Part shown: positions 1 through 64,000 of the stretch, one piece after another | Layout: each line of letters opens with the position of its first letter | Numbering within the stretch: the first letter of the stretch is position 1 | Source: a virus | DNA: 64,000 nt | Reading direction: 5' to 3' (one strand) | IMG/VR virus record: IMGVR_UViG_3300021197_001769 | Made by a program: the position numbers and the translations under genes | Notes under the pieces: generated by a model | What the model was told of the DNA's origin: nothing | The model's input: only the letters and a program-made list of their open reading frames with translations | The model's database searches: none

Positions 1-280
1 GATAAGTTAGTACGGTTTTAAAGACTTCTTTTTCTTCTTCTGTAGCAAAGGCAAATAATATTTTCTTTGCTGCATTTCTTTCAAAGTTATTTGTAAAACA
101 TATTATGTGATTTACTAATAACCTTATATTTTTAGTCTTATCTGTATTTACTTTCTTAGCGAGTTTCTTTGCTAATTTAAATCTATTTAAGTCTTCAATA
201 AATTCTTCTTTACTATGACAAAACGGATTTGTATAATTTTTCGCAGCAAATAACTCTATCGTATCAGCATTTAATTCCAT
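1..280 (-). CDS. Conserved hypothetical protein of marine T4-like phages (3' end runs off the window)
   Basis: Manual translation MELNADTIELFAAKNYTNPFCHSKEEFIEDLNRFKLAKKL...LLVNHII; the NY-x-NP-x-C...EF-x-EDL...LLxNH pattern is recalled from T4-like cyanophage hypotheticals; not in the ORF track because it is truncated. Confidence 0.7.
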   Translation of the reverse strand, partial: MELNADTIELFAAKNYTNPFCHSKEEFIEDLNRFKLAKKLAKKVNTDKTKNIRLLVNHIICFTNNFERNAAKKILFAFATEEEKEVFKTVLTY

Positions 281-283
281 TAT

Positions 284-820
284 CTACTTATTTACGCCTA
301 TATCCTTCTTGGTGTCTATCATTACCTTCGGCTTTACATTTATCTTTTGTTCTTCTTTACTTACTGTAATTTTTTTAGCTGTAGGTTCTATCTTCTTGTC
401 TAATACTTTTCGACCAATCTTTACTTGAGACCCAGGTTGAGGCTGTACTGGAGGAGGAGCTGGTGGCTGCTCTTCAGGTGGCTGTTCTTGTTCCATATCC
501 TGATCAGGCATTGGTTCTTTCTCAATAGTCTTATGAGTTTCACCGCCATTAGCATGTTTCTTTACTTCTGTTTCTTTTGTTTTAGTATTTCTATCATGCG
601 CTTTCTTTTCAGCTTCTTCTATTTCGGTTTCTTCTCTATAACCTCTTCTTCTTAAATCTCTATGCTTTTCTCTATCCATTTTAGCTTTCGCTTCTTTGGA
701 TCTTTCTAAACCATTTTTACCACGAGAAATCTCAACGCCAGAATTGATTCTTTCGCTAAGAAATTCAGTGAGTTCATTCATATTTTTGAATTGTGCTAGT
801 ATATTTGGATCAATTGACAT
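284..820 (-). CDS. Late, highly charged Pro-rich protein (possible internal head protein)
   Basis: 178 aa, K/E-rich with PPEEQPPAPPPVQPQP; preceded by late promoter TAATAAATA (841-849). Confidence 0.55.
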   Translation of the reverse strand: MSIDPNILAQFKNMNELTEFLSERINSGVEISRGKNGLERSKEAKAKMDREKHRDLRRRGYREETEIEEAEKKAHDRNTKTKETEVKKHANGGETHKTIEKEPMPDQDMEQEQPPEEQPPAPPPVQPQPGSQVKIGRKVLDKKIEPTAKKITVSKEEQKINVKPKVMIDTKKDIGVNK

Positions 821-846
821 TTTACTTCTCTCTTTCTAATTATTTA

Positions 847-3339
847 TTAAGAAAAGAAGTCGACTAGTGTAGCCCTTTTAACAGAAGACCAACCAATTGG
901 ATCTAATATATGTTTGAAAGGTTCAGTAACAGTTTTAGAAAACATTTTTTCATAATCAATATACTTATTGATATCTACTTCATCCGGTAAAGAAGTCATA
1001 AAAGATATAACATGAGTACCTACGTTATTAGGTTCTCTAAGATATACAAATCTACCCTTCTCTCCATTATTAATCTTTTCCCATTTCTTGGTTAAGTTTT
1101 TCTGTTCTAGTAATCTATTGAAAGCAATAGCACCTCTTACATGAGGAGGAGTACCTTTCATAAACCCTTCTTTAATAGTATAATCAGTAATAGAGTTCAT
1201 AGTTCTAGGAAAAGCAATATCCTGAGGAACCATTTTCATATATTCTTCTTTAACTTCTTTAATATATTTCTGTAAAGTCTCTTCATCAGTTTGCAAAGTA
1301 AGAGTAATCATGTTAAGGAGTTTCCCTCTCATAATTTGAGGAGTAGAAGATCTAATAGCATCTAAACCTTGAATCTTTATCTTAGCTTCTTTATGTCTAA
1401 CACCTTCAGTATCCCATACAGACATAGCATATCGTTTCTTAGCAGTCCATACAGCAGTTTCAGCAATACACTCTCGTTTCATTACCATCTTCTGACCTCT
1501 AGTATTCATATACTTAGATACGTCTTGATAACCTTCTTCTAGTATTCTATCTAATTGCTCTTCAGCTATCTTATCTAAAATATCAATGATTTCTTCTCTA
1601 GACTTATCAGAGAAAAATTTATCTACAAGAGGTTGAACGTTAAGATAATTAGAGTCAGTATCGATAGCAATAATATAATCTTTATTTTCAGTCTTAAGTA
1701 GTTTATTCATAAAAGCATTTAAGTTCTTTTCAGCTTCTTGAATAATAAACTGACCTGATAGAGTAATAGATTCACCTAATCGTTGATCGTACCATCTATA
1801 GAACTTATTAGTAATAGCACCATAACCACTATTCAATAGAATCTTTCTAACTTGCTGATTATTCTGTTCGTAAGTAGAAGGTTCACCTTTCTTCTGCTTT
1901 TCTATCATTCTATCTTTGAATATAAGTCTCTCTTCGTAAAGAGTTCTCATAATACGAGGCATTATACCTTCGATCTTATCATGATACTTCCAACCAGAAC
2001 CTGCAATAATTTTACCTTTACAATCGTCAGGTAAAGGTTCTCTATTTAAGAATCGTCTTATACGTTCTTCAGGAGATATATCAGCCCATACTTTAGATTC
2101 GTTTATGATAGTCTCAGGAGAAATATTATATTGCATAACAAGATGAGGATATAGAGAGTTTAAGTCAAAAGATAAAACCCATCCATGTTTACCTGCAATA
2201 GGTTCTTTTACATGACCGCCAGGTATCTGAGAAGTCTTATCACCTGCAACTATATTAAAGTGAGGATGTTTATTTTCTTTAATTAGCTCTTTATTGATGA
2301 GGGAGTCCCACGCTCTCACAGGTGAACTTACTTCGTCATAGTTAAGAGATGCTTTATAAGCCATAGCTAACTGAGCGTCTATTAGACCCATCTTTTTATC
2401 GAGTAAACCTACTAGATTAACATCTTGAATATTATAATCGATAAATTTTTGATAATTACTATAGTAAAGCATATGCAAACCAGTTACTTCACTATGATCT
2501 AACTTACGTTGACCTAGCTCTAAGTGAGCTACCCAATCTAGTCTATAAGACTCTTGTATTCTATTTCTTCTATAGAGTACAATATAGTCAATAACAGATA
2601 CACCTTTCATAGCTACTTCAGTTTCTATACCTCTTCTAGTCTGATACTCTCTCATATCACATCTACCCCAAGGAGATAACTTACCAGCATCGAAACCAAG
2701 ATTATTCAATCTATTATACAAATAAGGCATATCGAAACCTGCAACGTTCCAACCCGTTACAACATGAGGACAATTATCTTTCCAGAACTTAAGAAACTTA
2801 GTTAGTAGATCATGCTCAGAAGAACATTTAATATAAACAACTTTATCGATAATCTCTTGAGGTAATTCAGATTTAGAACTATCCCAGTCGTTATCACCTA
2901 AAGTAATATACTTATCAGAAATATTATCGTGAATACAAATAGCAGTAACAGGATAAGCAGCTTCTTTAGCAGTAGGAAAACCTTCGTTAGAAGTTACCTC
3001 GATATCAATATTAAAAGTTCTAATCTCATCTCTGTTATAAGTCTTTTCAGCATTAGGAAAAGTCTCATTGATATAACTAGAATGAAATAAAGGAAAACCG
3101 TAAAGTTTAAGATTAGTATCTTCATGCTTTTTAGCAAACTCAGTAGCTTCTTGCATCTTATCAAACTGAGTAGGTTTAAGCGGCGTACCATAAAGACTAG
3201 TTACACCAGTCTCTTTTTTAGATTCAATATAAAGAGTAGGAGAGTAATTAAGTTTATCTCTAAACTCTTTACCATCTGAAATACCTCTTACAAAGAGAGT
3301 ATTACCCCATCGATTAACATTAGTATAATATTTACTCAT
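847..3339 (-). CDS. gp43: Family B DNA polymerase (T4 gp43-like)
   Basis: Exonuclease DIEV and GWNVAGFDMPY; polymerase motifs SFDLNSLYPH, KILLNSGYGA, IDTDS, KKRYA. Confidence 0.98.
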   Translation of the reverse strand: MSKYYTNVNRWGNTLFVRGISDGKEFRDKLNYSPTLYIESKKETGVTSLYGTPLKPTQFDKMQEATEFAKKHEDTNLKLYGFPLFHSSYINETFPNAEKTYNRDEIRTFNIDIEVTSNEGFPTAKEAAYPVTAICIHDNISDKYITLGDNDWDSSKSELPQEIIDKVVYIKCSSEHDLLTKFLKFWKDNCPHVVTGWNVAGFDMPYLYNRLNNLGFDAGKLSPWGRCDMREYQTRRGIETEVAMKGVSVIDYIVLYRRNRIQESYRLDWVAHLELGQRKLDHSEVTGLHMLYYSNYQKFIDYNIQDVNLVGLLDKKMGLIDAQLAMAYKASLNYDEVSSPVRAWDSLINKELIKENKHPHFNIVAGDKTSQIPGGHVKEPIAGKHGWVLSFDLNSLYPHLVMQYNISPETIINESKVWADISPEERIRRFLNREPLPDDCKGKIIAGSGWKYHDKIEGIMPRIMRTLYEERLIFKDRMIEKQKKGEPSTYEQNNQQVRKILLNSGYGAITNKFYRWYDQRLGESITLSGQFIIQEAEKNLNAFMNKLLKTENKDYIIAIDTDSNYLNVQPLVDKFFSDKSREEIIDILDKIAEEQLDRILEEGYQDVSKYMNTRGQKMVMKRECIAETAVWTAKKRYAMSVWDTEGVRHKEAKIKIQGLDAIRSSTPQIMRGKLLNMITLTLQTDEETLQKYIKEVKEEYMKMVPQDIAFPRTMNSITDYTIKEGFMKGTPPHVRGAIAFNRLLEQKNLTKKWEKINNGEKGRFVYLREPNNVGTHVISFMTSLPDEVDINKYIDYEKMFSKTVTEPFKHILDPIGWSSVKRATLVDFFS

Positions 3340-3360
3340 ACAATAGTTATAGTGGTAAAG

Positions 3361-3741
3361 TTATTTCTTTTTACCGATCGTATAATTTTGTTTGAGTTGC
3401 CATTTGGCTTTTTCTTTGAAGGGAATAATTTTAACCCGAGCCAGTGAGTTTGGCTCGGATTTAGGTTTTTCAACAATAGTACATAAATTCCATTGTTCGA
3501 GTAGCTTTGCGATTCCATTTCGTCTCTTAATATCATCTTCTTTTAACTCTCGTTCATAACCATCTAAAATAAACAACTCTCTATAATGACATAGAAAATA
3601 TTTACCTCTCTTATGGAGTAAATGACATGTTTGAACGAGTTTATTATCAGAACCTTCAACACCTATTCGTGTCAGAGTTTCGACAATTTTAAGGAAATTA
3701 TCGCGTTCGCCTAATTTAACTTCTAATAAATTTTCTATCAT
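3361..3741 (-). CDS. regA: Translational repressor RegA
   Basis: FLKIVETLTRIGV...QTCHLLHKRGKYFLCHYRELFILDG; canonical position before gp43. Confidence 0.95.
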   Translation of the reverse strand: MIENLLEVKLGERDNFLKIVETLTRIGVEGSDNKLVQTCHLLHKRGKYFLCHYRELFILDGYERELKEDDIKRRNGIAKLLEQWNLCTIVEKPKSEPNSLARVKIIPFKEKAKWQLKQNYTIGKKK

Positions 3742-3782
3742 AACCTAATCATCATTTATAAGTTATTTAATAGATTTAGATA

Positions 3783-4022
3783 CTAGTCGTTAAGTTGGTC
3801 TTTCCAGTTCTCTGCTAATTCTGCGGCTCTATTAGTTAACCATTCAGCAGCAGCTGTATCACCTGACTCTTTTGCTACATCTGCTTCTTGAATACAGTTA
3901 TAGATTTTAGCCATCATAGTTATTCTTTGGTCCTGAATTTCATGACCATGTTCGTCTTTACTAATAAGTCTGCACTTATTTTTAATTTCATCTAAAGATG
4001 CTTTAGTAATATCAAATGACAT
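3783..4022 (-). CDS. Hypothetical protein
   Basis: 79-aa ORF with AAGGGAG RBS, inserted between gp62 and regA. Confidence 0.6.
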   Translation of the reverse strand: MSFDITKASLDEIKNKCRLISKDEHGHEIQDQRITMMAKIYNCIQEADVAKESGDTAAAEWLTNRAAELAENWKDQLND

Positions 4023-4050
4023 TTGAATGTCTCCCTTGTTAATTAACTAA

Positions 4051-4254
4051 TTATTTATTAGTTTTAGTTAATTTATTGCACACATAAGATTTACCATTAG
4101 GTGAATCTATTGTTAAAGCTGGAATTCCTGGTGTAGCTTCTCTACATTCGATTTGCGTCCAAGAATAACCTTCTTTTAATTGTTTGCTTGAAGTATCAAT
4201 AAACTCCTTATTATTAATTCCAAACATAGCAATTAGTAAAAATGCATATATCAT
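4051..4254 (-). CDS. Small hypothetical protein with N-terminal hydrophobic segment and two Cys
   Basis: MIYAFLLIAMFG signal-like start; abuts the gp62 stop. Confidence 0.55.
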   Translation of the reverse strand: MIYAFLLIAMFGINNKEFIDTSSKQLKEGYSWTQIECREATPGIPALTIDSPNGKSYVCNKLTKTNK

Positions 4255-4685
4255 TATTTGCCTCCCTTTCTGTTATTATACCATTGTTTAATTTGTTCTA
4301 GCTGTTCTTTATCTAAAATCTTTTCGTATTGTTTAGCTACTTTATGTGAGACTGAAAAATATTCTTTGACCATATCAGTATAGTCTGAAGTAAATTTCTT
4401 AGCCCATTTCGCGAAATAATTTTTCTTAGGAAGTCCATGATAGTAGAAGTCAAAACATATTTGATCTGATAAGCTATCATATTTATTCATTTCATTAGCG
4501 AATAACACAGTATCAGAACGTTGACTCATACCTAAGTTAGTTAAAAATTTATTGAAACCGAAAGTAGACTCAGGATAATTTTTATTAGATATATTTTTTA
4601 GTAACTCAAAAGGATTAGCTTTTACTTCTTCAGCTACATACTCTTCTTTTCTTTCAATAATATTTCCGAATAGATCTATTTCCAT
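4254..4685 (-). CDS. gp62: Clamp loader small subunit
   Basis: NPFELLKNI...FNKFLTNLGMSQRSDTVLFANEMN...KKNYFAKWAK; follows gp44. Confidence 0.9.
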   Translation of the reverse strand: MEIDLFGNIIERKEEYVAEEVKANPFELLKNISNKNYPESTFGFNKFLTNLGMSQRSDTVLFANEMNKYDSLSDQICFDFYYHGLPKKNYFAKWAKKFTSDYTDMVKEYFSVSHKVAKQYEKILDKEQLEQIKQWYNNRKGGK

Positions 4686-5629
4686 TTTACACTCTTCATT
4701 ACTTCAACTACAAAAGCAGCTAAGTTAATTTCTTGATTAGTTACAAAAGCAGCTTTATGTTGATACTCACCCATAATTAATATAAGATTAGGTAAAGATG
4801 CAGGTTCTACATATTCATTTATATTAGTATACAAGTCATCAAATAACTGATCAGTCTCAGGATTATCTGCAATCCATTGCCTACAAGACTTAAAGTCACC
4901 TTTCTTCATAAAACCTATAAGAGATTTTACTTTAGAAGTATCTACTAATGCAATAATACCAGAATCAATCTTACCATTAACTTGACTATATCTCTGAAGT
5001 TCATTAATAGTTCTTCTAGTATCAGGATAGAATCGTTTAACTATTTCTAGTACAGCAGTCTGATTAAAGTCTATCTTTTCAAACTGCAATATAGATATCA
5101 TACGTTTAGCAATAGAAGCCATAATCTGAGCCTTCTCTTCTTTACCTACAGTAAAGTCTACTACAGAACATCTACTATGAAGAGGAGGTATAATTTTATG
5201 CTTATAGTTACAAGTAAGTATGAATCTACTATTCTTAGAGAACTCTTCTATAAAGTTTCTAAGAGCTGGTTGAACAGCAGGTCCTAAGTAATCAGCTTCA
5301 TCAATAATAACTACTTTAGGTTTATCTTTCATAGAAGTAGTCGATACAAACTTTTTAATTTTATCTCTAAGTATATCTATAGACCTACCTTCATCAGAAC
5401 CATTAACTACAATATAATCACAATCAAGTTCTTTACAAAGAGCTTTAGCAGCAGTAGTCTTACCTGTACCTGCTGAACCTGAGAAAAGCAGGTTAGTTAC
5501 TTCACCCTGCTTGATTAAATTATAGAATACTTTTTTAAGATTATCTGGTAAGATAGTTTCTTCTATGTTATCCGGACGATATTTCTCAGCCCAAATAAAT
5601 TGTTCACCTGCCACGTCTTTTCCTTTCAA
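4676..5629 (-). CDS. gp44: Clamp loader large subunit (AAA+)
   Basis: WAEKYRP, Walker A GSAGTGKTT, Walker B IIDEAD, SRC motif. Confidence 0.97.
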   Translation of the reverse strand: MKGKDVAGEQFIWAEKYRPDNIEETILPDNLKKVFYNLIKQGEVTNLLFSGSAGTGKTTAAKALCKELDCDYIVVNGSDEGRSIDILRDKIKKFVSTTSMKDKPKVVIIDEADYLGPAVQPALRNFIEEFSKNSRFILTCNYKHKIIPPLHSRCSVVDFTVGKEEKAQIMASIAKRMISILQFEKIDFNQTAVLEIVKRFYPDTRRTINELQRYSQVNGKIDSGIIALVDTSKVKSLIGFMKKGDFKSCRQWIADNPETDQLFDDLYTNINEYVEPASLPNLILIMGEYQHKAAFVTNQEINLAAFVVEVMKSVKWK

Positions 5630-5789
5630 ATCTAGGTTCCGGTTCGCCGTTCTTTCTTCTATTATAGCTTCTTAATGCGTCTTGGCGCCTTTTTTCTACT
5701 TCTTGAGGATGGTAAGCTTCAGACCATTTCCACATTCCGTTTTCTTTGGCCCACATACCTAATTGTTCAGGTGAGTGCTTTCTTGGCAT
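5604..5789 (-). CDS. Small basic hypothetical protein
   Basis: 61 aa, overlaps both neighbours in operon fashion. Confidence 0.5.
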   Translation of the reverse strand: MPRKHSPEQLGMWAKENGMWKWSEAYHPQEVEKRRQDALRSYNRRKNGEPEPRFERKRRGR

Positions 5790-6060
5790 CTTTTTCCTTT
5801 CTTTCTTCTATTAAAATACTTAATTGTAAAGGTACAAGCATATGGAGTTTATAATTTTCTGATTTAGGATCATCTCTAAGTTTATCAGATAATAACTCAA
5901 CATAGTCCATTGCATCAGCAACAGATAACTCTAATAATTTTACATGTACCTCTTTACCAGAAGCTAAATATTTGTCTGCTGCAAGATGCGCATCCATAAT
6001 AGCTTCTTCTAGAGACATTCTTTCTTCTGGAGTCATTAATTGTTTTTTACCCTTTTTCAT
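5767..6060 (-). CDS. Hypothetical protein
   Basis: 97-aa ORF between gp45 and gp44. Confidence 0.55.
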   Translation of the reverse strand: MKKGKKQLMTPEERMSLEEAIMDAHLAADKYLASGKEVHVKLLELSVADAMDYVELLSDKLRDDPKSENYKLHMLVPLQLSILIEERKEKDAKKALT

Positions 6061-6697
6061 AACTACCTTCAGGTTGTAACGCTACATAATAATTGATATA
6101 GTTACCAGTAAATCTAGCTAAACCTTTAGTACAAATAGCTACGTCATAATCATCTGGAACCATCTTAAGTTTATCTACAGAGATAGATAAATTATACTTA
6201 TCATCAGTATCAGGAGTATCAACACTAAACTGATTAGAGTTAGGTACTGCTTTATCATGAACTACAATACCGTCATTAGTAAAAGTTAAGTCACTAGCAT
6301 TATTAATAGAAGCAGCTCTTACTATCATACCTAAAGTATTTCTATCTATTTGTAGTTTAATCTCTTCAGAAGGTAAAGTAACACCTTTCTCAGGAGGTTG
6401 AGTAATAACAGTAGGATCAGCATAAAAATATTTCTGCTTAGTTTTACCTTGAATAAGTAACATATGATCGTCTTCTAAAGTAATATCAGGATCTTCAAAT
6501 AAAGATATAACTCCTAATAACTCATTTAGATCATATATAGAAACCTGTTTATCAAAGGTCTCCTCAATGGTAGCATCAGCAAATACATCTTTAACGTTAC
6601 TAATAGTTTCTATCTTATTACCAGGTTTAATAACGATAGATTGATTAATAGCAGAAAAGTTCTTAAGTATAGCTAACGTTTGCTTGCTCAGTTTCAT
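6047..6697 (-). CDS. gp45: Sliding clamp
   Basis: MKLSKQTLAILKNFSAINQSI...IYDLNELL...YYVALQ. Confidence 0.95.
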   Translation of the reverse strand: MKLSKQTLAILKNFSAINQSIVIKPGNKIETISNVKDVFADATIEETFDKQVSIYDLNELLGVISLFEDPDITLEDDHMLLIQGKTKQKYFYADPTVITQPPEKGVTLPSEEIKLQIDRNTLGMIVRAASINNASDLTFTNDGIVVHDKAVPNSNQFSVDTPDTDDKYNLSISVDKLKMVPDDYDVAICTKGLARFTGNYINYYVALQPEGSYEKG

Positions 6698-7260
6698 TTC
6701 TTTTTCCTTCTAGTTTTTCTTGTTATAGTAACTTCTTCGACTTTTTTCAAATCATCAATTGTATAGACATCTCCAGGTTTATATTTAGCTGTAGGAGATG
6801 ATGCAATGACTTGCCATTTAGTTTTCATTTGCATATCACTGCCCCAGAAATCGCATATCCAATCTCCGTGTCTTAGATACCAGTTAATGTCTTGAGTATA
6901 ACCATACCACCTATTCATCTCAGCGTTTCTATGAGCCCACTCTTTATTAGTAAGACCTTTTTGTTTAAGACTAGATTTTGCAGAAGAATATAATTCTTTA
7001 GCATTCTTTAACCAAGCTAATACATCTTCTAATGGTCTTGCATCTGGTAGATAAACTGAAGGATGATGAGTCAACTTCTTAGTAGGGTTCTTAGCTTGCT
7101 TAGCTGCTCTAGCTTTTGCTAGTCTTTCAACAGCTTTAGCTTTCTGTTCTTCAGACATAGGTTTACGAGATTTTCGAAACTTAGTTCTTTTAGGAGTAAG
7201 TTCATCAATAAGCTTTTGCTTACTAGTTTTAGTAACACGATTAGCCATATAGCACCTCAA
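6694..7260 (-). CDS. Conserved basic hypothetical protein of marine T4-like phages (likely start 7248)
   Basis: RKPMSEEQKAKAVERLAKARAAK...WYLRHGDWI; GAGGTG RBS before MANR. Confidence 0.65.
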   Translation of the reverse strand: MRCYMANRVTKTSKQKLIDELTPKRTKFRKSRKPMSEEQKAKAVERLAKARAAKQAKNPTKKLTHHPSVYLPDARPLEDVLAWLKNAKELYSSAKSSLKQKGLTNKEWAHRNAEMNRWYGYTQDINWYLRHGDWICDFWGSDMQMKTKWQVIASSPTAKYKPGDVYTIDDLKKVEEVTITRKTRRKKK

Positions 7261-7279
7261 AATTATTGGTATCTATATT

Positions 7280-7305
7280 ATTATAGTTGATTTTTTGAAA
7301 AAGTT
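7280..7305 (-). promoter_or_regulatory. Middle-like promoter AACTTTTT-N12-TATAAT heading the gp45-gp44-gp62-regA operon
   Basis: Same motif and spacing as at 11077-11102 and 36679-36704. Confidence 0.6.
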
Positions 7306-7475
7306 TATTCTTTGTCTTTGTGGAAGGAAACGAGCCACTTAATATCATTCTTAATTTCTGCGATACTTGTTGTTATATGCTTTAAATGATTAGTCTCAAT
7401 AATGTACACACGCCAGGCGACAAAACCGACGACGGACACAAGAGTAGTAACAAACATAGTTTCGTAAAAATCCAT
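7305..7475 (-). CDS. 56-aa single-TM small membrane protein (not in ORF track)
   Basis: MDFYETMFVTTLVSVVGFVAWRVYIIETNHLKHITTSIAEIKNDIKWLVSFHKDKE; GGAG RBS; late promoter at 7544-7552. Confidence 0.7.
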   Translation of the reverse strand: MDFYETMFVTTLVSVVGFVAWRVYIIETNHLKHITTSIAEIKNDIKWLVSFHKDKE

Positions 7476-7549
7476 AATAGCTCCGATAAATTAATTTTTT
7501 AAATGTAATTGCTGTTTTACCTACAGGAGCTACCTGGTTGAATTATTTA

Positions 7550-8584
7550 TTATTCGTAAACTTTGTTATGAGTATTATTCACTAAAATAAAGGTACTACA
7601 CTTACTTAATTCTCTTATCTTAGCTGCTCCAACATAAGTACAAGCAGATCTTAAACCACCTAATATACTTTGTACAGTAGGTTCTAAAGGTCCTTTAAAT
7701 GGCATAGTAACAACTTTACCTTCAGCACTTTTATATTTACTTAACCCACCATCATACTTATTCTGAGCTACTTCAGATGACATACCATAAAACTGCTTTA
7801 CCATTTCACCATCTCTATTAACAAGATCACCACCAGATTCTTCGTGACCTGCTAACATACCACCTAGCATAGTAAAGTGAGCTCCAGCACCAAATGCTTT
7901 TGCTACATCGCCTGGAGATGTACAACCACCATCTGAAATAACATGTCCACCTAATCCATTAGCAGCATCACTACATTCTATAACTGCAGATAATTGAGGA
8001 AAACCTACTCCTGTTTGTATTCTAGTAGTACATACAGAACCTGGTCCTATACCAATTTTAATAATATCTGCTCCGCTTAAAATAAGCTCTTGCGTTTGAT
8101 CAGCAGTACATACATTACCAGCAACTATAATAGTATTAGGATTTTCTTCTCTAAAACTTTTTATAAAATTAATAAACCTTTCAGTATATCCATTTGCTAC
8201 ATCAATATTAACAAACTTTATAGTATCTTTTGGAAGTTTACTTTTTAGCATTTTCCATTTCTGAGTATCTAAATCTGTAATACCCATTGAGTAAGCTAAA
8301 TTCTCTCTCTTTTCAGAAGCAAAAAGATCATACAAAGTATCAATATTATAATGTTTATGAAGAAAGGTAAGTATCTTATAACGATTAAGTACTTTGTATG
8401 TCTCTACAGTACCTGTTGCATCCATATTAGAAGCAATAATAGGAATACCTTCCCATTGGCGGTTACTATTTTTAAAAGTAAATTTTCTCTCTAATCTTAC
8501 TTGTGATCTAGATTCAAGTGTACTTCTTTTAGGTTTTAAAAGTACATCATTAAAATCTAATTTAATATCTGTTTCAATTCTCAT
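7550..8584 (-). CDS. guaC: GMP reductase
   Basis: KLDFNDVLLKPKRSTLESRSQV, IDVANGY, KIGIGPGSVCTTR, SDGGC, GGMLAGH; no CBS domains. Confidence 0.95.
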   Translation of the reverse strand: MRIETDIKLDFNDVLLKPKRSTLESRSQVRLERKFTFKNSNRQWEGIPIIASNMDATGTVETYKVLNRYKILTFLHKHYNIDTLYDLFASEKRENLAYSMGITDLDTQKWKMLKSKLPKDTIKFVNIDVANGYTERFINFIKSFREENPNTIIVAGNVCTADQTQELILSGADIIKIGIGPGSVCTTRIQTGVGFPQLSAVIECSDAANGLGGHVISDGGCTSPGDVAKAFGAGAHFTMLGGMLAGHEESGGDLVNRDGEMVKQFYGMSSEVAQNKYDGGLSKYKSAEGKVVTMPFKGPLEPTVQSILGGLRSACTYVGAAKIRELSKCSTFILVNNTHNKVYE

Positions 8585-9088
8585 TTAATCCTCGGGTATG
8601 TTAAATTGGTTCTCCCAAGGGAAAACTATCCAAGCATCAGGGTCACCATCTGTTGCTTTTTCTGTTAATTCTTCTCCTACAAACAACGCTGAATAAGGAG
8701 CACTTACTCTTTCTAATACCATAGCAAATTCATATTTAAAAGTTAAGTTATCTCTATTGCTTAACATTCTATCATCAATATATGCTAATGTACCACTACT
8801 ATCATTTATATCGTCAATAAACAATACTTTTTTATCTTCAGAGAAATGAGTTGCAATATCAAAAAAATGTTGGAATCCCATAGCGTTTGACACCACATTA
8901 TCTCTTAATCTTATATCTAAAGGTAAAAAAGGTTTATCCATTATATGAGATAATTGAATACCTGGAATAGCTCCACCTCTTACAACACCAACTATATAAT
9001 CAGGAACCCATTCTTTACGATAAAGATCTAATGCAATTCCATGCACTAGATGATCTATTTTTTGCCAAGTATAATAAACTTTATTCAT
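8585..9088 (-). CDS. Purine phosphoribosyltransferase (Gpt/Hpt-like)
   Basis: IVGVVRGGAIPG, PRPP loop VLFIDDINDSSGTL, C-terminal WIVFPWE. Confidence 0.85.
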   Translation of the reverse strand: MNKVYYTWQKIDHLVHGIALDLYRKEWVPDYIVGVVRGGAIPGIQLSHIMDKPFLPLDIRLRDNVVSNAMGFQHFFDIATHFSEDKKVLFIDDINDSSGTLAYIDDRMLSNRDNLTFKYEFAMVLERVSAPYSALFVGEELTEKATDGDPDAWIVFPWENQFNIPED

Positions 9089-9422
9089 GTTCTCCGCCTA
9101 CATCCTTAGGATCTAGTTCAACTCTTTTTCCGTTTACATAAATTGCTCTAGAACGACTAGGTGTATGATATGTAAAATTTAATTTTCTTGCTGATGTAAA
9201 TGTAGCTACAGTTACTACAATAGCTGATATAAGAAAAATATGAGCAATAGTAGTTATACCAAAAACCCACATACTACCAAAGTAACTCGAAAAAGCTATA
9301 CACCACATCCATGCAAGTATCTGCATTACCATATGTCTAACTTGCAAATCAGGAATATTTTTTAAAGGGTTATAGTTAAAATTCATAACAGCATTCCAAC
9401 TATCATATATGAATTGTCTCAT
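9081..9422 (-). CDS. Conserved membrane protein of marine phages/bacteria
   Basis: Two hydrophobic helices; NPLKNIPDLQVRHMVMQILAWMWC. Confidence 0.65.
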   Translation of the reverse strand: MRQFIYDSWNAVMNFNYNPLKNIPDLQVRHMVMQILAWMWCIAFSSYFGSMWVFGITTIAHIFLISAIVVTVATFTSARKLNFTYHTPSRSRAIYVNGKRVELDPKDVGGEHE

Positions 9423-9622
9423 TTTAGATCCTTTTGTAGTTTTTCTAATAACTCCTTATGTTCTCTTACAACACGTAAACAGTTAGGCATATCCGTTCTA
9501 TAATTAATCCAAATTTTTCTTAATACTTTAGCATCACCTGAATCATTCAAACAATCTGCTGAACTCAGATTGTCTGAAATTACTTTTTCTAATTCAGTTA
9601 ATTTTTCAATATTATAAAACAT
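9419..9622 (-). CDS. Hypothetical protein
   Basis: 67-aa ORF coupled to neighbours. Confidence 0.5.
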   Translation of the reverse strand: MFYNIEKLTELEKVISDNLSSADCLNDSGDAKVLRKIWINYRTDMPNCLRVVREHKELLEKLQKDLK

Positions 9623-10072
9623 TTATTTTTTAAACTTTAGCCTATGTTCAATACCATTTATCACAAATGTTATAGTAGAGTGAGAATAAATTGTTTCCAT
9701 CGACTCATTATACCTTGTAGTTTTATTACAAATAAGTTTAGTTCCACCTGAAGCATCACTATTTTGATTAGCAATAATACCACCTATAATAGCTCCTGCA
9801 GTACCTCCATCAGGAAGATTTTTAGTAACATTATTACCTATAGCACCTCCAATAAGAGCTCCTAATAAAGTATCAGCTGTCTTATCTCCTGATACTTCTC
9901 TTTCAGAACAAACTTCTACTGTATAAGGTGTTCTTCGAATAATTTTTTTATATTCATCTGAAACCGTTCCTCTTACAGTTTGGTTTAATTTAGTTTCAAC
10001 TGAAGTTTGAGCTGAAACAGGAAAAATAATGGAGCAGCATAAAGCTACTCCAAGGGGAATTAATTTAAGCAT
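9623..10072 (-). CDS. Glycine-zipper 2TM exported protein
   Basis: Signal peptide MLKLIPLGVALCCS; GALIGGAIGN...GAIIGGIIAN. Confidence 0.75.
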   Translation of the reverse strand: MLKLIPLGVALCCSIIFPVSAQTSVETKLNQTVRGTVSDEYKKIIRRTPYTVEVCSEREVSGDKTADTLLGALIGGAIGNNVTKNLPDGGTAGAIIGGIIANQNSDASGGTKLICNKTTRYNESMETIYSHSTITFVINGIEHRLKFKK

Positions 10073-11033
10073 TAGCCATCTCCATTGCTGTTTTAACTGC
10101 ATTAATCTTTTTAGATCTATTAGCACCATACCACATGCTATTCAATCTAGTCTGAGTAGAAGTACCAATCTTATGATCAGTTACATAAGTAACAGCGTTA
10201 AGAGCCTGCCACCAAGATCCTTTAGCGAAATTAGCTCCAGGCTGAGTTTCGAAAGAATCATAAGCTAACTGAGCAGTTCTAGTTAGTAACTTCTCTTTAG
10301 TATCTTTATCTTCTTTCTTAGATTCACCGAATACTTTACTTAAGAATTCTTTGAACTTAGCATCTGAAATCTGCTTAGAACCTAAATTCACAGCAATATC
10401 TTTATACTCATCCATTTTCTCTTGAGCAAGACCTAAAACCTTCTTAACCATTTCTGGATCGAACTCTTTTCTATGAGAGATTCTAGCAAAGTTCTGAGAC
10501 TCAGTACCTAAAGATAAAGTTAAAGTATTATTACATACAACTCTAATAGGAGTAAATCTAACATCTACAGACTGACCAAACTGATGAGGGTTAGAGAATA
10601 AAAGAAAACCTTCTACTTTATCTCCATTGAATAATTCAAAGTCAGAAGAGATCTTTCCTAAAGCCCATACTTTCTTTCCGTTAAACAACGAACCTGCAGT
10701 ATGCATCTTAATAGAACCTTCTTTACAAAAGCTCTCAAAAAACTGAAAAGCTTCCTTATTCTGAACTGGATACCATTCCTTACCAACGATATCTAAAGGT
10801 TGATCATCTGATTGTCTAATTAAGACATCTTTATTAGGAACACTTAACATTGATCCATCACTAGATTTATACTTAAGAGGAACTTTTTTAACTTCCCAGT
10901 CTAGACCAGCAGCTTCCATCATTTCCATAGGCATAACACCTTCTTTGAGTTCTACACCTAAACCATGCCAAGGCTTTTCACCTACATATGCCATTTGAGC
11001 TTTATTATCTACTATTTCTAATTCATGAGCCAT
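10065..11033 (-). CDS. DUF932/DUF945 (TIGR03299-like) phage/plasmid protein
   Basis: MAHELE...PWHGLG...AGLDWEV...VQNKEAFQFF...TPIRVVCNNTL. Confidence 0.9.
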   Translation of the reverse strand: MAHELEIVDNKAQMAYVGEKPWHGLGVELKEGVMPMEMMEAAGLDWEVKKVPLKYKSSDGSMLSVPNKDVLIRQSDDQPLDIVGKEWYPVQNKEAFQFFESFCKEGSIKMHTAGSLFNGKKVWALGKISSDFELFNGDKVEGFLLFSNPHQFGQSVDVRFTPIRVVCNNTLTLSLGTESQNFARISHRKEFDPEMVKKVLGLAQEKMDEYKDIAVNLGSKQISDAKFKEFLSKVFGESKKEDKDTKEKLLTRTAQLAYDSFETQPGANFAKGSWWQALNAVTYVTDHKIGTSTQTRLNSMWYGANRSKKINAVKTAMEMANA

Positions 11034-11076
11034 ATTCAAATCTCCTACAATTTATTTCTCAATTTCTTATACTATT

Positions 11077-11102
11077 ATTATACTAACTTTTTTAAAAAAG
11101 TT
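11077..11102 (-). promoter_or_regulatory. Middle-like promoter AACTTTTT-N12-TATAAT; box lies in palindrome AACTTTTTTAAAAAAGTT
   Basis: Direct reading; a second box copy lies at about 11126-11133. Confidence 0.6.
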
Positions 11103-11133
11103 TTTCTAAGACTAAGTTTTTTTTAAAAAAGTT

Positions 11134-11210
11134 TGGCCTGCCCTGAGAGATTCGAACTCCCGGCCTGCTGCTTAGAAGGCAGCTGCTCTATCCAGCTGAG
11201 CTAAGGGCAG
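11134..11210 (-). tRNA. tRNA-Arg(UCU) with encoded CCA
   Basis: CTGCCCT TAGCTCAGCTGGATAGAGCA GCTGC CT TCT AA GCAGC ... GGGAG TTCGAAT CTCTC AGGGCAG GCCA; full cloverleaf. Confidence 0.96.
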
Positions 11211-11417
11211 TTAGAAAGGAATATAATCTAGATCATATCCATAAGACCAATGACCGTTATCTAGATCAAAAATACACCTATCAGCTAAATCAAAAGGAAT
11301 CTCTTTTATATCAATACCGTACTTTTCGCCTTGTTTTTCGCAAAGTTCTATCTTCTTAATCTTACTATGACCAAACTTTGAATAAACTGGGCTTCCTACT
11401 TTTAACGTATTATTCAT
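11211..11417 (-). CDS. Small early hypothetical protein
   Basis: AAGGAGAG RBS, 68 aa. Confidence 0.65.
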   Translation of the reverse strand: MNNTLKVGSPVYSKFGHSKIKKIELCEKQGEKYGIDIKEIPFDLADRCIFDLDNGHWSYGYDLDYIPF

Positions 11418-11436
11418 AAAAATCTCTCCTTAATTA

Positions 11437-11616
11437 AATTTATGAGGGGCTCTCTTACAATCACTTCTACCTAGGTATACCCCTCAGCGGTAGAAGCGGG
11501 CAGTTTTTAGATGAGGTTACGGTTCCTTGAGTCCTACCAGACTTGTAAACCTCTGAGACTGTCGAGCCTATCGCTCTCCCTTATTCAGCCTCTCAACCTT
11601 TACTATCGCTATGTCA
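11437..11616 (-). ncRNA. Putative structured early RNA (two hairpins plus H-type pseudoknot) starting with a Met-Thr-stop minigene
   Basis: GC-rich non-coding island downstream of an early promoter; pairings TGAGA..CTG/CAGTCTCA, GAGC/GCTC, GAGGT..TAC/GTAACCTC, AGTC/GACT, CGCTTCTACC/GGTAGAAGTG, loop TGAGGGG with downstream CCCCTCA. Confidence 0.6.
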
Positions 11617-11639
11617 TTTTATATTTCCTTTTCTTCATT

Positions 11640-11680
11640 TTATACTTTATTATAACCTCTTTTTAATCAAAAGGCAACTA
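11640..11680 (-). promoter_or_regulatory. Early sigma70-type promoter TTGCCT-N17-TATAAT-AAAGTATAA
   Basis: -35 at 11672-11677, -10 at 11649-11654. Confidence 0.8.
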
Positions 11681-11685
11681 CTTTT

Positions 11686-11931
11686 TTAACTAATTCCTAA
11701 CTCTTTAGCAACTAATTTTCTACCTTGATCAAAACCAACATGACCTCTAGCTTCTAATGAATCATTCATTGCTTCACTCTCAGTATAAAATCTATCCTGA
11801 TGAGCTATATTGATCTTAGTCGCTAGAGCAGCACCTACTGAAGGATACTTATTAATAAGTTGAGTAGCAAGTTCATCTTGCTCTTCTGAACTCATTGCTT
11901 CTAATAATTCTACTAAATCTGTAATCTGCAT
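11686..11931 (-). CDS. Early hypothetical protein
   Basis: GAGAGGG RBS; directly downstream of an early promoter. Confidence 0.6.
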   Translation of the reverse strand: MQITDLVELLEAMSSEEQDELATQLINKYPSVGAALATKINIAHQDRFYTESEAMNDSLEARGHVGFDQGRKLVAKELGIS

Positions 11932-11950
11932 ATCTTTCCCTCTCTTCATT

Positions 11951-11991
11951 TTATACTTTATTATAGCCTACTTTTAACCATAAATCAACTG
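11951..11991 (-). promoter_or_regulatory. Early promoter TTGATT-N17-TATAAT-AAAGTATAA
   Basis: -35 at 11983-11988, -10 at 11960-11965. Confidence 0.8.
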
Positions 11992-12380
11992 TTTTTTTCA
12001 TTATTTTTAAAAAAAGTAAAGATTTTTTGTATTTCATCATAATCCCATTTACGCATTTCAGTAATACCAGAGATCTTATTAGGTTCCCACCAATTATGAA
12101 AAAACTCTTCATTCTTATCTTTACAGATACCCATCATAACTGTTTTCTCTAAATGCTCAGCTTCTAATCTTGTATACTTTTGTTTAGTACTATACATAAC
12201 TTTAATATCAGAGAAATGCTCAGAGATAGGATTAGGTTCATCAATACCTCTATAGTTAAGTCTAGTCATAGCATCTTTAGAACTTGTAATTCCAACCTTA
12301 TATACTACTCTAGGTTCAGAATCAGTTCTTTTTAATTTTGCTAGATAGACCTTGTATCTTTTTTCTGTTTTAAAATCCAT
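11985..12380 (-). CDS. GIY-YIG/T5orf172-like protein
   Basis: YKVYL...VYKVGIT...R...AEHLEK...GITE pattern. Confidence 0.5.
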   Translation of the reverse strand: MDFKTEKRYKVYLAKLKRTDSEPRVVYKVGITSSKDAMTRLNYRGIDEPNPISEHFSDIKVMYSTKQKYTRLEAEHLEKTVMMGICKDKNEEFFHNWWEPNKISGITEMRKWDYDEIQKIFTFFKNNEKNS

Positions 12381-12550
12381 AATATTAACTCCTTAACTCC
12401 TTTAACAGTTTGACCATAAACTGTTCCGTATTCATGATACGAACCGCACCATCTATTTTCTTTTACACTTTTAAATACTTTAACTGAAGGTTCATCTTGT
12501 AAGAAATATTCTATACCTCCAGTTTCTTCGTTACGTGCTCGTATCCACAT
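12341..12550 (-). CDS. Early hypothetical protein
   Basis: Likely start MWIRARN. Confidence 0.45.
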   Translation of the reverse strand: MWIRARNEETGGIEYFLQDEPSVKVFKSVKENRWCGSYHEYGTVYGQTVKGVKELILWILKQKKDTRSI

Positions 12551-12734
12551 CTTCAAACTTACTTTCAACTTCTTTAATATGCTTACACTTAGCATAAGCA
12601 ATACAATCACAAGAAAAACCATGATTAGTCATTTCAACACTATAAGTATTACCTTTAGATCCTTTGATAGGCCAAATTATACCTACCCAAGGATGATTCT
12701 TAGTATTGATATCTTCAGCTTTATGACTAAACAT
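12531..12734 (-). CDS. SWIM zinc-finger protein
   Basis: GSKGNTYSVE...FSCDCIAYAKCKHIK (CxC..CxH). Confidence 0.75.
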   Translation of the reverse strand: MFSHKAEDINTKNHPWVGIIWPIKGSKGNTYSVEMTNHGFSCDCIAYAKCKHIKEVESKFEDVDTST

Positions 12735-12945
12735 AAGGTCTGAATCCTTCTGACTGTATTTCTGACCAAGCAAAGTCGACCATCTCTCCTACGACATCTG
12801 CTTCGATCCAGTTATACTCTTTACTGCTAAGCTCTTCAGCTTTTTTTACAGCTTCTTCGATACAATCTGCATCCTTAACTATTTTAATAATAGCATCTTC
12901 GAATTTCTCTTCTAAATCCATGATATATCTTTTAGTATTTGACAT
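12727..12945 (-). CDS. Early acidic hypothetical protein
   Basis: AAGGGA RBS below an early promoter. Confidence 0.6.
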   Translation of the reverse strand: MSNTKRYIMDLEEKFEDAIIKIVKDADCIEEAVKKAEELSSKEYNWIEADVVGEMVDFAWSEIQSEGFRPYV

Positions 12946-12968
12946 TTTATTTCCCTTCTTTTCTAATT

Positions 12969-13009
12969 TTATACTTTATTATAACTACTTTTCCTACAAA
13001 GTGCAACTG
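12969..13009 (-). promoter_or_regulatory. Early promoter TTGCAC-N17-TATAAT-AAAGTATAA
   Basis: -35 at 13001-13006, -10 at 12978-12983. Confidence 0.8.
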
Positions 13010-13218
13010 TTTTTTTCCATTTTTCCAAACTTTATTAAAGAAGCTTCTAACTCTTTAACCATAACATATCTTTTAATAAGCTGCTTTTTTACTTCTTCTT
13101 TTAATTCTCTATTAATCTGATAAGGTAAAGTATCAACTAAAATTCTAATAATTTCTGGCTTATTAGAACTGCTTAAAATATTTGCTTTTAATCTTGCTAC
13201 TGAAATTGGTCTAGTCAT
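12994..13218 (-). CDS. Early hypothetical protein
   Basis: AAGGAA RBS below an early promoter. Confidence 0.6.
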   Translation of the reverse strand: MTRPISVARLKANILSSSNKPEIIRILVDTLPYQINRELKEEVKKQLIKRYVMVKELEASLIKFGKMEKNSCTL

Positions 13219-13236
13219 TTTATTTCCTTTTCTTTA

Positions 13237-13277
13237 TTATACTTTATTATCGTATACTTCTCGTCAAAAGGCAACTA
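13237..13277 (-). promoter_or_regulatory. Early promoter TTGCCT-N17-GATAAT-AAAGTATAA
   Basis: -35 at 13269-13274, -10 at 13246-13251. Confidence 0.75.
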
Positions 13278-13304
13278 AAAAAGGGCTCAAAAGCCCTTTT
13301 TTTT
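13277..13304. terminator. Bidirectional intrinsic terminator ending the glycosylation/clpP transcript
   Basis: AAAAAAGGGCTCAAAAGCCCTTTTTTTT. Confidence 0.8.
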
Positions 13305-13418
13305 CTCTAATATTTCTATTTGTTCTTTAAGTTTAGCATTCTCTTCAGATAATTCTTTTATTCTAATTAGAAGCTTATGGTTATATTCTGTTTCATCAGC
13401 TATTGTTTTTTTCAGCAT
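13287..13418 (-). CDS. 43-aa coiled-coil peptide (not in ORF track)
   Basis: MLKKTIADETEYNHKLLIRIKELSEENAKLKEQIEILEKKKGF; overlaps the clpP end. Confidence 0.5.
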   Translation of the reverse strand: MLKKTIADETEYNHKLLIRIKELSEENAKLKEQIEILEKKKGF

Positions 13419-13998
13419 GTCTAACTCGTTCATGTACTACCTCATCAGCTAAATTATATTCTACAGCTTCTGCTGCTGTCATAAAGTTATCTCTATCCAT
13501 ATCTTTTTCAAGTTTTACAAAACTATGACCTGTATGTCTAACATAAATTTCAGTTAAAACTTTTTTCCATCGCTGCAGTTCTTTGAAAGCTATTTCTACT
13601 TCAGTAGCCTGTCCTGAAGCACCACCTAGAGGCTGATGAATCATATGTCTGCTATTTGTAGTTACTAATCTTTTAGCTCCTGCACAAGCAAGTAAAGAGC
13701 CCATCGAAGCTGCTTGACCAGTAACAATGGTAGTTATTGGAGACTGAATATACATCATAATATCATAGATAGCCATTCCAGCTACTACACTACCTCCAGG
13801 TGAATTTATATACATATTAATAGGTGCTTTAGGGTTTTGACTCTCTAACCATAACAAAGTAGCTACTATATGATTACTCATATTTTCTTCTACTACACCA
13901 TTTAAAAATAAAATTCTATCTTTAGCTAATCGAGTATAAACATCGTAAGCTTTTTCTCTTCCATCTTTTTCTGTTTCAATTACTGCTGGAAACGGCAT
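13396..13998 (-). CDS. clpP: ATP-dependent Clp protease proteolytic subunit
   Basis: YDVYTRLAKDRILFL, YINSPGGSV, catalytic GQAASMGS and MIHQP, DRDNFM. Confidence 0.95.
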   Translation of the reverse strand: MPFPAVIETEKDGREKAYDVYTRLAKDRILFLNGVVEENMSNHIVATLLWLESQNPKAPINMYINSPGGSVVAGMAIYDIMMYIQSPITTIVTGQAASMGSLLACAGAKRLVTTNSRHMIHQPLGGASGQATEVEIAFKELQRWKKVLTEIYVRHTGHSFVKLEKDMDRDNFMTAAEAVEYNLADEVVHERVRHAEKNNS

Positions 13999-14722
13999 TT
14001 AAATACTCCTTCGCTCTATCATCAAATACATTTGATCTATTTTTTATACTTCCTTTAAGATGTACTATGTAACCATCTTTATATCTTTTATCCATTTGAT
14101 TCCAATACTGATGCATCGGAACTATGTTAACACCTGACTCAACTGCAGCTATGTTAATAGCTGATTGATCATCTGACCAGAGACCTCTAGCTGTTAACCA
14201 TTCTTCTATTTGTTCATGTGATAAAAAAGGTTTCATCTTAAGTATAGTGTTTCTATCTAATAGTAATACTCCAGAATTAAAATAATTTTGTCTATATTTT
14301 TCTATTAAATGGCTTTTATTAATTCTTGATAAGTGATCAGGTTCTTTACCTTCATCAAATATTTTACCTAATCTACTTACAGCATGAAAACCTTCATCTG
14401 GGTAATAATCAATAATATTAGGACTGTCTGGGTAATAATATACATCTGTATCTAAATACAATATTCTATCATATTCAAGGTACTTATCATCTCTAAAAAT
14501 TTTAAATATTTCAAAGCAAGGAGATCTATGTTTAGTTTCTCTCTTACCTTCTAAAGTATAATCCCAACCAAATCTCTGTGCGGCTGCTCCACTAAAAATA
14601 ACTGACTTAGATTTAACATCGTCATTTCTTTCTTTTAATACGGATGCTGTAGCTGTAGTTCTATCTTCAATATCTGTATACTGATCTTGGAATATATCAA
14701 TTTGAATTAAAAGAGTTTTCAA
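13976..14722 (-). CDS. GT8-like glycosyltransferase
   Basis: YDRILYLDTD (DxD), YFNSGVLL, DQSAIN, WNQ...IVH. Confidence 0.8.
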   Translation of the reverse strand: MKTLLIQIDIFQDQYTDIEDRTTATASVLKERNDDVKSKSVIFSGAAAQRFGWDYTLEGKRETKHRSPCFEIFKIFRDDKYLEYDRILYLDTDVYYYPDSPNIIDYYPDEGFHAVSRLGKIFDEGKEPDHLSRINKSHLIEKYRQNYFNSGVLLLDRNTILKMKPFLSHEQIEEWLTARGLWSDDQSAINIAAVESGVNIVPMHQYWNQMDKRYKDGYIVHLKGSIKNRSNVFDDRAKEYLNAVSSSN

Positions 14723-14979
14723 ATATCTTGACCTTTATTTTTAAGACTATTGTATATTTCTAAAGCACCTTCTTCACTTACACATCTCATACTATAATGT
14801 TTCTCATGACTATCTAACTGAGGGTACCTTTGTATTAACGTATCTCTGAGATTCCATTGTTGCTTTACCATAAACTCATGACATGTTTTATATGATTTAA
14901 AAATATAATCACTGTTAACCACAACATGAGGTTCAACGTTAGGTTGAAGATATAATAATGCTATAATGTACCACTTCAT
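14719..14979 (-). CDS. Hypothetical protein (two Cys, hydrophobic N-terminus)
   Basis: 86-aa ORF coupled to neighbours. Confidence 0.5.
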   Translation of the reverse strand: MKWYIIALLYLQPNVEPHVVVNSDYIFKSYKTCHEFMVKQQWNLRDTLIQRYPQLDSHEKHYSMRCVSEEGALEIYNSLKNKGQDI

Positions 14980-15224
14980 TTTACTATGCTGTTATTAGTC
15001 ATTTTTTTATAAATTGAATGTAGTATATAAAACCAAACACCGTTAATTGCAGGCTCTACTAATGCAACAAGGCCAGCTTCCCATATACTTGCTCCTGTCA
15101 TTGTACTAACAACAGTCATAGCTATTACAATATGACCTAGTGTGTAGACAATAGCTAGAGATATACTACTTCCGCCTATTAATCTTTTTATTACTTCAAA
15201 AATTCCTGATGTAAATTCTGTCAT
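14976..15224 (-). CDS. DUF2061-type small membrane protein
   Basis: LAIVYTLGHIVIAM...TGASIWEAGLVALVEPAINGVWFY. Confidence 0.7.
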   Translation of the reverse strand: MTEFTSGIFEVIKRLIGGSSISLAIVYTLGHIVIAMTVVSTMTGASIWEAGLVALVEPAINGVWFYILHSIYKKMTNNSIVK

Positions 15225-15249
15225 TTTATTATCCTTAATATTGTTATAG

Positions 15250-15315
15250 TCAATGATAGATATATGGATTTTGTTTCTTATCGTTTTTCTTCTTAAAGAG
15301 TCCTTTAAACCACAT
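15250..15315 (-). CDS. 21-aa basic peptide (not in ORF track)
   Basis: MWFKGLFKKKNDKKQNPYIYH fills the intergenic gap. Confidence 0.4.
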   Translation of the reverse strand: MWFKGLFKKKNDKKQNPYIYH

Positions 15316-15322
15316 TCTAAAT

Positions 15323-16312
15323 CTAAGCCAATGTATAAACATCTTTATACCTTTCATAAAAAATATTTCCAATTAACTCATTTCCTTCTTTATTAGGATG
15401 ACCATCTAACTCTGAAATAAGTAATTCTTTTTCTGTTATTAAATCACAAAAGGTATCTCCTCCTAAGTGTCTATAAAAAGGCCAACCTATAAAGTGTTTC
15501 TTTTCTTTATCTAATATATAACTGATTTTTCTAGGTTTGTTTTCAAAGTTTGTAAGGAGAAGTTTTGATAGTTCGCTATTCCAACCTTTGTTTATTCTAA
15601 GTCTTTGTATGAATCCCATTTGTACTAATCTATTAAGTTCCCATACTGATATAGGGAAGACTCCTTGAGCAGCTATAATTTGAGCACCAATAGATTTAGC
15701 ATATTGAAATAGAGCATACATATAACCTAAGTTATCACTAAACATAATATCTAAACCATGGTCAGTAAACATTCTCTTAGCAGAAGCTGCAAAATTCATT
15801 CCCATGTCTTCCCAAGTTTTTTTCATAACTTCTTTTTTAAACATCAGAAAGTTATCTATGTTATCAACGTCATCTAAATTTTTTATTTTTTGAAGTAATT
15901 TATATTGTTTATCGTAATCTTCATCTTGAACAAAGTAAGATTTATAAACTTGAAACATAGATGTAATAGGTTTACCAGAGGTAATCTCACTCCAGTTTAA
16001 CAATTCATAAGTTAGATTAGTTTTTATTTCTGTACAAGGTATAGTATATCTATCAAAACCACTCCATGATACAAAGATAGCTTTAACATTACTTTCACCT
16101 ACTTCGGTACATTTTCTTATGATCGAATTAAAAATCCATCTATTACATGCACCGCCTTTACCTAAGTCAAACCATTTATCTTCTTTAATTCCTAATTTTT
16201 TTCTTAGGTGAGCCATCCACATATCATACTCAACAGTATAATTTGGATCTATATGTTTAAAATCTGGATCTGAATAACTACAACCTGATGTAATGTATAT
16301 GTCACGCTTCAT
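15323..16312 (-). CDS. SGNH-hydrolase-like protein
   Basis: N-terminal TSGCSYS, GKGGACN, WSGFDR and C-terminal DGHPN. Confidence 0.6.
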   Translation of the reverse strand: MKRDIYITSGCSYSDPDFKHIDPNYTVEYDMWMAHLRKKLGIKEDKWFDLGKGGACNRWIFNSIIRKCTEVGESNVKAIFVSWSGFDRYTIPCTEIKTNLTYELLNWSEITSGKPITSMFQVYKSYFVQDEDYDKQYKLLQKIKNLDDVDNIDNFLMFKKEVMKKTWEDMGMNFAASAKRMFTDHGLDIMFSDNLGYMYALFQYAKSIGAQIIAAQGVFPISVWELNRLVQMGFIQRLRINKGWNSELSKLLLTNFENKPRKISYILDKEKKHFIGWPFYRHLGGDTFCDLITEKELLISELDGHPNKEGNELIGNIFYERYKDVYTLA

Positions 16313-16484
16313 TTTCTAAATTCCTTAAATCTGCTTCTGCTTCTTCTGGAGTTAAATACGGACCTATCATTTTAAAATCACCCTTAGGACTAAATTCATA
16401 GATGTACCAACCTGTATCTCCATATATACTAGGTTGTAGCTGGTACTGATACTTTCCTCGTTTCGAGGAAAATGAAGTTGACAT
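16302..16484 (-). CDS. Hypothetical protein
   Basis: 60-aa ORF in operon. Confidence 0.45.
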   Translation of the reverse strand: MSTSFSSKRGKYQYQLQPSIYGDTGWYIYEFSPKGDFKMIGPYLTPEEAEADLRNLENEA

Positions 16485-16683
16485 AACCCTCTCCGTTTAC
16501 AATATAAAAACCTTCACCATTATCTATCTGCTTTTGCCATTCATCTTCTGACATTATCTCTCTAAAATATGTCCAAGCTAGATCAATTGATTCATAAAAG
16601 TATATTTGAATATTAGATTGTTGTACACCTTTATCTGTTTCTGTACTTGTAGTTCTTCTTACAAATAGTTTTTCTTCACCCAT
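16429..16683 (-). CDS. Hypothetical protein
   Basis: 84-aa ORF in operon. Confidence 0.45.
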   Translation of the reverse strand: MGEEKLFVRRTTSTETDKGVQQSNIQIYFYESIDLAWTYFREIMSEDEWQKQIDNGEGFYIVNGEGYVNFIFLETRKVSVPATT

Positions 16684-17354
16684 TCTTCACTCACTTCTGT
16701 TGGATTAGGGGATCCGTGAAATATACACACTTTAGCTCCATTAGGTATTTCTCTACCGAACATTTGAGAACGATCACCTGCGTGTTTACCTCTATCGATT
16801 CCTTTTTTATAGCTCCACAACCACTCATCAGGAAAAACATTAAGAAACTCAGGATAATAATTGCAGTAACTCGATATAACATTTTGATCTCCAAAAAAGT
16901 TTATCTTTTTTTGATACTCATGCCACATTTTATAATTACTCATATAATAGGAATATATTCCTGCTGAGTTTTTAGTATTAAATCTTATAGCAGAGGAATT
17001 ATATTCTTTTCCGGGGAGAAGACCGTTGTCAGGCCTGATAAAATCTCTAATAACAGCAAAGGATTGATGCTCAAAGAAACAATCGACATTATCAACAATA
17101 ACAACGTCAAGATCAAAGTATAAGTATTCGCCATCTGGTAACACTCCGGGTTTAAACATTTGAAGTTTGTTCCACCAACCTACTTCATCAGTATTTAACT
17201 CACAAGGAATATAATTAGGATAAAGATCAACCTGATCTGTTAAGACATAAAAAGAGAACTCTTTAGTAGAGTTTCTTTTAACCATATTATACAATCTATG
17301 TGTATACTCTGCACTATATTTCGTACCCCAGTTTACACAAACTACATTAACCAT
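16659..17354 (-). CDS. GT-A glycosyltransferase (phage VCVxWGTKY family)
   Basis: VVCVNWGTKYS, WWNKLQMF, YFDLDVVI, NSS, GDQ, FHGSPNP. Confidence 0.85.
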   Translation of the reverse strand: MVNVVCVNWGTKYSAEYTHRLYNMVKRNSTKEFSFYVLTDQVDLYPNYIPCELNTDEVGWWNKLQMFKPGVLPDGEYLYFDLDVVIVDNVDCFFEHQSFAVIRDFIRPDNGLLPGKEYNSSAIRFNTKNSAGIYSYYMSNYKMWHEYQKKINFFGDQNVISSYCNYYPEFLNVFPDEWLWSYKKGIDRGKHAGDRSQMFGREIPNGAKVCIFHGSPNPTEVSEEWVKKNYL

Positions 17355-18093
17355 AAACTAACTTCGCAAAATCCATATTCAATTCTCTATAATGCTTTAG
17401 GTTTATATTCTCAGGAATATTATAAAATTTTTCACCTAAAGGCTTTCTATATTTACTTTTATAGTCGATCTTTATATTCTTTTCTAGTAACTTGCCCCAG
17501 TAGTATACATGATAAGAAGATGTAATAATTTTTTTATGTAATTTTAACTGATTGATAACTACATTCATTTTATTAAAGTTACTCATATGTTGACCTTCAA
17601 TAGCTCTTTTTCCATTACCTGAACCAACTATTAAAGTACCTAATGAACCAGACCTAGATAAATTTATTTTATCTTCATTTGTCATAGTATCTAAATCATT
17701 ACCTCTTACATCTTTATTATTATCTAATAAAGGATTTAGACAAGATACACAGGGCACAAATTTAAATGGAGTATTTTTTTGTCTAATGCCAACGTGATCG
17801 AACGAATTGAATATAGGATGCGTAAAGAATTCTTCATCGAGTCCAGCTCCCCATATTATTTTTTTCTTAGCTTTTATTCTTGTATCCCAAAGCCATAATT
17901 TTTTCATCCAGTCAGCAGTTGAAAATAAACCACCTCCGCCAACAATTAATAAATCACATTCAATAAATTCTGGATTGTCAAGCATATCAATAACTTGACC
18001 TTTGTAGTTAGGGAAATAATGATGAGGTGAAGACCACCAATCTCCTGGATTATTTTGGTCTTTGCGATGTAGGTAGACGATCTTCTGGGTCAT
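17347..18093 (-). CDS. Polysaccharide pyruvyl transferase-like protein
   Basis: NPGD, IVGGGGLF, IWGAG, GIR, IITSSYH. Confidence 0.7.
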   Translation of the reverse strand: MTQKIVYLHRKDQNNPGDWWSSPHHYFPNYKGQVIDMLDNPEFIECDLLIVGGGGLFSTADWMKKLWLWDTRIKAKKKIIWGAGLDEEFFTHPIFNSFDHVGIRQKNTPFKFVPCVSCLNPLLDNNKDVRGNDLDTMTNEDKINLSRSGSLGTLIVGSGNGKRAIEGQHMSNFNKMNVVINQLKLHKKIITSSYHVYYWGKLLEKNIKIDYKSKYRKPLGEKFYNIPENINLKHYRELNMDFAKLVYG

Positions 18094-18733
18094 TATTAAA
18101 CTTCCATATTCCAACTGTATGTTGGTTATTTTTTTCATGCGGGTACTCTTCGTGAGCAACTAAACCAAATTTATAGTCAGGTGGTACAGTAGCATATAAG
18201 TCACCTTGTACCAGTACCCACTTATATTTATTCTGTAGAGAAACTAAGAATTCCTCTCTATGCCTATGTGGCCAATGTTGTAGCACTTCTTTTACAATAA
18301 TTAAATTACCTCCAGGAAGATCGTTCCAATCAGTAAGTTTAATAAATTCTGCTCTAGGATTAGTACAATTAAGTTCAGCTCTTTCTAAAGCTGTATCACT
18401 TACATCATATCCTGTATATCTTATTTCATCAGGCCATTCAATGTCTTTATATAAAAAATAAGGACCACATCCAAAATCATGTACTGTAATAGGTTTATGT
18501 TTTCTTAAAGCTTTGAATAGATACCTGAACCATACCTTTGCGTTATCAGGAATAGAACCAGAACCAGCTCCTTGAGCTTTTCTCCATCTATTAGTTTTAT
18601 AGACGTCTTCAAAAATCTCTTCCATTTCTGGTTTTTCGTAATCAGTTTTATCTATACCTGTAGCTTTATGACTGTATTGCGCGTTCAATTTTTTCTCTCT
18701 CCATAGGTATAAGATACTTTTTAGCCCATTCAA
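18050..18733 (-). CDS. Class I SAM-dependent methyltransferase
   Basis: FEDVYKTNRW..GAGSGS, HDFGCG, YTGYDVS, KEVLQH. Confidence 0.8.
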   Translation of the reverse strand: MNGLKSILYLWREKKLNAQYSHKATGIDKTDYEKPEMEEIFEDVYKTNRWRKAQGAGSGSIPDNAKVWFRYLFKALRKHKPITVHDFGCGPYFLYKDIEWPDEIRYTGYDVSDTALERAELNCTNPRAEFIKLTDWNDLPGGNLIIVKEVLQHWPHRHREEFLVSLQNKYKWVLVQGDLYATVPPDYKFGLVAHEEYPHEKNNQHTVGIWKFNNDPEDRLPTSQRPK

Positions 18734-19313
18734 AAGCCATATCGTCTCTTTTAGTTATTTTATTTTGTCTAGATAATTGTGCAGTTTTATCTGAACTTAT
18801 CTTTTCTGCTTTATATACTATGTTTACCCTTCGTAGAACGTTGGCTGCCTTAGCTAACTCTACTGCGTAAGTATCTACATACCAATGTAAAAACATTGGA
18901 TGTGACATGTATCCTAATAGATCATACCATTGTCTAGTTACCATAAAGTGAGGAGCTCCTCCTTTACCTCTACCATCATCAGGTACAATAACACTTATAG
19001 GATACTTTTTTGCTTCTTCATAAACTATATCATCCCAGTTATTTGTTTGCATTATCTCTGCATCACCTGACATAAAAAGAATGTCACCTTTAGCTCTACT
19101 AGAAGCGATATTCCATCCATGGTTAGCATAAAACTCTAAGCCTATATGTAAATAATTTTTTGGAATTAACTTTCGATAATCCGCTAAACACGGGTCATTT
19201 TGATTTATATAAATTTGAAATTCAATATCACCCTTAGTAGTATCTTTAAATGATTCTACCATTCTTGCGCACTTCTCTGGTCTTCCTCTAGATGGAACAC
19301 ATATACTTATCAT
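18666..19313 (-). CDS. GT2-family glycosyltransferase
   Basis: ISICVPSRGRPE...AKGDILFMSGD...HWYVD. Confidence 0.8.
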   Translation of the reverse strand: MISICVPSRGRPEKCARMVESFKDTTKGDIEFQIYINQNDPCLADYRKLIPKNYLHIGLEFYANHGWNIASSRAKGDILFMSGDAEIMQTNNWDDIVYEEAKKYPISVIVPDDGRGKGGAPHFMVTRQWYDLLGYMSHPMFLHWYVDTYAVELAKAANVLRRVNIVYKAEKISSDKTAQLSRQNKITKRDDMAFEWAKKYLIPMEREKIERAIQS

Positions 19314-20323
19314 ATTCTTTTCTCAGTCCATGTCTTAGGAGTTTTATCGTTTATAATCTCTAATGGTAGATGATACTTAAAAGGTTTAGGATTTTTTCTA
19401 ATCCAATCTGCAGTCTTTTTAACTGCTTCTTTTACTGTAGTTGTTGTTTTATAATTTAACAATTTTCTAGCTTTATCAGAAGAGCATGTAGCATGTTTTA
19501 CTTCTTGAGGTCTACCTTGCGTGTAGTATATTGGCGCTCCATTGAAACCTGATTCATTCGAACAAAGAGCAGCAAGATCGTTGATGGTAATAGACTCCTC
19601 ATCAGGACCGATATTAATAGTTTCGTAAGTAATGTTTTCATTTGTACCTATTCTTTCTAGACATTGTATACAATCACCAACATAACTAAAACATCTGGTC
19701 TGAGTACCGTCTCCATATATTATAGCTGGTTTATTTTGTAAGTTTCTATTAAGCATTATTGACATAACATTACGAAAAGGATCATCATATTTTTGATGCT
19801 CTCCAACTATATTATGAGGAACAGCTATATTCCATTCTACTTGGTGTACTTTTCCAAGGACTTTAAGCACCTCTTCAGCCGCGACTTTTGCAATTCCATA
19901 AGGATCAACTGGCTGGGGTTGCATGTCTTCTGTGAACGGTGCTGTTTGGTTACCATATCTTGCCATGCTCGTACAAAAGACAATTCTTTTGACTCCAGCT
20001 GAGATTGCAGCTGAGAAACTTGTGACTGAAGCTTCAAAGATGTTTCTTGTGATGAAACTAGGAGAGAATACAGATAAGCCTTCATGAGCAGTAGCAGCAC
20101 AATGATAAAGAAGACTACAACCTTCCATTGCTTTTTCCATACCTTTGAAATCACAACAATCAACGAGGTGAAAATCGACGAATTCTGGAACATTATCTTC
20201 TTCTCCTCCTACAAATGTATCGTTGCCGGCAACATCGTATCCTAGCTCATACATTCTAACTGCTAAGTGATGACCTAAAAATCCACCTACTCCAGTTATA
20301 AAGACTTTAAGTTTTTGTGCCAA
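19310..20323 (-). CDS. NAD-dependent nucleotide-sugar epimerase/dehydratase
   Basis: TGVGGFLG Rossmann motif, TSMARYG, YGIAK (YxxxK), GDGTQTRCF. Confidence 0.92.
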   Translation of the reverse strand: MAQKLKVFITGVGGFLGHHLAVRMYELGYDVAGNDTFVGGEEDNVPEFVDFHLVDCCDFKGMEKAMEGCSLLYHCAATAHEGLSVFSPSFITRNIFEASVTSFSAAISAGVKRIVFCTSMARYGNQTAPFTEDMQPQPVDPYGIAKVAAEEVLKVLGKVHQVEWNIAVPHNIVGEHQKYDDPFRNVMSIMLNRNLQNKPAIIYGDGTQTRCFSYVGDCIQCLERIGTNENITYETINIGPDEESITINDLAALCSNESGFNGAPIYYTQGRPQEVKHATCSSDKARKLLNYKTTTTVKEAVKKTADWIRKNPKPFKYHLPLEIINDKTPKTWTEKRI

Positions 20324-20657
20324 TTGTTCGTCTAACTATATCATCATGGTTAAACTCAGCCCAATATAATTCAAAAGCTACTCCGTCTTCTAAACCTTCA
20401 AACTGATGGATCTTTCCAGGTTTAACCTGAGTAAAATCTCCTGGATTAAGAATAGTTTCATCTACTAAACCATCTTGTTCTCCATTTTGCCAAACTCTAA
20501 CTATCATTTGACCTGATTCAACGTAAAAACCGTTCCACTTAAACTGGTGTTCATGTTCACTACATTTGAATCCTTTTTTAAATTCTATTCTATGAAACTC
20601 AAGAACTCCATTTGCATGTATAAGTTCTGTTTGTCCCCATATTTTTCCTGCTTTCAT
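20307..20657 (-). CDS. Cupin-fold sugar isomerase-like protein
   Basis: KIWG, CSEHEH...NGFYVESG, PGKIHQF. Confidence 0.75.
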   Translation of the reverse strand: MKAGKIWGQTELIHANGVLEFHRIEFKKGFKCSEHEHQFKWNGFYVESGQMIVRVWQNGEQDGLVDETILNPGDFTQVKPGKIHQFEGLEDGVAFELYWAEFNHDDIVRRTIGTKT

Positions 20658-21184
20658 TATTCTGGCTCCCAATCTTCTCTTACAAAAATATAATCATGAC
20701 CTTGTAAGTGATCAATTTCTTTAAGTTCATAACCCCAACTTTCTAGTAACCATTGGGATTCATTATCTCCTTTATTAATTTCAACGCATATTACAGGATT
20801 GCATCGATCTATAGTTTTCTTAGCTCCTCTTAATACTTTAGGTTCCCACCCTTCTACATCAATTTTTATAAAGTCTACATCGTTATAGTTAAATTGATCT
20901 AAAGTTTTTACTCTAACTGCTCTATCGCCTTTTCCTTTAATCCTACCAGCTTTAAAATTAGTATAAGCTGTATAATCTGAATCTCCTAGTGCTATTGCAT
21001 AAGCAATTAAATTTTCTACTTTAAATTTTTTTTTAATCCTAAACTCAAAACCTATAACATCGTCAAAAGCCGGCATCATATATTTTGCAAAATCTCCACC
21101 TCTAAAACCTACGTCTATTCCTCTACGAAAATTTTGTATATATGGAGCGCATTGGTTCCAAGTACCTAAGTATACGTCCGCCAT
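20657..21184 (-). CDS. FkbM-family methyltransferase
   Basis: IDVG, FEF, TLD, DFIKIDVEGWE..VLRGA...PVICVE. Confidence 0.85.
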   Translation of the reverse strand: MADVYLGTWNQCAPYIQNFRRGIDVGFRGGDFAKYMMPAFDDVIGFEFRIKKKFKVENLIAYAIALGDSDYTAYTNFKAGRIKGKGDRAVRVKTLDQFNYNDVDFIKIDVEGWEPKVLRGAKKTIDRCNPVICVEINKGDNESQWLLESWGYELKEIDHLQGHDYIFVREDWEPE

Positions 21185-21963
21185 GCAGCTTCTCCTATTT
21201 CATTCATTTTATTAATTACATTTTTAAGATCTTTTACATCCAAAGCATTAGCACCATCAGAAGGAGCATTATCCGGATCATCGTGAACTTCTAAAAAGAA
21301 ATTTTCTACTCCCATTCCTGCAGCTGCGTTAGCTAATCTCGGAACGTAGTCACGGTTGCCACCAGATGATGTACCTTTTCCTCCAGGTTTTTGAACGCTG
21401 TGCGTAACATCAAAAACGAACAAACTAGGGTAGTTATCAATAATATATTGCATACCAGTGAAATCATTAACCAATGTATTATATCCAAAACTCGTACCTC
21501 TCTCAGTAATCCAGACATCTTTAGCTTTTTCGGTCTTAGAAAGAATTCCGCCTACATCCCAAGGAGCTAAAAACTGTCCTTTTTTAATATTTACTACTTT
21601 GTCGGTTTCACATGCTCTTTTTATGAGATCGGTTTGTCTACAAAGAAAAGCGGGAATTTGAATAACATCTATTTCATGCCCTTCTTTTTCAATATAATCT
21701 ATTTGACTAACTTCATGAACATCAGTTAAAAAACTAACATTAGGAAAACATAGTTTAAGCGCTGAAAAATCAATTAAAGTCTCTTCAATACCAATACCTC
21801 TTTTACTTGTAATAGAGGTTCTATTAGCTTTATCAAAACTAGCTTTAAAAATTAATCTTTTACATTTACCTTCAGTAGCGCGAACTATCTGTTCAAGTAA
21901 AAATTTCGAATGATCTAAAGATTCGTGTTGACATGGACCTATAATTAAATTATTTAGCATCAC
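21166..21963 (-). CDS. kdsA: KDO-8-phosphate synthase
   Basis: GPCQHES, FKASFDKANRTS, TDVHE, QIPAFLCRQTDL, KKGQFLAP, ERGTSFGY, DVTHSVQ, EVHDDPDNAPSDG. Confidence 0.96.
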   Translation of the reverse strand: MMLNNLIIGPCQHESLDHSKFLLEQIVRATEGKCKRLIFKASFDKANRTSITSKRGIGIEETLIDFSALKLCFPNVSFLTDVHEVSQIDYIEKEGHEIDVIQIPAFLCRQTDLIKRACETDKVVNIKKGQFLAPWDVGGILSKTEKAKDVWITERGTSFGYNTLVNDFTGMQYIIDNYPSLFVFDVTHSVQKPGGKGTSSGGNRDYVPRLANAAAGMGVENFFLEVHDDPDNAPSDGANALDVKDLKNVINKMNEIGEAAWRTYT

Positions 21964-22390
21964 TATCCCTTGAGACTAAACCAGCTTCATATAGCTTTTC
22001 TCTATTAGCTAAATGAATACCAGCTATTTCATCTTTGCTTTGACCATAATAAGGTGCAGCATAATTATTTTGAATAAGATAATCATTTATTGATGTAGTA
22101 TCTTTCTTATTATATAATCGTCCTACAATACGTCCGAATTTACCTACTGCATCATATTGATCAGTTCTTAAAATAAGAGTATCAGTTCTATCTAGATATT
22201 CTTGAACAACTTCAGAAGCTATTTTACCAAACTTCTTTTCAGTTTTGTCTCTAGTTCTACTTTCAGGAGTATCAACTCCATATAATCTTATTCTTTCTTT
22301 TCTTAACCATACACCAAAACCTAAATCAATATCTACGTCTACTGTATCACCGTCTACTACTCTTACTAATTCACATCTATATTCGTACAT
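21950..22390 (-). CDS. Thermonuclease (SNase-like)
   Basis: RVVDGDTVDV, RIRLYGVDTPES, GKFGRI. Confidence 0.9.
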   Translation of the reverse strand: MYEYRCELVRVVDGDTVDVDIDLGFGVWLRKERIRLYGVDTPESRTRDKTEKKFGKIASEVVQEYLDRTDTLILRTDQYDAVGKFGRIVGRLYNKKDTTSINDYLIQNNYAAPYYGQSKDEIAGIHLANREKLYEAGLVSRDSDAK

Positions 22391-23154
22391 TATCTTCTCT
22401 CTATGTCTTCTTCAGTTAATTGATCTCCAAACCAAACTTCTATAACTTTAGCTACCTTATTAGTCTTGTTATAGCCTTTATGCCAAGTAAGTCTCGGTAT
22501 ATCAAAAGATTGTTTAGGATGAAAAGTATCTTCCATCTTATCACCATTAGCATATTCAAAAGTCATTGTGACTTCACCTTCTACGATATGCCAATGCTCC
22601 GAGCGATGAGCATGCTTCTGATCAGATAAGCTTTTACCAGGTTCAATAGTTAATTCTTTAACTGCGAATCCTTTTTGTTCATCTAACACTCTATACCAAC
22701 CCCAAGGTCTTTTAATGATTGGTTTTTTCCAATCTTCTAATATTTTAGAACTAGCATTTAACTTAGTTCTTCCTCCTACTCCAAACTTAAATTCAACATC
22801 AAAATCTGAAATACTTGAAGCGTCCATTTCTGGTATATTAGTCTTTGTTCTATCTCCGCCGTTCATAAAAATTAATTGACCGTCTGGAAACATAGCAGCT
22901 GCTCTTACAATAAGATCTGATGCACTGTCATCTTCATCATTAAATGAAGTAGCATAGTTCACATCATGGAGAGCTTTCAATACTTTAACTCTCTCTACAA
23001 AAGGCATAAAAGGTCTAGTCTTTTTCCTACTTAACCATTCATCTGAATTAACTCCTACTAAGAGAAAATCACAATGTTGTTTCGCTGCTTTAATATAGGC
23101 AATATGACCTGAATGTATTGGGTCAAAACCACCTGAAATAATTCCTATTTTCAT
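22390..23154 (-). CDS. Fused HIGH-type cytidylyltransferase and mannose-6-P isomerase type II cupin
   Basis: SGGFDPIHSGH, VGVNSDEWL, NGGDR; then RPWGWY, LSDQKHAHRSEHW. Confidence 0.85.
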   Translation of the reverse strand: MKIGIISGGFDPIHSGHIAYIKAAKQHCDFLLVGVNSDEWLSRKKTRPFMPFVERVKVLKALHDVNYATSFNDEDDSASDLIVRAAAMFPDGQLIFMNGGDRTKTNIPEMDASSISDFDVEFKFGVGGRTKLNASSKILEDWKKPIIKRPWGWYRVLDEQKGFAVKELTIEPGKSLSDQKHAHRSEHWHIVEGEVTMTFEYANGDKMEDTFHPKQSFDIPRLTWHKGYNKTNKVAKVIEVWFGDQLTEEDIERR

Positions 23155-23792
23155 AAATTAAAATCCCTATCACTAGTTAGTGAAATTGTATTAATAGAAT
23201 CTAAAGTAGCACATCTTGGTTTTATACTTTGAATTCTGATTCCTGTTCGATCTGATATATGCATATCAGCTGCCGTAAAACCTTGATTAAAAGTTGCATC
23301 AATAAGTTTTTTAGCTGCATGAGGTTTAATAATATAAGCATGAGCTCCATTTAAGGTATTAAAACTTTTTCTCATAAACTTCTCATCAACTACTTTTAGT
23401 TTATCGTTTGGACCTTCTGGAGGCAAAACGTTTTTATATGGATCTAATTGCAATACATCGTCAAATTCTACATCTGGAATATCATTAATTAATCTTCCAT
23501 CATGCTCAAATATACAAGTAACTTCGTCGTTGTCAAAACAACTTTGCCATAAGCTAAAGTGCGACATAAAACAACCTCTTACTCCTGGTTTACTATTTTT
23601 AATATCAAATAGTTTAGGACCTGGGCTAAAAGGTTTAATACCTAAGCTTTCCATTTTTGCATCTGCTCTTTGAGGTGTATAACCATGGAATAGCCTTGCT
23701 TCTATATTGAAAATACTACACCCTACTTTAGCTTCTTCTGCAGACTTAACTGTATGAGGTACTTCAGGTAAATAAATTATATATGTTTTCAT
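23151..23792 (-). CDS. GT25 (LPS-type) glycosyltransferase
   Basis: GCFMSHFSLW, IFEHD, GAHAYII..AAKKL, AD. Confidence 0.8.
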   Translation of the reverse strand: MKTYIIYLPEVPHTVKSAEEAKVGCSIFNIEARLFHGYTPQRADAKMESLGIKPFSPGPKLFDIKNSKPGVRGCFMSHFSLWQSCFDNDEVTCIFEHDGRLINDIPDVEFDDVLQLDPYKNVLPPEGPNDKLKVVDEKFMRKSFNTLNGAHAYIIKPHAAKKLIDATFNQGFTAADMHISDRTGIRIQSIKPRCATLDSINTISLTSDRDFNL

Positions 23793-23804
23793 CTGTTATT
23801 CCAA

Positions 23805-24479
23805 TCATAATCCATACATTTCTCTCAATGTAGCTTGCCATTCTCTAGCATGAGGACAGTCTCTATATTTTTCGAACCAAGGTCCACCGTCAGTATAATG
23901 TATAAGTGAAGGAGGAGCATCATAGTAACCTGCTAAACTATTCCATTTACTATCTAACGAACCTACTTCTTCTCCATTACCTGCCCAATTCATTCTATGT
24001 AAGAACATAGGTGTCTCTTCATTAACTAAATCAGGAGTCAAGTTTTCACAAAGTTCATTATCAAATACCATAACTGACGACCAGTTTTTTCTAGGGTAGA
24101 TATGTTGCATCTGACCATCCATTTTCATAGCACTTCCTGGTGTGTAGTCATGTTGCACACACCATACAGGTTTTCTATCATCGTCAGTATTAATTTCTCT
24201 CATGATTTCCTGTACGTCTCCCATTGCTAATACATCACAATCACAGAACATACTATAACCTTCGTAACCTGATAAAAAAGGTACTAAGAATCTACTTATA
24301 GTAAACTCTGTAGATGCTTTTTTATCTCCAGCTCTCCAATAGCTTCCTTTATCCCTTAACTCATAAAGCTTTAACGGTTTAATATCTATATGAGAATTAT
24401 ATTTGAGCATAGAATATCTAGCTACTTGATAAGCTATATCTTCTCTACTATCCCAACCTATAAAAACTTTAAGATCCAT
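23805..24479 (-). CDS. GT-A glycosyltransferase (IGWDSRE family)
   Basis: FIGWDSREDIAY, STEFTISRFLVP, FCDCD, YPRKNWSS, HYTDGGPW. Confidence 0.85.
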   Translation of the reverse strand: MDLKVFIGWDSREDIAYQVARYSMLKYNSHIDIKPLKLYELRDKGSYWRAGDKKASTEFTISRFLVPFLSGYEGYSMFCDCDVLAMGDVQEIMREINTDDDRKPVWCVQHDYTPGSAMKMDGQMQHIYPRKNWSSVMVFDNELCENLTPDLVNEETPMFLHRMNWAGNGEEVGSLDSKWNSLAGYYDAPPSLIHYTDGGPWFEKYRDCPHAREWQATLREMYGL

Positions 24480-25257
24480 ATGCATTCTCCATACTAGTTT
24501 CCCAAGCAAAACCATTTCTAAATTCATCTTTATGAAAAGAATGATACATGCAGTTGTTTATAATTTTTTGTCTGTCTGGCTCTTCATTAAGTATATTTGT
24601 TTCTAAATCTTCCATTTTAAATGATGCAAAGAACGCAGGACAATACTTATAACTTATTGTGGGAACGCCTTTTATTATAGCATCAATTGCTAAGTTAGAA
24701 CCGAAACTAACAACACAATAAGCTTTTCTTAATTGGTCATCCCAAGAAGGAGCTTTCTTACCCTTAGCGGGTTTAGGTCTTACTATAAAATTTCTATCTG
24801 TATATGCATTCATTGTATGTATGAGTTGATTAACCCAATTTACTTCTTCAAAAGCATCCATATATGGTAACGATGGAGGAAGAATAAGAATGTTCTTTCC
24901 AGACCATCTATTCTCTCTCCAAGGTTGCAACACACTTAGCTCCGGTGGTGTTCTGTCATTAGGTCTATCTAATAATCTAGTAGGTGCAGTACCTTTAAAT
25001 GTAACTCTCTTCCAATAAGGACCATAACCATTATCCATATAAAACCAATTTTTATCTTGTCTTACAGACTCTCTACATACTGCTCCACAACCTCTTAATG
25101 TTCCAGTAACAAATAAATTATCCATATCATCTGGAAAAGCAGGTATCCAATCTTTTCTGTCTTCACACATTAAGTATTGAGTTCTATCTTGAGTAAGCAT
25201 ATTAAGCATTACTTGCTTAGACGTTTTAGGATCTAAATATGCATAATCTATCCCCAT
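24469..25257 (-). CDS. KpsC/KpsS (Capsule_synth)-like GT-B protein, paralog 4
   Basis: YMDNGY, ILILPPS, IVRPKP, VVSFGSNLAIDAIIKGVP, EFRNG. Confidence 0.65.
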   Translation of the reverse strand: MGIDYAYLDPKTSKQVMLNMLTQDRTQYLMCEDRKDWIPAFPDDMDNLFVTGTLRGCGAVCRESVRQDKNWFYMDNGYGPYWKRVTFKGTAPTRLLDRPNDRTPPELSVLQPWRENRWSGKNILILPPSLPYMDAFEEVNWVNQLIHTMNAYTDRNFIVRPKPAKGKKAPSWDDQLRKAYCVVSFGSNLAIDAIIKGVPTISYKYCPAFFASFKMEDLETNILNEEPDRQKIINNCMYHSFHKDEFRNGFAWETSMENAYGS

Positions 25258-26045
25258 ATTTGTACTCTTTCTTTAGAAAAACCTACGTCTTTTCTTCTTC
25301 CTTTAACATGATCCATATACTCACCTAATATACCTTTTACAAAAGGATGCATCTTTCTTACTTGAGTTTGATCTATTTTTACTTTAGCATTCTTAGCAGG
25401 TTGAGATAAGTCATATGCTTTACACGTGCTAGCTTCTCTCATTTCTCTCATTTCATGATCCCATATAATACTATCATGCCAACCTAAGTCATTATATTTT
25501 TCAAACATAAGTCCTTCATCATACATAGCTCTTATACGTTTAAAGTATTCTTTAGTTTCAGGTAATGTAGTATCCCAAATCATAAAACCACATTCAGCAT
25601 ACTTATAGCCTCTTTCTAATAAAGACATAAAGCATCCTTCTTTGACTAATGTTTGAAAGAACTCTAATGGAATAGTTTTAACAGGAACAACATCACCATC
25701 TATCCAACCAATATATCTAGCATCATCTTTTCTATTTTCATAGTGAGACAATACAGCATAAACTTTGTGGCTAAATCTTACATGCTCATATTCAAAACTT
25801 TTATATTGTTTATCAACAGGTTTTCTTCCTGCATATTTTTCTTTATATTCTTTATACCCAGTAACTTCTTTATCGAAATCTAAAATTTTTATCTTCTTAG
25901 GTTCTAAATCTACATTAGTTTCTTGCGCATAAGCATAATGATTTACACCCTCAGGAAGAGCTTGATCAAAATAATGAATATGATTTCTAGCGTACCTGTC
26001 ATAACCTGCTTGGTGAAACGTAGTACAAAAACTAAAAGTGGCCAA
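25248..26045 (-). CDS. GT-A glycosyltransferase (RFSHKVYA family); probable TTG start
   Basis: RFSHKVYA, WIDGD, ECGF, WHDS, DHVKGRRK. Confidence 0.75.
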   Translation of the reverse strand: MATFSFCTTFHQAGYDRYARNHIHYFDQALPEGVNHYAYAQETNVDLEPKKIKILDFDKEVTGYKEYKEKYAGRKPVDKQYKSFEYEHVRFSHKVYAVLSHYENRKDDARYIGWIDGDVVPVKTIPLEFFQTLVKEGCFMSLLERGYKYAECGFMIWDTTLPETKEYFKRIRAMYDEGLMFEKYNDLGWHDSIIWDHEMREMREASTCKAYDLSQPAKNAKVKIDQTQVRKMHPFVKGILGEYMDHVKGRRKDVGFSKERVQIWG

Positions 26046-26991
26046 GAGCTTTTCCTTTCTTAATATAATAATCCCATATACCAGCATCTTTCCATTCGTT
26101 AAGATGCCATGTAGTATATGCCCAGTTATACAACTGTTGCTGTCTTTTATCCCAGTTAACTTTATCAATAGATTCTAATAAAGTTAAATCTTGCTCACAA
26201 GCTTTGTAAGCAATACATCTCTCATCTAAAGCAAAGGTTGGGATACCTTCAACGATTGATTCAACAGCAGCAGAAGAGCTATGTGTAACAACAGCGAAAG
26301 AGCCACGGATACTATCCAAGACTTCTCTACGCGCTCTATCAGCATATTCAATCGTAACGTCTTTAAAACCTTCTGCGATTTTATTTGGACGTTCTCTATC
26401 AGGGTTCGGATGCGCTCTGAGTACAATAGGCCTATCTGTAATTTTTCTAATTTCTTCAACTTTATTCCTTGCATATTGCCAGAAAGGTATACTATCATTA
26501 TACTGCCATCCTTTTTCTGATTGAAGTAAAAATAGTATACTACCGTCTTTATTTGTTATAGGATCTTTTTCTGTAAAGTTAAATAATTTTTTGAATGTCT
26601 TATATCTTTGACCTGGCATATTTTCATTTAGAAAATCACCTGTACCACAACAGTCATTAAGACCCATTCTAAACATCCAAGTTTCGTTCTGTTTAATTTT
26701 ATTTCTGACATAGACAGAAAACAATCCAGTATCGAAATGAAAGGTAGGAATTTTAGCAAGCAATAATTTATCTTTGAAAATAGCTCTAGTTGTATCTCTT
26801 TTTCTATTCGTTACTGAACCGAACATGATACAAAAGTCTGCTTTATCCATTAGACCTAAAAATGGTTTTGCTTCGACTGTATGACCCATTTTAATAAGAC
26901 AGGTTTCTATCTCAGCAAATGTATTAAAGATTGGATTCTCGAATACTCGTTTTTGCTCTTTAATTGAGCAACCAGCTATTTGAATTCTCAT
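26032..26991 (-). CDS. KpsC/KpsS-like GT-B protein, paralog 3
   Basis: LFLLQ, IVLRAHP, VTHSSSAAVESIVEGIP, AYTTW. Confidence 0.7.
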   Translation of the reverse strand: MRIQIAGCSIKEQKRVFENPIFNTFAEIETCLIKMGHTVEAKPFLGLMDKADFCIMFGSVTNRKRDTTRAIFKDKLLLAKIPTFHFDTGLFSVYVRNKIKQNETWMFRMGLNDCCGTGDFLNENMPGQRYKTFKKLFNFTEKDPITNKDGSILFLLQSEKGWQYNDSIPFWQYARNKVEEIRKITDRPIVLRAHPNPDRERPNKIAEGFKDVTIEYADRARREVLDSIRGSFAVVTHSSSAAVESIVEGIPTFALDERCIAYKACEQDLTLLESIDKVNWDKRQQQLYNWAYTTWHLNEWKDAGIWDYYIKKGKALGHF

Positions 26992-27802
26992 AACATATAC
27001 CTTCGCGCATTTCTTTAATAGAGTATTGTTTATAGGCTAAATTATAAAACAATTCTTCTCTATCATAGTATTCTGGTTTATTTATCTTGGAAAAATCTCT
27101 ATTAGTACACCATGCAGATGGTGCACATCTATGAGTACTGAAAACTGGAACTCCTATTTTCAAAGCATCTATAGCTACAATACTACCACTCACAACAACA
27201 GCATGTGCATTAGCTAAATCTAAACTTATTTGATTTATACCTGCTGCTGCAGGTCCACTAGTACCATTACCTCTAGGTTTTTTTCTTACTTCAATTGGTC
27301 TATTAGTATAACACCTGAGTGCTTCAGTAACATCTTTAATCCATACATCTACACTCTTACCATGCATATATTGAGTCATAGTTTCACTAGAAGGACATAT
27401 TACAATTTTATCATGGTAGTCTACATACTCAAAAAATTCAATATCATGTCCCCATTTATCGAATCTATCTGAAGGTACGTTTAATTTTCTGTTATCATGA
27501 AGACCATTGAAGCACCATCTCCAATATGTGTTATCCCAATCTTCATTATTAGGATCATACCTTCCATGATAAGGCATATCACAAAAGATAAATCTATCTT
27601 TAATCATATATTGTGGGTTGTTAGCTATGAGACCCCATAGTACATACATGTCAGTATTATGAGCGTTTATCTTTGCTCCTGGATAACCTTCTTCTAGAGC
27701 TTGGTATATCCTTTCCATCTTTGGAGACGGTCTTGGTTGTATTAGAGATAGGGTCGGAGTCTGTTCCATGGTATCCCTTCTGAAATTTCTTGTGGCCACC
27801 AC
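26960..27802 (-). CDS. KpsC/KpsS-like GT-B protein, paralog 2 (start uncertain, possibly 27718)
   Basis: DMPY, VICPSS, IEVRKKP, SGSIVAIDALKIGVP, LAYKQYS..EMREG. Confidence 0.65.
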   Translation of the reverse strand: MVATRNFRRDTMEQTPTLSLIQPRPSPKMERIYQALEEGYPGAKINAHNTDMYVLWGLIANNPQYMIKDRFIFCDMPYHGRYDPNNEDWDNTYWRWCFNGLHDNRKLNVPSDRFDKWGHDIEFFEYVDYHDKIVICPSSETMTQYMHGKSVDVWIKDVTEALRCYTNRPIEVRKKPRGNGTSGPAAAGINQISLDLANAHAVVVSGSIVAIDALKIGVPVFSTHRCAPSAWCTNRDFSKINKPEYYDREELFYNLAYKQYSIKEMREGICYENSNSWLLN

Positions 27803-28596
27803 TCTGTATGTACGTACTCATCAAGCCAGTCAGTACGATCAACTCTTGGTGGACTTTCGATATCCTTCCAATCACGTATAGATAAAGGATAAGCAAAACT
27901 AGCAGACCCAGTATAAACATGTACTCCATTTAAAGCTGCCTCCAATGCAGGTCCTGAACTATAGTTTACGACACACCATGATCTACTCATAATGTCTCTA
28001 AAGTTTACTGCATCACCAACACCAGTACTCTCTGGCATATCGTAAAATATTTTGCCAGTCAACTCGTCAGCAAGTTTATTCCAATTAGTAACCTTATCTC
28101 TAGGGTGTGGTCTAATAACTATAGGTTTATCAGTATACTTATTAATTTCTTTTACACATTGCTTGATCCATTCATCAGTAGGAGGCATTCCAAACCACTG
28201 ATGTGAATCTTGACGCTGTGTAGCTATCGTTATAAATTCGCCACTTTTTATATAAGGTCTTATAGCTAGGTTAAATTTATCTTTTCTTTTTCTATCTAAA
28301 TTATCTTTGTTTGCAAACTCTGCACTTCTATTTATTCCTCCAATACCTACTCTCCAGGTCTTGTCTCTAAATATACTCCCAACTTCTATTACTATTATAG
28401 GTTTATTTTGTTTAGTAAAATGTTGCCATACGTCTTTATTTTTTCTCATTCTTCCAGAAAATAAAATAGACCATATGACTGCTACATCAGCATCCATATC
28501 ATTGTACACAACTTCTTCGTTGCAGCCTTCTGCGAAAGCTTTGAATATAGGAGAGCTATTTAAGGCACCGTAATCGGTGAAGAGCGATACTTTCAT
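27742..28596 (-). CDS. KpsC/KpsS-like GT-B protein, paralog 1
   Basis: IEVG, TQRQDS, IVIRPHP, NYSSGPALEAALNGV, EISEG. Confidence 0.7.
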   Translation of the reverse strand: MKVSLFTDYGALNSSPIFKAFAEGCNEEVVYNDMDADVAVIWSILFSGRMRKNKDVWQHFTKQNKPIIVIEVGSIFRDKTWRVGIGGINRSAEFANKDNLDRKRKDKFNLAIRPYIKSGEFITIATQRQDSHQWFGMPPTDEWIKQCVKEINKYTDKPIVIRPHPRDKVTNWNKLADELTGKIFYDMPESTGVGDAVNFRDIMSRSWCVVNYSSGPALEAALNGVHVYTGSASFAYPLSIRDWKDIESPPRVDRTDWLDEYVHTEWWPQEISEGIPWNRLRPYL

Positions 28597-28627
28597 AATA
28601 TAGTTATAGTAAGTTTAATTATTTTTT

Positions 28628-31399
28628 CTATAAGTCTTTAGCTGAATTATATGCTTTTTTTCTTTCATGATCAGAAACTTCTTTGAGACCTTTTAAGTTA
28701 GGTAAATCATCATCAGTCTTTAACTCATTTACTTTAGGTTTATTCATTGAATTTATAACATCAGCTCGAGCTTTCTTTTGAGCAGATTTAACCATTGCAC
28801 TATCATCCTTCTTAGCAGATTGCACTTGTGCATCAGTCATATCAGCTTCGTCTAACTCAGGTTTATTCTTAGCTGTTATAAGTCTTTCAACTGTTGTCTT
28901 AAATGCTGTTGTACGACCATCTACTACTTCTTTTATTCCAAGTTCTTTCATAGTTGATCTTCTTAAATTAGCGGGTAGACCCTGAACCAGTACCTTAGCT
29001 TCATCCTGACTCATTGTCTTGAGAGCTGCCATTGCCTTAGGCTCTAGCTTCCCACCTCTCATTTTCATGTCACCTTTTTTTAACTTAGACTTTTCTATCA
29101 TATAATCTGATACTTCGTCCTGTTTAAAAAATTCCATCTTCATATTTTTCATTTTTTTCTTTGCATCTTTAGGAGCAGGGAACTGTTTAGCAGTTTTACT
29201 ACCCTCAGGCTTTTGATTGTCGTCTAGACCATCAGCATTCTTGTCTTGAATCTCATCATGACCTTCATTCATTTTAGTAAGTTTTTTTACATGACCCATA
29301 AACTTTTTATCTTTTAAAGCAGGGCTGCCTTTATTTACAGTCACAGCATGCGGTTCATCATCACCCATAGCTGTATGGAATTTTACACCAGCATGATTAG
29401 ATTTTTTATGCATTGCGTGAGCGGAGTCTAAGTGATGTGAATTTAATTTATGATCACCATCCGCATAAGTATTATCTGAATATGTTCCATGATCTTCTGG
29501 AAGTGATCTATAGAAAGGATTATCACCAGTAAGAATTGAAGTAAAGTTTACTTGCTGAATTACATCAACTTTTTTTTTTGACTCTTGCACTTCAGCTTCT
29601 TTAGGAGGACCAAATTTAGATACGTTATCTATAATGTCTTCTTTCATACCCATTTTTTTTCTATACTCAGCTCGCTTTGCGTCTGATTGTGCATTAGCTC
29701 TTTTGACAGCGTCTTTAGATGCAATTGAACCTTTATTCTTATCTCTCCAACTATAATCTACACCTGGCATATCTGAAACTTTATTTCTTATACCATATCC
29801 AGATGATCGTGCTGTAACTTCTTTCACTGTATCTTCTTTTTGTCTCTCAGGATACTTCTCTTTTGTTTTAGGATCTACTTCGTCTTTATGTCCTTTAGGA
29901 ACAAAGTAGCTTACTCCAGTAGGGCCATAAGCCTTACCTTCTGGAACACAATTATTGACTCTTATTCCACCCTTCATTTTAGTACCTGCTTTCTTATAAC
30001 CATCCCAACAATTTGGATCTAATCTTTGTTTTTCAACAATTGCTTCTTCATTTGTTGACTCTTCACCTTCCATAGCTTTCATTCTAAAAGCTTTTCTGAC
30101 ATCTGCTTTAGGAGTCTTAACAATATCACCTATCATATCCATATTCTTCAACATCTTTCTAAGCTTAGCTTTAATCATACCTGCTGATGATGCTGTCATA
30201 TACATATCTGGAAGACCTGAAATGTTAACTTTAAAATACATTTCTTCATTCAAGTCTGACTCTGGTGTAATAAATTCTGCATATGGAGGAGCAAAAGTTT
30301 CTTTCTTCATTAATCTTTTAGTAGCTTTATCAATACCACCAACTCTTTTAGCTGCTTTTCTTTCAGGTCCTGTATCATAATTTTGATCAGGATGAGAACC
30401 TCCAGCACCAGCTATTGCATCAGCTCGTCCCTGGTTTGTACCTTTATGATAAACGTCTCTAGAAGCTTTACTAATATAGCTTGCAGCTGTATTTTTAGAA
30501 ATTTCATCAACTTGATTTATATCTTCTTTAGCTGCTTTTTTTATACCTTGCATTCTATTATCTATTTTAATATCATTTCTTTGAGCTTCTGGAGATGATC
30601 CTCCAAAAGGTTTAGAATAAGCCATGCCTTGAGAAAAACTTCTATCTTTTAAATTACTAACAGCTTTTTTAATATATCTACTTTTCATATCTTTAGAAAT
30701 TTCATCAATATTAGATTCAGTAGCATTTACTTTAGCTTTACCAATAACTTTTTTAGTAGCCATATCAAAACCTTTATCTCTTTTTGAAGATGCTGATTCC
30801 ATATCTTTTTTATGACCTGGTTCTTGACCTGATTTATCTAAATAATTATATATTTTATCTTTAGAAATTTCATCTATGTGATTTTTAAATTGATCTTTAA
30901 TCATTTTAATTTCCTCATTATATTCATTATCATATTTATCATTTTCGTTCATTGAAGGTCTTTTGAAACCATGTTTAGCTAGCACATCTTTATTCTTATC
31001 GTATGCATTTGTAGCTTTTTTAAGTTGTATTTTTAACTTAGGTTTGTTTTCTAAACTAGCCATTGAAGGCACTTTCTTATCTTCATCTGCTGATAATTTT
31101 GCTGCTATTGCCATTTGTCTTCTCTTTGTTTTTGATTTACCTTTAAATTGAGGAGCATCTGATTTGTAAAAATCATCTACAACATCACCCATATCAGCTG
31201 TCTTGACATTAATACCCTCTTTAAACAAATCAAAATGACCGAATTGGGACTCAGCGTCTTCGTGTGATATGTAATCTACTCTTACAATGTACTCACCATA
31301 CTTCTCTTTCATGTCGAGAGCTACTTGTGCTTTAGTTTTGCCTCTGATAAGAATTGGTGGTCTTATTTTATCTTTAAAGTCTACTCTAAATAATCTCAT
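28628..31399 (-). CDS. 923-aa modular basic late protein (internal-head-protein-like polyprotein)
   Basis: Late promoter 31404-31412; three DEISK modules, DFYKSDAPQFKGKSK module, CWDGYK..NCVP module, many [LIV]-x-E junctions. Confidence 0.7.
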   Translation of the reverse strand: MRLFRVDFKDKIRPPILIRGKTKAQVALDMKEKYGEYIVRVDYISHEDAESQFGHFDLFKEGINVKTADMGDVVDDFYKSDAPQFKGKSKTKRRQMAIAAKLSADEDKKVPSMASLENKPKLKIQLKKATNAYDKNKDVLAKHGFKRPSMNENDKYDNEYNEEIKMIKDQFKNHIDEISKDKIYNYLDKSGQEPGHKKDMESASSKRDKGFDMATKKVIGKAKVNATESNIDEISKDMKSRYIKKAVSNLKDRSFSQGMAYSKPFGGSSPEAQRNDIKIDNRMQGIKKAAKEDINQVDEISKNTAASYISKASRDVYHKGTNQGRADAIAGAGGSHPDQNYDTGPERKAAKRVGGIDKATKRLMKKETFAPPYAEFITPESDLNEEMYFKVNISGLPDMYMTASSAGMIKAKLRKMLKNMDMIGDIVKTPKADVRKAFRMKAMEGEESTNEEAIVEKQRLDPNCWDGYKKAGTKMKGGIRVNNCVPEGKAYGPTGVSYFVPKGHKDEVDPKTKEKYPERQKEDTVKEVTARSSGYGIRNKVSDMPGVDYSWRDKNKGSIASKDAVKRANAQSDAKRAEYRKKMGMKEDIIDNVSKFGPPKEAEVQESKKKVDVIQQVNFTSILTGDNPFYRSLPEDHGTYSDNTYADGDHKLNSHHLDSAHAMHKKSNHAGVKFHTAMGDDEPHAVTVNKGSPALKDKKFMGHVKKLTKMNEGHDEIQDKNADGLDDNQKPEGSKTAKQFPAPKDAKKKMKNMKMEFFKQDEVSDYMIEKSKLKKGDMKMRGGKLEPKAMAALKTMSQDEAKVLVQGLPANLRRSTMKELGIKEVVDGRTTAFKTTVERLITAKNKPELDEADMTDAQVQSAKKDDSAMVKSAQKKARADVINSMNKPKVNELKTDDDLPNLKGLKEVSDHERKKAYNSAKDL
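30495..30875 (-). repeat. Three copies of GATGAAATTTCTAAA (DEISK) at module starts
   Basis: Copies at about 30494-30508, 30692-30706 and 30860-30874. Confidence 0.8.
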
Positions 31400-31409
31400 G
31401 TTTTATTTA

Positions 31410-33122
31410 TTAAACTATTGAGTCTTTAATGTATGAGAAGTTGCCTTGCTTATAGAACTCGATAAGAGACTTAAATCTATCTCCAGTTTGATACTTATGA
31501 GATATAACCCATACGTTTGTACCTTCCATATCACCTATAATGTCCCATAGTATATCTGTAGCTTCAGCATCTAAAGAACTATCACCTACCTCATCCATAA
31601 TAAGTAGATTAGTATTAACAGAGTTCTTTAACTTAGCAATCTCTCTCCAAGTAAACATTAACGCAAGATCTATTCTCATCTTCTCTCCTTCTGAGAAAGA
31701 AGCATAACTAAAATGATCTCTATATCTACTCTTTATACTTTCGTTAAAGTTTTCGTCTAAGTTAAACGAATAGTTAGCACCCATTCTATCTAAGTACTTA
31801 TTGATAAGTTTATTCATAACAGGTAAGTATTGCTTTATGATTTTAGCTTTTATACCAGTATCTTTTAGTAATACTTTACACACTTCTAGATGATGCTTAA
31901 GTTCTAATTGTTGTAGAGACTTGGATTGTATTTCTTTTTTCTCTTCTTTTAATGCAGCTAGTTGTGCTTTAGCATCATTAAGAGATTTAGCATCAGCTTT
32001 TACGTTCTTATTATTGTTTAGGTTATTAAGATAGGCTTTATTAGAGTTTATATCAGCAGCTAGTTTAGATTTATCTGATCTTATATCAGTAACTTTTTCT
32101 TTAACTGCGTTTATAGCTCTTACATTATCTTGTATATTACTTATAGCAGTTTCAGCAGTACCTATAATACTACTATACTTTGTCTTCTTAGCAGCATGTA
32201 AACTAATTTTATTATTCTTATGCTCTTCAGTAAGAGGCTGATCACATTCAGGACATATAGAATTATTTTGATAGAAGCTTAATTTTTTATCATGACTAGT
32301 TAGTTCAGTCTTAACTTTGAATAACTGGTACTCACCTTCTTTTAGTTTATTCTTTAACTTATCTTCTTCTGTAATCTCTAAGAGTAAACTTTCTATATCA
32401 GAGTCTTTCTTAATAAGCTGTTCTTCCAACAACTTTATTTCGGCATTGACTCTTAACTCTTCTTCTTCAATCTTATCTACAGACTCTCTAGAACGAGCAG
32501 TAATATTATCAATCAAACCATTCTGAGCAGATATTTTAGTCTTGTTTAAGTCTTTATTGTAATCAGTATCTTTTATATCTAATTCTAGATTATTATCTCT
32601 CGTTTTAAGTATAGCATTCATTCTAGAAAAAACAGTTATGTCTAATATTTCTTCTATGATACCTCTACGTTCCCAGTTAGCTAAGTCCATAAACGATTGA
32701 TATCTAGCTGTACCTAAAATAACAATCTGAGTAAATGACTTGTAATTTAAACCTATAATATCTTCTAGCTTTTGCTGATAGTCTCTTAAAGAAGCATCTT
32801 GAGTTAAAAGATTATCCTCTTTATAGATTTCAAATATATTAGGTTTAACACCTCTAATTATTTTATATGGTATACCTTTCACTCTTAACTTAAGAGTTAC
32901 TTCTAAACCTTTTTCGTTAACAGAGTTTACTAACTGAGTCTTAGATATAGCTCTATAAGGTTTATTGAATACAGCAAAACATAAAGCATCTAACATAGTA
33001 GACTTACCTGAACCATTAGGTCCAGTTATAAGTGCTGAGGGAGTTCTACTTAGAAATAATGTCTGGCCTGTATTGCCTGTAGATAGGAAATTTTTATATG
33101 TAATCTCATCAAACTGTATCAA
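31410..33122 (-). CDS. gp46: Recombination endonuclease ATPase subunit (Rad50-like)
   Basis: KNFLSTGN, GPNGSGKST, zinc hook CPECDQ, FSEGEKMRIDLA, LIMDEV. Confidence 0.97.
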   Translation of the reverse strand: MIQFDEITYKNFLSTGNTGQTLFLSRTPSALITGPNGSGKSTMLDALCFAVFNKPYRAISKTQLVNSVNEKGLEVTLKLRVKGIPYKIIRGVKPNIFEIYKEDNLLTQDASLRDYQQKLEDIIGLNYKSFTQIVILGTARYQSFMDLANWERRGIIEEILDITVFSRMNAILKTRDNNLELDIKDTDYNKDLNKTKISAQNGLIDNITARSRESVDKIEEEELRVNAEIKLLEEQLIKKDSDIESLLLEITEEDKLKNKLKEGEYQLFKVKTELTSHDKKLSFYQNNSICPECDQPLTEEHKNNKISLHAAKKTKYSSIIGTAETAISNIQDNVRAINAVKEKVTDIRSDKSKLAADINSNKAYLNNLNNNKNVKADAKSLNDAKAQLAALKEEKKEIQSKSLQQLELKHHLEVCKVLLKDTGIKAKIIKQYLPVMNKLINKYLDRMGANYSFNLDENFNESIKSRYRDHFSYASFSEGEKMRIDLALMFTWREIAKLKNSVNTNLLIMDEVGDSSLDAEATDILWDIIGDMEGTNVWVISHKYQTGDRFKSLIEFYKQGNFSYIKDSIV

Positions 33123-34158
33123 ACTCTTCCGTCCTCATCGCATCTTCATATATTTCTAACATGAGTTTCTTTATCGCTTCTTTATTATTATCAGTAGCAA
33201 CGTCATCTATATACTGACCTATAAGATCAGTAGTAGCAACCATCTTAATCATATCACCTACATTATCTTCGTTATACTCTTCAAACGATTCTATAATTTT
33301 TAGGTCGAAAGGATCATGATGATTTACTTTATCGATAAACTTTTCGAATATTTCAAAGTCAGATTTCTTCTTTATTATTAATTTAACGTACGAGTTAGTT
33401 ATAGTAGATATATCATAATCGGTCCCGTCTTCCCAATAGATTCTATGAAAGAAAGTATAAGGGTTAACTATATACTCCATACTAAGATCTGTAGTATCCA
33501 TAATCCAAAAACCGTTCTTACCTTTAGCATCATTCCATGTCATCTGATATGGAGTACCTACGTAATTAATATTTGCCTTTTCTGAATGAGTATGGTAGTG
33601 TCCAGATATAACATACTTCCAATTTTTAAAGTCAGCAGGTTTAAGTTCTGCTCTAGCTTTAGCACCAGGATGCATATCCATACCATCTATTTCATAATGA
33701 CCTACTAATACTTCACCACCATTACGTATAATATCTACTGATTCCTCTTGATTATCCTTGCATAGCCAAGGCATAAGAGTAAATGTTACTCCATCTAGCT
33801 CAAGATTTGTAGTCTTATCATAATAGACCATACCTTTTTCATGGTTAAGTAATTGACCAGGTGAGTTATTTTCTAAAGAATATCGTAAAGGTATATCATG
33901 GTTACCTATTATACCATAACAAGTCATATCTCTTTTCTGGATATGATCTACGAATATTTTTTTCTGGAAAGCCATAGTCTGTATATTAATCCACTTACGA
34001 TTATCGAAATAGTCGCCAGTTTGTATTACAGTTTTAATATTATGTTCATCTATATACGGCCAGAATACATCTTTAAAAAACTTTTCTTGCCAAAGTTGTA
34101 TGATACTATTCGAGTTACGAGAACCGAAATGTGTATCACCAAGTATCGCTATCTTCAT
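33109..34158 (-). CDS. gp47: Recombination endonuclease nuclease subunit (Mre11-like)
   Basis: GDTHFG, GDYFD, GNHD, SGHYH, YVGTPYQMTWND. Confidence 0.96.
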   Translation of the reverse strand: MKIAILGDTHFGSRNSNSIIQLWQEKFFKDVFWPYIDEHNIKTVIQTGDYFDNRKWINIQTMAFQKKIFVDHIQKRDMTCYGIIGNHDIPLRYSLENNSPGQLLNHEKGMVYYDKTTNLELDGVTFTLMPWLCKDNQEESVDIIRNGGEVLVGHYEIDGMDMHPGAKARAELKPADFKNWKYVISGHYHTHSEKANINYVGTPYQMTWNDAKGKNGFWIMDTTDLSMEYIVNPYTFFHRIYWEDGTDYDISTITNSYVKLIIKKKSDFEIFEKFIDKVNHHDPFDLKIIESFEEYNEDNVGDMIKMVATTDLIGQYIDDVATDNNKEAIKKLMLEIYEDAMRTEEFDTV

Positions 34159-34784
34159 TAATTATCCTTTGGTTCTGATTCTGATAATGGTGTTCCTTTG
34201 TAAGCCTCTCTATCAGCTTTTGTATAACCTGACCTTAATCTAAAGCCAGTTGCTCTTTTAGATACATGCTTCTTACTGTCTGCTATCTCACCTAGTTTTT
34301 GATCTGCTATAGCTCTAGCACCTTCCATAGCTGCAGACTGAAACTCAGGGTCATTCATATGCTGTAGTTCAGCTTTCTGAATTAGTTTTAAATTTAATTC
34401 GTATTTCTTTTTTTCTTTTTTAATAGTTTGTATCATATGTGAGAACAATATCTGAGTCACATATGCAAATCCATTATTAAATCTACTACCATCAAACAAA
34501 TGCATATAATTTACTGCTCCTAAAATAGCATCTTGTACCATCTCTTCTCTATAAGCATAGCCTCTAAAGTTAGGTGAAAGAGAAAGTCTTGACGCCATTT
34601 TTATAACGCATTCTCCTAAATATTTGTTCATAATAGGTCTAGTTTTTCCAGAAGCAAGTTTCTCTTTACAGTCTCTTGCATACTCATCTAACGCTTTAGT
34701 AAACTCTTTATTGTTTACGTAATGTTCGTTACCAGGTTTTAGTCTTGTTCTTCTTTGTGGTGTTGGTGTTTCCATAGCTGTCAT
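34158..34784 (-). CDS. gp55: Late-transcription sigma factor
   Basis: HYVNNKEF, YLGECVIKMASRLS..PNFRGYAYREEM, NGFAYVTQI...IKKEKK. Confidence 0.93.
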   Translation of the reverse strand: MTAMETPTPQRRTRLKPGNEHYVNNKEFTKALDEYARDCKEKLASGKTRPIMNKYLGECVIKMASRLSLSPNFRGYAYREEMVQDAILGAVNYMHLFDGSRFNNGFAYVTQILFSHMIQTIKKEKKKYELNLKLIQKAELQHMNDPEFQSAAMEGARAIADQKLGEIADSKKHVSKRATGFRLRSGYTKADREAYKGTPLSESEPKDN

Positions 34785-36241
34785 AATTCTATTTTAGATA
34801 TTTTAAAATCAAACGATTCGTCCACATAAAATTTAAAGCGCTCACTTGCATGTCTTAAAGCAAAGTTTTCTCTTGATCCATGCTTAAGATCATCTACAAT
34901 ATCAAACACTGTAGCTTTTACACCATTATCAGCTTTTCTTAAAACGCGACCGATCGATTGTAGGACTTTAATTTTGGATTTACTTGGATGAGCAAATACG
35001 AGGTTGTGGAGGTTACGAATATTAATCCCCGTGCTAAATACACCAAGTGATGCAACGATGATAGTATCGTTGTTCTCAGCAAGGTATCTAACAGCTTCTC
35101 TCGAATCTTTATCTGTCTCTCCAGCAACATAATGTAAGTCCTTTTCAGTTTCGATAAGATCATATATGGCTTTTCCATGAGCTATTCTACTAAAAACTAC
35201 TAACGTATTACCAGGTAAGTCTCCTGCCATACGAGCTATAATTTTATTTCTTCTCTCATGACCAATAAGATAATCTATCTCTTCTTGATATTTATATTTG
35301 CTTAAAAGCTTTCGATCTTCTGCGCCGTATTGTAAAGTTAGAATACGAACTGATAAATCTGATATTTGATTTCTATCTATTAACTCCTTTGTAGTTATTA
35401 CTTTATGTACAGGACCAAATAAACCTTTGAGTACTAACTCATGAGTCTTTGCTTCCTGCAGTGTGCCAGTTAGACCTATTCTATCTGGACAGATCAATAA
35501 TTTACCCATGATCTTTTGTATAGATTTAGCTTGAGCATGATGAACTTCATCTACTATTACAGAACCAAATTGTGCAAACCACCCAGTTGACATTTTATGA
35601 ATTGATTGCCAAGTAGATACTACACATCTCTTATCTGTCTCTTTTTCTAAACCTCCCGTTATACCGTGAGGTGCATAACTACCTCCCGAGTAATCTTTAA
35701 AGTCACCTATCATTTGAGCTACTAAAGATATAGTAGGTACTATGATAAGTATCTTTCTATCGTGTACTTGTTCCCACCACCTACATAAACTATATGCAAT
35801 TAAACTTTTACCAGAAGCAGTAGGAGATAATAATAAAGTTCTTTGTTGCCTTATAGCTATCTTAAATGCTTCTCTTTGATAGTCTCTTATTGTTATAGGT
35901 TTCTTTTTACTTAATGGCTTAAGAAAGTCTAAGTAACCATCTAACATCTGATCTGATACTGGCTGCTCTCTTCCTGGAAAGTCAAACTTAGTACCTTCAA
36001 ACTCAACTTCAACATCTAAGTCTTTACTAAACTTAATTATCTCTTGCCATAGTCCACCATATAAAGTAAAGTTACGTAAGTTAACTAAACGTATTTTACC
36101 ATCCCAGAACTTATTTCTATATTGTGGTGAGAACTCTGCACCTGGAACTTTGAATGTAAAGTAATCTGATAGCTGTTGCAGTTCATGTCTGTCGCCATCG
36201 AAAGTAAGATGAACGTCATCTTTCTTTTTAAATACTATCAT
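34781..36241 (-). CDS. uvsW: SF2 DNA helicase UvsW
   Basis: WDGKIRL, RDYQ, SPTASGKS, DEVH, GLTGT, FSTGINI, QSIGRVLR. Confidence 0.96.
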   Translation of the reverse strand: MIVFKKKDDVHLTFDGDRHELQQLSDYFTFKVPGAEFSPQYRNKFWDGKIRLVNLRNFTLYGGLWQEIIKFSKDLDVEVEFEGTKFDFPGREQPVSDQMLDGYLDFLKPLSKKKPITIRDYQREAFKIAIRQQRTLLLSPTASGKSLIAYSLCRWWEQVHDRKILIIVPTISLVAQMIGDFKDYSGGSYAPHGITGGLEKETDKRCVVSTWQSIHKMSTGWFAQFGSVIVDEVHHAQAKSIQKIMGKLLICPDRIGLTGTLQEAKTHELVLKGLFGPVHKVITTKELIDRNQISDLSVRILTLQYGAEDRKLLSKYKYQEEIDYLIGHERRNKIIARMAGDLPGNTLVVFSRIAHGKAIYDLIETEKDLHYVAGETDKDSREAVRYLAENNDTIIVASLGVFSTGINIRNLHNLVFAHPSKSKIKVLQSIGRVLRKADNGVKATVFDIVDDLKHGSRENFALRHASERFKFYVDESFDFKISKIEL

Positions 36242-36672
36242 AGCTCACCAGATGTAAACTTAATCCAATCTATCGCAGATCGTATAGACTGATTACGCCA
36301 CTTTATCTGATCTAAGATATGCTGTACACCTTCTAGAAGTACATCCATATATTCTATTTTCTTTAACAATCCTACTACCTCAGGGTCAGTATTTACATGC
36401 TTCTCAATACCAGACTTAGTCTTAAGTTTAAGATCGAAAGGCTTCTCTTTATAAGTATCTGAAGTTGCTTGACCTGTATAATATAATTCTTTATCTTTTC
36501 TTATTGCTTCTAGCTTATGATTGAATGCAATCTTTTTAGCTCTTAGGTCAAGATATATTTTTAGATATTTATGATGTAATTTAGGCACAGATGCAGCAGT
36601 AGTGTCGAGATTATTTTTATCAATCTCAGCATCTTTTTCCCATAAATCTAGTAACTGTTCATGCGTTATCAT
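36238..36672 (-). CDS. uvsY: Recombination mediator UvsY
   Basis: WEKDAEID...PKLHHKY...YYTG...PFDLK...RNQSIRSAIDWIKF. Confidence 0.92.
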   Translation of the reverse strand: MITHEQLLDLWEKDAEIDKNNLDTTAASVPKLHHKYLKIYLDLRAKKIAFNHKLEAIRKDKELYYTGQATSDTYKEKPFDLKLKTKSGIEKHVNTDPEVVGLLKKIEYMDVLLEGVQHILDQIKWRNQSIRSAIDWIKFTSGEL

Positions 36673-36679
36673 ATAAATA
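36672..36679 (+). promoter_or_regulatory. Late promoter TATAAATA facing phoH
   Basis: Exact T4 late consensus overlapping the uvsY start on the opposite strand. Confidence 0.6.
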
Positions 36680-36704
36680 TTATAGTATGAATATTAAAAA
36701 AGTT
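36679..36704 (-). promoter_or_regulatory. Middle-like promoter AACTTTTT-N12-TATAAT, 6 nt before uvsY ATG
   Basis: Direct reading; no SD sequence, so probably leaderless. Confidence 0.6.
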
Positions 36705-36722
36705 ATCATACATTTCAACAAT

Positions 36723-36756
36723 AAGCTCAACCTGGGATCAGGTCTGAGCTTTTTTT
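36723..36756 (+). terminator. Intrinsic terminator-like hairpin in the phoH leader
   Basis: AAGCTCA-ACCTG-GGAT-CAGGT-C-TGAGCTT-TTTTT. Confidence 0.65.
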
Positions 36757-36780
36757 CATTTATAAGACGGAGAAGTACGA

Positions 36781-37473
36781 ATGGGCAGAGCCAAGACACG
36801 CAAAAAGGATTCCTTTATGATTGATATTAAAAGCGCGGCATCCTTCCATATTCAACCAAAAAATCCTACTCAACAATACTTATTAGATTGTATCGAACAA
36901 AGTTCTATAACAGCTGTTATTGGACCTGCAGGTACAGGAAAGACATATTGTTCGGGTATGAAAGTAAGTCAACTATTCTTAAAAGGAGGTTATGATAAGA
37001 TAGTACTCTCACGAGCTAACGTACCAACGGGACGCTCTCTAGGTTTCTTTCCTGGGTCAATTAAAGATAAACTAGCGCCATGGTTAGCACCTCTAACTAA
37101 TGTGCTTAGACAAGGTTTAGGTTCCGGTCGTTACGACTTTATGGAAACTAAAAACGAAATAGAAGTACAACCTATTGAGACTATAAGAGGAAGATCATTT
37201 GAAAACTCTTTAGTGTTAGTAGATGAAGCTCAAAATTTAACAATAGAAGAAATTAAAGCTGTAACAACTAGATTAGGAGAAGGAAGTAAGTTAATTTTAC
37301 TAGGTGACCCTGCTCAATCTGATGTAGCTAACGGTGACGGTTTAGTTGATTTTGTTGAGATGTGTCAAAAATATAATATCGATATTCCAATAATTAAATT
37401 TGGTTTAAAAGACATTGTAAGATCAGATATTGTAGCACAACTAGTCAAAATGTTTTATAAGGAAAATTTATAA
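36781..37473 (+). CDS. phoH: PhoH-family ATPase (only + strand gene)
   Basis: GPAGTGKT, LGFFPGSIKDK, IRGRSF, DEAQN, TRLGEGSK, GDPAQSD, DIVRS. Confidence 0.96.
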   Translation: MGRAKTRKKDSFMIDIKSAASFHIQPKNPTQQYLLDCIEQSSITAVIGPAGTGKTYCSGMKVSQLFLKGGYDKIVLSRANVPTGRSLGFFPGSIKDKLAPWLAPLTNVLRQGLGSGRYDFMETKNEIEVQPIETIRGRSFENSLVLVDEAQNLTIEEIKAVTTRLGEGSKLILLGDPAQSDVANGDGLVDFVEMCQKYNIDIPIIKFGLKDIVRSDIVAQLVKMFYKENL

Positions 37474-37514
37474 AAAAAAGTTGAGAGGAGGGAACCTTTT
37501 CCTTCCTTTCGACT
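37472..37514. terminator. Hairpin between convergent phoH and oxygenase genes
   Basis: AGTTGAGAGGAGGGAA-CCTT-TTCCTTCCTTTCGACT (16 bp with G-U pairs on +), flanked by an A8 run. Confidence 0.6.
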
Positions 37515-37542
37515 ATCACTTAAAGGTAACTGTTAAGGAATC

Positions 37543-38313
37543 TTAAGCCCCGCCGACCACGTGGTAGGGGTCACTACCGATAAGTATACGATCAGGGTAG
37601 TCTCTTAAACCATTAACGTATCCTCTCCAATACATAGCATTAATTGTCTCTTGAAACAATTCAGACTGTTCTATTTTACCAATAGAAAAGTTACCATCTG
37701 TATCCCATACATCACATACAAAGTGCCATCTATCAGTATTGTTATTATTAGCTACATAATGGCGAGGGTGAACATTACACATATAAGCTGTTCCTTCTTC
37801 TAACTTATATGACTTATCATTGTATACAAAGTCAGTTCCATCTGTATGAATAGGTATATGGAACTTAAAGCCTCTTCCATCTGAATGTTCTTTTATCATC
37901 TCTCCTGGACCTAGATATGATAATCTACATCTACGAGGGTTCATATTTTTACTAATTAGCATGTCGACAATTTCTTTAAAGTAACCTGTACATGCTGAGG
38001 TAGGTTTATCAAAGTCTAACATATGATAAACTTTATTTTCTCTACACCAATTAAGATCAAATACTACATCCGGAAGCATTAATTTTTCTCCGTTGTAGTT
38101 CCACTCTCTATAATTTTGATTCTTTCTATCATATTGTATTTCTATATGATAACCAAAACCGCTTACAGAAGTACCATCAGATGATGTAACTGATACACCA
38201 TGCAAACCACCTTCTCTATTTTTATGAATATTATGTTCTAGTAGAACTCGTTTTAACTCTGACTTTAGTCTAGGTAAATCGAATTTCCATCCATTAGTGA
38301 CAACAAATGACAT
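37543..38313 (-). CDS. 2OG-Fe(II) oxygenase, aspartyl/asparaginyl beta-hydroxylase-like
   Basis: RCRLSYLGPG...EHSD...FHIPIHT...HYVANN..DRWH. Confidence 0.75.
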   Translation of the reverse strand: MSFVVTNGWKFDLPRLKSELKRVLLEHNIHKNREGGLHGVSVTSSDGTSVSGFGYHIEIQYDRKNQNYREWNYNGEKLMLPDVVFDLNWCRENKVYHMLDFDKPTSACTGYFKEIVDMLISKNMNPRRCRLSYLGPGEMIKEHSDGRGFKFHIPIHTDGTDFVYNDKSYKLEEGTAYMCNVHPRHYVANNNNTDRWHFVCDVWDTDGNFSIGKIEQSELFQETINAMYWRGYVNGLRDYPDRILIGSDPYHVVGGA

Positions 38314-38315
38314 CT

Positions 38316-38621
38316 CTATACTGCAAAACTTTCTCCGCATCCACATTGCGCTTTAGCGTTTGGATTAATAACTTTAAGATAAGAACCTCCAAACTCTTGT
38401 ACATAATCAACTGTGCATCCTATAACGAACATTTCTGCTACTTTATCTACAACAAGTATGTCTTCTATTACTTGTCCCTTTTCATTAGTATCAGTCATGT
38501 CCCATTCGTATTGAAAGCCAGAGCAACCGCCTCCTAGTACACCTAGGTAAGCATATTTTTTATTATTCTTTTTTGTTAGTGAGCCCATATATTCACGAGC
38601 TGATTCTGTTAACTTTACCAT
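38316..38621 (-). CDS. iscA: Fe-S cluster A-type carrier (HesB/IscA)
   Basis: LTESA, GGGCSGFQY, VDY, NPNAKAQCGCGESF. Confidence 0.93.
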   Translation of the reverse strand: MVKLTESAREYMGSLTKKNNKKYAYLGVLGGGCSGFQYEWDMTDTNEKGQVIEDILVVDKVAEMFVIGCTVDYVQEFGGSYLKVINPNAKAQCGCGESFAV

Positions 38622-38869
38622 TATAAAACCTTTTGTGCAATCATAGTTAAAATTGAAGCTTGAGCTATAATAAGTACAGCTAGTCCCCATACTTTTATAT
38701 CGAATTTTTTAATTGCGGATTTGTGATCTTCTAATAATTCTTCTATTCTCTGATAACGAAGTGTACATTCAGCTTCATGTACTGCTAGCTGCTTAATAAG
38801 TTGATTAATATTAAGTTTAGGCTTAATAGTTTGCTCTTGTTTTACAGTTGGCTTCTGTTCTAACTTCAT
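38621..38869 (-). CDS. Small coiled-coil protein with C-terminal TM segment
   Basis: LAVHEAECTLRY...VWGLAVLIIAQASILTMIA. Confidence 0.6.
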   Translation of the reverse strand: MKLEQKPTVKQEQTIKPKLNINQLIKQLAVHEAECTLRYQRIEELLEDHKSAIKKFDIKVWGLAVLIIAQASILTMIAQKVL

Positions 38870-39075
38870 TTATTTTTAGCTTTCTTTTTTCCGGCTTTCA
38901 TATTAGCCATCCAATGAGCAAGTTGACCTTTTCGTCCTCCTTGCTTTGCTACTTTTCTTAAATTAGATACAGATGATTTAGTAGGTACTCCATGTCGTTT
39001 AGAGTCTCCTTTATCCTGAGGATTCTTTCCGTCTTTAAAATTTTCTTTGAATTGACTAAAGCTTAGCAGTTCCAT
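38866..39075 (-). CDS. Small basic protein with capsid-targeting-like N-terminus
   Basis: MELLSFSQFKE then ENFKDGKNPQDKG...AHWMANMKAG. Confidence 0.65.
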   Translation of the reverse strand: MELLSFSQFKENFKDGKNPQDKGDSKRHGVPTKSSVSNLRKVAKQGGRKGQLAHWMANMKAGKKKAKNK

Positions 39076-40316
39076 CTAGCTCTAGCTGCCTTTCCTCTTT
39101 CACCAGTCCAACCTGATGAACGAGCACAAAAACTTTTTCTTCTTCCTGCTGCTTTACTTCCTGCTTTTAACTTACTCGGAGGAGTTGTTACAGCTGTTTT
39201 TAAATCACCACCTGTACGTCTATTATACTTAGCAACACCTTGAGCTGTCATCCCAGCTCCACTATCTGTACTTCTTTTATCACCTGATTTTTGTGACATA
39301 CCTGACATATCTTCTTTAGTCATTTTATCTACAGCACGATCAATACCTGTTCTTCTATTTCTTATCTTAGCATGATTCTTAGCTGTACGATGGCCAGGTT
39401 GCTCATCTGTTATTCCTGCTGCGAATGAACGATCGTCAACATTTTTAACAGCTTTCTTTACATACTTACCCATAGTGTCTTTTGATAATTCAGATAATTT
39501 ATTTACATAATTATCCATATGTTCATTTTGTTTTCTAAGAACTGCTGCAACTTGAGGATGCTTATGAATGTCTTTTGATAACTTATTCATAGCATTAACA
39601 GCACCAGTCATATTACCTTGTTTATATCGAGGATCAGAAGCAATACCAATTGCTTGTTTAACATGTTTAGGATCATGCTCTTCTCCAACTGATTCTTTGC
39701 TTGGATGGTTCTTTAAATTTACAATAGTTTTTCTTTGCTTATCTAAAGGATCAGATGCTAACTTCGCGCCGCCTGGACCATCTGAAGCCGGGTCACCCTT
39801 TTTTAGCTGACCTGCTTTTGTAAAATATGTTCCTGCAGGTGCTTCTTTTGTTTCACCCATTTTTTTATTTGAAAAGTCTCCAGTCTTTCTTCGAGCTTTA
39901 ATTTTATCTTGAATTGTTAATTCTTCTGGCGGGCGTTTCTTTACTTTAAATGTTCTTTTCGGAGCTGCTTTTTTAGCAAAACCAAACAATTCGCTAATTC
40001 GATCAGCAACAGCATCAGGGGTTTCATAATGGTCTTTTATTGTACTATGAAAATGATCATGAGACTTTGCAGCTGTAGCTTGCAATTTTCTTTTTTCATG
40101 AGAGGTTTTCATACCTTGATGTTTTGATAAAAATTTAGAAGCATGAGCTCTAGACACTTGATGTGTTTTACCGTCATTAAATTTAACATGCTTTTGTCCG
40201 TTCATTGTAACAGACTTTCTAAGCTGCATTACAATATGTTGACCTTGATCTGCTTCATGTTCATCTTCAGCGGAAGGTTTTCTAATTTCATCTAAATAAT
40301 CTGTAAAACTTTTCAT
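39063..40316 (-). CDS. 417-aa modular basic late protein with capsid-targeting-like N-terminus
   Basis: MKSFTDYLDE start; ELSKDTMGKYVKKA module shared with 28628-31399; C-terminal RRKSFCAR...RWNC module; late promoter 40337-40345. Confidence 0.7.
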   Translation of the reverse strand: MKSFTDYLDEIRKPSAEDEHEADQGQHIVMQLRKSVTMNGQKHVKFNDGKTHQVSRAHASKFLSKHQGMKTSHEKRKLQATAAKSHDHFHSTIKDHYETPDAVADRISELFGFAKKAAPKRTFKVKKRPPEELTIQDKIKARRKTGDFSNKKMGETKEAPAGTYFTKAGQLKKGDPASDGPGGAKLASDPLDKQRKTIVNLKNHPSKESVGEEHDPKHVKQAIGIASDPRYKQGNMTGAVNAMNKLSKDIHKHPQVAAVLRKQNEHMDNYVNKLSELSKDTMGKYVKKAVKNVDDRSFAAGITDEQPGHRTAKNHAKIRNRRTGIDRAVDKMTKEDMSGMSQKSGDKRSTDSGAGMTAQGVAKYNRRTGGDLKTAVTTPPSKLKAGSKAAGRRKSFCARSSGWTGERGKAARARWNC

Positions 40317-40342
40317 TTTAATACTCCTGATTATATTATTTA

Positions 40343-40924
40343 TTATATTGAATCATTGTTAGCTTTGCCATCAGTGTATGTTTCGTGTTCGAAATACATG
40401 TATCTAAATGTCATTGTACAAGTTAATGGTTCCACGTCTATAGAACTAGAATTATATTGTGGACCTTCTAATGATATAGGAAAAGCATTTTTAAACTTCC
40501 AAGCTACAATAGGTCTGTTACCTGCATCAGTACCAAACAACTCTATGTTAGTCATTGTTTTACTAAATTCTGGACCTGAGCCTCTAATTCTTTTTGAATA
40601 CTCTGTAAATTGATCACTACTTTCCGGAACGTTAATTGCTTTCATCCATAATAAAAATTCTCTATAAGCTGTAAAATTTTTATCAATAACAACTGTTGCA
40701 TCTAAGCTTCCATAATCTATACCGTCTCCGGGTACGTACATTCTAGTAGGATTTAATGAGTTAGGTAATACAGATTCACCACCATTTATTGTTGGTATTG
40801 TAAACGACTGAACTGTAAATACAACCTTAGGTAATCTTTCACATGTCAAAAAATAATTTTGAGGTGGAGTAAAGCTTAACTCTACTTGTCTATTTGTAAT
40901 AACGTCTGTAAAATTAGTTGCCAT
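40343..40924 (-). CDS. gp3: Tail tube terminator/completion protein (gp3-like, gp19 fold)
   Basis: PKVVFTVQSFTIP, PGDGIDYGSL, FKNAFPISL...FRYMYF; lies after gp23. Confidence 0.75.
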   Translation of the reverse strand: MATNFTDVITNRQVELSFTPPQNYFLTCERLPKVVFTVQSFTIPTINGGESVLPNSLNPTRMYVPGDGIDYGSLDATVVIDKNFTAYREFLLWMKAINVPESSDQFTEYSKRIRGSGPEFSKTMTNIELFGTDAGNRPIVAWKFKNAFPISLEGPQYNSSSIDVEPLTCTMTFRYMYFEHETYTDGKANNDSI

Positions 40925-41717
40925 TTATTACCTCTGTTTTAAATTTAATTAATAAACCCATTTTATTATTCCAAGTTAACGATTTTAAATAATTGTAATC
41001 GTCTTTAAATTCTTTTCTTTTATTTAAACTACTGCAATGTACTTGTATAGCATCTAACTCTATTATACTTCCAGGTATCCAATCAAATACGTTTTCAATA
41101 GTTAAACCTTCTAGTCTTTCATAATCTAAATGGTAAAGATAATTATCATAAAAGTTTTGATCAAAAGGTTTTAAATTTTTTTCTTTTTTTATTTCTTTAC
41201 CGTTGTTATGATAAAATTGCAAATCACTATAATCTGTATAACCTTTATATTGTGAACCAGTTTTATTATAATCGCCTTTGTAACCTTTAACAAAATCAGC
41301 TGAATAATCTATTAATCTTTGATTAAATAATACCATCTTACCTGCTGAGTTTCTATAATTATCTTTATGCTTACCAATCCATAAAGGAATAACTACGTTT
41401 CTATATACGGTATTATTTTTATCATCGATAAAATCTATCTCTTTAAAACTGTCTGTATGTATACCATAAGGGGAAGTAGTTATAAAGAAGTTGCCACCTA
41501 AGAACTCTCCACTTATACTTAATTTCTTTTTAATTAATTCATAAGCTTCTTTAACAGACTGTCCTTGAATAAAGACATTACCATAACGATTATACCTAGC
41601 ACCTCCATACTTAAAAGCTAAATCAAACAAAGTGTTTAATTCATACTCTGAAAAAACTTTAGTGTGACATTTTGCCGGAGCAACATTCTGTAAAAGTGTT
41701 CGCTTATCTAATATCAT
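40914..41717 (-). CDS. Late hypothetical protein with 2OG-Fe(II)-like HxD...H motif
   Basis: YGIHTD, NVVIPL, WIPGSIIELD..QVHCS; own late promoter at 41725-41732. Confidence 0.55.
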   Translation of the reverse strand: MILDKRTLLQNVAPAKCHTKVFSEYELNTLFDLAFKYGGARYNRYGNVFIQGQSVKEAYELIKKKLSISGEFLGGNFFITTSPYGIHTDSFKEIDFIDDKNNTVYRNVVIPLWIGKHKDNYRNSAGKMVLFNQRLIDYSADFVKGYKGDYNKTGSQYKGYTDYSDLQFYHNNGKEIKKEKNLKPFDQNFYDNYLYHLDYERLEGLTIENVFDWIPGSIIELDAIQVHCSSLNKRKEFKDDYNYLKSLTWNNKMGLLIKFKTEVINGN

Positions 41718-41735
41718 TACATTATATTTATACAC

Positions 41736-41764
41736 AAAAAAAGGGAGACCGAAGCCTCCCTTTT
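41736..41764 (-). terminator. Intrinsic terminator after gp23 with C(UUCG)G tetraloop
   Basis: AAAAGGGAGGC-TTCG-GTCTCCC-TTTTTTT. Confidence 0.92.
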
Positions 41765-41783
41765 GCGTTTTTCGTATAAGCTA

Positions 41784-43268
41784 TTACACGTTATCTACTG
41801 CGAACTTTCTGTAGTAGACGTTTGAGTGAGGTGCAACTAATCCTTTAGATTGAATTGCAGAAGCTCCACCAGCAAATGGATTACTTACCATACCGTATCT
41901 AGTTTTAAAACCGATTTTAGGTTGGAAAGTCTCTTGAGCAACAGCTCTGACCATTTGTAGAGGTACATAAGGACAATAGAACATACCAGCGTCCATATTG
42001 TTTGTACCTTTATAACCAACAACGATGTAGTCACCTGATGTTGCATAAGGGTCAATATAAACTCTTGTTCTACCATTTAAAGTACCTGCGAATACACCTG
42101 ATGTAACATCTACATCTAGGTTATCCTGGATATTTGAGCTATAGTCTAGCAAGCCAGCCATAGTCAAACCTGAAGCTACGTTAGCAGAACATAACATAAA
42201 GTTACCTTTACCTCTTCTAGTTTCGAATGCAATGTTATTGCTTTCTTTTTCTATCTGAAGCATAAGACCTTTTTGTCTTTCTACTGACCATCTACCTTGA
42301 CCATCAGCAATAAGATCAAATCTTCCTGCTGTTGTTAGGCCTGTAGCACCTCTTTTAGCTTGAGAAATAATAGTGTATACTACTTCTCTATTGATCTCAG
42401 CTAAGATTTCTGTAGACAGAATATTTGATAATTCTGCTTCAGCATCTAGACCGTGAACAGCTCTAAGATCTTGGACTAACTCCATAGTGTATTCACTTTT
42501 AAGAGCACGTGTCTTTGCTTCGACAGCTGTTCTCTCAATTGTGAATGACATTTCTCTGAAGTTATCGCCTTCACCTTCTCTAGTAGTCATACCATATGAA
42601 GAAGTACCTTCTGCACTGATTTTAGCAGAACCACCAGCTAGTGCTGGGTTAGCTCCGGTAGCAGTACCGAATGGGTTATTCACAGGTGTTACTGAGTTAT
42701 CAGTATACGCATCTGACTCTGCAGATGTTGAACCACTGTTAGAAGCTCTTGAAGGATCAAATGGGTTACCTGAAGTAGACTCATTTGCACCATCAGCATG
42801 AGTGCCTGGAGCACCAGTATTGAAGGCTGTACCAGAAAAGTTCGGGAACACTTCGTTGTAGAAAGCCTCTAAGCCCTCTTCACCAAGTCCATCGACTTCA
42901 TTTCTGTTATTATATCTTGCACGTAGTGCGAAGATTAAACCTGTTGGCGCTGACATAGCTTGCACACCACAAAGATCGAAAGCCATCATTTGAGGCATCG
43001 CTCTTCTTACTAGTGATATGATAATTGGATCGTAACCTGCACGACCAGTTGCATTAATAGTGGCGTTATCTCCGGCTCCGGAAAACGCTCCACCAAAGGC
43101 TGCACCAGATACACTTGATTCCTGAATTTGAGACTCTTCTTGCAATGCTTTCTCTGTGTTCTCTAGAACTTGAGCTACAACTGCTTTCTTTTCTCTTTCT
43201 TTAATTTCAGGCAAATCATCGTGGTTAATTACTGGGGCCCATTTTTCAGTGAGAACATCAAAGGACAT
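41784..43268 (-). CDS. gp23: Major capsid protein
   Basis: EKWAPV, LVRRAMP, GVQAMSAPTGLIFALR, EAKTRALKSEYTMELVQDLRAVHGLDAEAELSNILSTEI, YCPYVPL, FQPKIGFKTRYG. Confidence 0.99.
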   Translation of the reverse strand: MSFDVLTEKWAPVINHDDLPEIKEREKKAVVAQVLENTEKALQEESQIQESSVSGAAFGGAFSGAGDNATINATGRAGYDPIIISLVRRAMPQMMAFDLCGVQAMSAPTGLIFALRARYNNRNEVDGLGEEGLEAFYNEVFPNFSGTAFNTGAPGTHADGANESTSGNPFDPSRASNSGSTSAESDAYTDNSVTPVNNPFGTATGANPALAGGSAKISAEGTSSYGMTTREGEGDNFREMSFTIERTAVEAKTRALKSEYTMELVQDLRAVHGLDAEAELSNILSTEILAEINREVVYTIISQAKRGATGLTTAGRFDLIADGQGRWSVERQKGLMLQIEKESNNIAFETRRGKGNFMLCSANVASGLTMAGLLDYSSNIQDNLDVDVTSGVFAGTLNGRTRVYIDPYATSGDYIVVGYKGTNNMDAGMFYCPYVPLQMVRAVAQETFQPKIGFKTRYGMVSNPFAGGASAIQSKGLVAPHSNVYYRKFAVDNV

Positions 43269-43327
43269 TACTCTATCTCCCTATTAAAAACGTTGATATA
43301 ATTTTTCTTAATCATTATTAATTTTTC

Positions 43328-45355
43328 TTATTTACTTATAGTTTTTGATAAGAACTGCGCGTATGCACTTACTGTAGAGTCGTTATGATCTTCTGTAATT
43401 ACTTCGTCAGTACCAATCACTTCTTCACTCAATGAGGTTAGAAGCTTTGAGTTTTCTTCGCTTTGATTAAAGTAAGCCTCTTTGAGGTCACTTAACTTGG
43501 CTTGGAACTCTTCAGTATCTTTAGCATCTACTGACTCAGCTAATTTTTCTAATCTAATTTTCTGTGTCTGTGTTAGCTCTGATGATACCTCTTCTACAAT
43601 TGAAGCCTTTTTATAATCAAGGACTTCTTTTTGTAAATTTTCTGCAAGAGTCTGAGACTCTTCTACTTGTTCTTTGAAAGAATCTATTTGTTCAGTTAAC
43701 TCATCAACTACTGAGATATCATCTTCAGGGATATCGATATAGTTTTCTGCAAATAGTTTTCTCATTCCTGAGATAAAGTTTTCAGCTACTTCAGTTCTAA
43801 GAGAGTACTTAATTTCTAATGCATTCTCTTCTAACCATTCTTTAACTGCATAATCAACATACTCGTTAATCTTATCGCTAATAGCAGCTTTCTCTTCATT
43901 AAGTTTCTCTTCGTAGTCAGCTTGAATCTTCTCAACTACTAGATCTACTTTTTCATTTACAGCTGTTTCAAATACTACAGCAGCTTTACGTTTAAAATCT
44001 TCATCTAATTCTGCTTCTAAATCAGTTTCAGTTTCTTCTGCTGCCATTTTATTAACAATTGGATCACTTGCTTGATCATGAGCACCTTTATTAGCATCTG
44101 CTTTTACTGAAGCTTTTGCCATCTTTGTAGGTCCTGCAGGATTTGCAATAGTTGGTGTGTCATGAGGATCGTTTGCTTGATTATGTGGACCAGCGCCTAC
44201 ATCACCACCTTTTGTTTCTGCTTCACCTTTAGCTGATTTTTTATCTTGATCAGGTAAATTTTTCATATTAGCATCAGTCTGAATAGTAGTATCTTGACCT
44301 TTAGCATCACCAACTTTTTGCATTGGTTCACCTGCTGGTAAAGCTTCTTCTACTTCTTCTACTTCTTCAGTAGTTGCTTTTTCAGCTTCATCTTCGATAG
44401 GATGCTCGATAACGTTACCGTCTTCATCTTTTTCGTGATGCTCTTCTTCTACAGCTTCTTTTTCTTCTGTTTCAGCATCATATTCAGCTTCTGATTCTTC
44501 AATTGATTCAGCTAATTGAGCTAACTCATCAGCGAAGATACTTTCTTCTTCTTCAGTTAGTTCTTTCATTAACTCATACCAGTTTTCTTCTTCTAAGTTT
44601 TTAAGCTCATTCCAATCCCAGTTGGCAGTACCTTCTTCGATTGTGATTTCACCAGCATGAAGAACATACATAGCATCTTCATAAGTTACTTCTTCTTTTT
44701 TCATTGCTTTATTGATAGCATTTCTTCTTTTCTTTAGATAATCATCTGACTCATCTTCGTCGCCATCGTTATCTACGTCACCATCTTCTTGACCAACCGG
44801 ATCCATCTTAGCTTTTTCATCAACAGTTTCAGCTTCTTCTTCTGATTCTGTCTCTTCGCTCATTCCTGGATCGTCACATTGGTTATGAGGTCCTTTGTTA
44901 GCTTCTGCTTCTGCAGATGCTTGAGAAGGTTTAGCGCTTATACCATCTATTGAATTAGTATCGCCTGCGTTATCGGTAGACTGATCATGTGGACCTTTAT
45001 CAGCCTCGACCGTTGCAGATGCATCACTAGCAATCTTCCCTTTATTCATATCACCTTCATCACCAGCATTTTCACCTGCTTGGTTATGGGGTCCTTTGTC
45101 AGCTGCTACTTCAGGAGACTGTTTACCGCTTCCTGGTTTAATTGTAGCCATATCAGCTGTCTTACCATCGCTAGTTAAATTCTTAGCGTTGTCGGCATTT
45201 TGATCAGCTTCTGCTATGTTATCTTCTTTCATAGGCTTTTTTTCCTGAGGGTTGGTAATCATATCCTTTTTGGTCATATGCTCACCACTCTTAGGTGCCT
45301 TCTCTTCAAGAAGATCTTCTATTACGTTTATCAAATCTTTAGACATGGGGTCCAC
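43328..45355 (-). CDS. gp22: Prohead core scaffold protein with long repetitive N-terminal extension
   Basis: C-terminal half DEDFKRKAAVVFETAV...YVDYAVKEWLEEN...LFAENYIDIP; lies between gp21 and gp23. Confidence 0.9.
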   Translation of the reverse strand: MDPMSKDLINVIEDLLEEKAPKSGEHMTKKDMITNPQEKKPMKEDNIAEADQNADNAKNLTSDGKTADMATIKPGSGKQSPEVAADKGPHNQAGENAGDEGDMNKGKIASDASATVEADKGPHDQSTDNAGDTNSIDGISAKPSQASAEAEANKGPHNQCDDPGMSEETESEEEAETVDEKAKMDPVGQEDGDVDNDGDEDESDDYLKKRRNAINKAMKKEEVTYEDAMYVLHAGEITIEEGTANWDWNELKNLEEENWYELMKELTEEEESIFADELAQLAESIEESEAEYDAETEEKEAVEEEHHEKDEDGNVIEHPIEDEAEKATTEEVEEVEEALPAGEPMQKVGDAKGQDTTIQTDANMKNLPDQDKKSAKGEAETKGGDVGAGPHNQANDPHDTPTIANPAGPTKMAKASVKADANKGAHDQASDPIVNKMAAEETETDLEAELDEDFKRKAAVVFETAVNEKVDLVVEKIQADYEEKLNEEKAAISDKINEYVDYAVKEWLEENALEIKYSLRTEVAENFISGMRKLFAENYIDIPEDDISVVDELTEQIDSFKEQVEESQTLAENLQKEVLDYKKASIVEEVSSELTQTQKIRLEKLAESVDAKDTEEFQAKLSDLKEAYFNQSEENSKLLTSLSEEVIGTDEVITEDHNDSTVSAYAQFLSKTISK

Positions 45356-45370
45356 TCCTTGTTGTCCTTT

Positions 45371-45379
45371 TATTTATTA
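45371..45379 (-). promoter_or_regulatory. Late promoter variant TAATAAATA upstream of gp22
   Basis: Same variant at 841, 7544, 31404, 40337, 47285 and 62786. Confidence 0.7.
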
Positions 45380-45380
45380 A

Positions 45381-46034
45381 TTAAAGATCTCTTAAGAACT
45401 TGTTAAACATATTAAGCTTAACTTCGTTTAATTCAGATTTCTTTGCTAGCATTAAATTTTTTCGCTCTATATCAAGATCTACTCTAGAGAATACCCCTGA
45501 CTCATATATCCATTCAGCTTGTTCATAAACACCTTCAACGAATGAAGATTGAGCTGAAGGATCAAATACGATATCGGCTGCAGTTGTTAGTACAAAATCA
45601 CTCTGTACTTCATTATGTCCCATTCTAGTTGGCTTAAGAGAACCTAAACCTCTAGAACTAACACCTACAGTCACTCCATCATCTAATAAATTTTCTACTA
45701 TCTTACCCATAGGTGTAGATAATACCTTTGCTTTTCCTTTATAATATATTCCATCTTGTTCTAAAGACTCAGTAAGAATAGCTGCTCTCTCTGGATTCAC
45801 AACAGGTTCAGCTGGATGGTTTAATTCACCTAGCGCTCTTTTTTTATCAATGTACTCTTCTTTGTACTTTGATACTGCTCCGTCCATTACTGATTGAGGG
45901 TATATTCTACCATTTCTGTTTTCTTTTTCAGCTTGTAAAAAAGGACCTGATATGAATAGTTTTTTATTGCTACCTTTACCTTCAGATATTACTTTCACGT
46001 TTTCAAATAATGTTGGTTCTGCTATAAGTTTCAT
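45381..46034 (-). CDS. gp21: Prohead protease
   Basis: GPFLQAE..NRNGRIYP, ALGELNHP, GVSSRGLGSL, DIVFDPSA. Confidence 0.97.
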   Translation of the reverse strand: MKLIAEPTLFENVKVISEGKGSNKKLFISGPFLQAEKENRNGRIYPQSVMDGAVSKYKEEYIDKKRALGELNHPAEPVVNPERAAILTESLEQDGIYYKGKAKVLSTPMGKIVENLLDDGVTVGVSSRGLGSLKPTRMGHNEVQSDFVLTTAADIVFDPSAQSSFVEGVYEQAEWIYESGVFSRVDLDIERKNLMLAKKSELNEVKLNMFNKFLRDL

Positions 46035-46048
46035 TGTTCTATCCTATC

Positions 46049-46393
46049 TTAATTAGCTACTATAAAGCCTCTTAATTCAATTATTGCATTAGGGCTAGTA
46101 CCTACTACAGTAAGAGATCCACCTCCTGCTGATCCAGTAAAAGGTAAACCTCCAAATTGAGATAGTAACCAGTTACCAGTTTCGAATACTTTACCGTCTA
46201 ATGTAACATCATTAGGTCCCATATTAATAACTGTCTCGATTCTATTAGGTTGGAATCTTTTAGTTTCACCAGTTTCTAATGTAAACAATAATGCATCTGA
46301 ATCGAATGCTGAAGCAGAATCAATATGCAATGTTACCCTTGCAGAGTTTTGATCTCTTGCTGTAATTCTTTTTGCTATTATAGTGTTAGCCAT
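46049..46393 (-). CDS. Hypothetical virion-associated protein
   Basis: 114 aa, beta-rich, in head module; carries one DSD. Confidence 0.6.
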   Translation of the reverse strand: MANTIIAKRITARDQNSARVTLHIDSASAFDSDALLFTLETGETKRFQPNRIETVINMGPNDVTLDGKVFETGNWLLSQFGGLPFTGSAGGGSLTVVGTSPNAIIELRGFIVAN

Positions 46394-46402
46394 TTATATC
46401 TC

Positions 46403-47143
46403 CTAGTTTGATAAAGAAGCTAGTGATCTTGTACGACCTTTAATTCTTTTCTTTGTTATTTTAGCAATACGAGCTGCTTTCTTTTTCTTAGCAGCACCCA
46501 TAGCCTTTTTAGCTCTTTTAAGTTTAATTCCTAATCTTTTCATTTTAGCTTTTTGAGTACCGGTTTGAGGTAAGCATCTTCTACCTGCTAATCTCATACC
46601 TGGCATACACTTTTTCTTCTTAGTAATTGTGCCTTTAGATCTTTTAAAGATTACTCTAGCCATTTTTTCGTCAATTACAACTGTACCGTCTTCTTGCATT
46701 ACCTCTACATCATGAACTTCATAATCTTCTGCAAATAAAGCATCTTTAATTTTAAGATAATTTTCTATAGCATCATCATAGTAAGTTCTATCTTCGATAG
46801 CAAATTCTAAATCATACTCTTCCCCATCTTCCATAGGAACGAAGTCTAAATAAGTTTTAGGACATTGACACTCATCATCTGCTTCATGAGGATGACAACC
46901 ACAGTCATCATCATCTTCTTCATGTAAGTTAAGAGCAGCTTCTGCTTCGTCAAAGTCGTCAATGTCACCTTCTACTATTTCTTCATAGTCTAAGATAACA
47001 ACTTCTTCTTTAAACTCTTCAATTTGCTCAGGTGTAAAAATAGTCTCTTCTATTTCTACTCCTTGTCTTATCGAATCTAAGACGAGTTGTTTTTTCTCTT
47101 CGTAGATTCTACTCTTTAGGTTCTTCAGATTCATTTTTACCAT
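46403..47143 (-). CDS. Prohead core protein (gp68-like): acidic N-terminal part, basic C-terminal part
   Basis: Position between gp67-like gene and gp21; C-terminal K/R-rich ARVIFKR...CMPG. Confidence 0.6.
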   Translation of the reverse strand: MVKMNLKNLKSRIYEEKKQLVLDSIRQGVEIEETIFTPEQIEEFKEEVVILDYEEIVEGDIDDFDEAEAALNLHEEDDDDCGCHPHEADDECQCPKTYLDFVPMEDGEEYDLEFAIEDRTYYDDAIENYLKIKDALFAEDYEVHDVEVMQEDGTVVIDEKMARVIFKRSKGTITKKKKCMPGMRLAGRRCLPQTGTQKAKMKRLGIKLKRAKKAMGAAKKKKAARIAKITKKRIKGRTRSLASLSN

Positions 47144-47282
47144 CTTCTATAAATTTAGAGGCCAACTCCTGCTTCATTTGCTGGAGATGTCCAATTACTT
47201 TAGTATCTATATGGGATTTTACATCTTTAACAAATGTATCTTGATCTCCCATATTCGTTGTAAAATCAAATTTATTTTCCAT
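47109..47282 (-). CDS. Small prohead core protein (gp67-like)
   Basis: FVKDVKSHIDTKVIGHLQQMKQELASKF; position in head module. Confidence 0.5.
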   Translation of the reverse strand: MENKFDFTTNMGDQDTFVKDVKSHIDTKVIGHLQQMKQELASKFIEDGKNESEEPKE

Positions 47283-47290
47283 AATATTTA

Positions 47291-48289
47291 TTAACCCCAC
47301 ATTATAGAGTCTAGCTCTAATTGGTTATTGTTTTTAAGTTCATCTCTAAGAGATGTCTCTTCTTCGCGTCCTTCGTTATACAACGTTTGGCCATCTAATT
47401 GAACACCACCTGGTAGTTCAGTATTTTGATATTTCTTAAGATTAGCACCCCATTGCATTTTAGCTAAAGCAACAGCGTATGTTTTTAACCAACTGTCTTG
47501 ATATACTTGTCCGTATATTTCTGGGTCAGTTACTACATAACATTCAGCTAACATATAATGAGTCTTCTTACCACCATTAGCAGCAGTCTTCAATCTATTC
47601 ATATCTGTATCGAAATACAATCTATTTTTATGTTTATTAAATCTTATGGCAGGAGATGTATTCAATAAGAACTCTATATGTTCTACAAAAGTCTTTTGAA
47701 TATAATAAGAAGTTAATCCTCCTGCTCCCATACCACCATAAAAGAAATCAAAATTATTTAAAAAGTATTGGTACTCGTAATTATACATTCCCGCTTGACT
47801 AAAAGAGTCTACTTTAGCTATTCTAGTAACCGAAATTATATCATTAGGTACTTTAACTCCTATTTGACCAGCACTAGTAAGAATTATATTTTGATCTTCT
47901 AGTACTTGCTCTTCTAAAGTGAAGTATCTTCTAAATCCATCATGCGCAGAATCTGAATCAGTCTTTATATAAACTCTTTGACCTGTAACGTTATTCAGTT
48001 TTTTCATTACTCTAGAACCTAATCTATAGGTACTATATTTGTCAGAGTCAAAATCTTCTGCTCCTAAGTCTTGGTGTCTTCTATTATTTCTTTTAATAAA
48101 GTTACTATCAATCTTTATAACTCTATAAGTTCTTTCAGCGCCATCGTAATGGTACTCTTGATACAGCTGAACAGCATCATCAATACAATCTTCTAATTGT
48201 ACATCAGCAATCTCTACGTTAATGACAGGTGCACCCAGTCTACGTAAAATATAATCTGCTAGTTCTTGTTTACTGTTCGGTAACGGCAT
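47291..48289 (-). CDS. gp13: Neck protein (relocated downstream of portal)
   Basis: SKQELADYILRRLGAPVINVEI, EYHYDGAE, WLKTYAVALAKMQWGANLKKY, LPGGVQLDG. Confidence 0.93.
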   Translation of the reverse strand: MPLPNSKQELADYILRRLGAPVINVEIADVQLEDCIDDAVQLYQEYHYDGAERTYRVIKIDSNFIKRNNRRHQDLGAEDFDSDKYSTYRLGSRVMKKLNNVTGQRVYIKTDSDSAHDGFRRYFTLEEQVLEDQNIILTSAGQIGVKVPNDIISVTRIAKVDSFSQAGMYNYEYQYFLNNFDFFYGGMGAGGLTSYYIQKTFVEHIEFLLNTSPAIRFNKHKNRLYFDTDMNRLKTAANGGKKTHYMLAECYVVTDPEIYGQVYQDSWLKTYAVALAKMQWGANLKKYQNTELPGGVQLDGQTLYNEGREEETSLRDELKNNNQLELDSIMWG

Positions 48290-49889
48290 CAGAGTCCTCT
48301 ATAGCTTCTATATTTATGTCTAAATCAGAACTATCTTCTGTAAGTTTAAGCTTTGGAGATCGCTTATATTCATCGTACATATTGACATAATCATTATTAG
48401 CTACATCATTAGGAGCATCTATATCTGTAATTTGCTCTTTCTCCATCTCATCCATAATCTGCTGATCAATTCTAGCAATGTCTTCTTCTGTTTGACCTAG
48501 AACTTCTTTTCTAATATATTCAATAGAGAAGTACTTACCAACATATTCTGAAGCATCTCTCAATACATTTAATTGATCACCTAGTATTTCTATTCTTTTT
48601 AAATTTTCAAAGTGTGTATCAGAGATATAATCATAAGTGATATACTGTCTCATCTCTTCGAACTCACCTGTAGTACAAACACCCTTTAGTACTAACTGAA
48701 CTCTTAACACTTCGTTAAATAATTCTGCAAACTGTTTTCTTATTCTATGAATAAACTTAGTAAACTTTAATTCATCTCTACTAATATCTGAAGCTCTTCC
48801 TAACTGAAAATTATTATCTTGATTAATTCTACTAATAGGAACGTTTAATGCTTGATACAATTTACCTTTAAAATATTCTACATCACCTAAGTCACCTAAA
48901 TTAGCTCCACCAGGTAGAGTTGTAATTTCAGTTCCTTTAGATCCGTCTCTTCTAGGTAACCAAAAGTCTTCTAACATAGACATAAACTTACGACTATCTC
49001 TAACTAAACCTGTAGATGGATCATAGTCAATTTTATTTCTATATCTATTCATCATATCTTTAATGTATTGTTCAGCTTTAATTTTAGGTAACTGACCTAC
49101 ATCAACATAAAATATTCTTCTTTCAGGAGCTCTAGCTATTCTATAAACAATAAGAGCATCTTCCATAGATCTTAGATTGTTAAAAGGCTTAATAGCTTTA
49201 TCTAAGTAACCTATGATCATTCCTCTATTTCTATCTACTAAACCAGAAGAACAAAATACTACTGAGTCTTTAGATAATTTAGCTGAAGCTTGTAAATTTT
49301 TATCAGGAGCAAACTCAAACCATTCTTTTACTTCTGTAAGAATTGGTACACCAGTCGACTTATCTTTTTCATAGTTAGGTTTAACTACTCTTTTTATTTT
49401 CAAAGCATCTATAGCTCTTAATTCTCTAATACCTTCTTTAGGTTGTTTTTTATCAATAATAACTTGAAAGTATAACCTACCATCTACATACCATTGTCTA
49501 AAATGATCGTATGATTTTTTTTGAAATTTTAATAAATGAAGAACGTTTTTAAATTCATCTCTGATATTCTTTTTAATTCTATCATCGATATTAAGAGTAT
49601 CTAATCTAATTGATACAGGAGCTCTCTCATGCTCAACTACAAATGCTTCGTTAACGATATCATCTATAGCGGCATCAGCTTCTGGAAAAAAGCTGATGTC
49701 TCTATATTGTTTAATTAGTTGATGTTCGTTACGATACTTTGCGTCTTGTTCATAAGTGTAGCCGATTCTTCCGCCGACAGGCAACTCAGTACCGTCATCC
49801 ATTTCCATGGGTATTGGACTTGGTTGCTTTTTTTCTTTCTCTGGAGTTACTAATTCAAATCCAAAGAGATCTATTCTTTTGTCTGCCAT
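48270..49889 (-). CDS. gp20: Portal protein
   Basis: WYVDGR, LRSMEDALIVYRIARAPERRIFYVDVG, EDFWLPRRDG..GTEITTLPGG, ALNVPISR. Confidence 0.98.
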   Translation of the reverse strand: MADKRIDLFGFELVTPEKEKKQPSPIPMEMDDGTELPVGGRIGYTYEQDAKYRNEHQLIKQYRDISFFPEADAAIDDIVNEAFVVEHERAPVSIRLDTLNIDDRIKKNIRDEFKNVLHLLKFQKKSYDHFRQWYVDGRLYFQVIIDKKQPKEGIRELRAIDALKIKRVVKPNYEKDKSTGVPILTEVKEWFEFAPDKNLQASAKLSKDSVVFCSSGLVDRNRGMIIGYLDKAIKPFNNLRSMEDALIVYRIARAPERRIFYVDVGQLPKIKAEQYIKDMMNRYRNKIDYDPSTGLVRDSRKFMSMLEDFWLPRRDGSKGTEITTLPGGANLGDLGDVEYFKGKLYQALNVPISRINQDNNFQLGRASDISRDELKFTKFIHRIRKQFAELFNEVLRVQLVLKGVCTTGEFEEMRQYITYDYISDTHFENLKRIEILGDQLNVLRDASEYVGKYFSIEYIRKEVLGQTEEDIARIDQQIMDEMEKEQITDIDAPNDVANNDYVNMYDEYKRSPKLKLTEDSSDLDINIEAIEDSDAVTEQ

Positions 49890-49935
49890 TCTGCTTCCTC
49901 ATAATATACTAGTCTAATAATACTGTTATAGTCGA

Positions 49936-50496
49936 TTATCCGACATTGTCTGTAGTATTACTAGTCCAGTATTGATATGCTATAGTTGCGCTGAACTCTT
50001 CGATAGTGTCTGTTGCATCGAAAGACATATCGATTGGGTCAACCTGAACTGGGAAACAGCCTCTAAAAGTGTAAGTCTTTTGAACGTCGTTATTTTTATC
50101 TAACTGCTCAACTCTCCAATCTTGAATGTACGCCTGAACGTTAGTACCTAATTCTGTTGTACCATTTACATGTTGATTGATTTGATTCATCCAAGACTCA
50201 AATGCATTACGAATAGCAAAGTTATTGTCATTCATAATAGTAATTGTCCAGTCTTCGAAGATTCTATCTCCAGCAACTTTTAATTGTCTACCTCTAAACG
50301 GTACAGGTATTTCACCAATCGTTGATGGAGGTAATTGAGCACCTTTGATAAGAAAAGAACCTAACTGTACTAGACCAAGACCAGTATTATCTGTATTAGT
50401 GACTGTTCCAGGAAAACCTGGAAACACTCTAAAATAATTTGGTCTTGCTCCACCACCTATAAGGGCTGCTTTAAAGTCATCTATTCTTAAAGTCAT
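49936..50496 (-). CDS. gp19: Tail tube protein
   Basis: GGARPNYF, PFRGRQLKVAGDR.F.DWTIT, QLD, IEEFSATIAYQYW. Confidence 0.96.
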   Translation of the reverse strand: MTLRIDDFKAALIGGGARPNYFRVFPGFPGTVTNTDNTGLGLVQLGSFLIKGAQLPPSTIGEIPVPFRGRQLKVAGDRIFEDWTITIMNDNNFAIRNAFESWMNQINQHVNGTTELGTNVQAYIQDWRVEQLDKNNDVQKTYTFRGCFPVQVDPIDMSFDATDTIEEFSATIAYQYWTSNTTDNVG

Positions 50497-50497
50497 G

Positions 50498-52696
50498 TTA
50501 CGCTCCTGCTACTTCTTCAAAACTAACGCCGGTTCTAACTGCGACGAAGTTAAGAGTTATAAAGTTAATTGAACGATTAGGTTTGATATAGATGTCAGCT
50601 ACGAATCTATTACCATCAATAACCGCCGGTGTATTATTTGAAGTATCACAAACTACTTTAAAGTCTTGGCATCCTCTTCTTGCTTTTATATCTTGTAAGA
50701 AAGGCTCTACTGCTGCTACAAAATTAGCTCTTGTAAAGTCGTCGTTGAATTCAAAGAGTTGAAACTTGGCTGCAGTTGCAATTGCTTTTTCTAATACAAT
50801 GAATAATCTTCTTACATTAATACGATCAAAAGCTGAAGGTTTACTTAGTGCAGTTTTATCACCAAATAGTAATGTACCTTGACCTCTTTGAGTAACCATA
50901 GGGTTGACTCTTTCTCTATACAGAACATCTCTGTCTGCTTGTTGAGGATTGAAAGATAATTTAACTACATTGGATACAAAACCTCTATTGAAACCTGCTG
51001 GTGACCACCAAGCATCATTAGTGAATTCTGACCTTGCGGTGATACCTGCTGTATCACCTGCCATCGCTGACCAGAAAAATTGATCATTATATCTGTCATA
51101 CATTCTCTTCCAAGCAGAATCGAACATTGCATACGATGTAGAGTTAAAGTCAGAAAAATAAGTAGTAACTTTAGCTGCAGTTGGATTAACTACTGCTGCA
51201 TCATAAGATGGTGAGCAAAATACTACACAATCTTTTCTTACATTTGCAATATTATCTATTGCATACTTTTGTACTACTTTTTGTTTTGTCGCGTTTGAAG
51301 AACCGCTACCGAAACTATTACCTAAAATTAATGAGATATCAATTTCTTCCGGATCTTTAAACTTATCAAGACCTGCTGTATAATCACCTGCATCAACATC
51401 ATCTCCAGAAGAACCACCATTAAGTGTGTATCTTCTTACACCTGTTAGAGACATGTTAGTAACAAATCTTACGAAGTCTTTTTCATTTGCTTTGTAAATA
51501 TCAATACCTATTGCAGTTACTTGTTCAGAATTTGATACTGCTGCGGTAGAATTACCGTTAGCTAGATCTTCTGTAAGTACGTAAATCCACTGTGATGTAT
51601 TATTAATTATATTTTTATAATAATTTTGACCACCATCAGCTGTTTTACCGTTACCTGCTTTAGATAAACCTTCAAATGTTTCAAGTACTTCATATGCAGA
51701 TCCTGTGATAGTAGTATCAGAGGTGTATACAATAACATGTACTTCATCTTGAACATCTGAGTCAAAGTTGTCTACAGACCATTGTGACCTACCTGGTCTC
51801 TTTTCAAACAATGTAGCTGCTTTAATTGCAGCTGAACCAGAGCCAACAATAGGTGTATTGTTAAAGTCTGAATCGTTCATGCCAGCATCAATAAGAGCTA
51901 CTCCTATACCGTTACCTCTATGACCAGGGAACCTAGCATAGACTGAACCATTGATAAGAGTACTTTCTTCAGCATTAAAGTCATCTAAATTATTAAGAAC
52001 TGCTGCTGTAGCAAAACCAGAACCTTGTTCAGCTTCTTGATAAGGAGTAAACGTTAGTCCTACTGTAGTTACAGCTGAAGGAGCAGTTGCAGCGGCTGGT
52101 GTTGTAAAAGTAATTGCTGTATCACCTGCCAATGCTGCGGCACCGTCGGAGTCTATCGCGGCGTCTGTGGCATTAGCTTCAGTATTGATAGCATTCTTTA
52201 AGATGTTTGCAACGTCACCAATGGATGAAATATCGTCGGAATCAGTAACTGTAAATTGAAATGCAGATGCGCTTGTAACTGCTCCAATGGTTACTGTCTG
52301 AGTTTTATGTCCCTCACCATCTGAATCGGGAAAAGTAAAAGCTGGGGTACCAGTAATACTAATTGTTGTCTTTCCTGACTCTAATGTAACGAACTCTGAT
52401 GCAGCGTTTCTAGCGCCATCAGTTAAAATTCTTACTATTTGAATTGCATTTGCGTATGATAAAAAGTTCGCAGCTGTGTACCAATCGCTTCTAGTACTTT
52501 CACCTGCTACTGTTGATACTTTTGGGTTACCAAACTTTGCTATTAACTGTTCTTCACTTGAAATAAGTGTAGGTTCTAGACAAGGTCCCCATTCAAAATT
52601 TCCAGCAAATGCACCTGTTGTAGTTGCTACAGCAGGTATAATATTGGTAAGGTCTTTTTCTTTTACCTGTACACCTGGACTAACTTGGAAGGCCAT
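50498..52696 (-). CDS. gp18: Tail sheath protein
   Basis: SPGVQVKEKDLT, WWSPAGFNRG, GDKT, FDRINVRRLF, FEFND, KPNRSINFITLNF. Confidence 0.98.
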   Translation of the reverse strand: MAFQVSPGVQVKEKDLTNIIPAVATTTGAFAGNFEWGPCLEPTLISSEEQLIAKFGNPKVSTVAGESTRSDWYTAANFLSYANAIQIVRILTDGARNAASEFVTLESGKTTISITGTPAFTFPDSDGEGHKTQTVTIGAVTSASAFQFTVTDSDDISSIGDVANILKNAINTEANATDAAIDSDGAAALAGDTAITFTTPAAATAPSAVTTVGLTFTPYQEAEQGSGFATAAVLNNLDDFNAEESTLINGSVYARFPGHRGNGIGVALIDAGMNDSDFNNTPIVGSGSAAIKAATLFEKRPGRSQWSVDNFDSDVQDEVHVIVYTSDTTITGSAYEVLETFEGLSKAGNGKTADGGQNYYKNIINNTSQWIYVLTEDLANGNSTAAVSNSEQVTAIGIDIYKANEKDFVRFVTNMSLTGVRRYTLNGGSSGDDVDAGDYTAGLDKFKDPEEIDISLILGNSFGSGSSNATKQKVVQKYAIDNIANVRKDCVVFCSPSYDAAVVNPTAAKVTTYFSDFNSTSYAMFDSAWKRMYDRYNDQFFWSAMAGDTAGITARSEFTNDAWWSPAGFNRGFVSNVVKLSFNPQQADRDVLYRERVNPMVTQRGQGTLLFGDKTALSKPSAFDRINVRRLFIVLEKAIATAAKFQLFEFNDDFTRANFVAAVEPFLQDIKARRGCQDFKVVCDTSNNTPAVIDGNRFVADIYIKPNRSINFITLNFVAVRTGVSFEEVAGA

Positions 52697-52728
52697 TTTT
52701 TGACTCCTTTATTTGTAAATTTACAATA

Positions 52729-52736
52729 TATTTATA
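52729..52736 (-). promoter_or_regulatory. Late promoter TATAAATA upstream of gp18
   Basis: Exact T4 late consensus; further copies at 41725, 58806 and 60703. Confidence 0.8.
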
Positions 52737-52746
52737 ATCTATAGAT

Positions 52747-54609
52747 CTACGAACCTGTCGGTAACGTATTAGTAAATCGAGGATTATCCCCGCCATGACT
52801 ATTTATTGTAAACGTTAATTTATATTCAGCTAAGCTGAACTTATCTTTGAATGCATATTCAATAACATTCGAATCTCTATACAATAATGTATTAAAGAAA
52901 CCTTTAGCTACAGGATGTGATTCTAGGTTGTAAGCTAGCACCCTTAATATATTTGCATCTGATGAACCTTTAGCAAATATCATAGTATTAGAAGACACTG
53001 TAGATCCGTCTCCGGATACAACTCTCCAAGTAACACTCATTTGAGCTTCTAATATCTGATCACTATCAGTTGAGAACGTAACTGTCGCTAAGTTTTCAGA
53101 ATCAGTTGGTACAGGAGTTGCAGGTGTTGAGCTTGAAGTAACTCCTATTAAAGTATTCAATTTAGCTATATCACCTTGCATAGTACCTATTAATGTACCC
53201 AATGCTTGAATAGCTATTTCATCTGAATCTCTATCAGATCTTAATAAATTTATTTTATTGGTAAGTACATTTATATCTGAATCGCTAGCGCCGCCTGATG
53301 AACCTACTTTACTAGTAAAATGTACAAAATCTGAATCCATATCTGATTTTATTCTACCAGCTAAAGACTGAATATATGTCATTCTAGTAGTTTCACTATC
53401 AATGTCAGCTCTTAATCCATCTACTTCATTTCTCAATGTAGCAGCTACTGCAAGATCAGAGTCACCAATACCTACAATACTTCTTATCTTATCTTGAAAT
53501 AAATTATGATCACTATCTAATCTAGCTCTTACTTGAGACTGCAATAAACTTAACTTAGTACCTTCAGAGTCTAATCTTAATCTCATTTGAGATTGAAGTA
53601 CTGATACTTTAGCTGCCTCTGAATCTAATCTTAATCTTATGTCAGATACTCTACTATCTAAAGCAGCTCTATCTGAATCTATTCTAGTATGAATTATATC
53701 TTGAGCAGTTTTTAATGCTTGTACTACTAATGAATCTGAATCTAGTCTACTGGTTAAATTAGTTTTTAACAACTGTACTTTAGTTGACTCAGAATCTAAT
53801 CTTACGTGAGCAGCATCAGCTCTTGCTTGTGCAGCTGCAGTCGAAGTACTTAGTGCTTGTAATGCTGCATCGTCTGAATCTAATCTTGATTTTACTTGAG
53901 TAGCTAACGCTTGTATAAAACTTGAATCTGAATCTAATCTAGCAGTAATAGTATTGACATTATTAGATAGATCAGCTACAACTTTTAAGTCAGAGTCGGA
54001 AGGTATTTCTAATACTCTTAAACCGTTCTCTCTTATTATTTCTATAACTTGATCACTATCAAATCCGGCAGAACCTACACCTAGTATACCAATATATTGA
54101 CCACCACTAATGTATATGCTTTTGTCTGTAAAGTCTTTACCATTAGGTAAGTTTTCACCCATAAAGTGTAACACACCAGACTGATAATCAAAAAACCATT
54201 CATCGTCATTACCAGAACCAGCAGCAAATAGCTGATTAGATATTCCAGCTGCATTATCACTGTCACCTGAATCGTGTAGATATACTTTTACTTGATATGT
54301 TGAACCAAATTCAGGTGGTATCCAATCTGTGACACCAGTAATCCAAGTTCTATTAGCACTCGCTGTACCATCTGCTACAGCTTCAACTAAATTGCTTGAA
54401 CTATATACTTCTACAACTCCTGTAGTACTTGCAGGTAAAGTAGCTGGTATAAGATTAGCTTGTACTAGAGTTTTATCACCTCTGTTTAATAATGGAGATG
54501 CAATAGATTCGTTAGTTGGACCTTTTAATGAATCAGAGTCAGTTCTAGCAACACCGAAACCTAATTTCTTAAAAAGAAAGTCTACCTTTGCTGTTAAACT
54601 AATTGCCAT
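52747..54609 (-). CDS. Fibre-like virion protein with RLDSD/E coiled-coil repeats
   Basis: N-terminal KVDFLFKKLGFG...WFFDYQSGVL domain, central helical repeats, 19 DS[DE]. Confidence 0.75.
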   Translation of the reverse strand: MAISLTAKVDFLFKKLGFGVARTDSDSLKGPTNESIASPLLNRGDKTLVQANLIPATLPASTTGVVEVYSSSNLVEAVADGTASANRTWITGVTDWIPPEFGSTYQVKVYLHDSGDSDNAAGISNQLFAAGSGNDDEWFFDYQSGVLHFMGENLPNGKDFTDKSIYISGGQYIGILGVGSAGFDSDQVIEIIRENGLRVLEIPSDSDLKVVADLSNNVNTITARLDSDSSFIQALATQVKSRLDSDDAALQALSTSTAAAQARADAAHVRLDSESTKVQLLKTNLTSRLDSDSLVVQALKTAQDIIHTRIDSDRAALDSRVSDIRLRLDSEAAKVSVLQSQMRLRLDSEGTKLSLLQSQVRARLDSDHNLFQDKIRSIVGIGDSDLAVAATLRNEVDGLRADIDSETTRMTYIQSLAGRIKSDMDSDFVHFTSKVGSSGGASDSDINVLTNKINLLRSDRDSDEIAIQALGTLIGTMQGDIAKLNTLIGVTSSSTPATPVPTDSENLATVTFSTDSDQILEAQMSVTWRVVSGDGSTVSSNTMIFAKGSSDANILRVLAYNLESHPVAKGFFNTLLYRDSNVIEYAFKDKFSLAEYKLTFTINSHGGDNPRFTNTLPTGS

Positions 54610-57600
54610 TAACTTATACTCAAACTAGTTACTGAATCACCTGATGCTAATCCTATTCTTAAAAGAATATTATTATTAGTAGCATTGGTTGCGTTTTCTG
54701 TACCGAGCGTGAAAGTAAAAGAGCCATTCAGCGCTCCTGTACCTACAATATCACCTCCAGTAGATGCACATCCATTAGAACCGTTTCCTCCTGATCCTGT
54801 GTTAGCGCCTGGTACACCAGCACCTGCATATTGACCTCCACAATCTAACCATCCATTTAATGAGGATGATGAATCAATTACTGTGCCTGGTGCTGCTATA
54901 AACATACCTTCTATACCAGAAGACGAAACAATATTAACTGTAAAGTTAGCCATTGCTGTTCTTCTAAACGCCATTGTAAAATATTGAGTTCCTGTATCAC
55001 CTGATCTGTTTGGTCCAGGAGGAACATATGTACTGTAGTTAGTAGTATCGTGTTTTAATACCCCTAATCTAATTGTAGCTTCTTTAGTGCCTTGAACTCC
55101 ACTATCTGAATCTTCTACGAATATATCTGTATTGTAATAATTATATGAACCACCTCTCAACGCAGGGGTATCAGTAGTAGCTGATTTTAAAGCTCCTGAT
55201 CTAACTCCGTTGTCGGTAAAACCTGAACCTAATCCACCAGCTACACTTATAGCAGTTTCGTTTATTCCAGATTGAGAAGCTGTATGCACGTTTATATTAG
55301 TTGTATTTTCTACATAAGAACTAGTACCGTTAGTATTACTTGCTCTCACTTTAATTCTATCTACTGTTCTAACTGATGAAGATGTAATAGCAACACTTAA
55401 GGTAGCTAATGTATAAGCAGAACTAACACCTGTATTAGCAATAGGTATGCCTCCGGATAACATTGTTGATGAACCATCTACATTAGCGTAAGTATAATTT
55501 GTATTAACTGTACCAGCAGAACTAGTACTTTCTTGATTAGTTCCAGAATCTATTTCAACAGGAGAGGATGTATCATTATAAGCTTGTCCTACAAAATTTG
55601 ATATTTGAATACCTGCAACGTTTATTGTAGGGCTTCCAGAATTAAAATAAGGCACTCCTGAAATGTATCTATAGGTTCCTGAATTATTAACTGATACAGT
55701 ACCTGTACTTGATACTGTCGGAGCCGCTGAAACTGTATCGTCTCTTAATATGTGAACAGTAGATGTTGAACCTGTCTGCGAATGTTTTATTAATTGTGCA
55801 TTAAGTCCTAAAGTATAACCTGATAAAGATCTAGCTATTTTAGCATCAAATGTCTGATAAAAATTGGATGGATATGTAGAAGAACTAATAGTATCATGAG
55901 CATCAGCTTGTTGAGTAACTTGAAGTGAACCAGCAGCTCCAGTTTCTCCTGATGTTGTAGTAAATGATATAGTACCGTCACTATCACCATTTCTTATACA
56001 TGTTACTTCACCTGCAGCTCCATTATAAGCATTATTAATTGTATTAGTATCTATAATTCCAGTAGTATATCTTCTTGCAGTTGTACTATTAAGAGATGTT
56101 CCTGCTGCTAATGTAGACATAGTACCTGTATTATCAGTGAAACCTGAAGCTAATTTAGGATTAGTACCGTGAGCTGAATCTGATAAAGTTAAAGTAAAAG
56201 TAGATAAGTTACTAGGAGCAGCTGGTACTGCGTTAATTGTAAATGTGACACTTTCTTTATCTGATTGAGCTACACTTCCAGGTGAACCAGAAGCAAATAA
56301 TTGAGAAGCATAACTACCAGTTGACTCTCCAGTATAGTCATGATCAATAGTAGCTCCTAATGAACCTGGAGATGATCCATCTTCAGTTAATGAATCTGAA
56401 TCTCCATCGGCCCAACTATAAGTTAAATTAGTTGCATTTTGTGATGTGTTAGTAGCTCTTACTAATGCTCTATTTGCACCGTTTAAGTCTACAAAGTCAT
56501 ATATGTCTCTACTATTATCTCCTGATCTATCAGAAACAGTTACTGCAGTTGCAGCATAGTTGACTCTTAAATCAGGTCTAACTGTAATTTCAAAAGGATC
56601 TGATTCGAAAGGAGATGAATCATGATTAGAAGTTATTTGTAATTTACCAGTAAAAGTAACTGTATGTCCATTAGCTTGATCTGAATCAGGTAATGCATAA
56701 GTATGAGAAACTGCACTAGCTCCTCTATCACCTGATGAACCTGTTCCTGCATTTACTGTTGTATTAGATGTACCGTCACCCCATACATAAACATATCTAC
56801 TACCAAATGTTGCAAAGTTACCAACACCTGAACCTGAATTGTTAGTTGCTTGTATAACATGACCTGATGTAGCTTCTTCATTTACACCATCACTATCATT
56901 TATACTTACAGATGGTGTATGTGTATCTAAAACATTAAAGAAATTATCTGAGTCAGCTGCAGGTATATCAGTTGGGTTAGCTGTAGTGTGTGAATTTAAT
57001 GTGAGAGAAATATTAAATCTTCTATCTTCTTCAACTACTGTATCAAATGTATAAGGTAATCTACTACCGCCGTTATTAATAGAACCACCAGGTAATCTAT
57101 CAGAATCTATAGCATGCATTAAATCGCTATCACCAAAATTAAAAACATAACCTGCGATTGCATTTGAAGTATTAGTAGTATTATTTTGTAAATAAATTGT
57201 ATCGCCATCATCCCATTGTGTAATAGGAGAACCACCAGACGATGCAGCATATATTGCGAATGAAACAGCTGGTGTAGCTGTAAAAACTGTTACGTAGTTA
57301 CTTCTTTCTTTAACTGAAAATGAACCAGCACCTTCTCCAGAAGAGTTTCTAGCTATTACTCTTACAGTAAAAGGAGAACCTACGTTTGAATTGTATGTAT
57401 GAGATGGTGTACTATCAGAACTGTCTGAATCTATGTTACCGTCACCCCAATGAATATCATATCTATTAGGGTTACCATCTGCACTTGTTGTTAATGTAGT
57501 AGTGAAACCAGCACCACCGATTAAGTTGTCACCAGTAAAATCTAAATTAGAAACAGCAGTATTTCTAATTACGTTTCTAGTAGCTTCATTTAATTTATCG

Positions 57601-58112
57601 ATAGCGTCAGTAACTGTTTCAGTTGTTTCTAATGCTATAGCACCAGTTTCACTTGATAAGGAACCATCTTGTAAGGGAGCACCGAGTGTGATTTGATTGC
57701 CTACTGTATTTTGTCCAGCATGCTCTTGAATCATATTAACGATTGCATCTGAGTCGTGACCAGCATTAGCGGCTAAGTTACTAATAGCAGCAGTATCTGA
57801 GTCTAACCTTGCAGTTAAATCAGTCTTAATTGCTTGTAATCTACTCTCATCAGAGTCTAGTCGAGATACTGCAGTTTCAGCTCTTCTTAAAAGAGTCTGG
57901 ACGCGTGTTGTCTCTGAGTCAAGATCTGATCTAAGAGCTGCAACGGCTGTGCCAGCATGCTCAAAGACCATATTCTTAACAACATCTGAGTCAGTAGTAG
58001 AGGATATAGTGTAAACACCTTCACCTTCGGAGTTTACAACAAACCCTACACCTACATTAGTACCTGCCTCTAGTCTAGTAACGAGAGGGATATCATCTGA
58101 ATCGTACGCCAT
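54609..58112 (-). CDS. 1167-aa S/T/G-rich virion protein with PKD-like domains
   Basis: WGDG..SHTY / FGD / WADG motifs, YISGVPYF; 15 DS[DE]. Confidence 0.75.
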   Translation of the reverse strand: MAYDSDDIPLVTRLEAGTNVGVGFVVNSEGEGVYTISSTTDSDVVKNMVFEHAGTAVAALRSDLDSETTRVQTLLRRAETAVSRLDSDESRLQAIKTDLTARLDSDTAAISNLAANAGHDSDAIVNMIQEHAGQNTVGNQITLGAPLQDGSLSSETGAIALETTETVTDAIDKLNEATRNVIRNTAVSNLDFTGDNLIGGAGFTTTLTTSADGNPNRYDIHWGDGNIDSDSSDSTPSHTYNSNVGSPFTVRVIARNSSGEGAGSFSVKERSNYVTVFTATPAVSFAIYAASSGGSPITQWDDGDTIYLQNNTTNTSNAIAGYVFNFGDSDLMHAIDSDRLPGGSINNGGSRLPYTFDTVVEEDRRFNISLTLNSHTTANPTDIPAADSDNFFNVLDTHTPSVSINDSDGVNEEATSGHVIQATNNSGSGVGNFATFGSRYVYVWGDGTSNTTVNAGTGSSGDRGASAVSHTYALPDSDQANGHTVTFTGKLQITSNHDSSPFESDPFEITVRPDLRVNYAATAVTVSDRSGDNSRDIYDFVDLNGANRALVRATNTSQNATNLTYSWADGDSDSLTEDGSSPGSLGATIDHDYTGESTGSYASQLFASGSPGSVAQSDKESVTFTINAVPAAPSNLSTFTLTLSDSAHGTNPKLASGFTDNTGTMSTLAAGTSLNSTTARRYTTGIIDTNTINNAYNGAAGEVTCIRNGDSDGTISFTTTSGETGAAGSLQVTQQADAHDTISSSTYPSNFYQTFDAKIARSLSGYTLGLNAQLIKHSQTGSTSTVHILRDDTVSAAPTVSSTGTVSVNNSGTYRYISGVPYFNSGSPTINVAGIQISNFVGQAYNDTSSPVEIDSGTNQESTSSAGTVNTNYTYANVDGSSTMLSGGIPIANTGVSSAYTLATLSVAITSSSVRTVDRIKVRASNTNGTSSYVENTTNINVHTASQSGINETAISVAGGLGSGFTDNGVRSGALKSATTDTPALRGGSYNYYNTDIFVEDSDSGVQGTKEATIRLGVLKHDTTNYSTYVPPGPNRSGDTGTQYFTMAFRRTAMANFTVNIVSSSGIEGMFIAAPGTVIDSSSSLNGWLDCGGQYAGAGVPGANTGSGGNGSNGCASTGGDIVGTGALNGSFTFTLGTENATNATNNNILLRIGLASGDSVTSLSIS

Positions 58113-58138
58113 TCACCCTCACCTTTTATTCCCAGTTA

Positions 58139-58729
58139 CTAGTTGCCTGAGTTATCGTCTGTATCTAGTACATATCCTCCGAATACAACACTATTAGAAG
58201 TATTTCTAATTTCTAATTTGTGTGCGTCTGTAAAAGCATTACCATCAAAGTTAAATGCTTGACCTGCTGTAATAGTAATACCACCTGGGAATGTGTATCC
58301 ACTATTCAATGCTGTCTTAACAGCTGAAACTGCTACTGTATCAGAGTCTAATCTAGCTATGATTTCTGTTATTTTTGGATTCAATTGAGCCATAATGAAA
58401 TCAGAGTCAGCTACTTGATTAAGTTTTGATATAATCAAACCGTGCTCTGAGTCTCTATCTGCTCTTAAGTTATTAACAGCTGCTGATAAGTTACTTAACT
58501 TAACTGTATCAGAATCTAATCTAGCAATAAGTCCTGGATTAGTACCTGTGTCAATAATAACAGCCCATTTAGTAGCATCTGATCCAGGGGTTACACCTGA
58601 GAAGCCACCTGATACTGCTGAGTATGCAATACCTTCGTGATGTACTGTATCTAATTTTTGGTATGTTGTACCGGCGTTATAAGCGCCTTTAAAAACGAGT
58701 CTTACTCGTCCTAATATCTGAGTTGCCAT
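58139..58729 (-). CDS. Short fibre protein with carbohydrate-binding-like N-terminus
   Basis: LGRVRLVFKGAYNAGTTY..D.V...G..Y...TPGSDATKW, then RLDSD helices. Confidence 0.7.
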   Translation of the reverse strand: MATQILGRVRLVFKGAYNAGTTYQKLDTVHHEGIAYSAVSGGFSGVTPGSDATKWAVIIDTGTNPGLIARLDSDTVKLSNLSAAVNNLRADRDSEHGLIISKLNQVADSDFIMAQLNPKITEIIARLDSDTVAVSAVKTALNSGYTFPGGITITAGQAFNFDGNAFTDAHKLEIRNTSNSVVFGGYVLDTDDNSGN

Positions 58730-58823
58730 TTTCCTTTACCCCTTTTGTTCTGGTTGGAAGCCCTGCCACTTTCGTGGTTCTAGCTCAGTAGCATTAATGC
58801 TGTTTTATTTATAATTATGCACT

Positions 58824-59081
58824 CTAGTCGTCATCAGCTAAATGTGCAGCATAAGCAGTTTTAATTTCATCTGTCCAAACACCGTTTGCTATATTTTGCA
58901 CTTCTGTGCTTTCATTAGATAAGCCATCTGCACTTATGTTTGGTGAAACTATGTGTCTTGAAAAAACTCGACTTATTTCTGTACCATCTCTTTTAATGAC
59001 TGTTGCAGTTCTAACTTGTATAAATTTATACGGCCCTACCACTTCAATTTTATCTTGTATTGTTTCTTCTGTTAATGCCAC
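58824..59081 (-). CDS. Tail-fibre-associated (assembly chaperone-like) protein
   Basis: MALTEETIQDKIEVVG..IQVRTATVIKRDG.EISR..SRH; directly follows a fibre gene. Confidence 0.7.
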   Translation of the reverse strand: MALTEETIQDKIEVVGPYKFIQVRTATVIKRDGTEISRVFSRHIVSPNISADGLSNESTEVQNIANGVWTDEIKTAYAAHLADDD

Positions 59082-59099
59082 TTTCTACTCCTATAATTA

Positions 59100-60638
59100 T
59101 TAGAACGTCATGTATGTTATACCTATGGTAAACCTATCATTGGTTGCCATATGAGAGTTGTTAAGAGTTCCTGCCGATGTATTATTCTCAGATGACCTAA
59201 ATGATCCAACAGATGCATCAGTTGAAACATAAAAATTAACAAAATTACCAGAATTATGATCCGGACCTTGTGCACCAACTCCATCAAAAGCAACTGAACC
59301 AACAGACCTATCACTTAAATCTGCGCCATTACCTGTTGCAAATGGTAAACTTATATCTATAACTCCGTTTGGACTACTTTCACCAGTTATATGTAATTGA
59401 CCTTGCAAGTGAACCATTCTACCAATTTTTACATATGACAATTTTGTAGCACTATCTCCAAGAGTATAGCTACCACTTGTCCTACCTGTGACTGTAGGGG
59501 TATATATACCTTCTTCATAATCATCAAGCAGTTCACCGGTCATACCAGTAGCATCACTTGTGGCACTAAAATCTATACCATGACCATTTGCTACTATAAC
59601 GTTGCCATCAGTTAGAGTTAATCCATTGCCTACAGTTACTGTACCATCAACTTCTAATCCTGTACCATTAATTAATTGAAGTGTGTCGCTATTAAATCTT
59701 GCACTAATATTATTTGAGCCAGCTTTCTTATGAGTTATTTCAATAATACCATCTTCAGTTCCGTCACTAGCGTCTTGTATTTTTCCTGTAATTTTTGCAT
59801 ATACTATTTCTTGGTTAGCATCATTTTCACCTTTGAACTTTATTTGACCTAAGTAATCTGCGTCGGCTACACTAGAACTATTACGTTTAAGTGTAATCAC
59901 TGGACCTGCATTATTAGAATCTTCAGTTGTAGTAACTAATATACTATCATCTGTAGTTGTGTTATTAACAGTTAAAGTTTGGAATGTGTGATCTGAATCT
60001 ATACCACCTAAACCAGCTATGTTAGCTGTATTAGTATTTGTAGCTGCTTTTAATGATTGTATTATTATACTATCACTGTCTAGATCTGCTCTCGTCTTAG
60101 TTGCTAATGATTGAATAGCTGCGCTGTCTGAATCTAGCCTGTTTGTAATTTCACTTATTTTTGATATCTTTATCGAATCTGAATCTCTATCAGCTCTAAG
60201 AGATAATATAGCACCACCAACTGAGTCTAATGTATCGTTACCAGTTAAGAATAATATCTGTCCATCAGAGTCAATAGTCAAAGTACCTGAATTTGCTACA
60301 TCATCATTTGTGTTTAATAATATTTGACCATCACTGTCGACTACTAAAGTACCTATTTGTCTATCAGCATCATCAGAATCTAATCTGTTTATTAAACCGT
60401 CTACTTTGTTTTGTAAATTTGCGACTTTAGTTAAGTCACTATCTTCTATTTCGGCAACAGATGCGAAGGCAAGTGAACCAGAGACAACCTTTAAAATTTG
60501 ATTGTCAGAACCAATAGTTGAGGGAATACTAACGTTACCTACAGTAAGTCCTTTAACGGTTGTACCGCCTGAAGTAACGAAAAGGTCAGAGTCTCCTACA
60601 CGAAGACCGTTTTTTATCATAAAATTTTTTTGTGCCAT
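59100..60638 (-). CDS. Tail fibre protein
   Basis: NFMIKNGL N-terminus; C-terminal GIDFSAT...LLDDYEEG.YTP...YVKIGRMV...LPF tip module. Confidence 0.75.
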   Translation of the reverse strand: MAQKNFMIKNGLRVGDSDLFVTSGGTTVKGLTVGNVSIPSTIGSDNQILKVVSGSLAFASVAEIEDSDLTKVANLQNKVDGLINRLDSDDADRQIGTLVVDSDGQILLNTNDDVANSGTLTIDSDGQILFLTGNDTLDSVGGAILSLRADRDSDSIKISKISEITNRLDSDSAAIQSLATKTRADLDSDSIIIQSLKAATNTNTANIAGLGGIDSDHTFQTLTVNNTTTDDSILVTTTEDSNNAGPVITLKRNSSSVADADYLGQIKFKGENDANQEIVYAKITGKIQDASDGTEDGIIEITHKKAGSNNISARFNSDTLQLINGTGLEVDGTVTVGNGLTLTDGNVIVANGHGIDFSATSDATGMTGELLDDYEEGIYTPTVTGRTSGSYTLGDSATKLSYVKIGRMVHLQGQLHITGESSPNGVIDISLPFATGNGADLSDRSVGSVAFDGVGAQGPDHNSGNFVNFYVSTDASVGSFRSSENNTSAGTLNNSHMATNDRFTIGITYMTF

Positions 60639-60669
60639 CTCGGTTCACTATCCCCAGAGTCATATTATA

Positions 60670-60691
60670 GAGGAGAGATTTCTCTCTCCTC
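60670..60691 (-). promoter_or_regulatory. 9-bp GAAA-tetraloop hairpin in fibre gene leader
   Basis: GAGGAGAGA-GAAA-TCTCTCCTC downstream of late promoter 60703-60710. Confidence 0.65.
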
Positions 60692-60705
60692 GTATATTAT
60701 TATAT

Positions 60706-62298
60706 TTATAACGTTATTTGCTCTATGATTTTATAAGTAGTAGATTGAGCAGACGCAGAAGTGATTCTTAGTCTTACATTTCCACCATTTATATCAGCAC
60801 TTATAGCAGTAACCGGAATTGATCCAGTGTATACTATACCGTACTCAACAAAAGCGACGTTAGTACCATCATGAGTAAGAAGTACTTCTGATACTTGATT
60901 CTCACCTGATACTGTGTTAGCAGCAGTTACTAGTACTTTCATTCCTTTAAAGGAGTTTGAAGCACGTGTAGTAACTGTTGTTGCATCAGTACTAGTAGTA
61001 GTTATTGTAGCTGGAGCCACAACCGCTATACCACCAGTATTAGCTGCATTAACACCTAACGTAATATCATTATTAAATTTAGATTTCAGAGAATCTTCTG
61101 AATCTTGATCGCCTCTTAACGCATCAACTACTCTCTGTAATGCAGATATCTTTACAGTATCTGAGTCGAGTCTAGCTAAGGCATCATTTACTCTTGTATT
61201 AACAAGTTGTACTTGCGTCTGGTCAGAGTCTAATCTGGCCTTTTGTAAGTTACTTGATAACACCAAAGAAGAGATAACAGCTTGATCAGAATCTAATCTT
61301 GAGATAAATTCTTTTCTAAGAGCTGCGATTCTAGGATCTTCAGAGTCTAATCTTGCAATAATATCACTTTGCTTACCTTGCAATAATTGTAACTTAGTCG
61401 AATCAGAATCACGATCTGTTCTTAATGTAGTAATAGCGTTACCAACAGAGTCAATTGTATCTGATCCTGTTAATACCATCAATTCACCTTCTGAGTCAAC
61501 AGCAAAGACACCGTTCTCAGTAAAGTGTAATCTACTATTAATAAAGTCAGAGTCAATCATATTTGAGATTGAGTCAGAATCTATTATCTTCGCTCTTGTA
61601 TTCAAATCATCTAAAGCAATTTGAATAGCTTGTATTTTAGTACTATCAGAGTCTAAGTCTGCTCTTAATGCTGCTGTGTCAGCTGACGTACCAGCACCTA
61701 AAGCTTGAATCCTTGCGCTATCTGAATCAAGTCTTTGTCTTGTTTGCGAAGCAAACGTTTGAAAGGCTGAATGATCAGAATCTAATCTAGGATAAACTTG
61801 TGATCTAATAGTCTGTTGAACAATAGAATCAGAATCTAATCTGCCGATAAGAGCAGCAACTTTTTGGTCTAATTGAAATGTTAACAGGTCTGAGTCAGCA
61901 AGGTTTAATAAACCAGCTGCTATTTTAGCTTGAAATAAGTCATGATCAGAATCCATTCTTGTATGGATAACATCTACTTGACCTCGAATAGTCTGAACTC
62001 TAGTTGAGTCAGAGTCTACTCTCGCAGCTAATTGGTCTTGCTTAGTCTTTAAAGCTTGTATAACGGTACTATCAGATTCATTATCTGCTATAATCTGGTT
62101 AACGTTACTTGCTGTAAGATATCCTGCGTTATTAGTTAAAAGCGAATTATTATCACCAGCTTTGATAACAGCGTTATCGCCAATGGTAATTGTACTTCCG
62201 GTTTTTAACTTTAAACTAGTATCTCCTACAAGACTAAAATGCAGGTCGGAATCACCGACCAATAATCCTTGACGGATTCTAAAGTCTCTATTTGCCAT
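60706..62298 (-). CDS. Fibre-like virion protein with RLDSD coiled-coil repeats
   Basis: DFRIRQGL N-terminus; 17 DS[DE]; C-terminal SEVLLTHDG..VEYG domain. Confidence 0.75.
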   Translation of the reverse strand: MANRDFRIRQGLLVGDSDLHFSLVGDTSLKLKTGSTITIGDNAVIKAGDNNSLLTNNAGYLTASNVNQIIADNESDSTVIQALKTKQDQLAARVDSDSTRVQTIRGQVDVIHTRMDSDHDLFQAKIAAGLLNLADSDLLTFQLDQKVAALIGRLDSDSIVQQTIRSQVYPRLDSDHSAFQTFASQTRQRLDSDSARIQALGAGTSADTAALRADLDSDSTKIQAIQIALDDLNTRAKIIDSDSISNMIDSDFINSRLHFTENGVFAVDSEGELMVLTGSDTIDSVGNAITTLRTDRDSDSTKLQLLQGKQSDIIARLDSEDPRIAALRKEFISRLDSDQAVISSLVLSSNLQKARLDSDQTQVQLVNTRVNDALARLDSDTVKISALQRVVDALRGDQDSEDSLKSKFNNDITLGVNAANTGGIAVVAPATITTTSTDATTVTTRASNSFKGMKVLVTAANTVSGENQVSEVLLTHDGTNVAFVEYGIVYTGSIPVTAISADINGGNVRLRITSASAQSTTYKIIEQITL

Positions 62299-62333
62299 TT
62301 TCCTCTCCCTCTTGAAGTTCTAGGCGGACAAAA

Positions 62334-62756
62334 TTAATTACGTATTAGTGTAAGATTAATCTTGAACTCGGTTTGGTTAGCACTAGTGGTTTGTGATCTA
62401 AGTTCACATAAACTTCCATTTATTACAGAACTAAAATCTACAAAGCGACTACTACTTGAAAATAATGTAGCATACTCTGTAATATCAACTGAATCACTAT
62501 CGCAAAATAACAAGACTTCAGTCACCATCTTGTCATCAGTGATTTTATCCGTGGCTTGTATCACGAACTTAGCGGAACCATAGCTTAACTTACTAAACTC
62601 TGCTATCTTTCTAACGGATGAAGTAGCCGTTGCCGTAGCTCCGGAAGCGTAAGTAAAGACAGCGATGTCACTGTCTTGGAAATCTATTTTATCTACAAGC
62701 ATGTTTTCAATAGTTAAAACACGGTTATTTAGATTGTACTTTAGCTGGCGCGCCAT
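62334..62756 (-). CDS. Small virion protein homologous to the C-terminal domain of 60706-62298
   Basis: YGSAKFVIQ...TEVLLFCD...TEYA; late promoter 62786-62794. Confidence 0.65.
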   Translation of the reverse strand: MARQLKYNLNNRVLTIENMLVDKIDFQDSDIAVFTYASGATATATSSVRKIAEFSKLSYGSAKFVIQATDKITDDKMVTEVLLFCDSDSVDITEYATLFSSSSRFVDFSSVINGSLCELRSQTTSANQTEFKINLTLIRN

Positions 62757-62804
62757 TTTATAATTCTACCTCTGATCAGATGATTTATTTATTAAATCTA
62801 ACAA

Positions 62805-64000
62805 TTAAAAATTTCCTCTGTAGACATCGTTATACCATTCAGGTACAACAGCTTCATCTACAGAAGTCCAAACGTCTCCTTGACTATCAATTGTTGTCTC
62901 TAACATATTATCATAAGGTAAAAATCCGATTGGCATAACTTCATCTTCAATTTCGTCTAATTTTTGTTTGTACATATGCTGCTTAGCATTAGTATCGGTT
63001 AATTCTTTCCAGTATTCTGTACCTGCAGCCCATGCAAATAAAACTAAACACATAACTAGATCGTCATTACAGCCTGGTTCAGCTTCAAATGAGCCTGCTG
63101 TTGATTCACTTTTTCTAACAAACGTTGTTAATTCAACGTATACATCATAATCTTCTACTATTAATTTGTCTGCTTCAATTAAAGACTTTAAATTAGAACA
63201 ACCATTTGTCTTAACTGAATGCGATGTTGTAACTCCTAACTTAGCTCCTGGACCTGATCCTAACTGAAAACCAGCTCTGCCTTTAGAAACAGTAGATAAT
63301 ATATTTTCGTATTCAAATTCTTGTTGTACACCTACAGCTACTTGTTGACCCACATCGTTAACTTCAATAAGTACCCATGCTTGATTATAATATCTCCCTA
63401 AGTTAACTATAAAGTTTGGAAAAATCATAGGTGATACTTCATTTGATCTAAACTTAGCAACTACTTTATAAGGTACAGCTGTTATATCTACTATTACAAA
63501 TGCACTATAATCTAATCTAATTCCTCTAGCAGAATCAACACACATAATATAATTATGACCTGGTTTAGGATCTTCATAATAGTCTATAGACTCTTGATTA
63601 CGTATAGGTGCTATGTAAGCCATTTGACCTAATTTACCAGGCGCTATGAGAGTATTGCTTGAACCTATAAACTGACATTCAAACTCTTGTCTAAATTGAT
63701 CTTCAGATGTATTAGATATTTGTTCGTATTTCCAGTCTTCATCTCTACCTGGAACGTCCCACCAGTTTATTTCTATAGGAACAAATTTAGATCTATTCTC
63801 AGTAGACTCCATCCACATCTTATAAAAATGATTCATACCTTTAGGAGTAGATACTACTATCATTTTAGTATCAGTACCTGATGAAATAGTAGGGTAAACA
63901 GATCTAAAAAAATCTTCAGCATCGTTAGGAGGCACGAACGCAAATTCATCTAAGAATAATAACGAGAATGACATACCTCGAGCAGCTGATCCAGAAGACG
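62805..64000 (-). CDS. gp17: Terminase large subunit (5' part outside window)
   Basis: SSGSAARGMSFSLLFLDEFAF, STPKGMNHFY, FRQEFECQFIGS, DSARG..DYSAF, NDDLVM. Confidence 0.97.
   Translation of the reverse strand, partial: SSGSAARGMSFSLLFLDEFAFVPPNDAEDFFRSVYPTISSGTDTKMIVVSTPKGMNHFYKMWMESTENRSKFVPIEINWWDVPGRDEDWKYEQISNTSEDQFRQEFECQFIGSSNTLIAPGKLGQMAYIAPIRNQESIDYYEDPKPGHNYIMCVDSARGIRLDYSAFVIVDITAVPYKVVAKFRSNEVSPMIFPNFIVNLGRYYNQAWVLIEVNDVGQQVAVGVQQEFEYENILSTVSKGRAGFQLGSGPGAKLGVTTSHSVKTNGCSNLKSLIEADKLIVEDYDVYVELTTFVRKSESTAGSFEAEPGCNDDLVMCLVLFAWAAGTEYWKELTDTNAKQHMYKQKLDEIEDEVMPIGFLPYDNMLETTIDSQGDVWTSVDEAVVPEWYNDVYRGNF

What the first reader, a model, noticed from the sequence alone, without database searches (positions are those of the whole stretch)
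46049..62756. An Asp-Ser-Asp/Glu tag on tail, neck and fibre proteins: candidate sequon for phage-encoded virion modification
Seen (manual counts of DS[DE]): 60706-62298, 17; 52747-54609, 19; 54609-58112, 15; 59100-60638, 9; gp18, 5; 58139-58729, 4; 62334-62756, 2; gp13, 2; gp20 tail, 1; 46049-46393, 1. The motif occurs in unrelated folds (coiled coils, PKD-like beta domains, sheath, neck) and with varied codons, so tandem duplication of one repeat does not explain it. I found none in gp43, gp44, gp46, gp47, UvsW, gp17, gp19 or gp23, and only single copies in two non-structural proteins (FkbM, SNase). Established: staphylococcal SD-repeat proteins are O-glycosylated on Ser by SdgA/SdgB; Bacteroidetes O-glycosylate D-(S/T)-x sequons; some mycobacteriophages glycosylate their virions with their own glycosyltransferases. 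Inference: DSD is a recognition sequon selected across exposed tail proteins for Ser O-glycosylation by the glycosylation cluster at 13976-28596, giving a glycan-coated tail. Alternatives are Asp beta-hydroxylation, phosphorylation, or Ca/Fe binding.
Basis: partly seen in the sequence, partly recalled or inferred. Interest (0 to 1): 0.92.

Follow-up and report, generated by a model that had tools for sequence, protein, structure and literature searches.

The report
Asp-Ser-Asp tag on phage tails
The tail, neck and fibre proteins of this uncultured marine T4-like phage and its near relatives carry the tripeptide Asp-Ser-Asp/Glu about sixteen times more often than chance; it is most likely a serine tag read by a modifying enzyme, but no modification has been shown and a built-in metal-binding or structural role is nearly as likely.

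Summary
All ten hand counts reproduce exactly. In nine virion proteins DS[DE] occurs 74 times against 4.6 expected (DSD 64 vs 3.4). DTD, NSD, DSN and ESD sit at background.

41 of 75 copies lie in one 18/21-residue coiled-coil repeat shared by five paralogous fibre genes. There the second acid occupies a core heptad position. The other 34 copies (3.2 expected) lie in sheath outer domains, PKD-like loops, the neck and N-termini.

The trait defines a clade. Every relative with a sheath at least 55% identical has it. Relatives at 51% or less, and the Pelagibacter phages HTVC008M and Mosig, do not. Sites are conserved far above background, but they also turn over.

The link to the sugar cluster is weaker than proposed. 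A syntenic core of GT-like genes (16659-17354, 23805-28596) accompanies the tag in four sublineages, but Mosig has the same core and no tag.

Best reading: a serine-modification sequon, probably O-glycosylation (0.42). Main rival: an intrinsic cation-binding or structural motif (0.30). This scan found the same tag earlier on other DNA. I found no paper describing it.

The parts
60706..62298 (-). Fibre protein, 530 aa, 17 DS[DE]: 14 in 18/21-residue coiled-coil repeats and 3 outside them. Its C-terminal beta domain is widespread among phage fibres.
59100..60638 (-). Fibre protein, 512 aa, 9 DS[DE] (5 coil, 4 non-coil). Paralog of 60706-62298.
58139..58729 (-). Small fibre-like protein, 196 aa, 4 DS[DE], all in the coil. 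Modelled as a parallel in-register trimer, with the third motif residue (74, 95, 130) at the interface.
54609..58112 (-). 1167-aa fibre or decoration protein, 15 DS[DE]: 4 in an N-terminal coil and 11 in beta-rich PKD-like regions, often just after a GDG/ADG loop.
52747..54609 (-). 620-aa fibre protein, 19 DS[DE] (14 coil, 5 non-coil). The N-terminal domain resembles tail proteins of phiCbK-like Caulobacter and Brevundimonas phages.
62334..62756 (-). 140-aa protein related to the fibre C-terminal domain, 2 DS[DE].
50498..52696 (-). Tail sheath gp18, 5 DSD at residues 124-314. All lie in the segment corresponding to T4 gp18 residues 95-337, the outward-facing domains I and II.
47291..48289 (-). 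gp13-like neck protein (head-tail adaptor Ad2), 2 DSD. Orthologs in relatives carry 3-6, and one 937-aa form carries at least 24.
46049..46393 (-). 114-aa protein next to the prohead protease gene, 1 DSD. Orthologs carry 1-2.
23805..28596 (-). Six genes of the conserved cluster core. Four are paralogs of one unannotated family (24469, 26032, 26960, 27742) that always sits in phage sugar clusters. The others are 23805 (phrog_28018; its Mosig homolog is annotated as a glycosyltransferase) and 25248.
16659..17354 (-). GT-like protein (phrog_1962 'glycosyltransferase', E 1.5e-31) belonging to the conserved core: 63-86% identical in tagged relatives, at most 38% in untagged ones.
13976..23792 (-). 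Variable part of the sugar cluster: GT8, pyruvyl transferase, methyltransferases, a phrog_14945 GT, epimerase/dehydratase, cupin, FkbM, a KdsA-like Kdo-8-P synthase, cytidylyltransferase/MPI and GT25. Other sublineages carry different sugar-nucleotide genes here.
37543..38346 (-). AspH-like cupin (PF05118, 36 bits against a cut-off of 22.6). It is a candidate for the Asp-hydroxylation alternative, but the family also occurs in untagged relatives.

Best explanation
DS[DE] is a selected linear tag carried by the tail-side virion proteins (sheath outer domains, neck, fibres and, in relatives, the baseplate) of one clade of uncultured marine T4-like phages. I read it as an acceptor site whose invariant serine is modified in the host cytoplasm, before or during assembly, by an enzyme that recognises the acidic flanks. 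The most likely modification is O-glycosylation by phage-encoded GT-like proteins. The conserved core of the window's sugar cluster (16659-17354, 23805-28596) is the best candidate for the enzyme. Shown: the enrichment, its strictness, its restriction to tail-side proteins, its clade specificity and its site conservation. Inferred: that the serine is modified, what the modification is, and which enzyme makes it.
For: (1) The tripeptide is strict: DSD 64 vs 3.4 and DSE 10 vs 1.2, with DTD, NSD, DSN and ESD at background. (2) The same tripeptide occurs in different structural settings. These are b-c-d positions of continuous coiled-coil helices, a helix start and a pre-strand loop in the sheath, loops after GDG in PKD-like regions, and the links between alternating-hydrophobic, beta-strand-like stretches in a relative's neck protein. 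One structural role is therefore unlikely. (3) In the coil, Ser and the first Asp fall at heptad positions b and c. For three of the four sites in the trimer model they are not among the residues touching with confidence. Yet they are as invariant as the core-facing third residue; DSD columns make up nearly all invariant columns among fibres only 24-35% identical. (4) Sheath sites all lie in the region equivalent to the exposed T4 gp18 domains I and II. Tube, capsid, scaffold and protease have none. (5) The trait is clade-specific. All 21 sheath-anchored loci with at least 55% identity are enriched and all 59 with 51% or less are not. Whole contigs give 184/25, 189/31, 100/11 and 75/12.5 against 13/13.5, 12/16 and 20/27. 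(6) Sites are conserved far above background: 15 of 19 in a fibre at 47% identity, where other Asp and Ser residues are 41% and 30% conserved. Four sheath sites persist even where the insert domain is deleted. Sites are also gained and lost. (7) Non-tail proteins of tagged phages are mildly depleted (11 vs 22). (8) A syntenic GT-like core with an exchangeable sugar-nucleotide cassette is present in four tagged sublineages. (9) SdgB O-GlcNAcylates the minimal peptide DSD (PMC8561734).
Against: No modification has been observed. Pelagibacter phage Mosig has the whole cluster core in the same order and also a similar oxygenase/radical-SAM island, yet it has no tag. The tagged sublineages appear to form one clade, so the co-occurrence is a single event. 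The cluster follows recombination genes without a late-promoter motif, and such clusters are usually read as acting on the host surface. No GT4/SdgB-type domain is present. 55% of copies lie in a coiled coil where the third residue faces the trimer axis, so an enzyme that needs all three residues must act before folding. The capsid, the largest exposed surface, has no tag.
Confidence: 0.42

Rival explanations
1. The motif is intrinsic and unmodified: a cation-binding or structural element. In the fibres, L(a)-D(b)-S(c)-D(d) together with R at g forms an RxD inter-chain salt bridge and a ring of three carboxylates on the trimer axis that holds Ca2+ or Mg2+ (or Fe). In beta-rich domains DSD forms acidic turns that bind cations. 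These would stabilise exposed parts in sea water or bridge the tail to acidic host polysaccharide.
For: Hydrophobic residues at -5, -1, +6, +9 and +13 put the second acid at a core d position. R occupies -2 in 23 of 41 units, and S or T occupies +3 in 18 of 41, as in N(d)T(e) layers. The trimer model (score 0.64, best control 0.00) puts residues 74, 95 and 130 at the interface. Precedents exist: the NxxQD motif of the P22 tail needle coordinates a central ion octahedrally (it was crystallised with Ca2+), and RxD inter-chain motifs are known (PMC13580157; PMC6555100). In a relative's neck protein DSD sits between strand-like stretches. No enzyme specific to tagged phages was found.
Against: Core ion binding does not explain why Ser and the first Asp, at heptad positions b and c, are invariant. 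Known Ca2+ DxD sites tolerate many middle residues; here only Ser is enriched. E is accepted at the third position but not the first. One tripeptide serving both a helix core and hairpin turns is not expected from physics alone. Homologous proteins of sister clades manage without it.
Confidence: 0.3
2. It is a sequon for a different modification: Ser phosphorylation (a RIO1-like kinase lies in the island beyond the window), Asp beta-hydroxylation by AspH-like cupins, or chemistry by the radical SAM/SPASM enzymes.
For: AspH-like genes lie at 37543-38346 and in the island. The island also holds a RIO1-like gene, TauD, a GNAT-like gene, a desaturase and at least five radical SAM genes beside gp16/gp17. 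Tagged relatives also carry AspH-like genes there.
Against: The radical SAM, kinase-like and QueC-like genes have no homologs in the island of the tagged G002/G007 sublineage; G007 has only distant radical-SAM homologs elsewhere in the genome. A very similar island (three AspH genes, TauD, desaturase, acetyltransferase, MoaA-type radical SAM) exists in untagged Mosig, and HTVC008M has many 2OG oxygenases. Hydroxylation of Asp does not explain the invariant Ser.
Confidence: 0.13
3. The tag is a docking site read by a protein partner, such as a tail-decoration protein, an assembly chaperone or a host surface component, and is not modified.
For: It is restricted to tail, neck, fibre and baseplate proteins and is absent from the capsid. 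It shows both conservation and turnover.
Against: No candidate reader was identified. A three-residue docking site is unusually short. In the coil only two of the three residues would be accessible.
Confidence: 0.08
4. It is a by-product of repeat duplication, Asp/Ser-rich composition, or a DNA-level signal such as GANTC sites.
For: 41 of 75 copies belong to one repeat family. GAYTC within the codons raises the GANTC count in 48-64 kb.
Against: Shuffles that keep composition never come near the observed counts. Non-repeat copies are 10x enriched. Codons vary and 17% use AGY, which has no GANTC. DSD is the most conserved part of the repeat. Sites are conserved across 47-60% identical orthologs.
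Confidence: 0.02

Closest known systems
SdgB/SdgA O-GlcNAcylation of staphylococcal serine-aspartate repeat adhesins (PMC3794999, PMC8561734)
   Same: The acceptor chemistry matches. SdgB modifies Ser in the minimal peptide Asp-Ser-Asp. The targets are surface fibre-like proteins, many sites are modified per protein, and only Ser is used.
   Different: Here the tripeptides are isolated and spread through folded domains of about ten proteins, not arranged as long SDSDSD tracts. No GT-B GT4 (PF00534) enzyme was found in the window or in tagged relatives. The system is in a phage, not a Gram-positive cell wall.
Mycobacteriophage virion glycosylation (Freeman et al. 2023, seen only as a reference in PMC12801897; the paper itself is not held)
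   Same: Phage-encoded glycosyltransferases are proposed to decorate the phage's own structural proteins.
   Different: As I recall that work, capsid and tail-tube subunits are the targets; here capsid and tube carry no tag. No short sequon is known there. Here nothing has been shown by experiment.
Polar-core and ion-binding motifs of trimeric coiled coils: N@d layers, NxxQD of the P22 tail needle gp26, and RxD inter-chain salt bridges (PMC13580157; PMC6555100 citing Alvarez 2010 and Hartmann 2009)
   Same: A polar residue sits at heptad position d, followed by S or T at e. R at g and D two residues later match RxD. The setting is a phage fibre. A central ion is a plausible ligand.
   Different: The core residue is Asp rather than Asn or Gln; I know of no described D@d motif. 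The two exposed residues are equally invariant. The same tripeptide also occurs outside coiled coils.
Cytoplasmic multi-site glycosylation of bacterial adhesins (AIDA-I/TibA heptosyltransferases; HMW1C) - from my own knowledge, not checked here
   Same: A cytoplasmic enzyme modifies many sites of a repetitive fibre-like surface protein before it folds. The heptosyltransferases are Ser-specific.
   Different: No GT9 or HMW1C-type domain was detected in the window. The sequons differ.
GxHxH 'His boxes' of the T4 gp37 fibre tip, later shown to hold iron on the trimer axis - from my own knowledge, not checked here
   Same: A short invariant motif recurs along a phage fibre, and its explanation turned out to be metal binding.
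   Different: That motif lies in a beta-structured needle of one protein. The tag here spans many proteins and fold types.

Membership tests
SdgB/SdgA-type SD-repeat glycosylation | Acceptor contains Asp-Ser-Asp with Ser as the modified residue | tested here: met
   DSD 64 vs 3.4 expected; Thr is not accepted. Minimal DSD is an SdgB substrate (PMC8561734). The modification itself is not shown here.
SdgB/SdgA-type SD-repeat glycosylation | GT-B fold GT4 enzyme (Glycos_transf_1, PF00534) | tested here: not met
   No PF00534 hit in the window's cluster proteins or in tagged contigs G007 (85% complete), G002, G003 and G008-G010.
SdgB/SdgA-type SD-repeat glycosylation | Long tandem Ser-Asp dipeptide tracts | tested here: not met
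   Copies are isolated tripeptides spaced 18 or 21 residues apart or irregularly.
Phage virion glycosylation (mycobacteriophage type) | Phage-encoded glycosyltransferases | tested here: met
   GT8, GT25, phrog_1962 and phrog_14945 glycosyltransferase matches.
Phage virion glycosylation (mycobacteriophage type) | Glycans demonstrated on virion proteins | not testable with these tools
   No isolate and no proteomic data.
Phage virion glycosylation (mycobacteriophage type) | Transferase genes co-vary with the tagged proteins | tested here: inconclusive
   The core is present in four tagged sublineages and absent from five untagged genomes, but it is also present in untagged Mosig. The tagged group appears to be one clade.
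Bacteroidetes general O-glycosylation sequon D-(S/T)-(A/I/L/V/M/T) | Third residue carries a methyl group; Thr is accepted | tested here: not met
   The third residue is D or E. DSA, DSL, DSI and DSV are at most about 2.4x their expectation (7/3.5, 4/3.0, 6/2.5, 4/2.7), against 19x for DSD. DTD is 2 vs 3.1.
Trimeric coiled coil with polar core layer / RxD motif | Heptad or 18-residue periodicity with the polar residue at a core position | tested here: met
   Hydrophobic fraction 0.88, 0.76, 0.88, 0.73 and 0.68 at -5, -1, +6, +9 and +13. The second acid is at d. Helices run continuously through the motif in AF2, at low pLDDT.
Trimeric coiled coil with polar core layer / RxD motif | Parallel homotrimer | tested here: met
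   Model only: three copies of the 196-aa protein score 0.64 against a best control of 0.00. That mark was reached by 21 of 30 proteins solved as pairs of one chain and by 0 of 23 solved as single chains (calibrated on two copies, so only roughly valid for three). Runs agree in at least 74% of contacts; partner pLDDT at least 73. Coiled coils are common among solved structures, so the pass may reflect likeness.
Trimeric coiled coil with polar core layer / RxD motif | Ion coordinated by the core layer | not testable with these tools
   Needs a structure or metal-binding assays.
alpha/beta coiled coil (beta-layer) | Nonad or hexad insertion: repeat lengths of 9+7k residues with a hydrophobic residue three positions before the beta-strand | tested here: not met
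   Spacings are 18 and 21 residues. The hydrophobic residue lies directly before the motif, unlike the motifs in PMC4786415.

The most novel reading that the evidence does not exclude
This would be a virion-wide minimal sequon system in marine T4-like phages. One Ser-specific enzyme would read Asp-Ser-Asp/Glu on about ten to sixteen tail-side proteins (75 sites in this window, 184-189 per relative contig, hence thousands per particle). It would attach a glycan whose sugar varies between sublineages, because the nucleotide-sugar cassette inside a conserved transferase core is exchanged. The result would be a tail coat of changeable serotype on fixed attachment points.
Probability: 0.25. Interest if true: 0.9.

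Novelty: new variant of a known kind. Interest (0 to 1): 0.7.

Why it matters
If the serine is modified, this would be the first short, genome-readable sequon for virion modification in T4-like phages. It would occur in an abundant, uncultured marine clade whose closest cultured relatives infect SAR11. Tail surfaces could then be predicted from sequence. It would also suggest a function for some of the sugar genes, and possibly oxygenase genes, that marine myophages carry. These genes have been read only as host-directed auxiliary genes. If instead the motif binds cations, it would be a new acidic core-layer and turn motif for building fibres in sea water. That would bear on how marine phage tails bind Ca, Mg or Fe. 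Either way the tag is a simple sequence marker that separates a phage clade (24 of 150 fibre homologs; 21 of 80 sheath loci). It also picks out which parts of each protein are under this selection.

Tried and rejected
**DNA-level and structural explanations**
- GANTC or another DNA-level signal was rejected. Codons vary, 17% are AGY, and conservation is at the protein level.
- Composition and repeat duplication alone were rejected by shuffles and by the 34 non-coil copies.
- A helix N-cap or turn as the single role was rejected. AF2 runs helices through most coil copies (low confidence), and the heptad register is unbroken.
- A beta-layer (alpha/beta coiled coil) was rejected because the spacing and the hydrophobic position do not fit.

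**Candidate enzymes**
- An SdgB-like GT4 was not found.
- The small GT-A-like family (A3, with a VIDIDI DxD motif) looked specific at first. It was 54% identical between tagged sublineages with no blastp hit in G005 or G006. It proved widespread: about 73 of 80 IMG/VR loci carrying it have DS[DE] at background. L116, which looked like a counter-example, simply ends before the structural genes.
- The radical SAM/SPASM island as the tag's enzyme set is not shared by the island of tagged G002/G007, and a similar island occurs in untagged Mosig.
- My interim conclusion that tagged G002/G003 lack the sugar cluster was wrong. Both contigs end exactly at the cluster boundary, and the more complete G007 has the core.

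**Naming the four-paralog family (A4/A5)**
- No Pfam, PDB-sequence or direct PF05159 match.
- There is only a language-model lead to 'capsule polysaccharide biosynthesis protein'.

**Other checks**
- No other untagged genome shows a comparable multi-protein tripeptide.
- Megablast and tblastn of the fibres against cultured phages found nothing, apart from one N-terminal domain.
- TATAAATA-type late promoters precede structural genes but not cluster genes.

Full report
**What the window is.** All genes lie on the minus strand of a DNA with about 33% GC. It is a T4-like myophage. The portal, sheath, gp13-like neck protein, terminase, UvsY and a gp19-like tail-tube domain are recognised by Pfam or PHROGs. 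The major capsid, prohead protease, gp46/gp47-like and UvsW-like genes are recognised by similarity to annotated HTVC008M genes. The nearest cultured phage is Pelagibacter phage HTVC008M, with a sheath 46% identical. The window is 100% identical to part of a 179,298-bp ENA metagenome scaffold.

Shuffles that keep each protein's composition expect 0.04-1.1 copies. Six proteins reach p<=0.0005.

- Pooled over nine virion proteins, DSD occurs 64 times against 3.4 expected (z=33) and DSE 10 against 1.2.
- DTD (2 vs 3.1), NSD, DSN and ESD are at background, and no other middle residue in DxD/E is enriched.
- The motif is therefore strictly Asp-Ser-(Asp>Glu).
- Ser codons in the motif broadly follow the genome's usage (TCN 83%, AGY 17%). 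The excess of GANTC in 48-64 kb is a consequence of the motif, not its cause.
- Two small corrections: gp46-like 31410-33122 and ORF 11985-12380 each have one copy.

**Half of the copies are one repeat.** 41 of the 75 copies lie 18 or 21 residues apart inside a repeat of the form x-[R/D]-[L/I]-D-S-[D/E]-x-x-x-[I/V/L]-Q-x-L. Five genes between gp17 and gp18 share this repeat and are paralogs.

- Hydrophobic residues at -5, -1, +6, +9 and +13 relative to the first Asp give an unbroken a/d register. The first Asp is at b, Ser at c and the second acid at the core position d. Arg is at g in 23 of 41 units, and Ser or Thr at e in 18.
- AF2 runs continuous helices through most of these sites, at low confidence (mean pLDDT 57).
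- Three copies of the 196-aa protein model as a parallel in-register trimer. The score is 0.64 against a best control of 0.00. That mark was reached by 21 of 30 proteins solved as pairs of one chain and by 0 of 23 solved as single chains, calibrated on two copies. The runs agree in at least 74% of contacts and the partner pLDDT is at least 73.
- In that model residues 74, 95 and 130, the third motif position, are at the interface. The first two positions are not among the residues that touch with confidence. Coiled coils are common among solved structures, so this pass may reflect likeness.
- The geometry recalls known coiled-coil grammar: RxD inter-chain salt bridges, polar N(d)T(e) layers, and the ion-binding NxxQD motif of the P22 tail needle (PMC6555100; PMC13580157).
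- A beta-layer does not fit (PMC4786415).

**The other half is not a repeat.** 34 copies lie outside the coils against 3.2 expected (sd 1.75; maximum 10 in 2000 shuffles).

- They sit in the sheath, the neck protein, the loops after GDG/ADG in the PKD-like parts of the 1167-aa protein, N-terminal 'G-DSD-L' segments and elsewhere.
- The five sheath sites (residues 124-314) all fall in the stretch that replaces T4 gp18 residues 95-337. From established knowledge of T4 gp18, those residues form the protruding domains I and II.
- In the AF2 sheath model, one site starts a helix and one lies in a loop before a strand. Three lie in a low-confidence insert.
- Tube, capsid, scaffold and protease have none.

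**The trait marks a clade.**

- Among 80 IMG/VR loci anchored on the sheath, all 21 with at least 55% identity are enriched. Their ratios are 2.6-11, with the sheath carrying 5-7 copies and the neck 3-6. The 59 loci with 51% or less sit near a ratio of 1 on small counts.
- Whole contigs give 184 vs 25 (G002), 189 vs 31 (G007), 100 vs 11 (G004) and 75 vs 12.5 (G003). The untagged contigs give 13 vs 13.5, 12 vs 16 and 20 vs 27 (G005, G006, G011).
- HTVC008M's 42-kb structural region has no ORF with two copies. Mosig has 12 vs 19.5 over 111 kb.
- Among the 150 best library matches to the 530-aa fibre, 24 are DSD-rich, with up to 50 copies in 1431 aa. The other 126 hold 44 copies against 44.4 expected.
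- No cultured phage in the collection has the repeat.

**Sites are under selection.**

- In the sheath, four sites are conserved across 55% identity with variable flanks. They persist even where the insert domain is deleted. Outgroups have NAS or GGS at these positions, and some lineages add sites.
- In the 620-aa fibre, 15 of 19 sites are conserved at 47% identity, where other Asp and Ser residues are 41% and 30% conserved.
- In the 1167-aa protein only 6 of 15 sites are shared at 61% identity, which shows turnover.
- Among fibres 24-35% identical, nearly all invariant columns belong to DSD.
- Non-tail proteins of tagged phages hold 11 copies against 22 expected. This is a mild depletion not seen in untagged genomes.

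**Looking for an enzyme.** Window 13976-28596 is a sugar cluster. It holds GT8, GT25, two further PHROG glycosyltransferases, a pyruvyl transferase, a KdsA-like synthase, an epimerase, cupins, methyltransferases and a cytidylyltransferase/MPI.

- Its core is 27742, 26960, 26032, 25248, 23805 and 16659. Of these, 27742, 26960 and 26032, together with 24469 (kept in only some sublineages), are four paralogs of one unannotated family.
- The core is syntenic in four tagged sublineages. The sugar-nucleotide genes between the core genes differ; in G007 they are GDP-mannose dehydratase and a DegT aminotransferase. I confirmed the tag in two of those sublineages on the same contigs: G023 (fibres 17 and 17, neck 6) and a 204-kb contig (neck at least 24 vs 1.3).
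- The core is absent from G005, G006, G011, G012 (complete) and HTVC008M.
- The cultured, untagged Mosig has the whole core in the same order at 24-38% identity. There it is annotated partly as glycosyltransferases.
- The four-paralog family has no Pfam or PDB-sequence match. It has a language-model lead to capsule-synthesis proteins and sits in sugar clusters wherever I found it.
- The cluster shows no late-promoter motif.

**The island beyond the window.** I read 17 kb of it. It holds at least five radical SAM genes (two with SPASM domains), RIO1-like, QueC-like, SufT, TauD, AspH-like, GNAT-like and desaturase genes, and four small GT-A-like genes.

- Tagged G002/G007 have a different island without radical SAM genes.
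- Untagged Mosig has a very similar island.
- The small GT-A-like family is widespread in untagged phages.
- No gene set that I could test is specific to the tag.

**Weighing the readings.** The strict tripeptide occurs in helices, loops and hairpin-like links. Ser is invariant at a surface position of the coil. The tag is restricted to exposed tail-side parts and to one clade. Sites both persist and turn over. All of this fits a linear motif read by one reader, and SdgB shows that DSD can be a complete O-glycosylation acceptor (PMC8561734).

Against this, nothing shows modification. The candidate enzymes also occur in an untagged relative. More than half of the copies also have a plausible structural role, with the third residue buried.

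I put a serine-modification sequon, most likely glycosylation, at 0.42. An intrinsic cation-binding or structural motif is at 0.30, another modification at 0.13, a protein-docking tag at 0.08 and an artefact at 0.02.

**Novelty.** Paper searches for the motif with phage or glycosylation returned only the staphylococcal work. This scan noted the same tag earlier on this genome and on other DNA. I file it as a new variant of a known kind, namely sequon-directed decoration of surface proteins and phage virion glycosylation, pending any experiment.

Noticed in passing
L196:1-17400 (same genome, just beyond the window's end at 64000): An enzyme island lies beside gp16/gp17, arranged as two convergent operons. 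It holds at least five radical SAM genes (two with SPASM domains), QueC-like, RIO1-like, SufT/DUF59, TauD, two AspH-like, GNAT-like and fatty-acid-desaturase genes, and four small GT-A-like paralogs. Cultured Pelagibacter phage Mosig has a similar island (L234:800-19500).
   Followed up: partly
L110:1789-2358 and paralogs; window 16659-17354: A family of small (190-260 aa) GT-A-like proteins with a VIDIDI DxD motif has 3-5 paralogs per phage. More than 1000 homologs exist in marine viral metagenomes, and nearly all are unannotated.
   Followed up: partly
G002 (L092 end) and G003 (L093 start): Two independent 109-kb and 51-kb contigs of tagged phages both end exactly at the boundary of the sugar cluster. 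This suggests assemblies break at a hypervariable sugar cassette.
   Followed up: no
L087:15079-15891 and L087:16561-17688 (G002): A phage contig encodes a CsgG-like curli secretion channel (187 bits) and a FecR-like protein. Nearby are a T4-type DNA alpha-glucosyltransferase-like gene and a thymidylate-synthase-like gene, which may indicate DNA hypermodification.
   Followed up: no
window 52747-54609, residues 1-161: The N-terminal domain of the 620-aa fibre matches tail proteins of giant phiCbK-like Caulobacter and Brevundimonas siphophages (36-39% identity). That is another link to alphaproteobacterial phages.
   Followed up: no
window 52747-62756: Seven genes, six of them fibre-like, sit between gp17 and gp18 in this sublineage. 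In the G002/G007 sublineage gp17 is followed directly by gp18, and the DSD-rich fibres lie elsewhere.
   Followed up: partly
window 13396-13998: A full-length ClpP protease gene (233 bits) lies directly beside the sugar cluster.
   Followed up: no
L233:18001-20720: A relative's gp13-like neck protein is expanded to 937 aa. It carries at least 24 DS[DE], spaced about 10 residues apart between stretches of alternating hydrophobic residues, which looks like a beta-meander with DSD at the links.
   Followed up: partly
window, motif codons: The first Asp of the motif uses GAC in 40% of cases against 22% genome-wide, and AGY Ser codons are under-used (17% vs 31%). I have no explanation.
   Followed up: no
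L090:13932-14363 and L091:1187-2257 (G002 island): A cytochrome c-like gene and an AurF-like di-iron oxygenase gene lie in the structural-module island of a phage.
   Followed up: no
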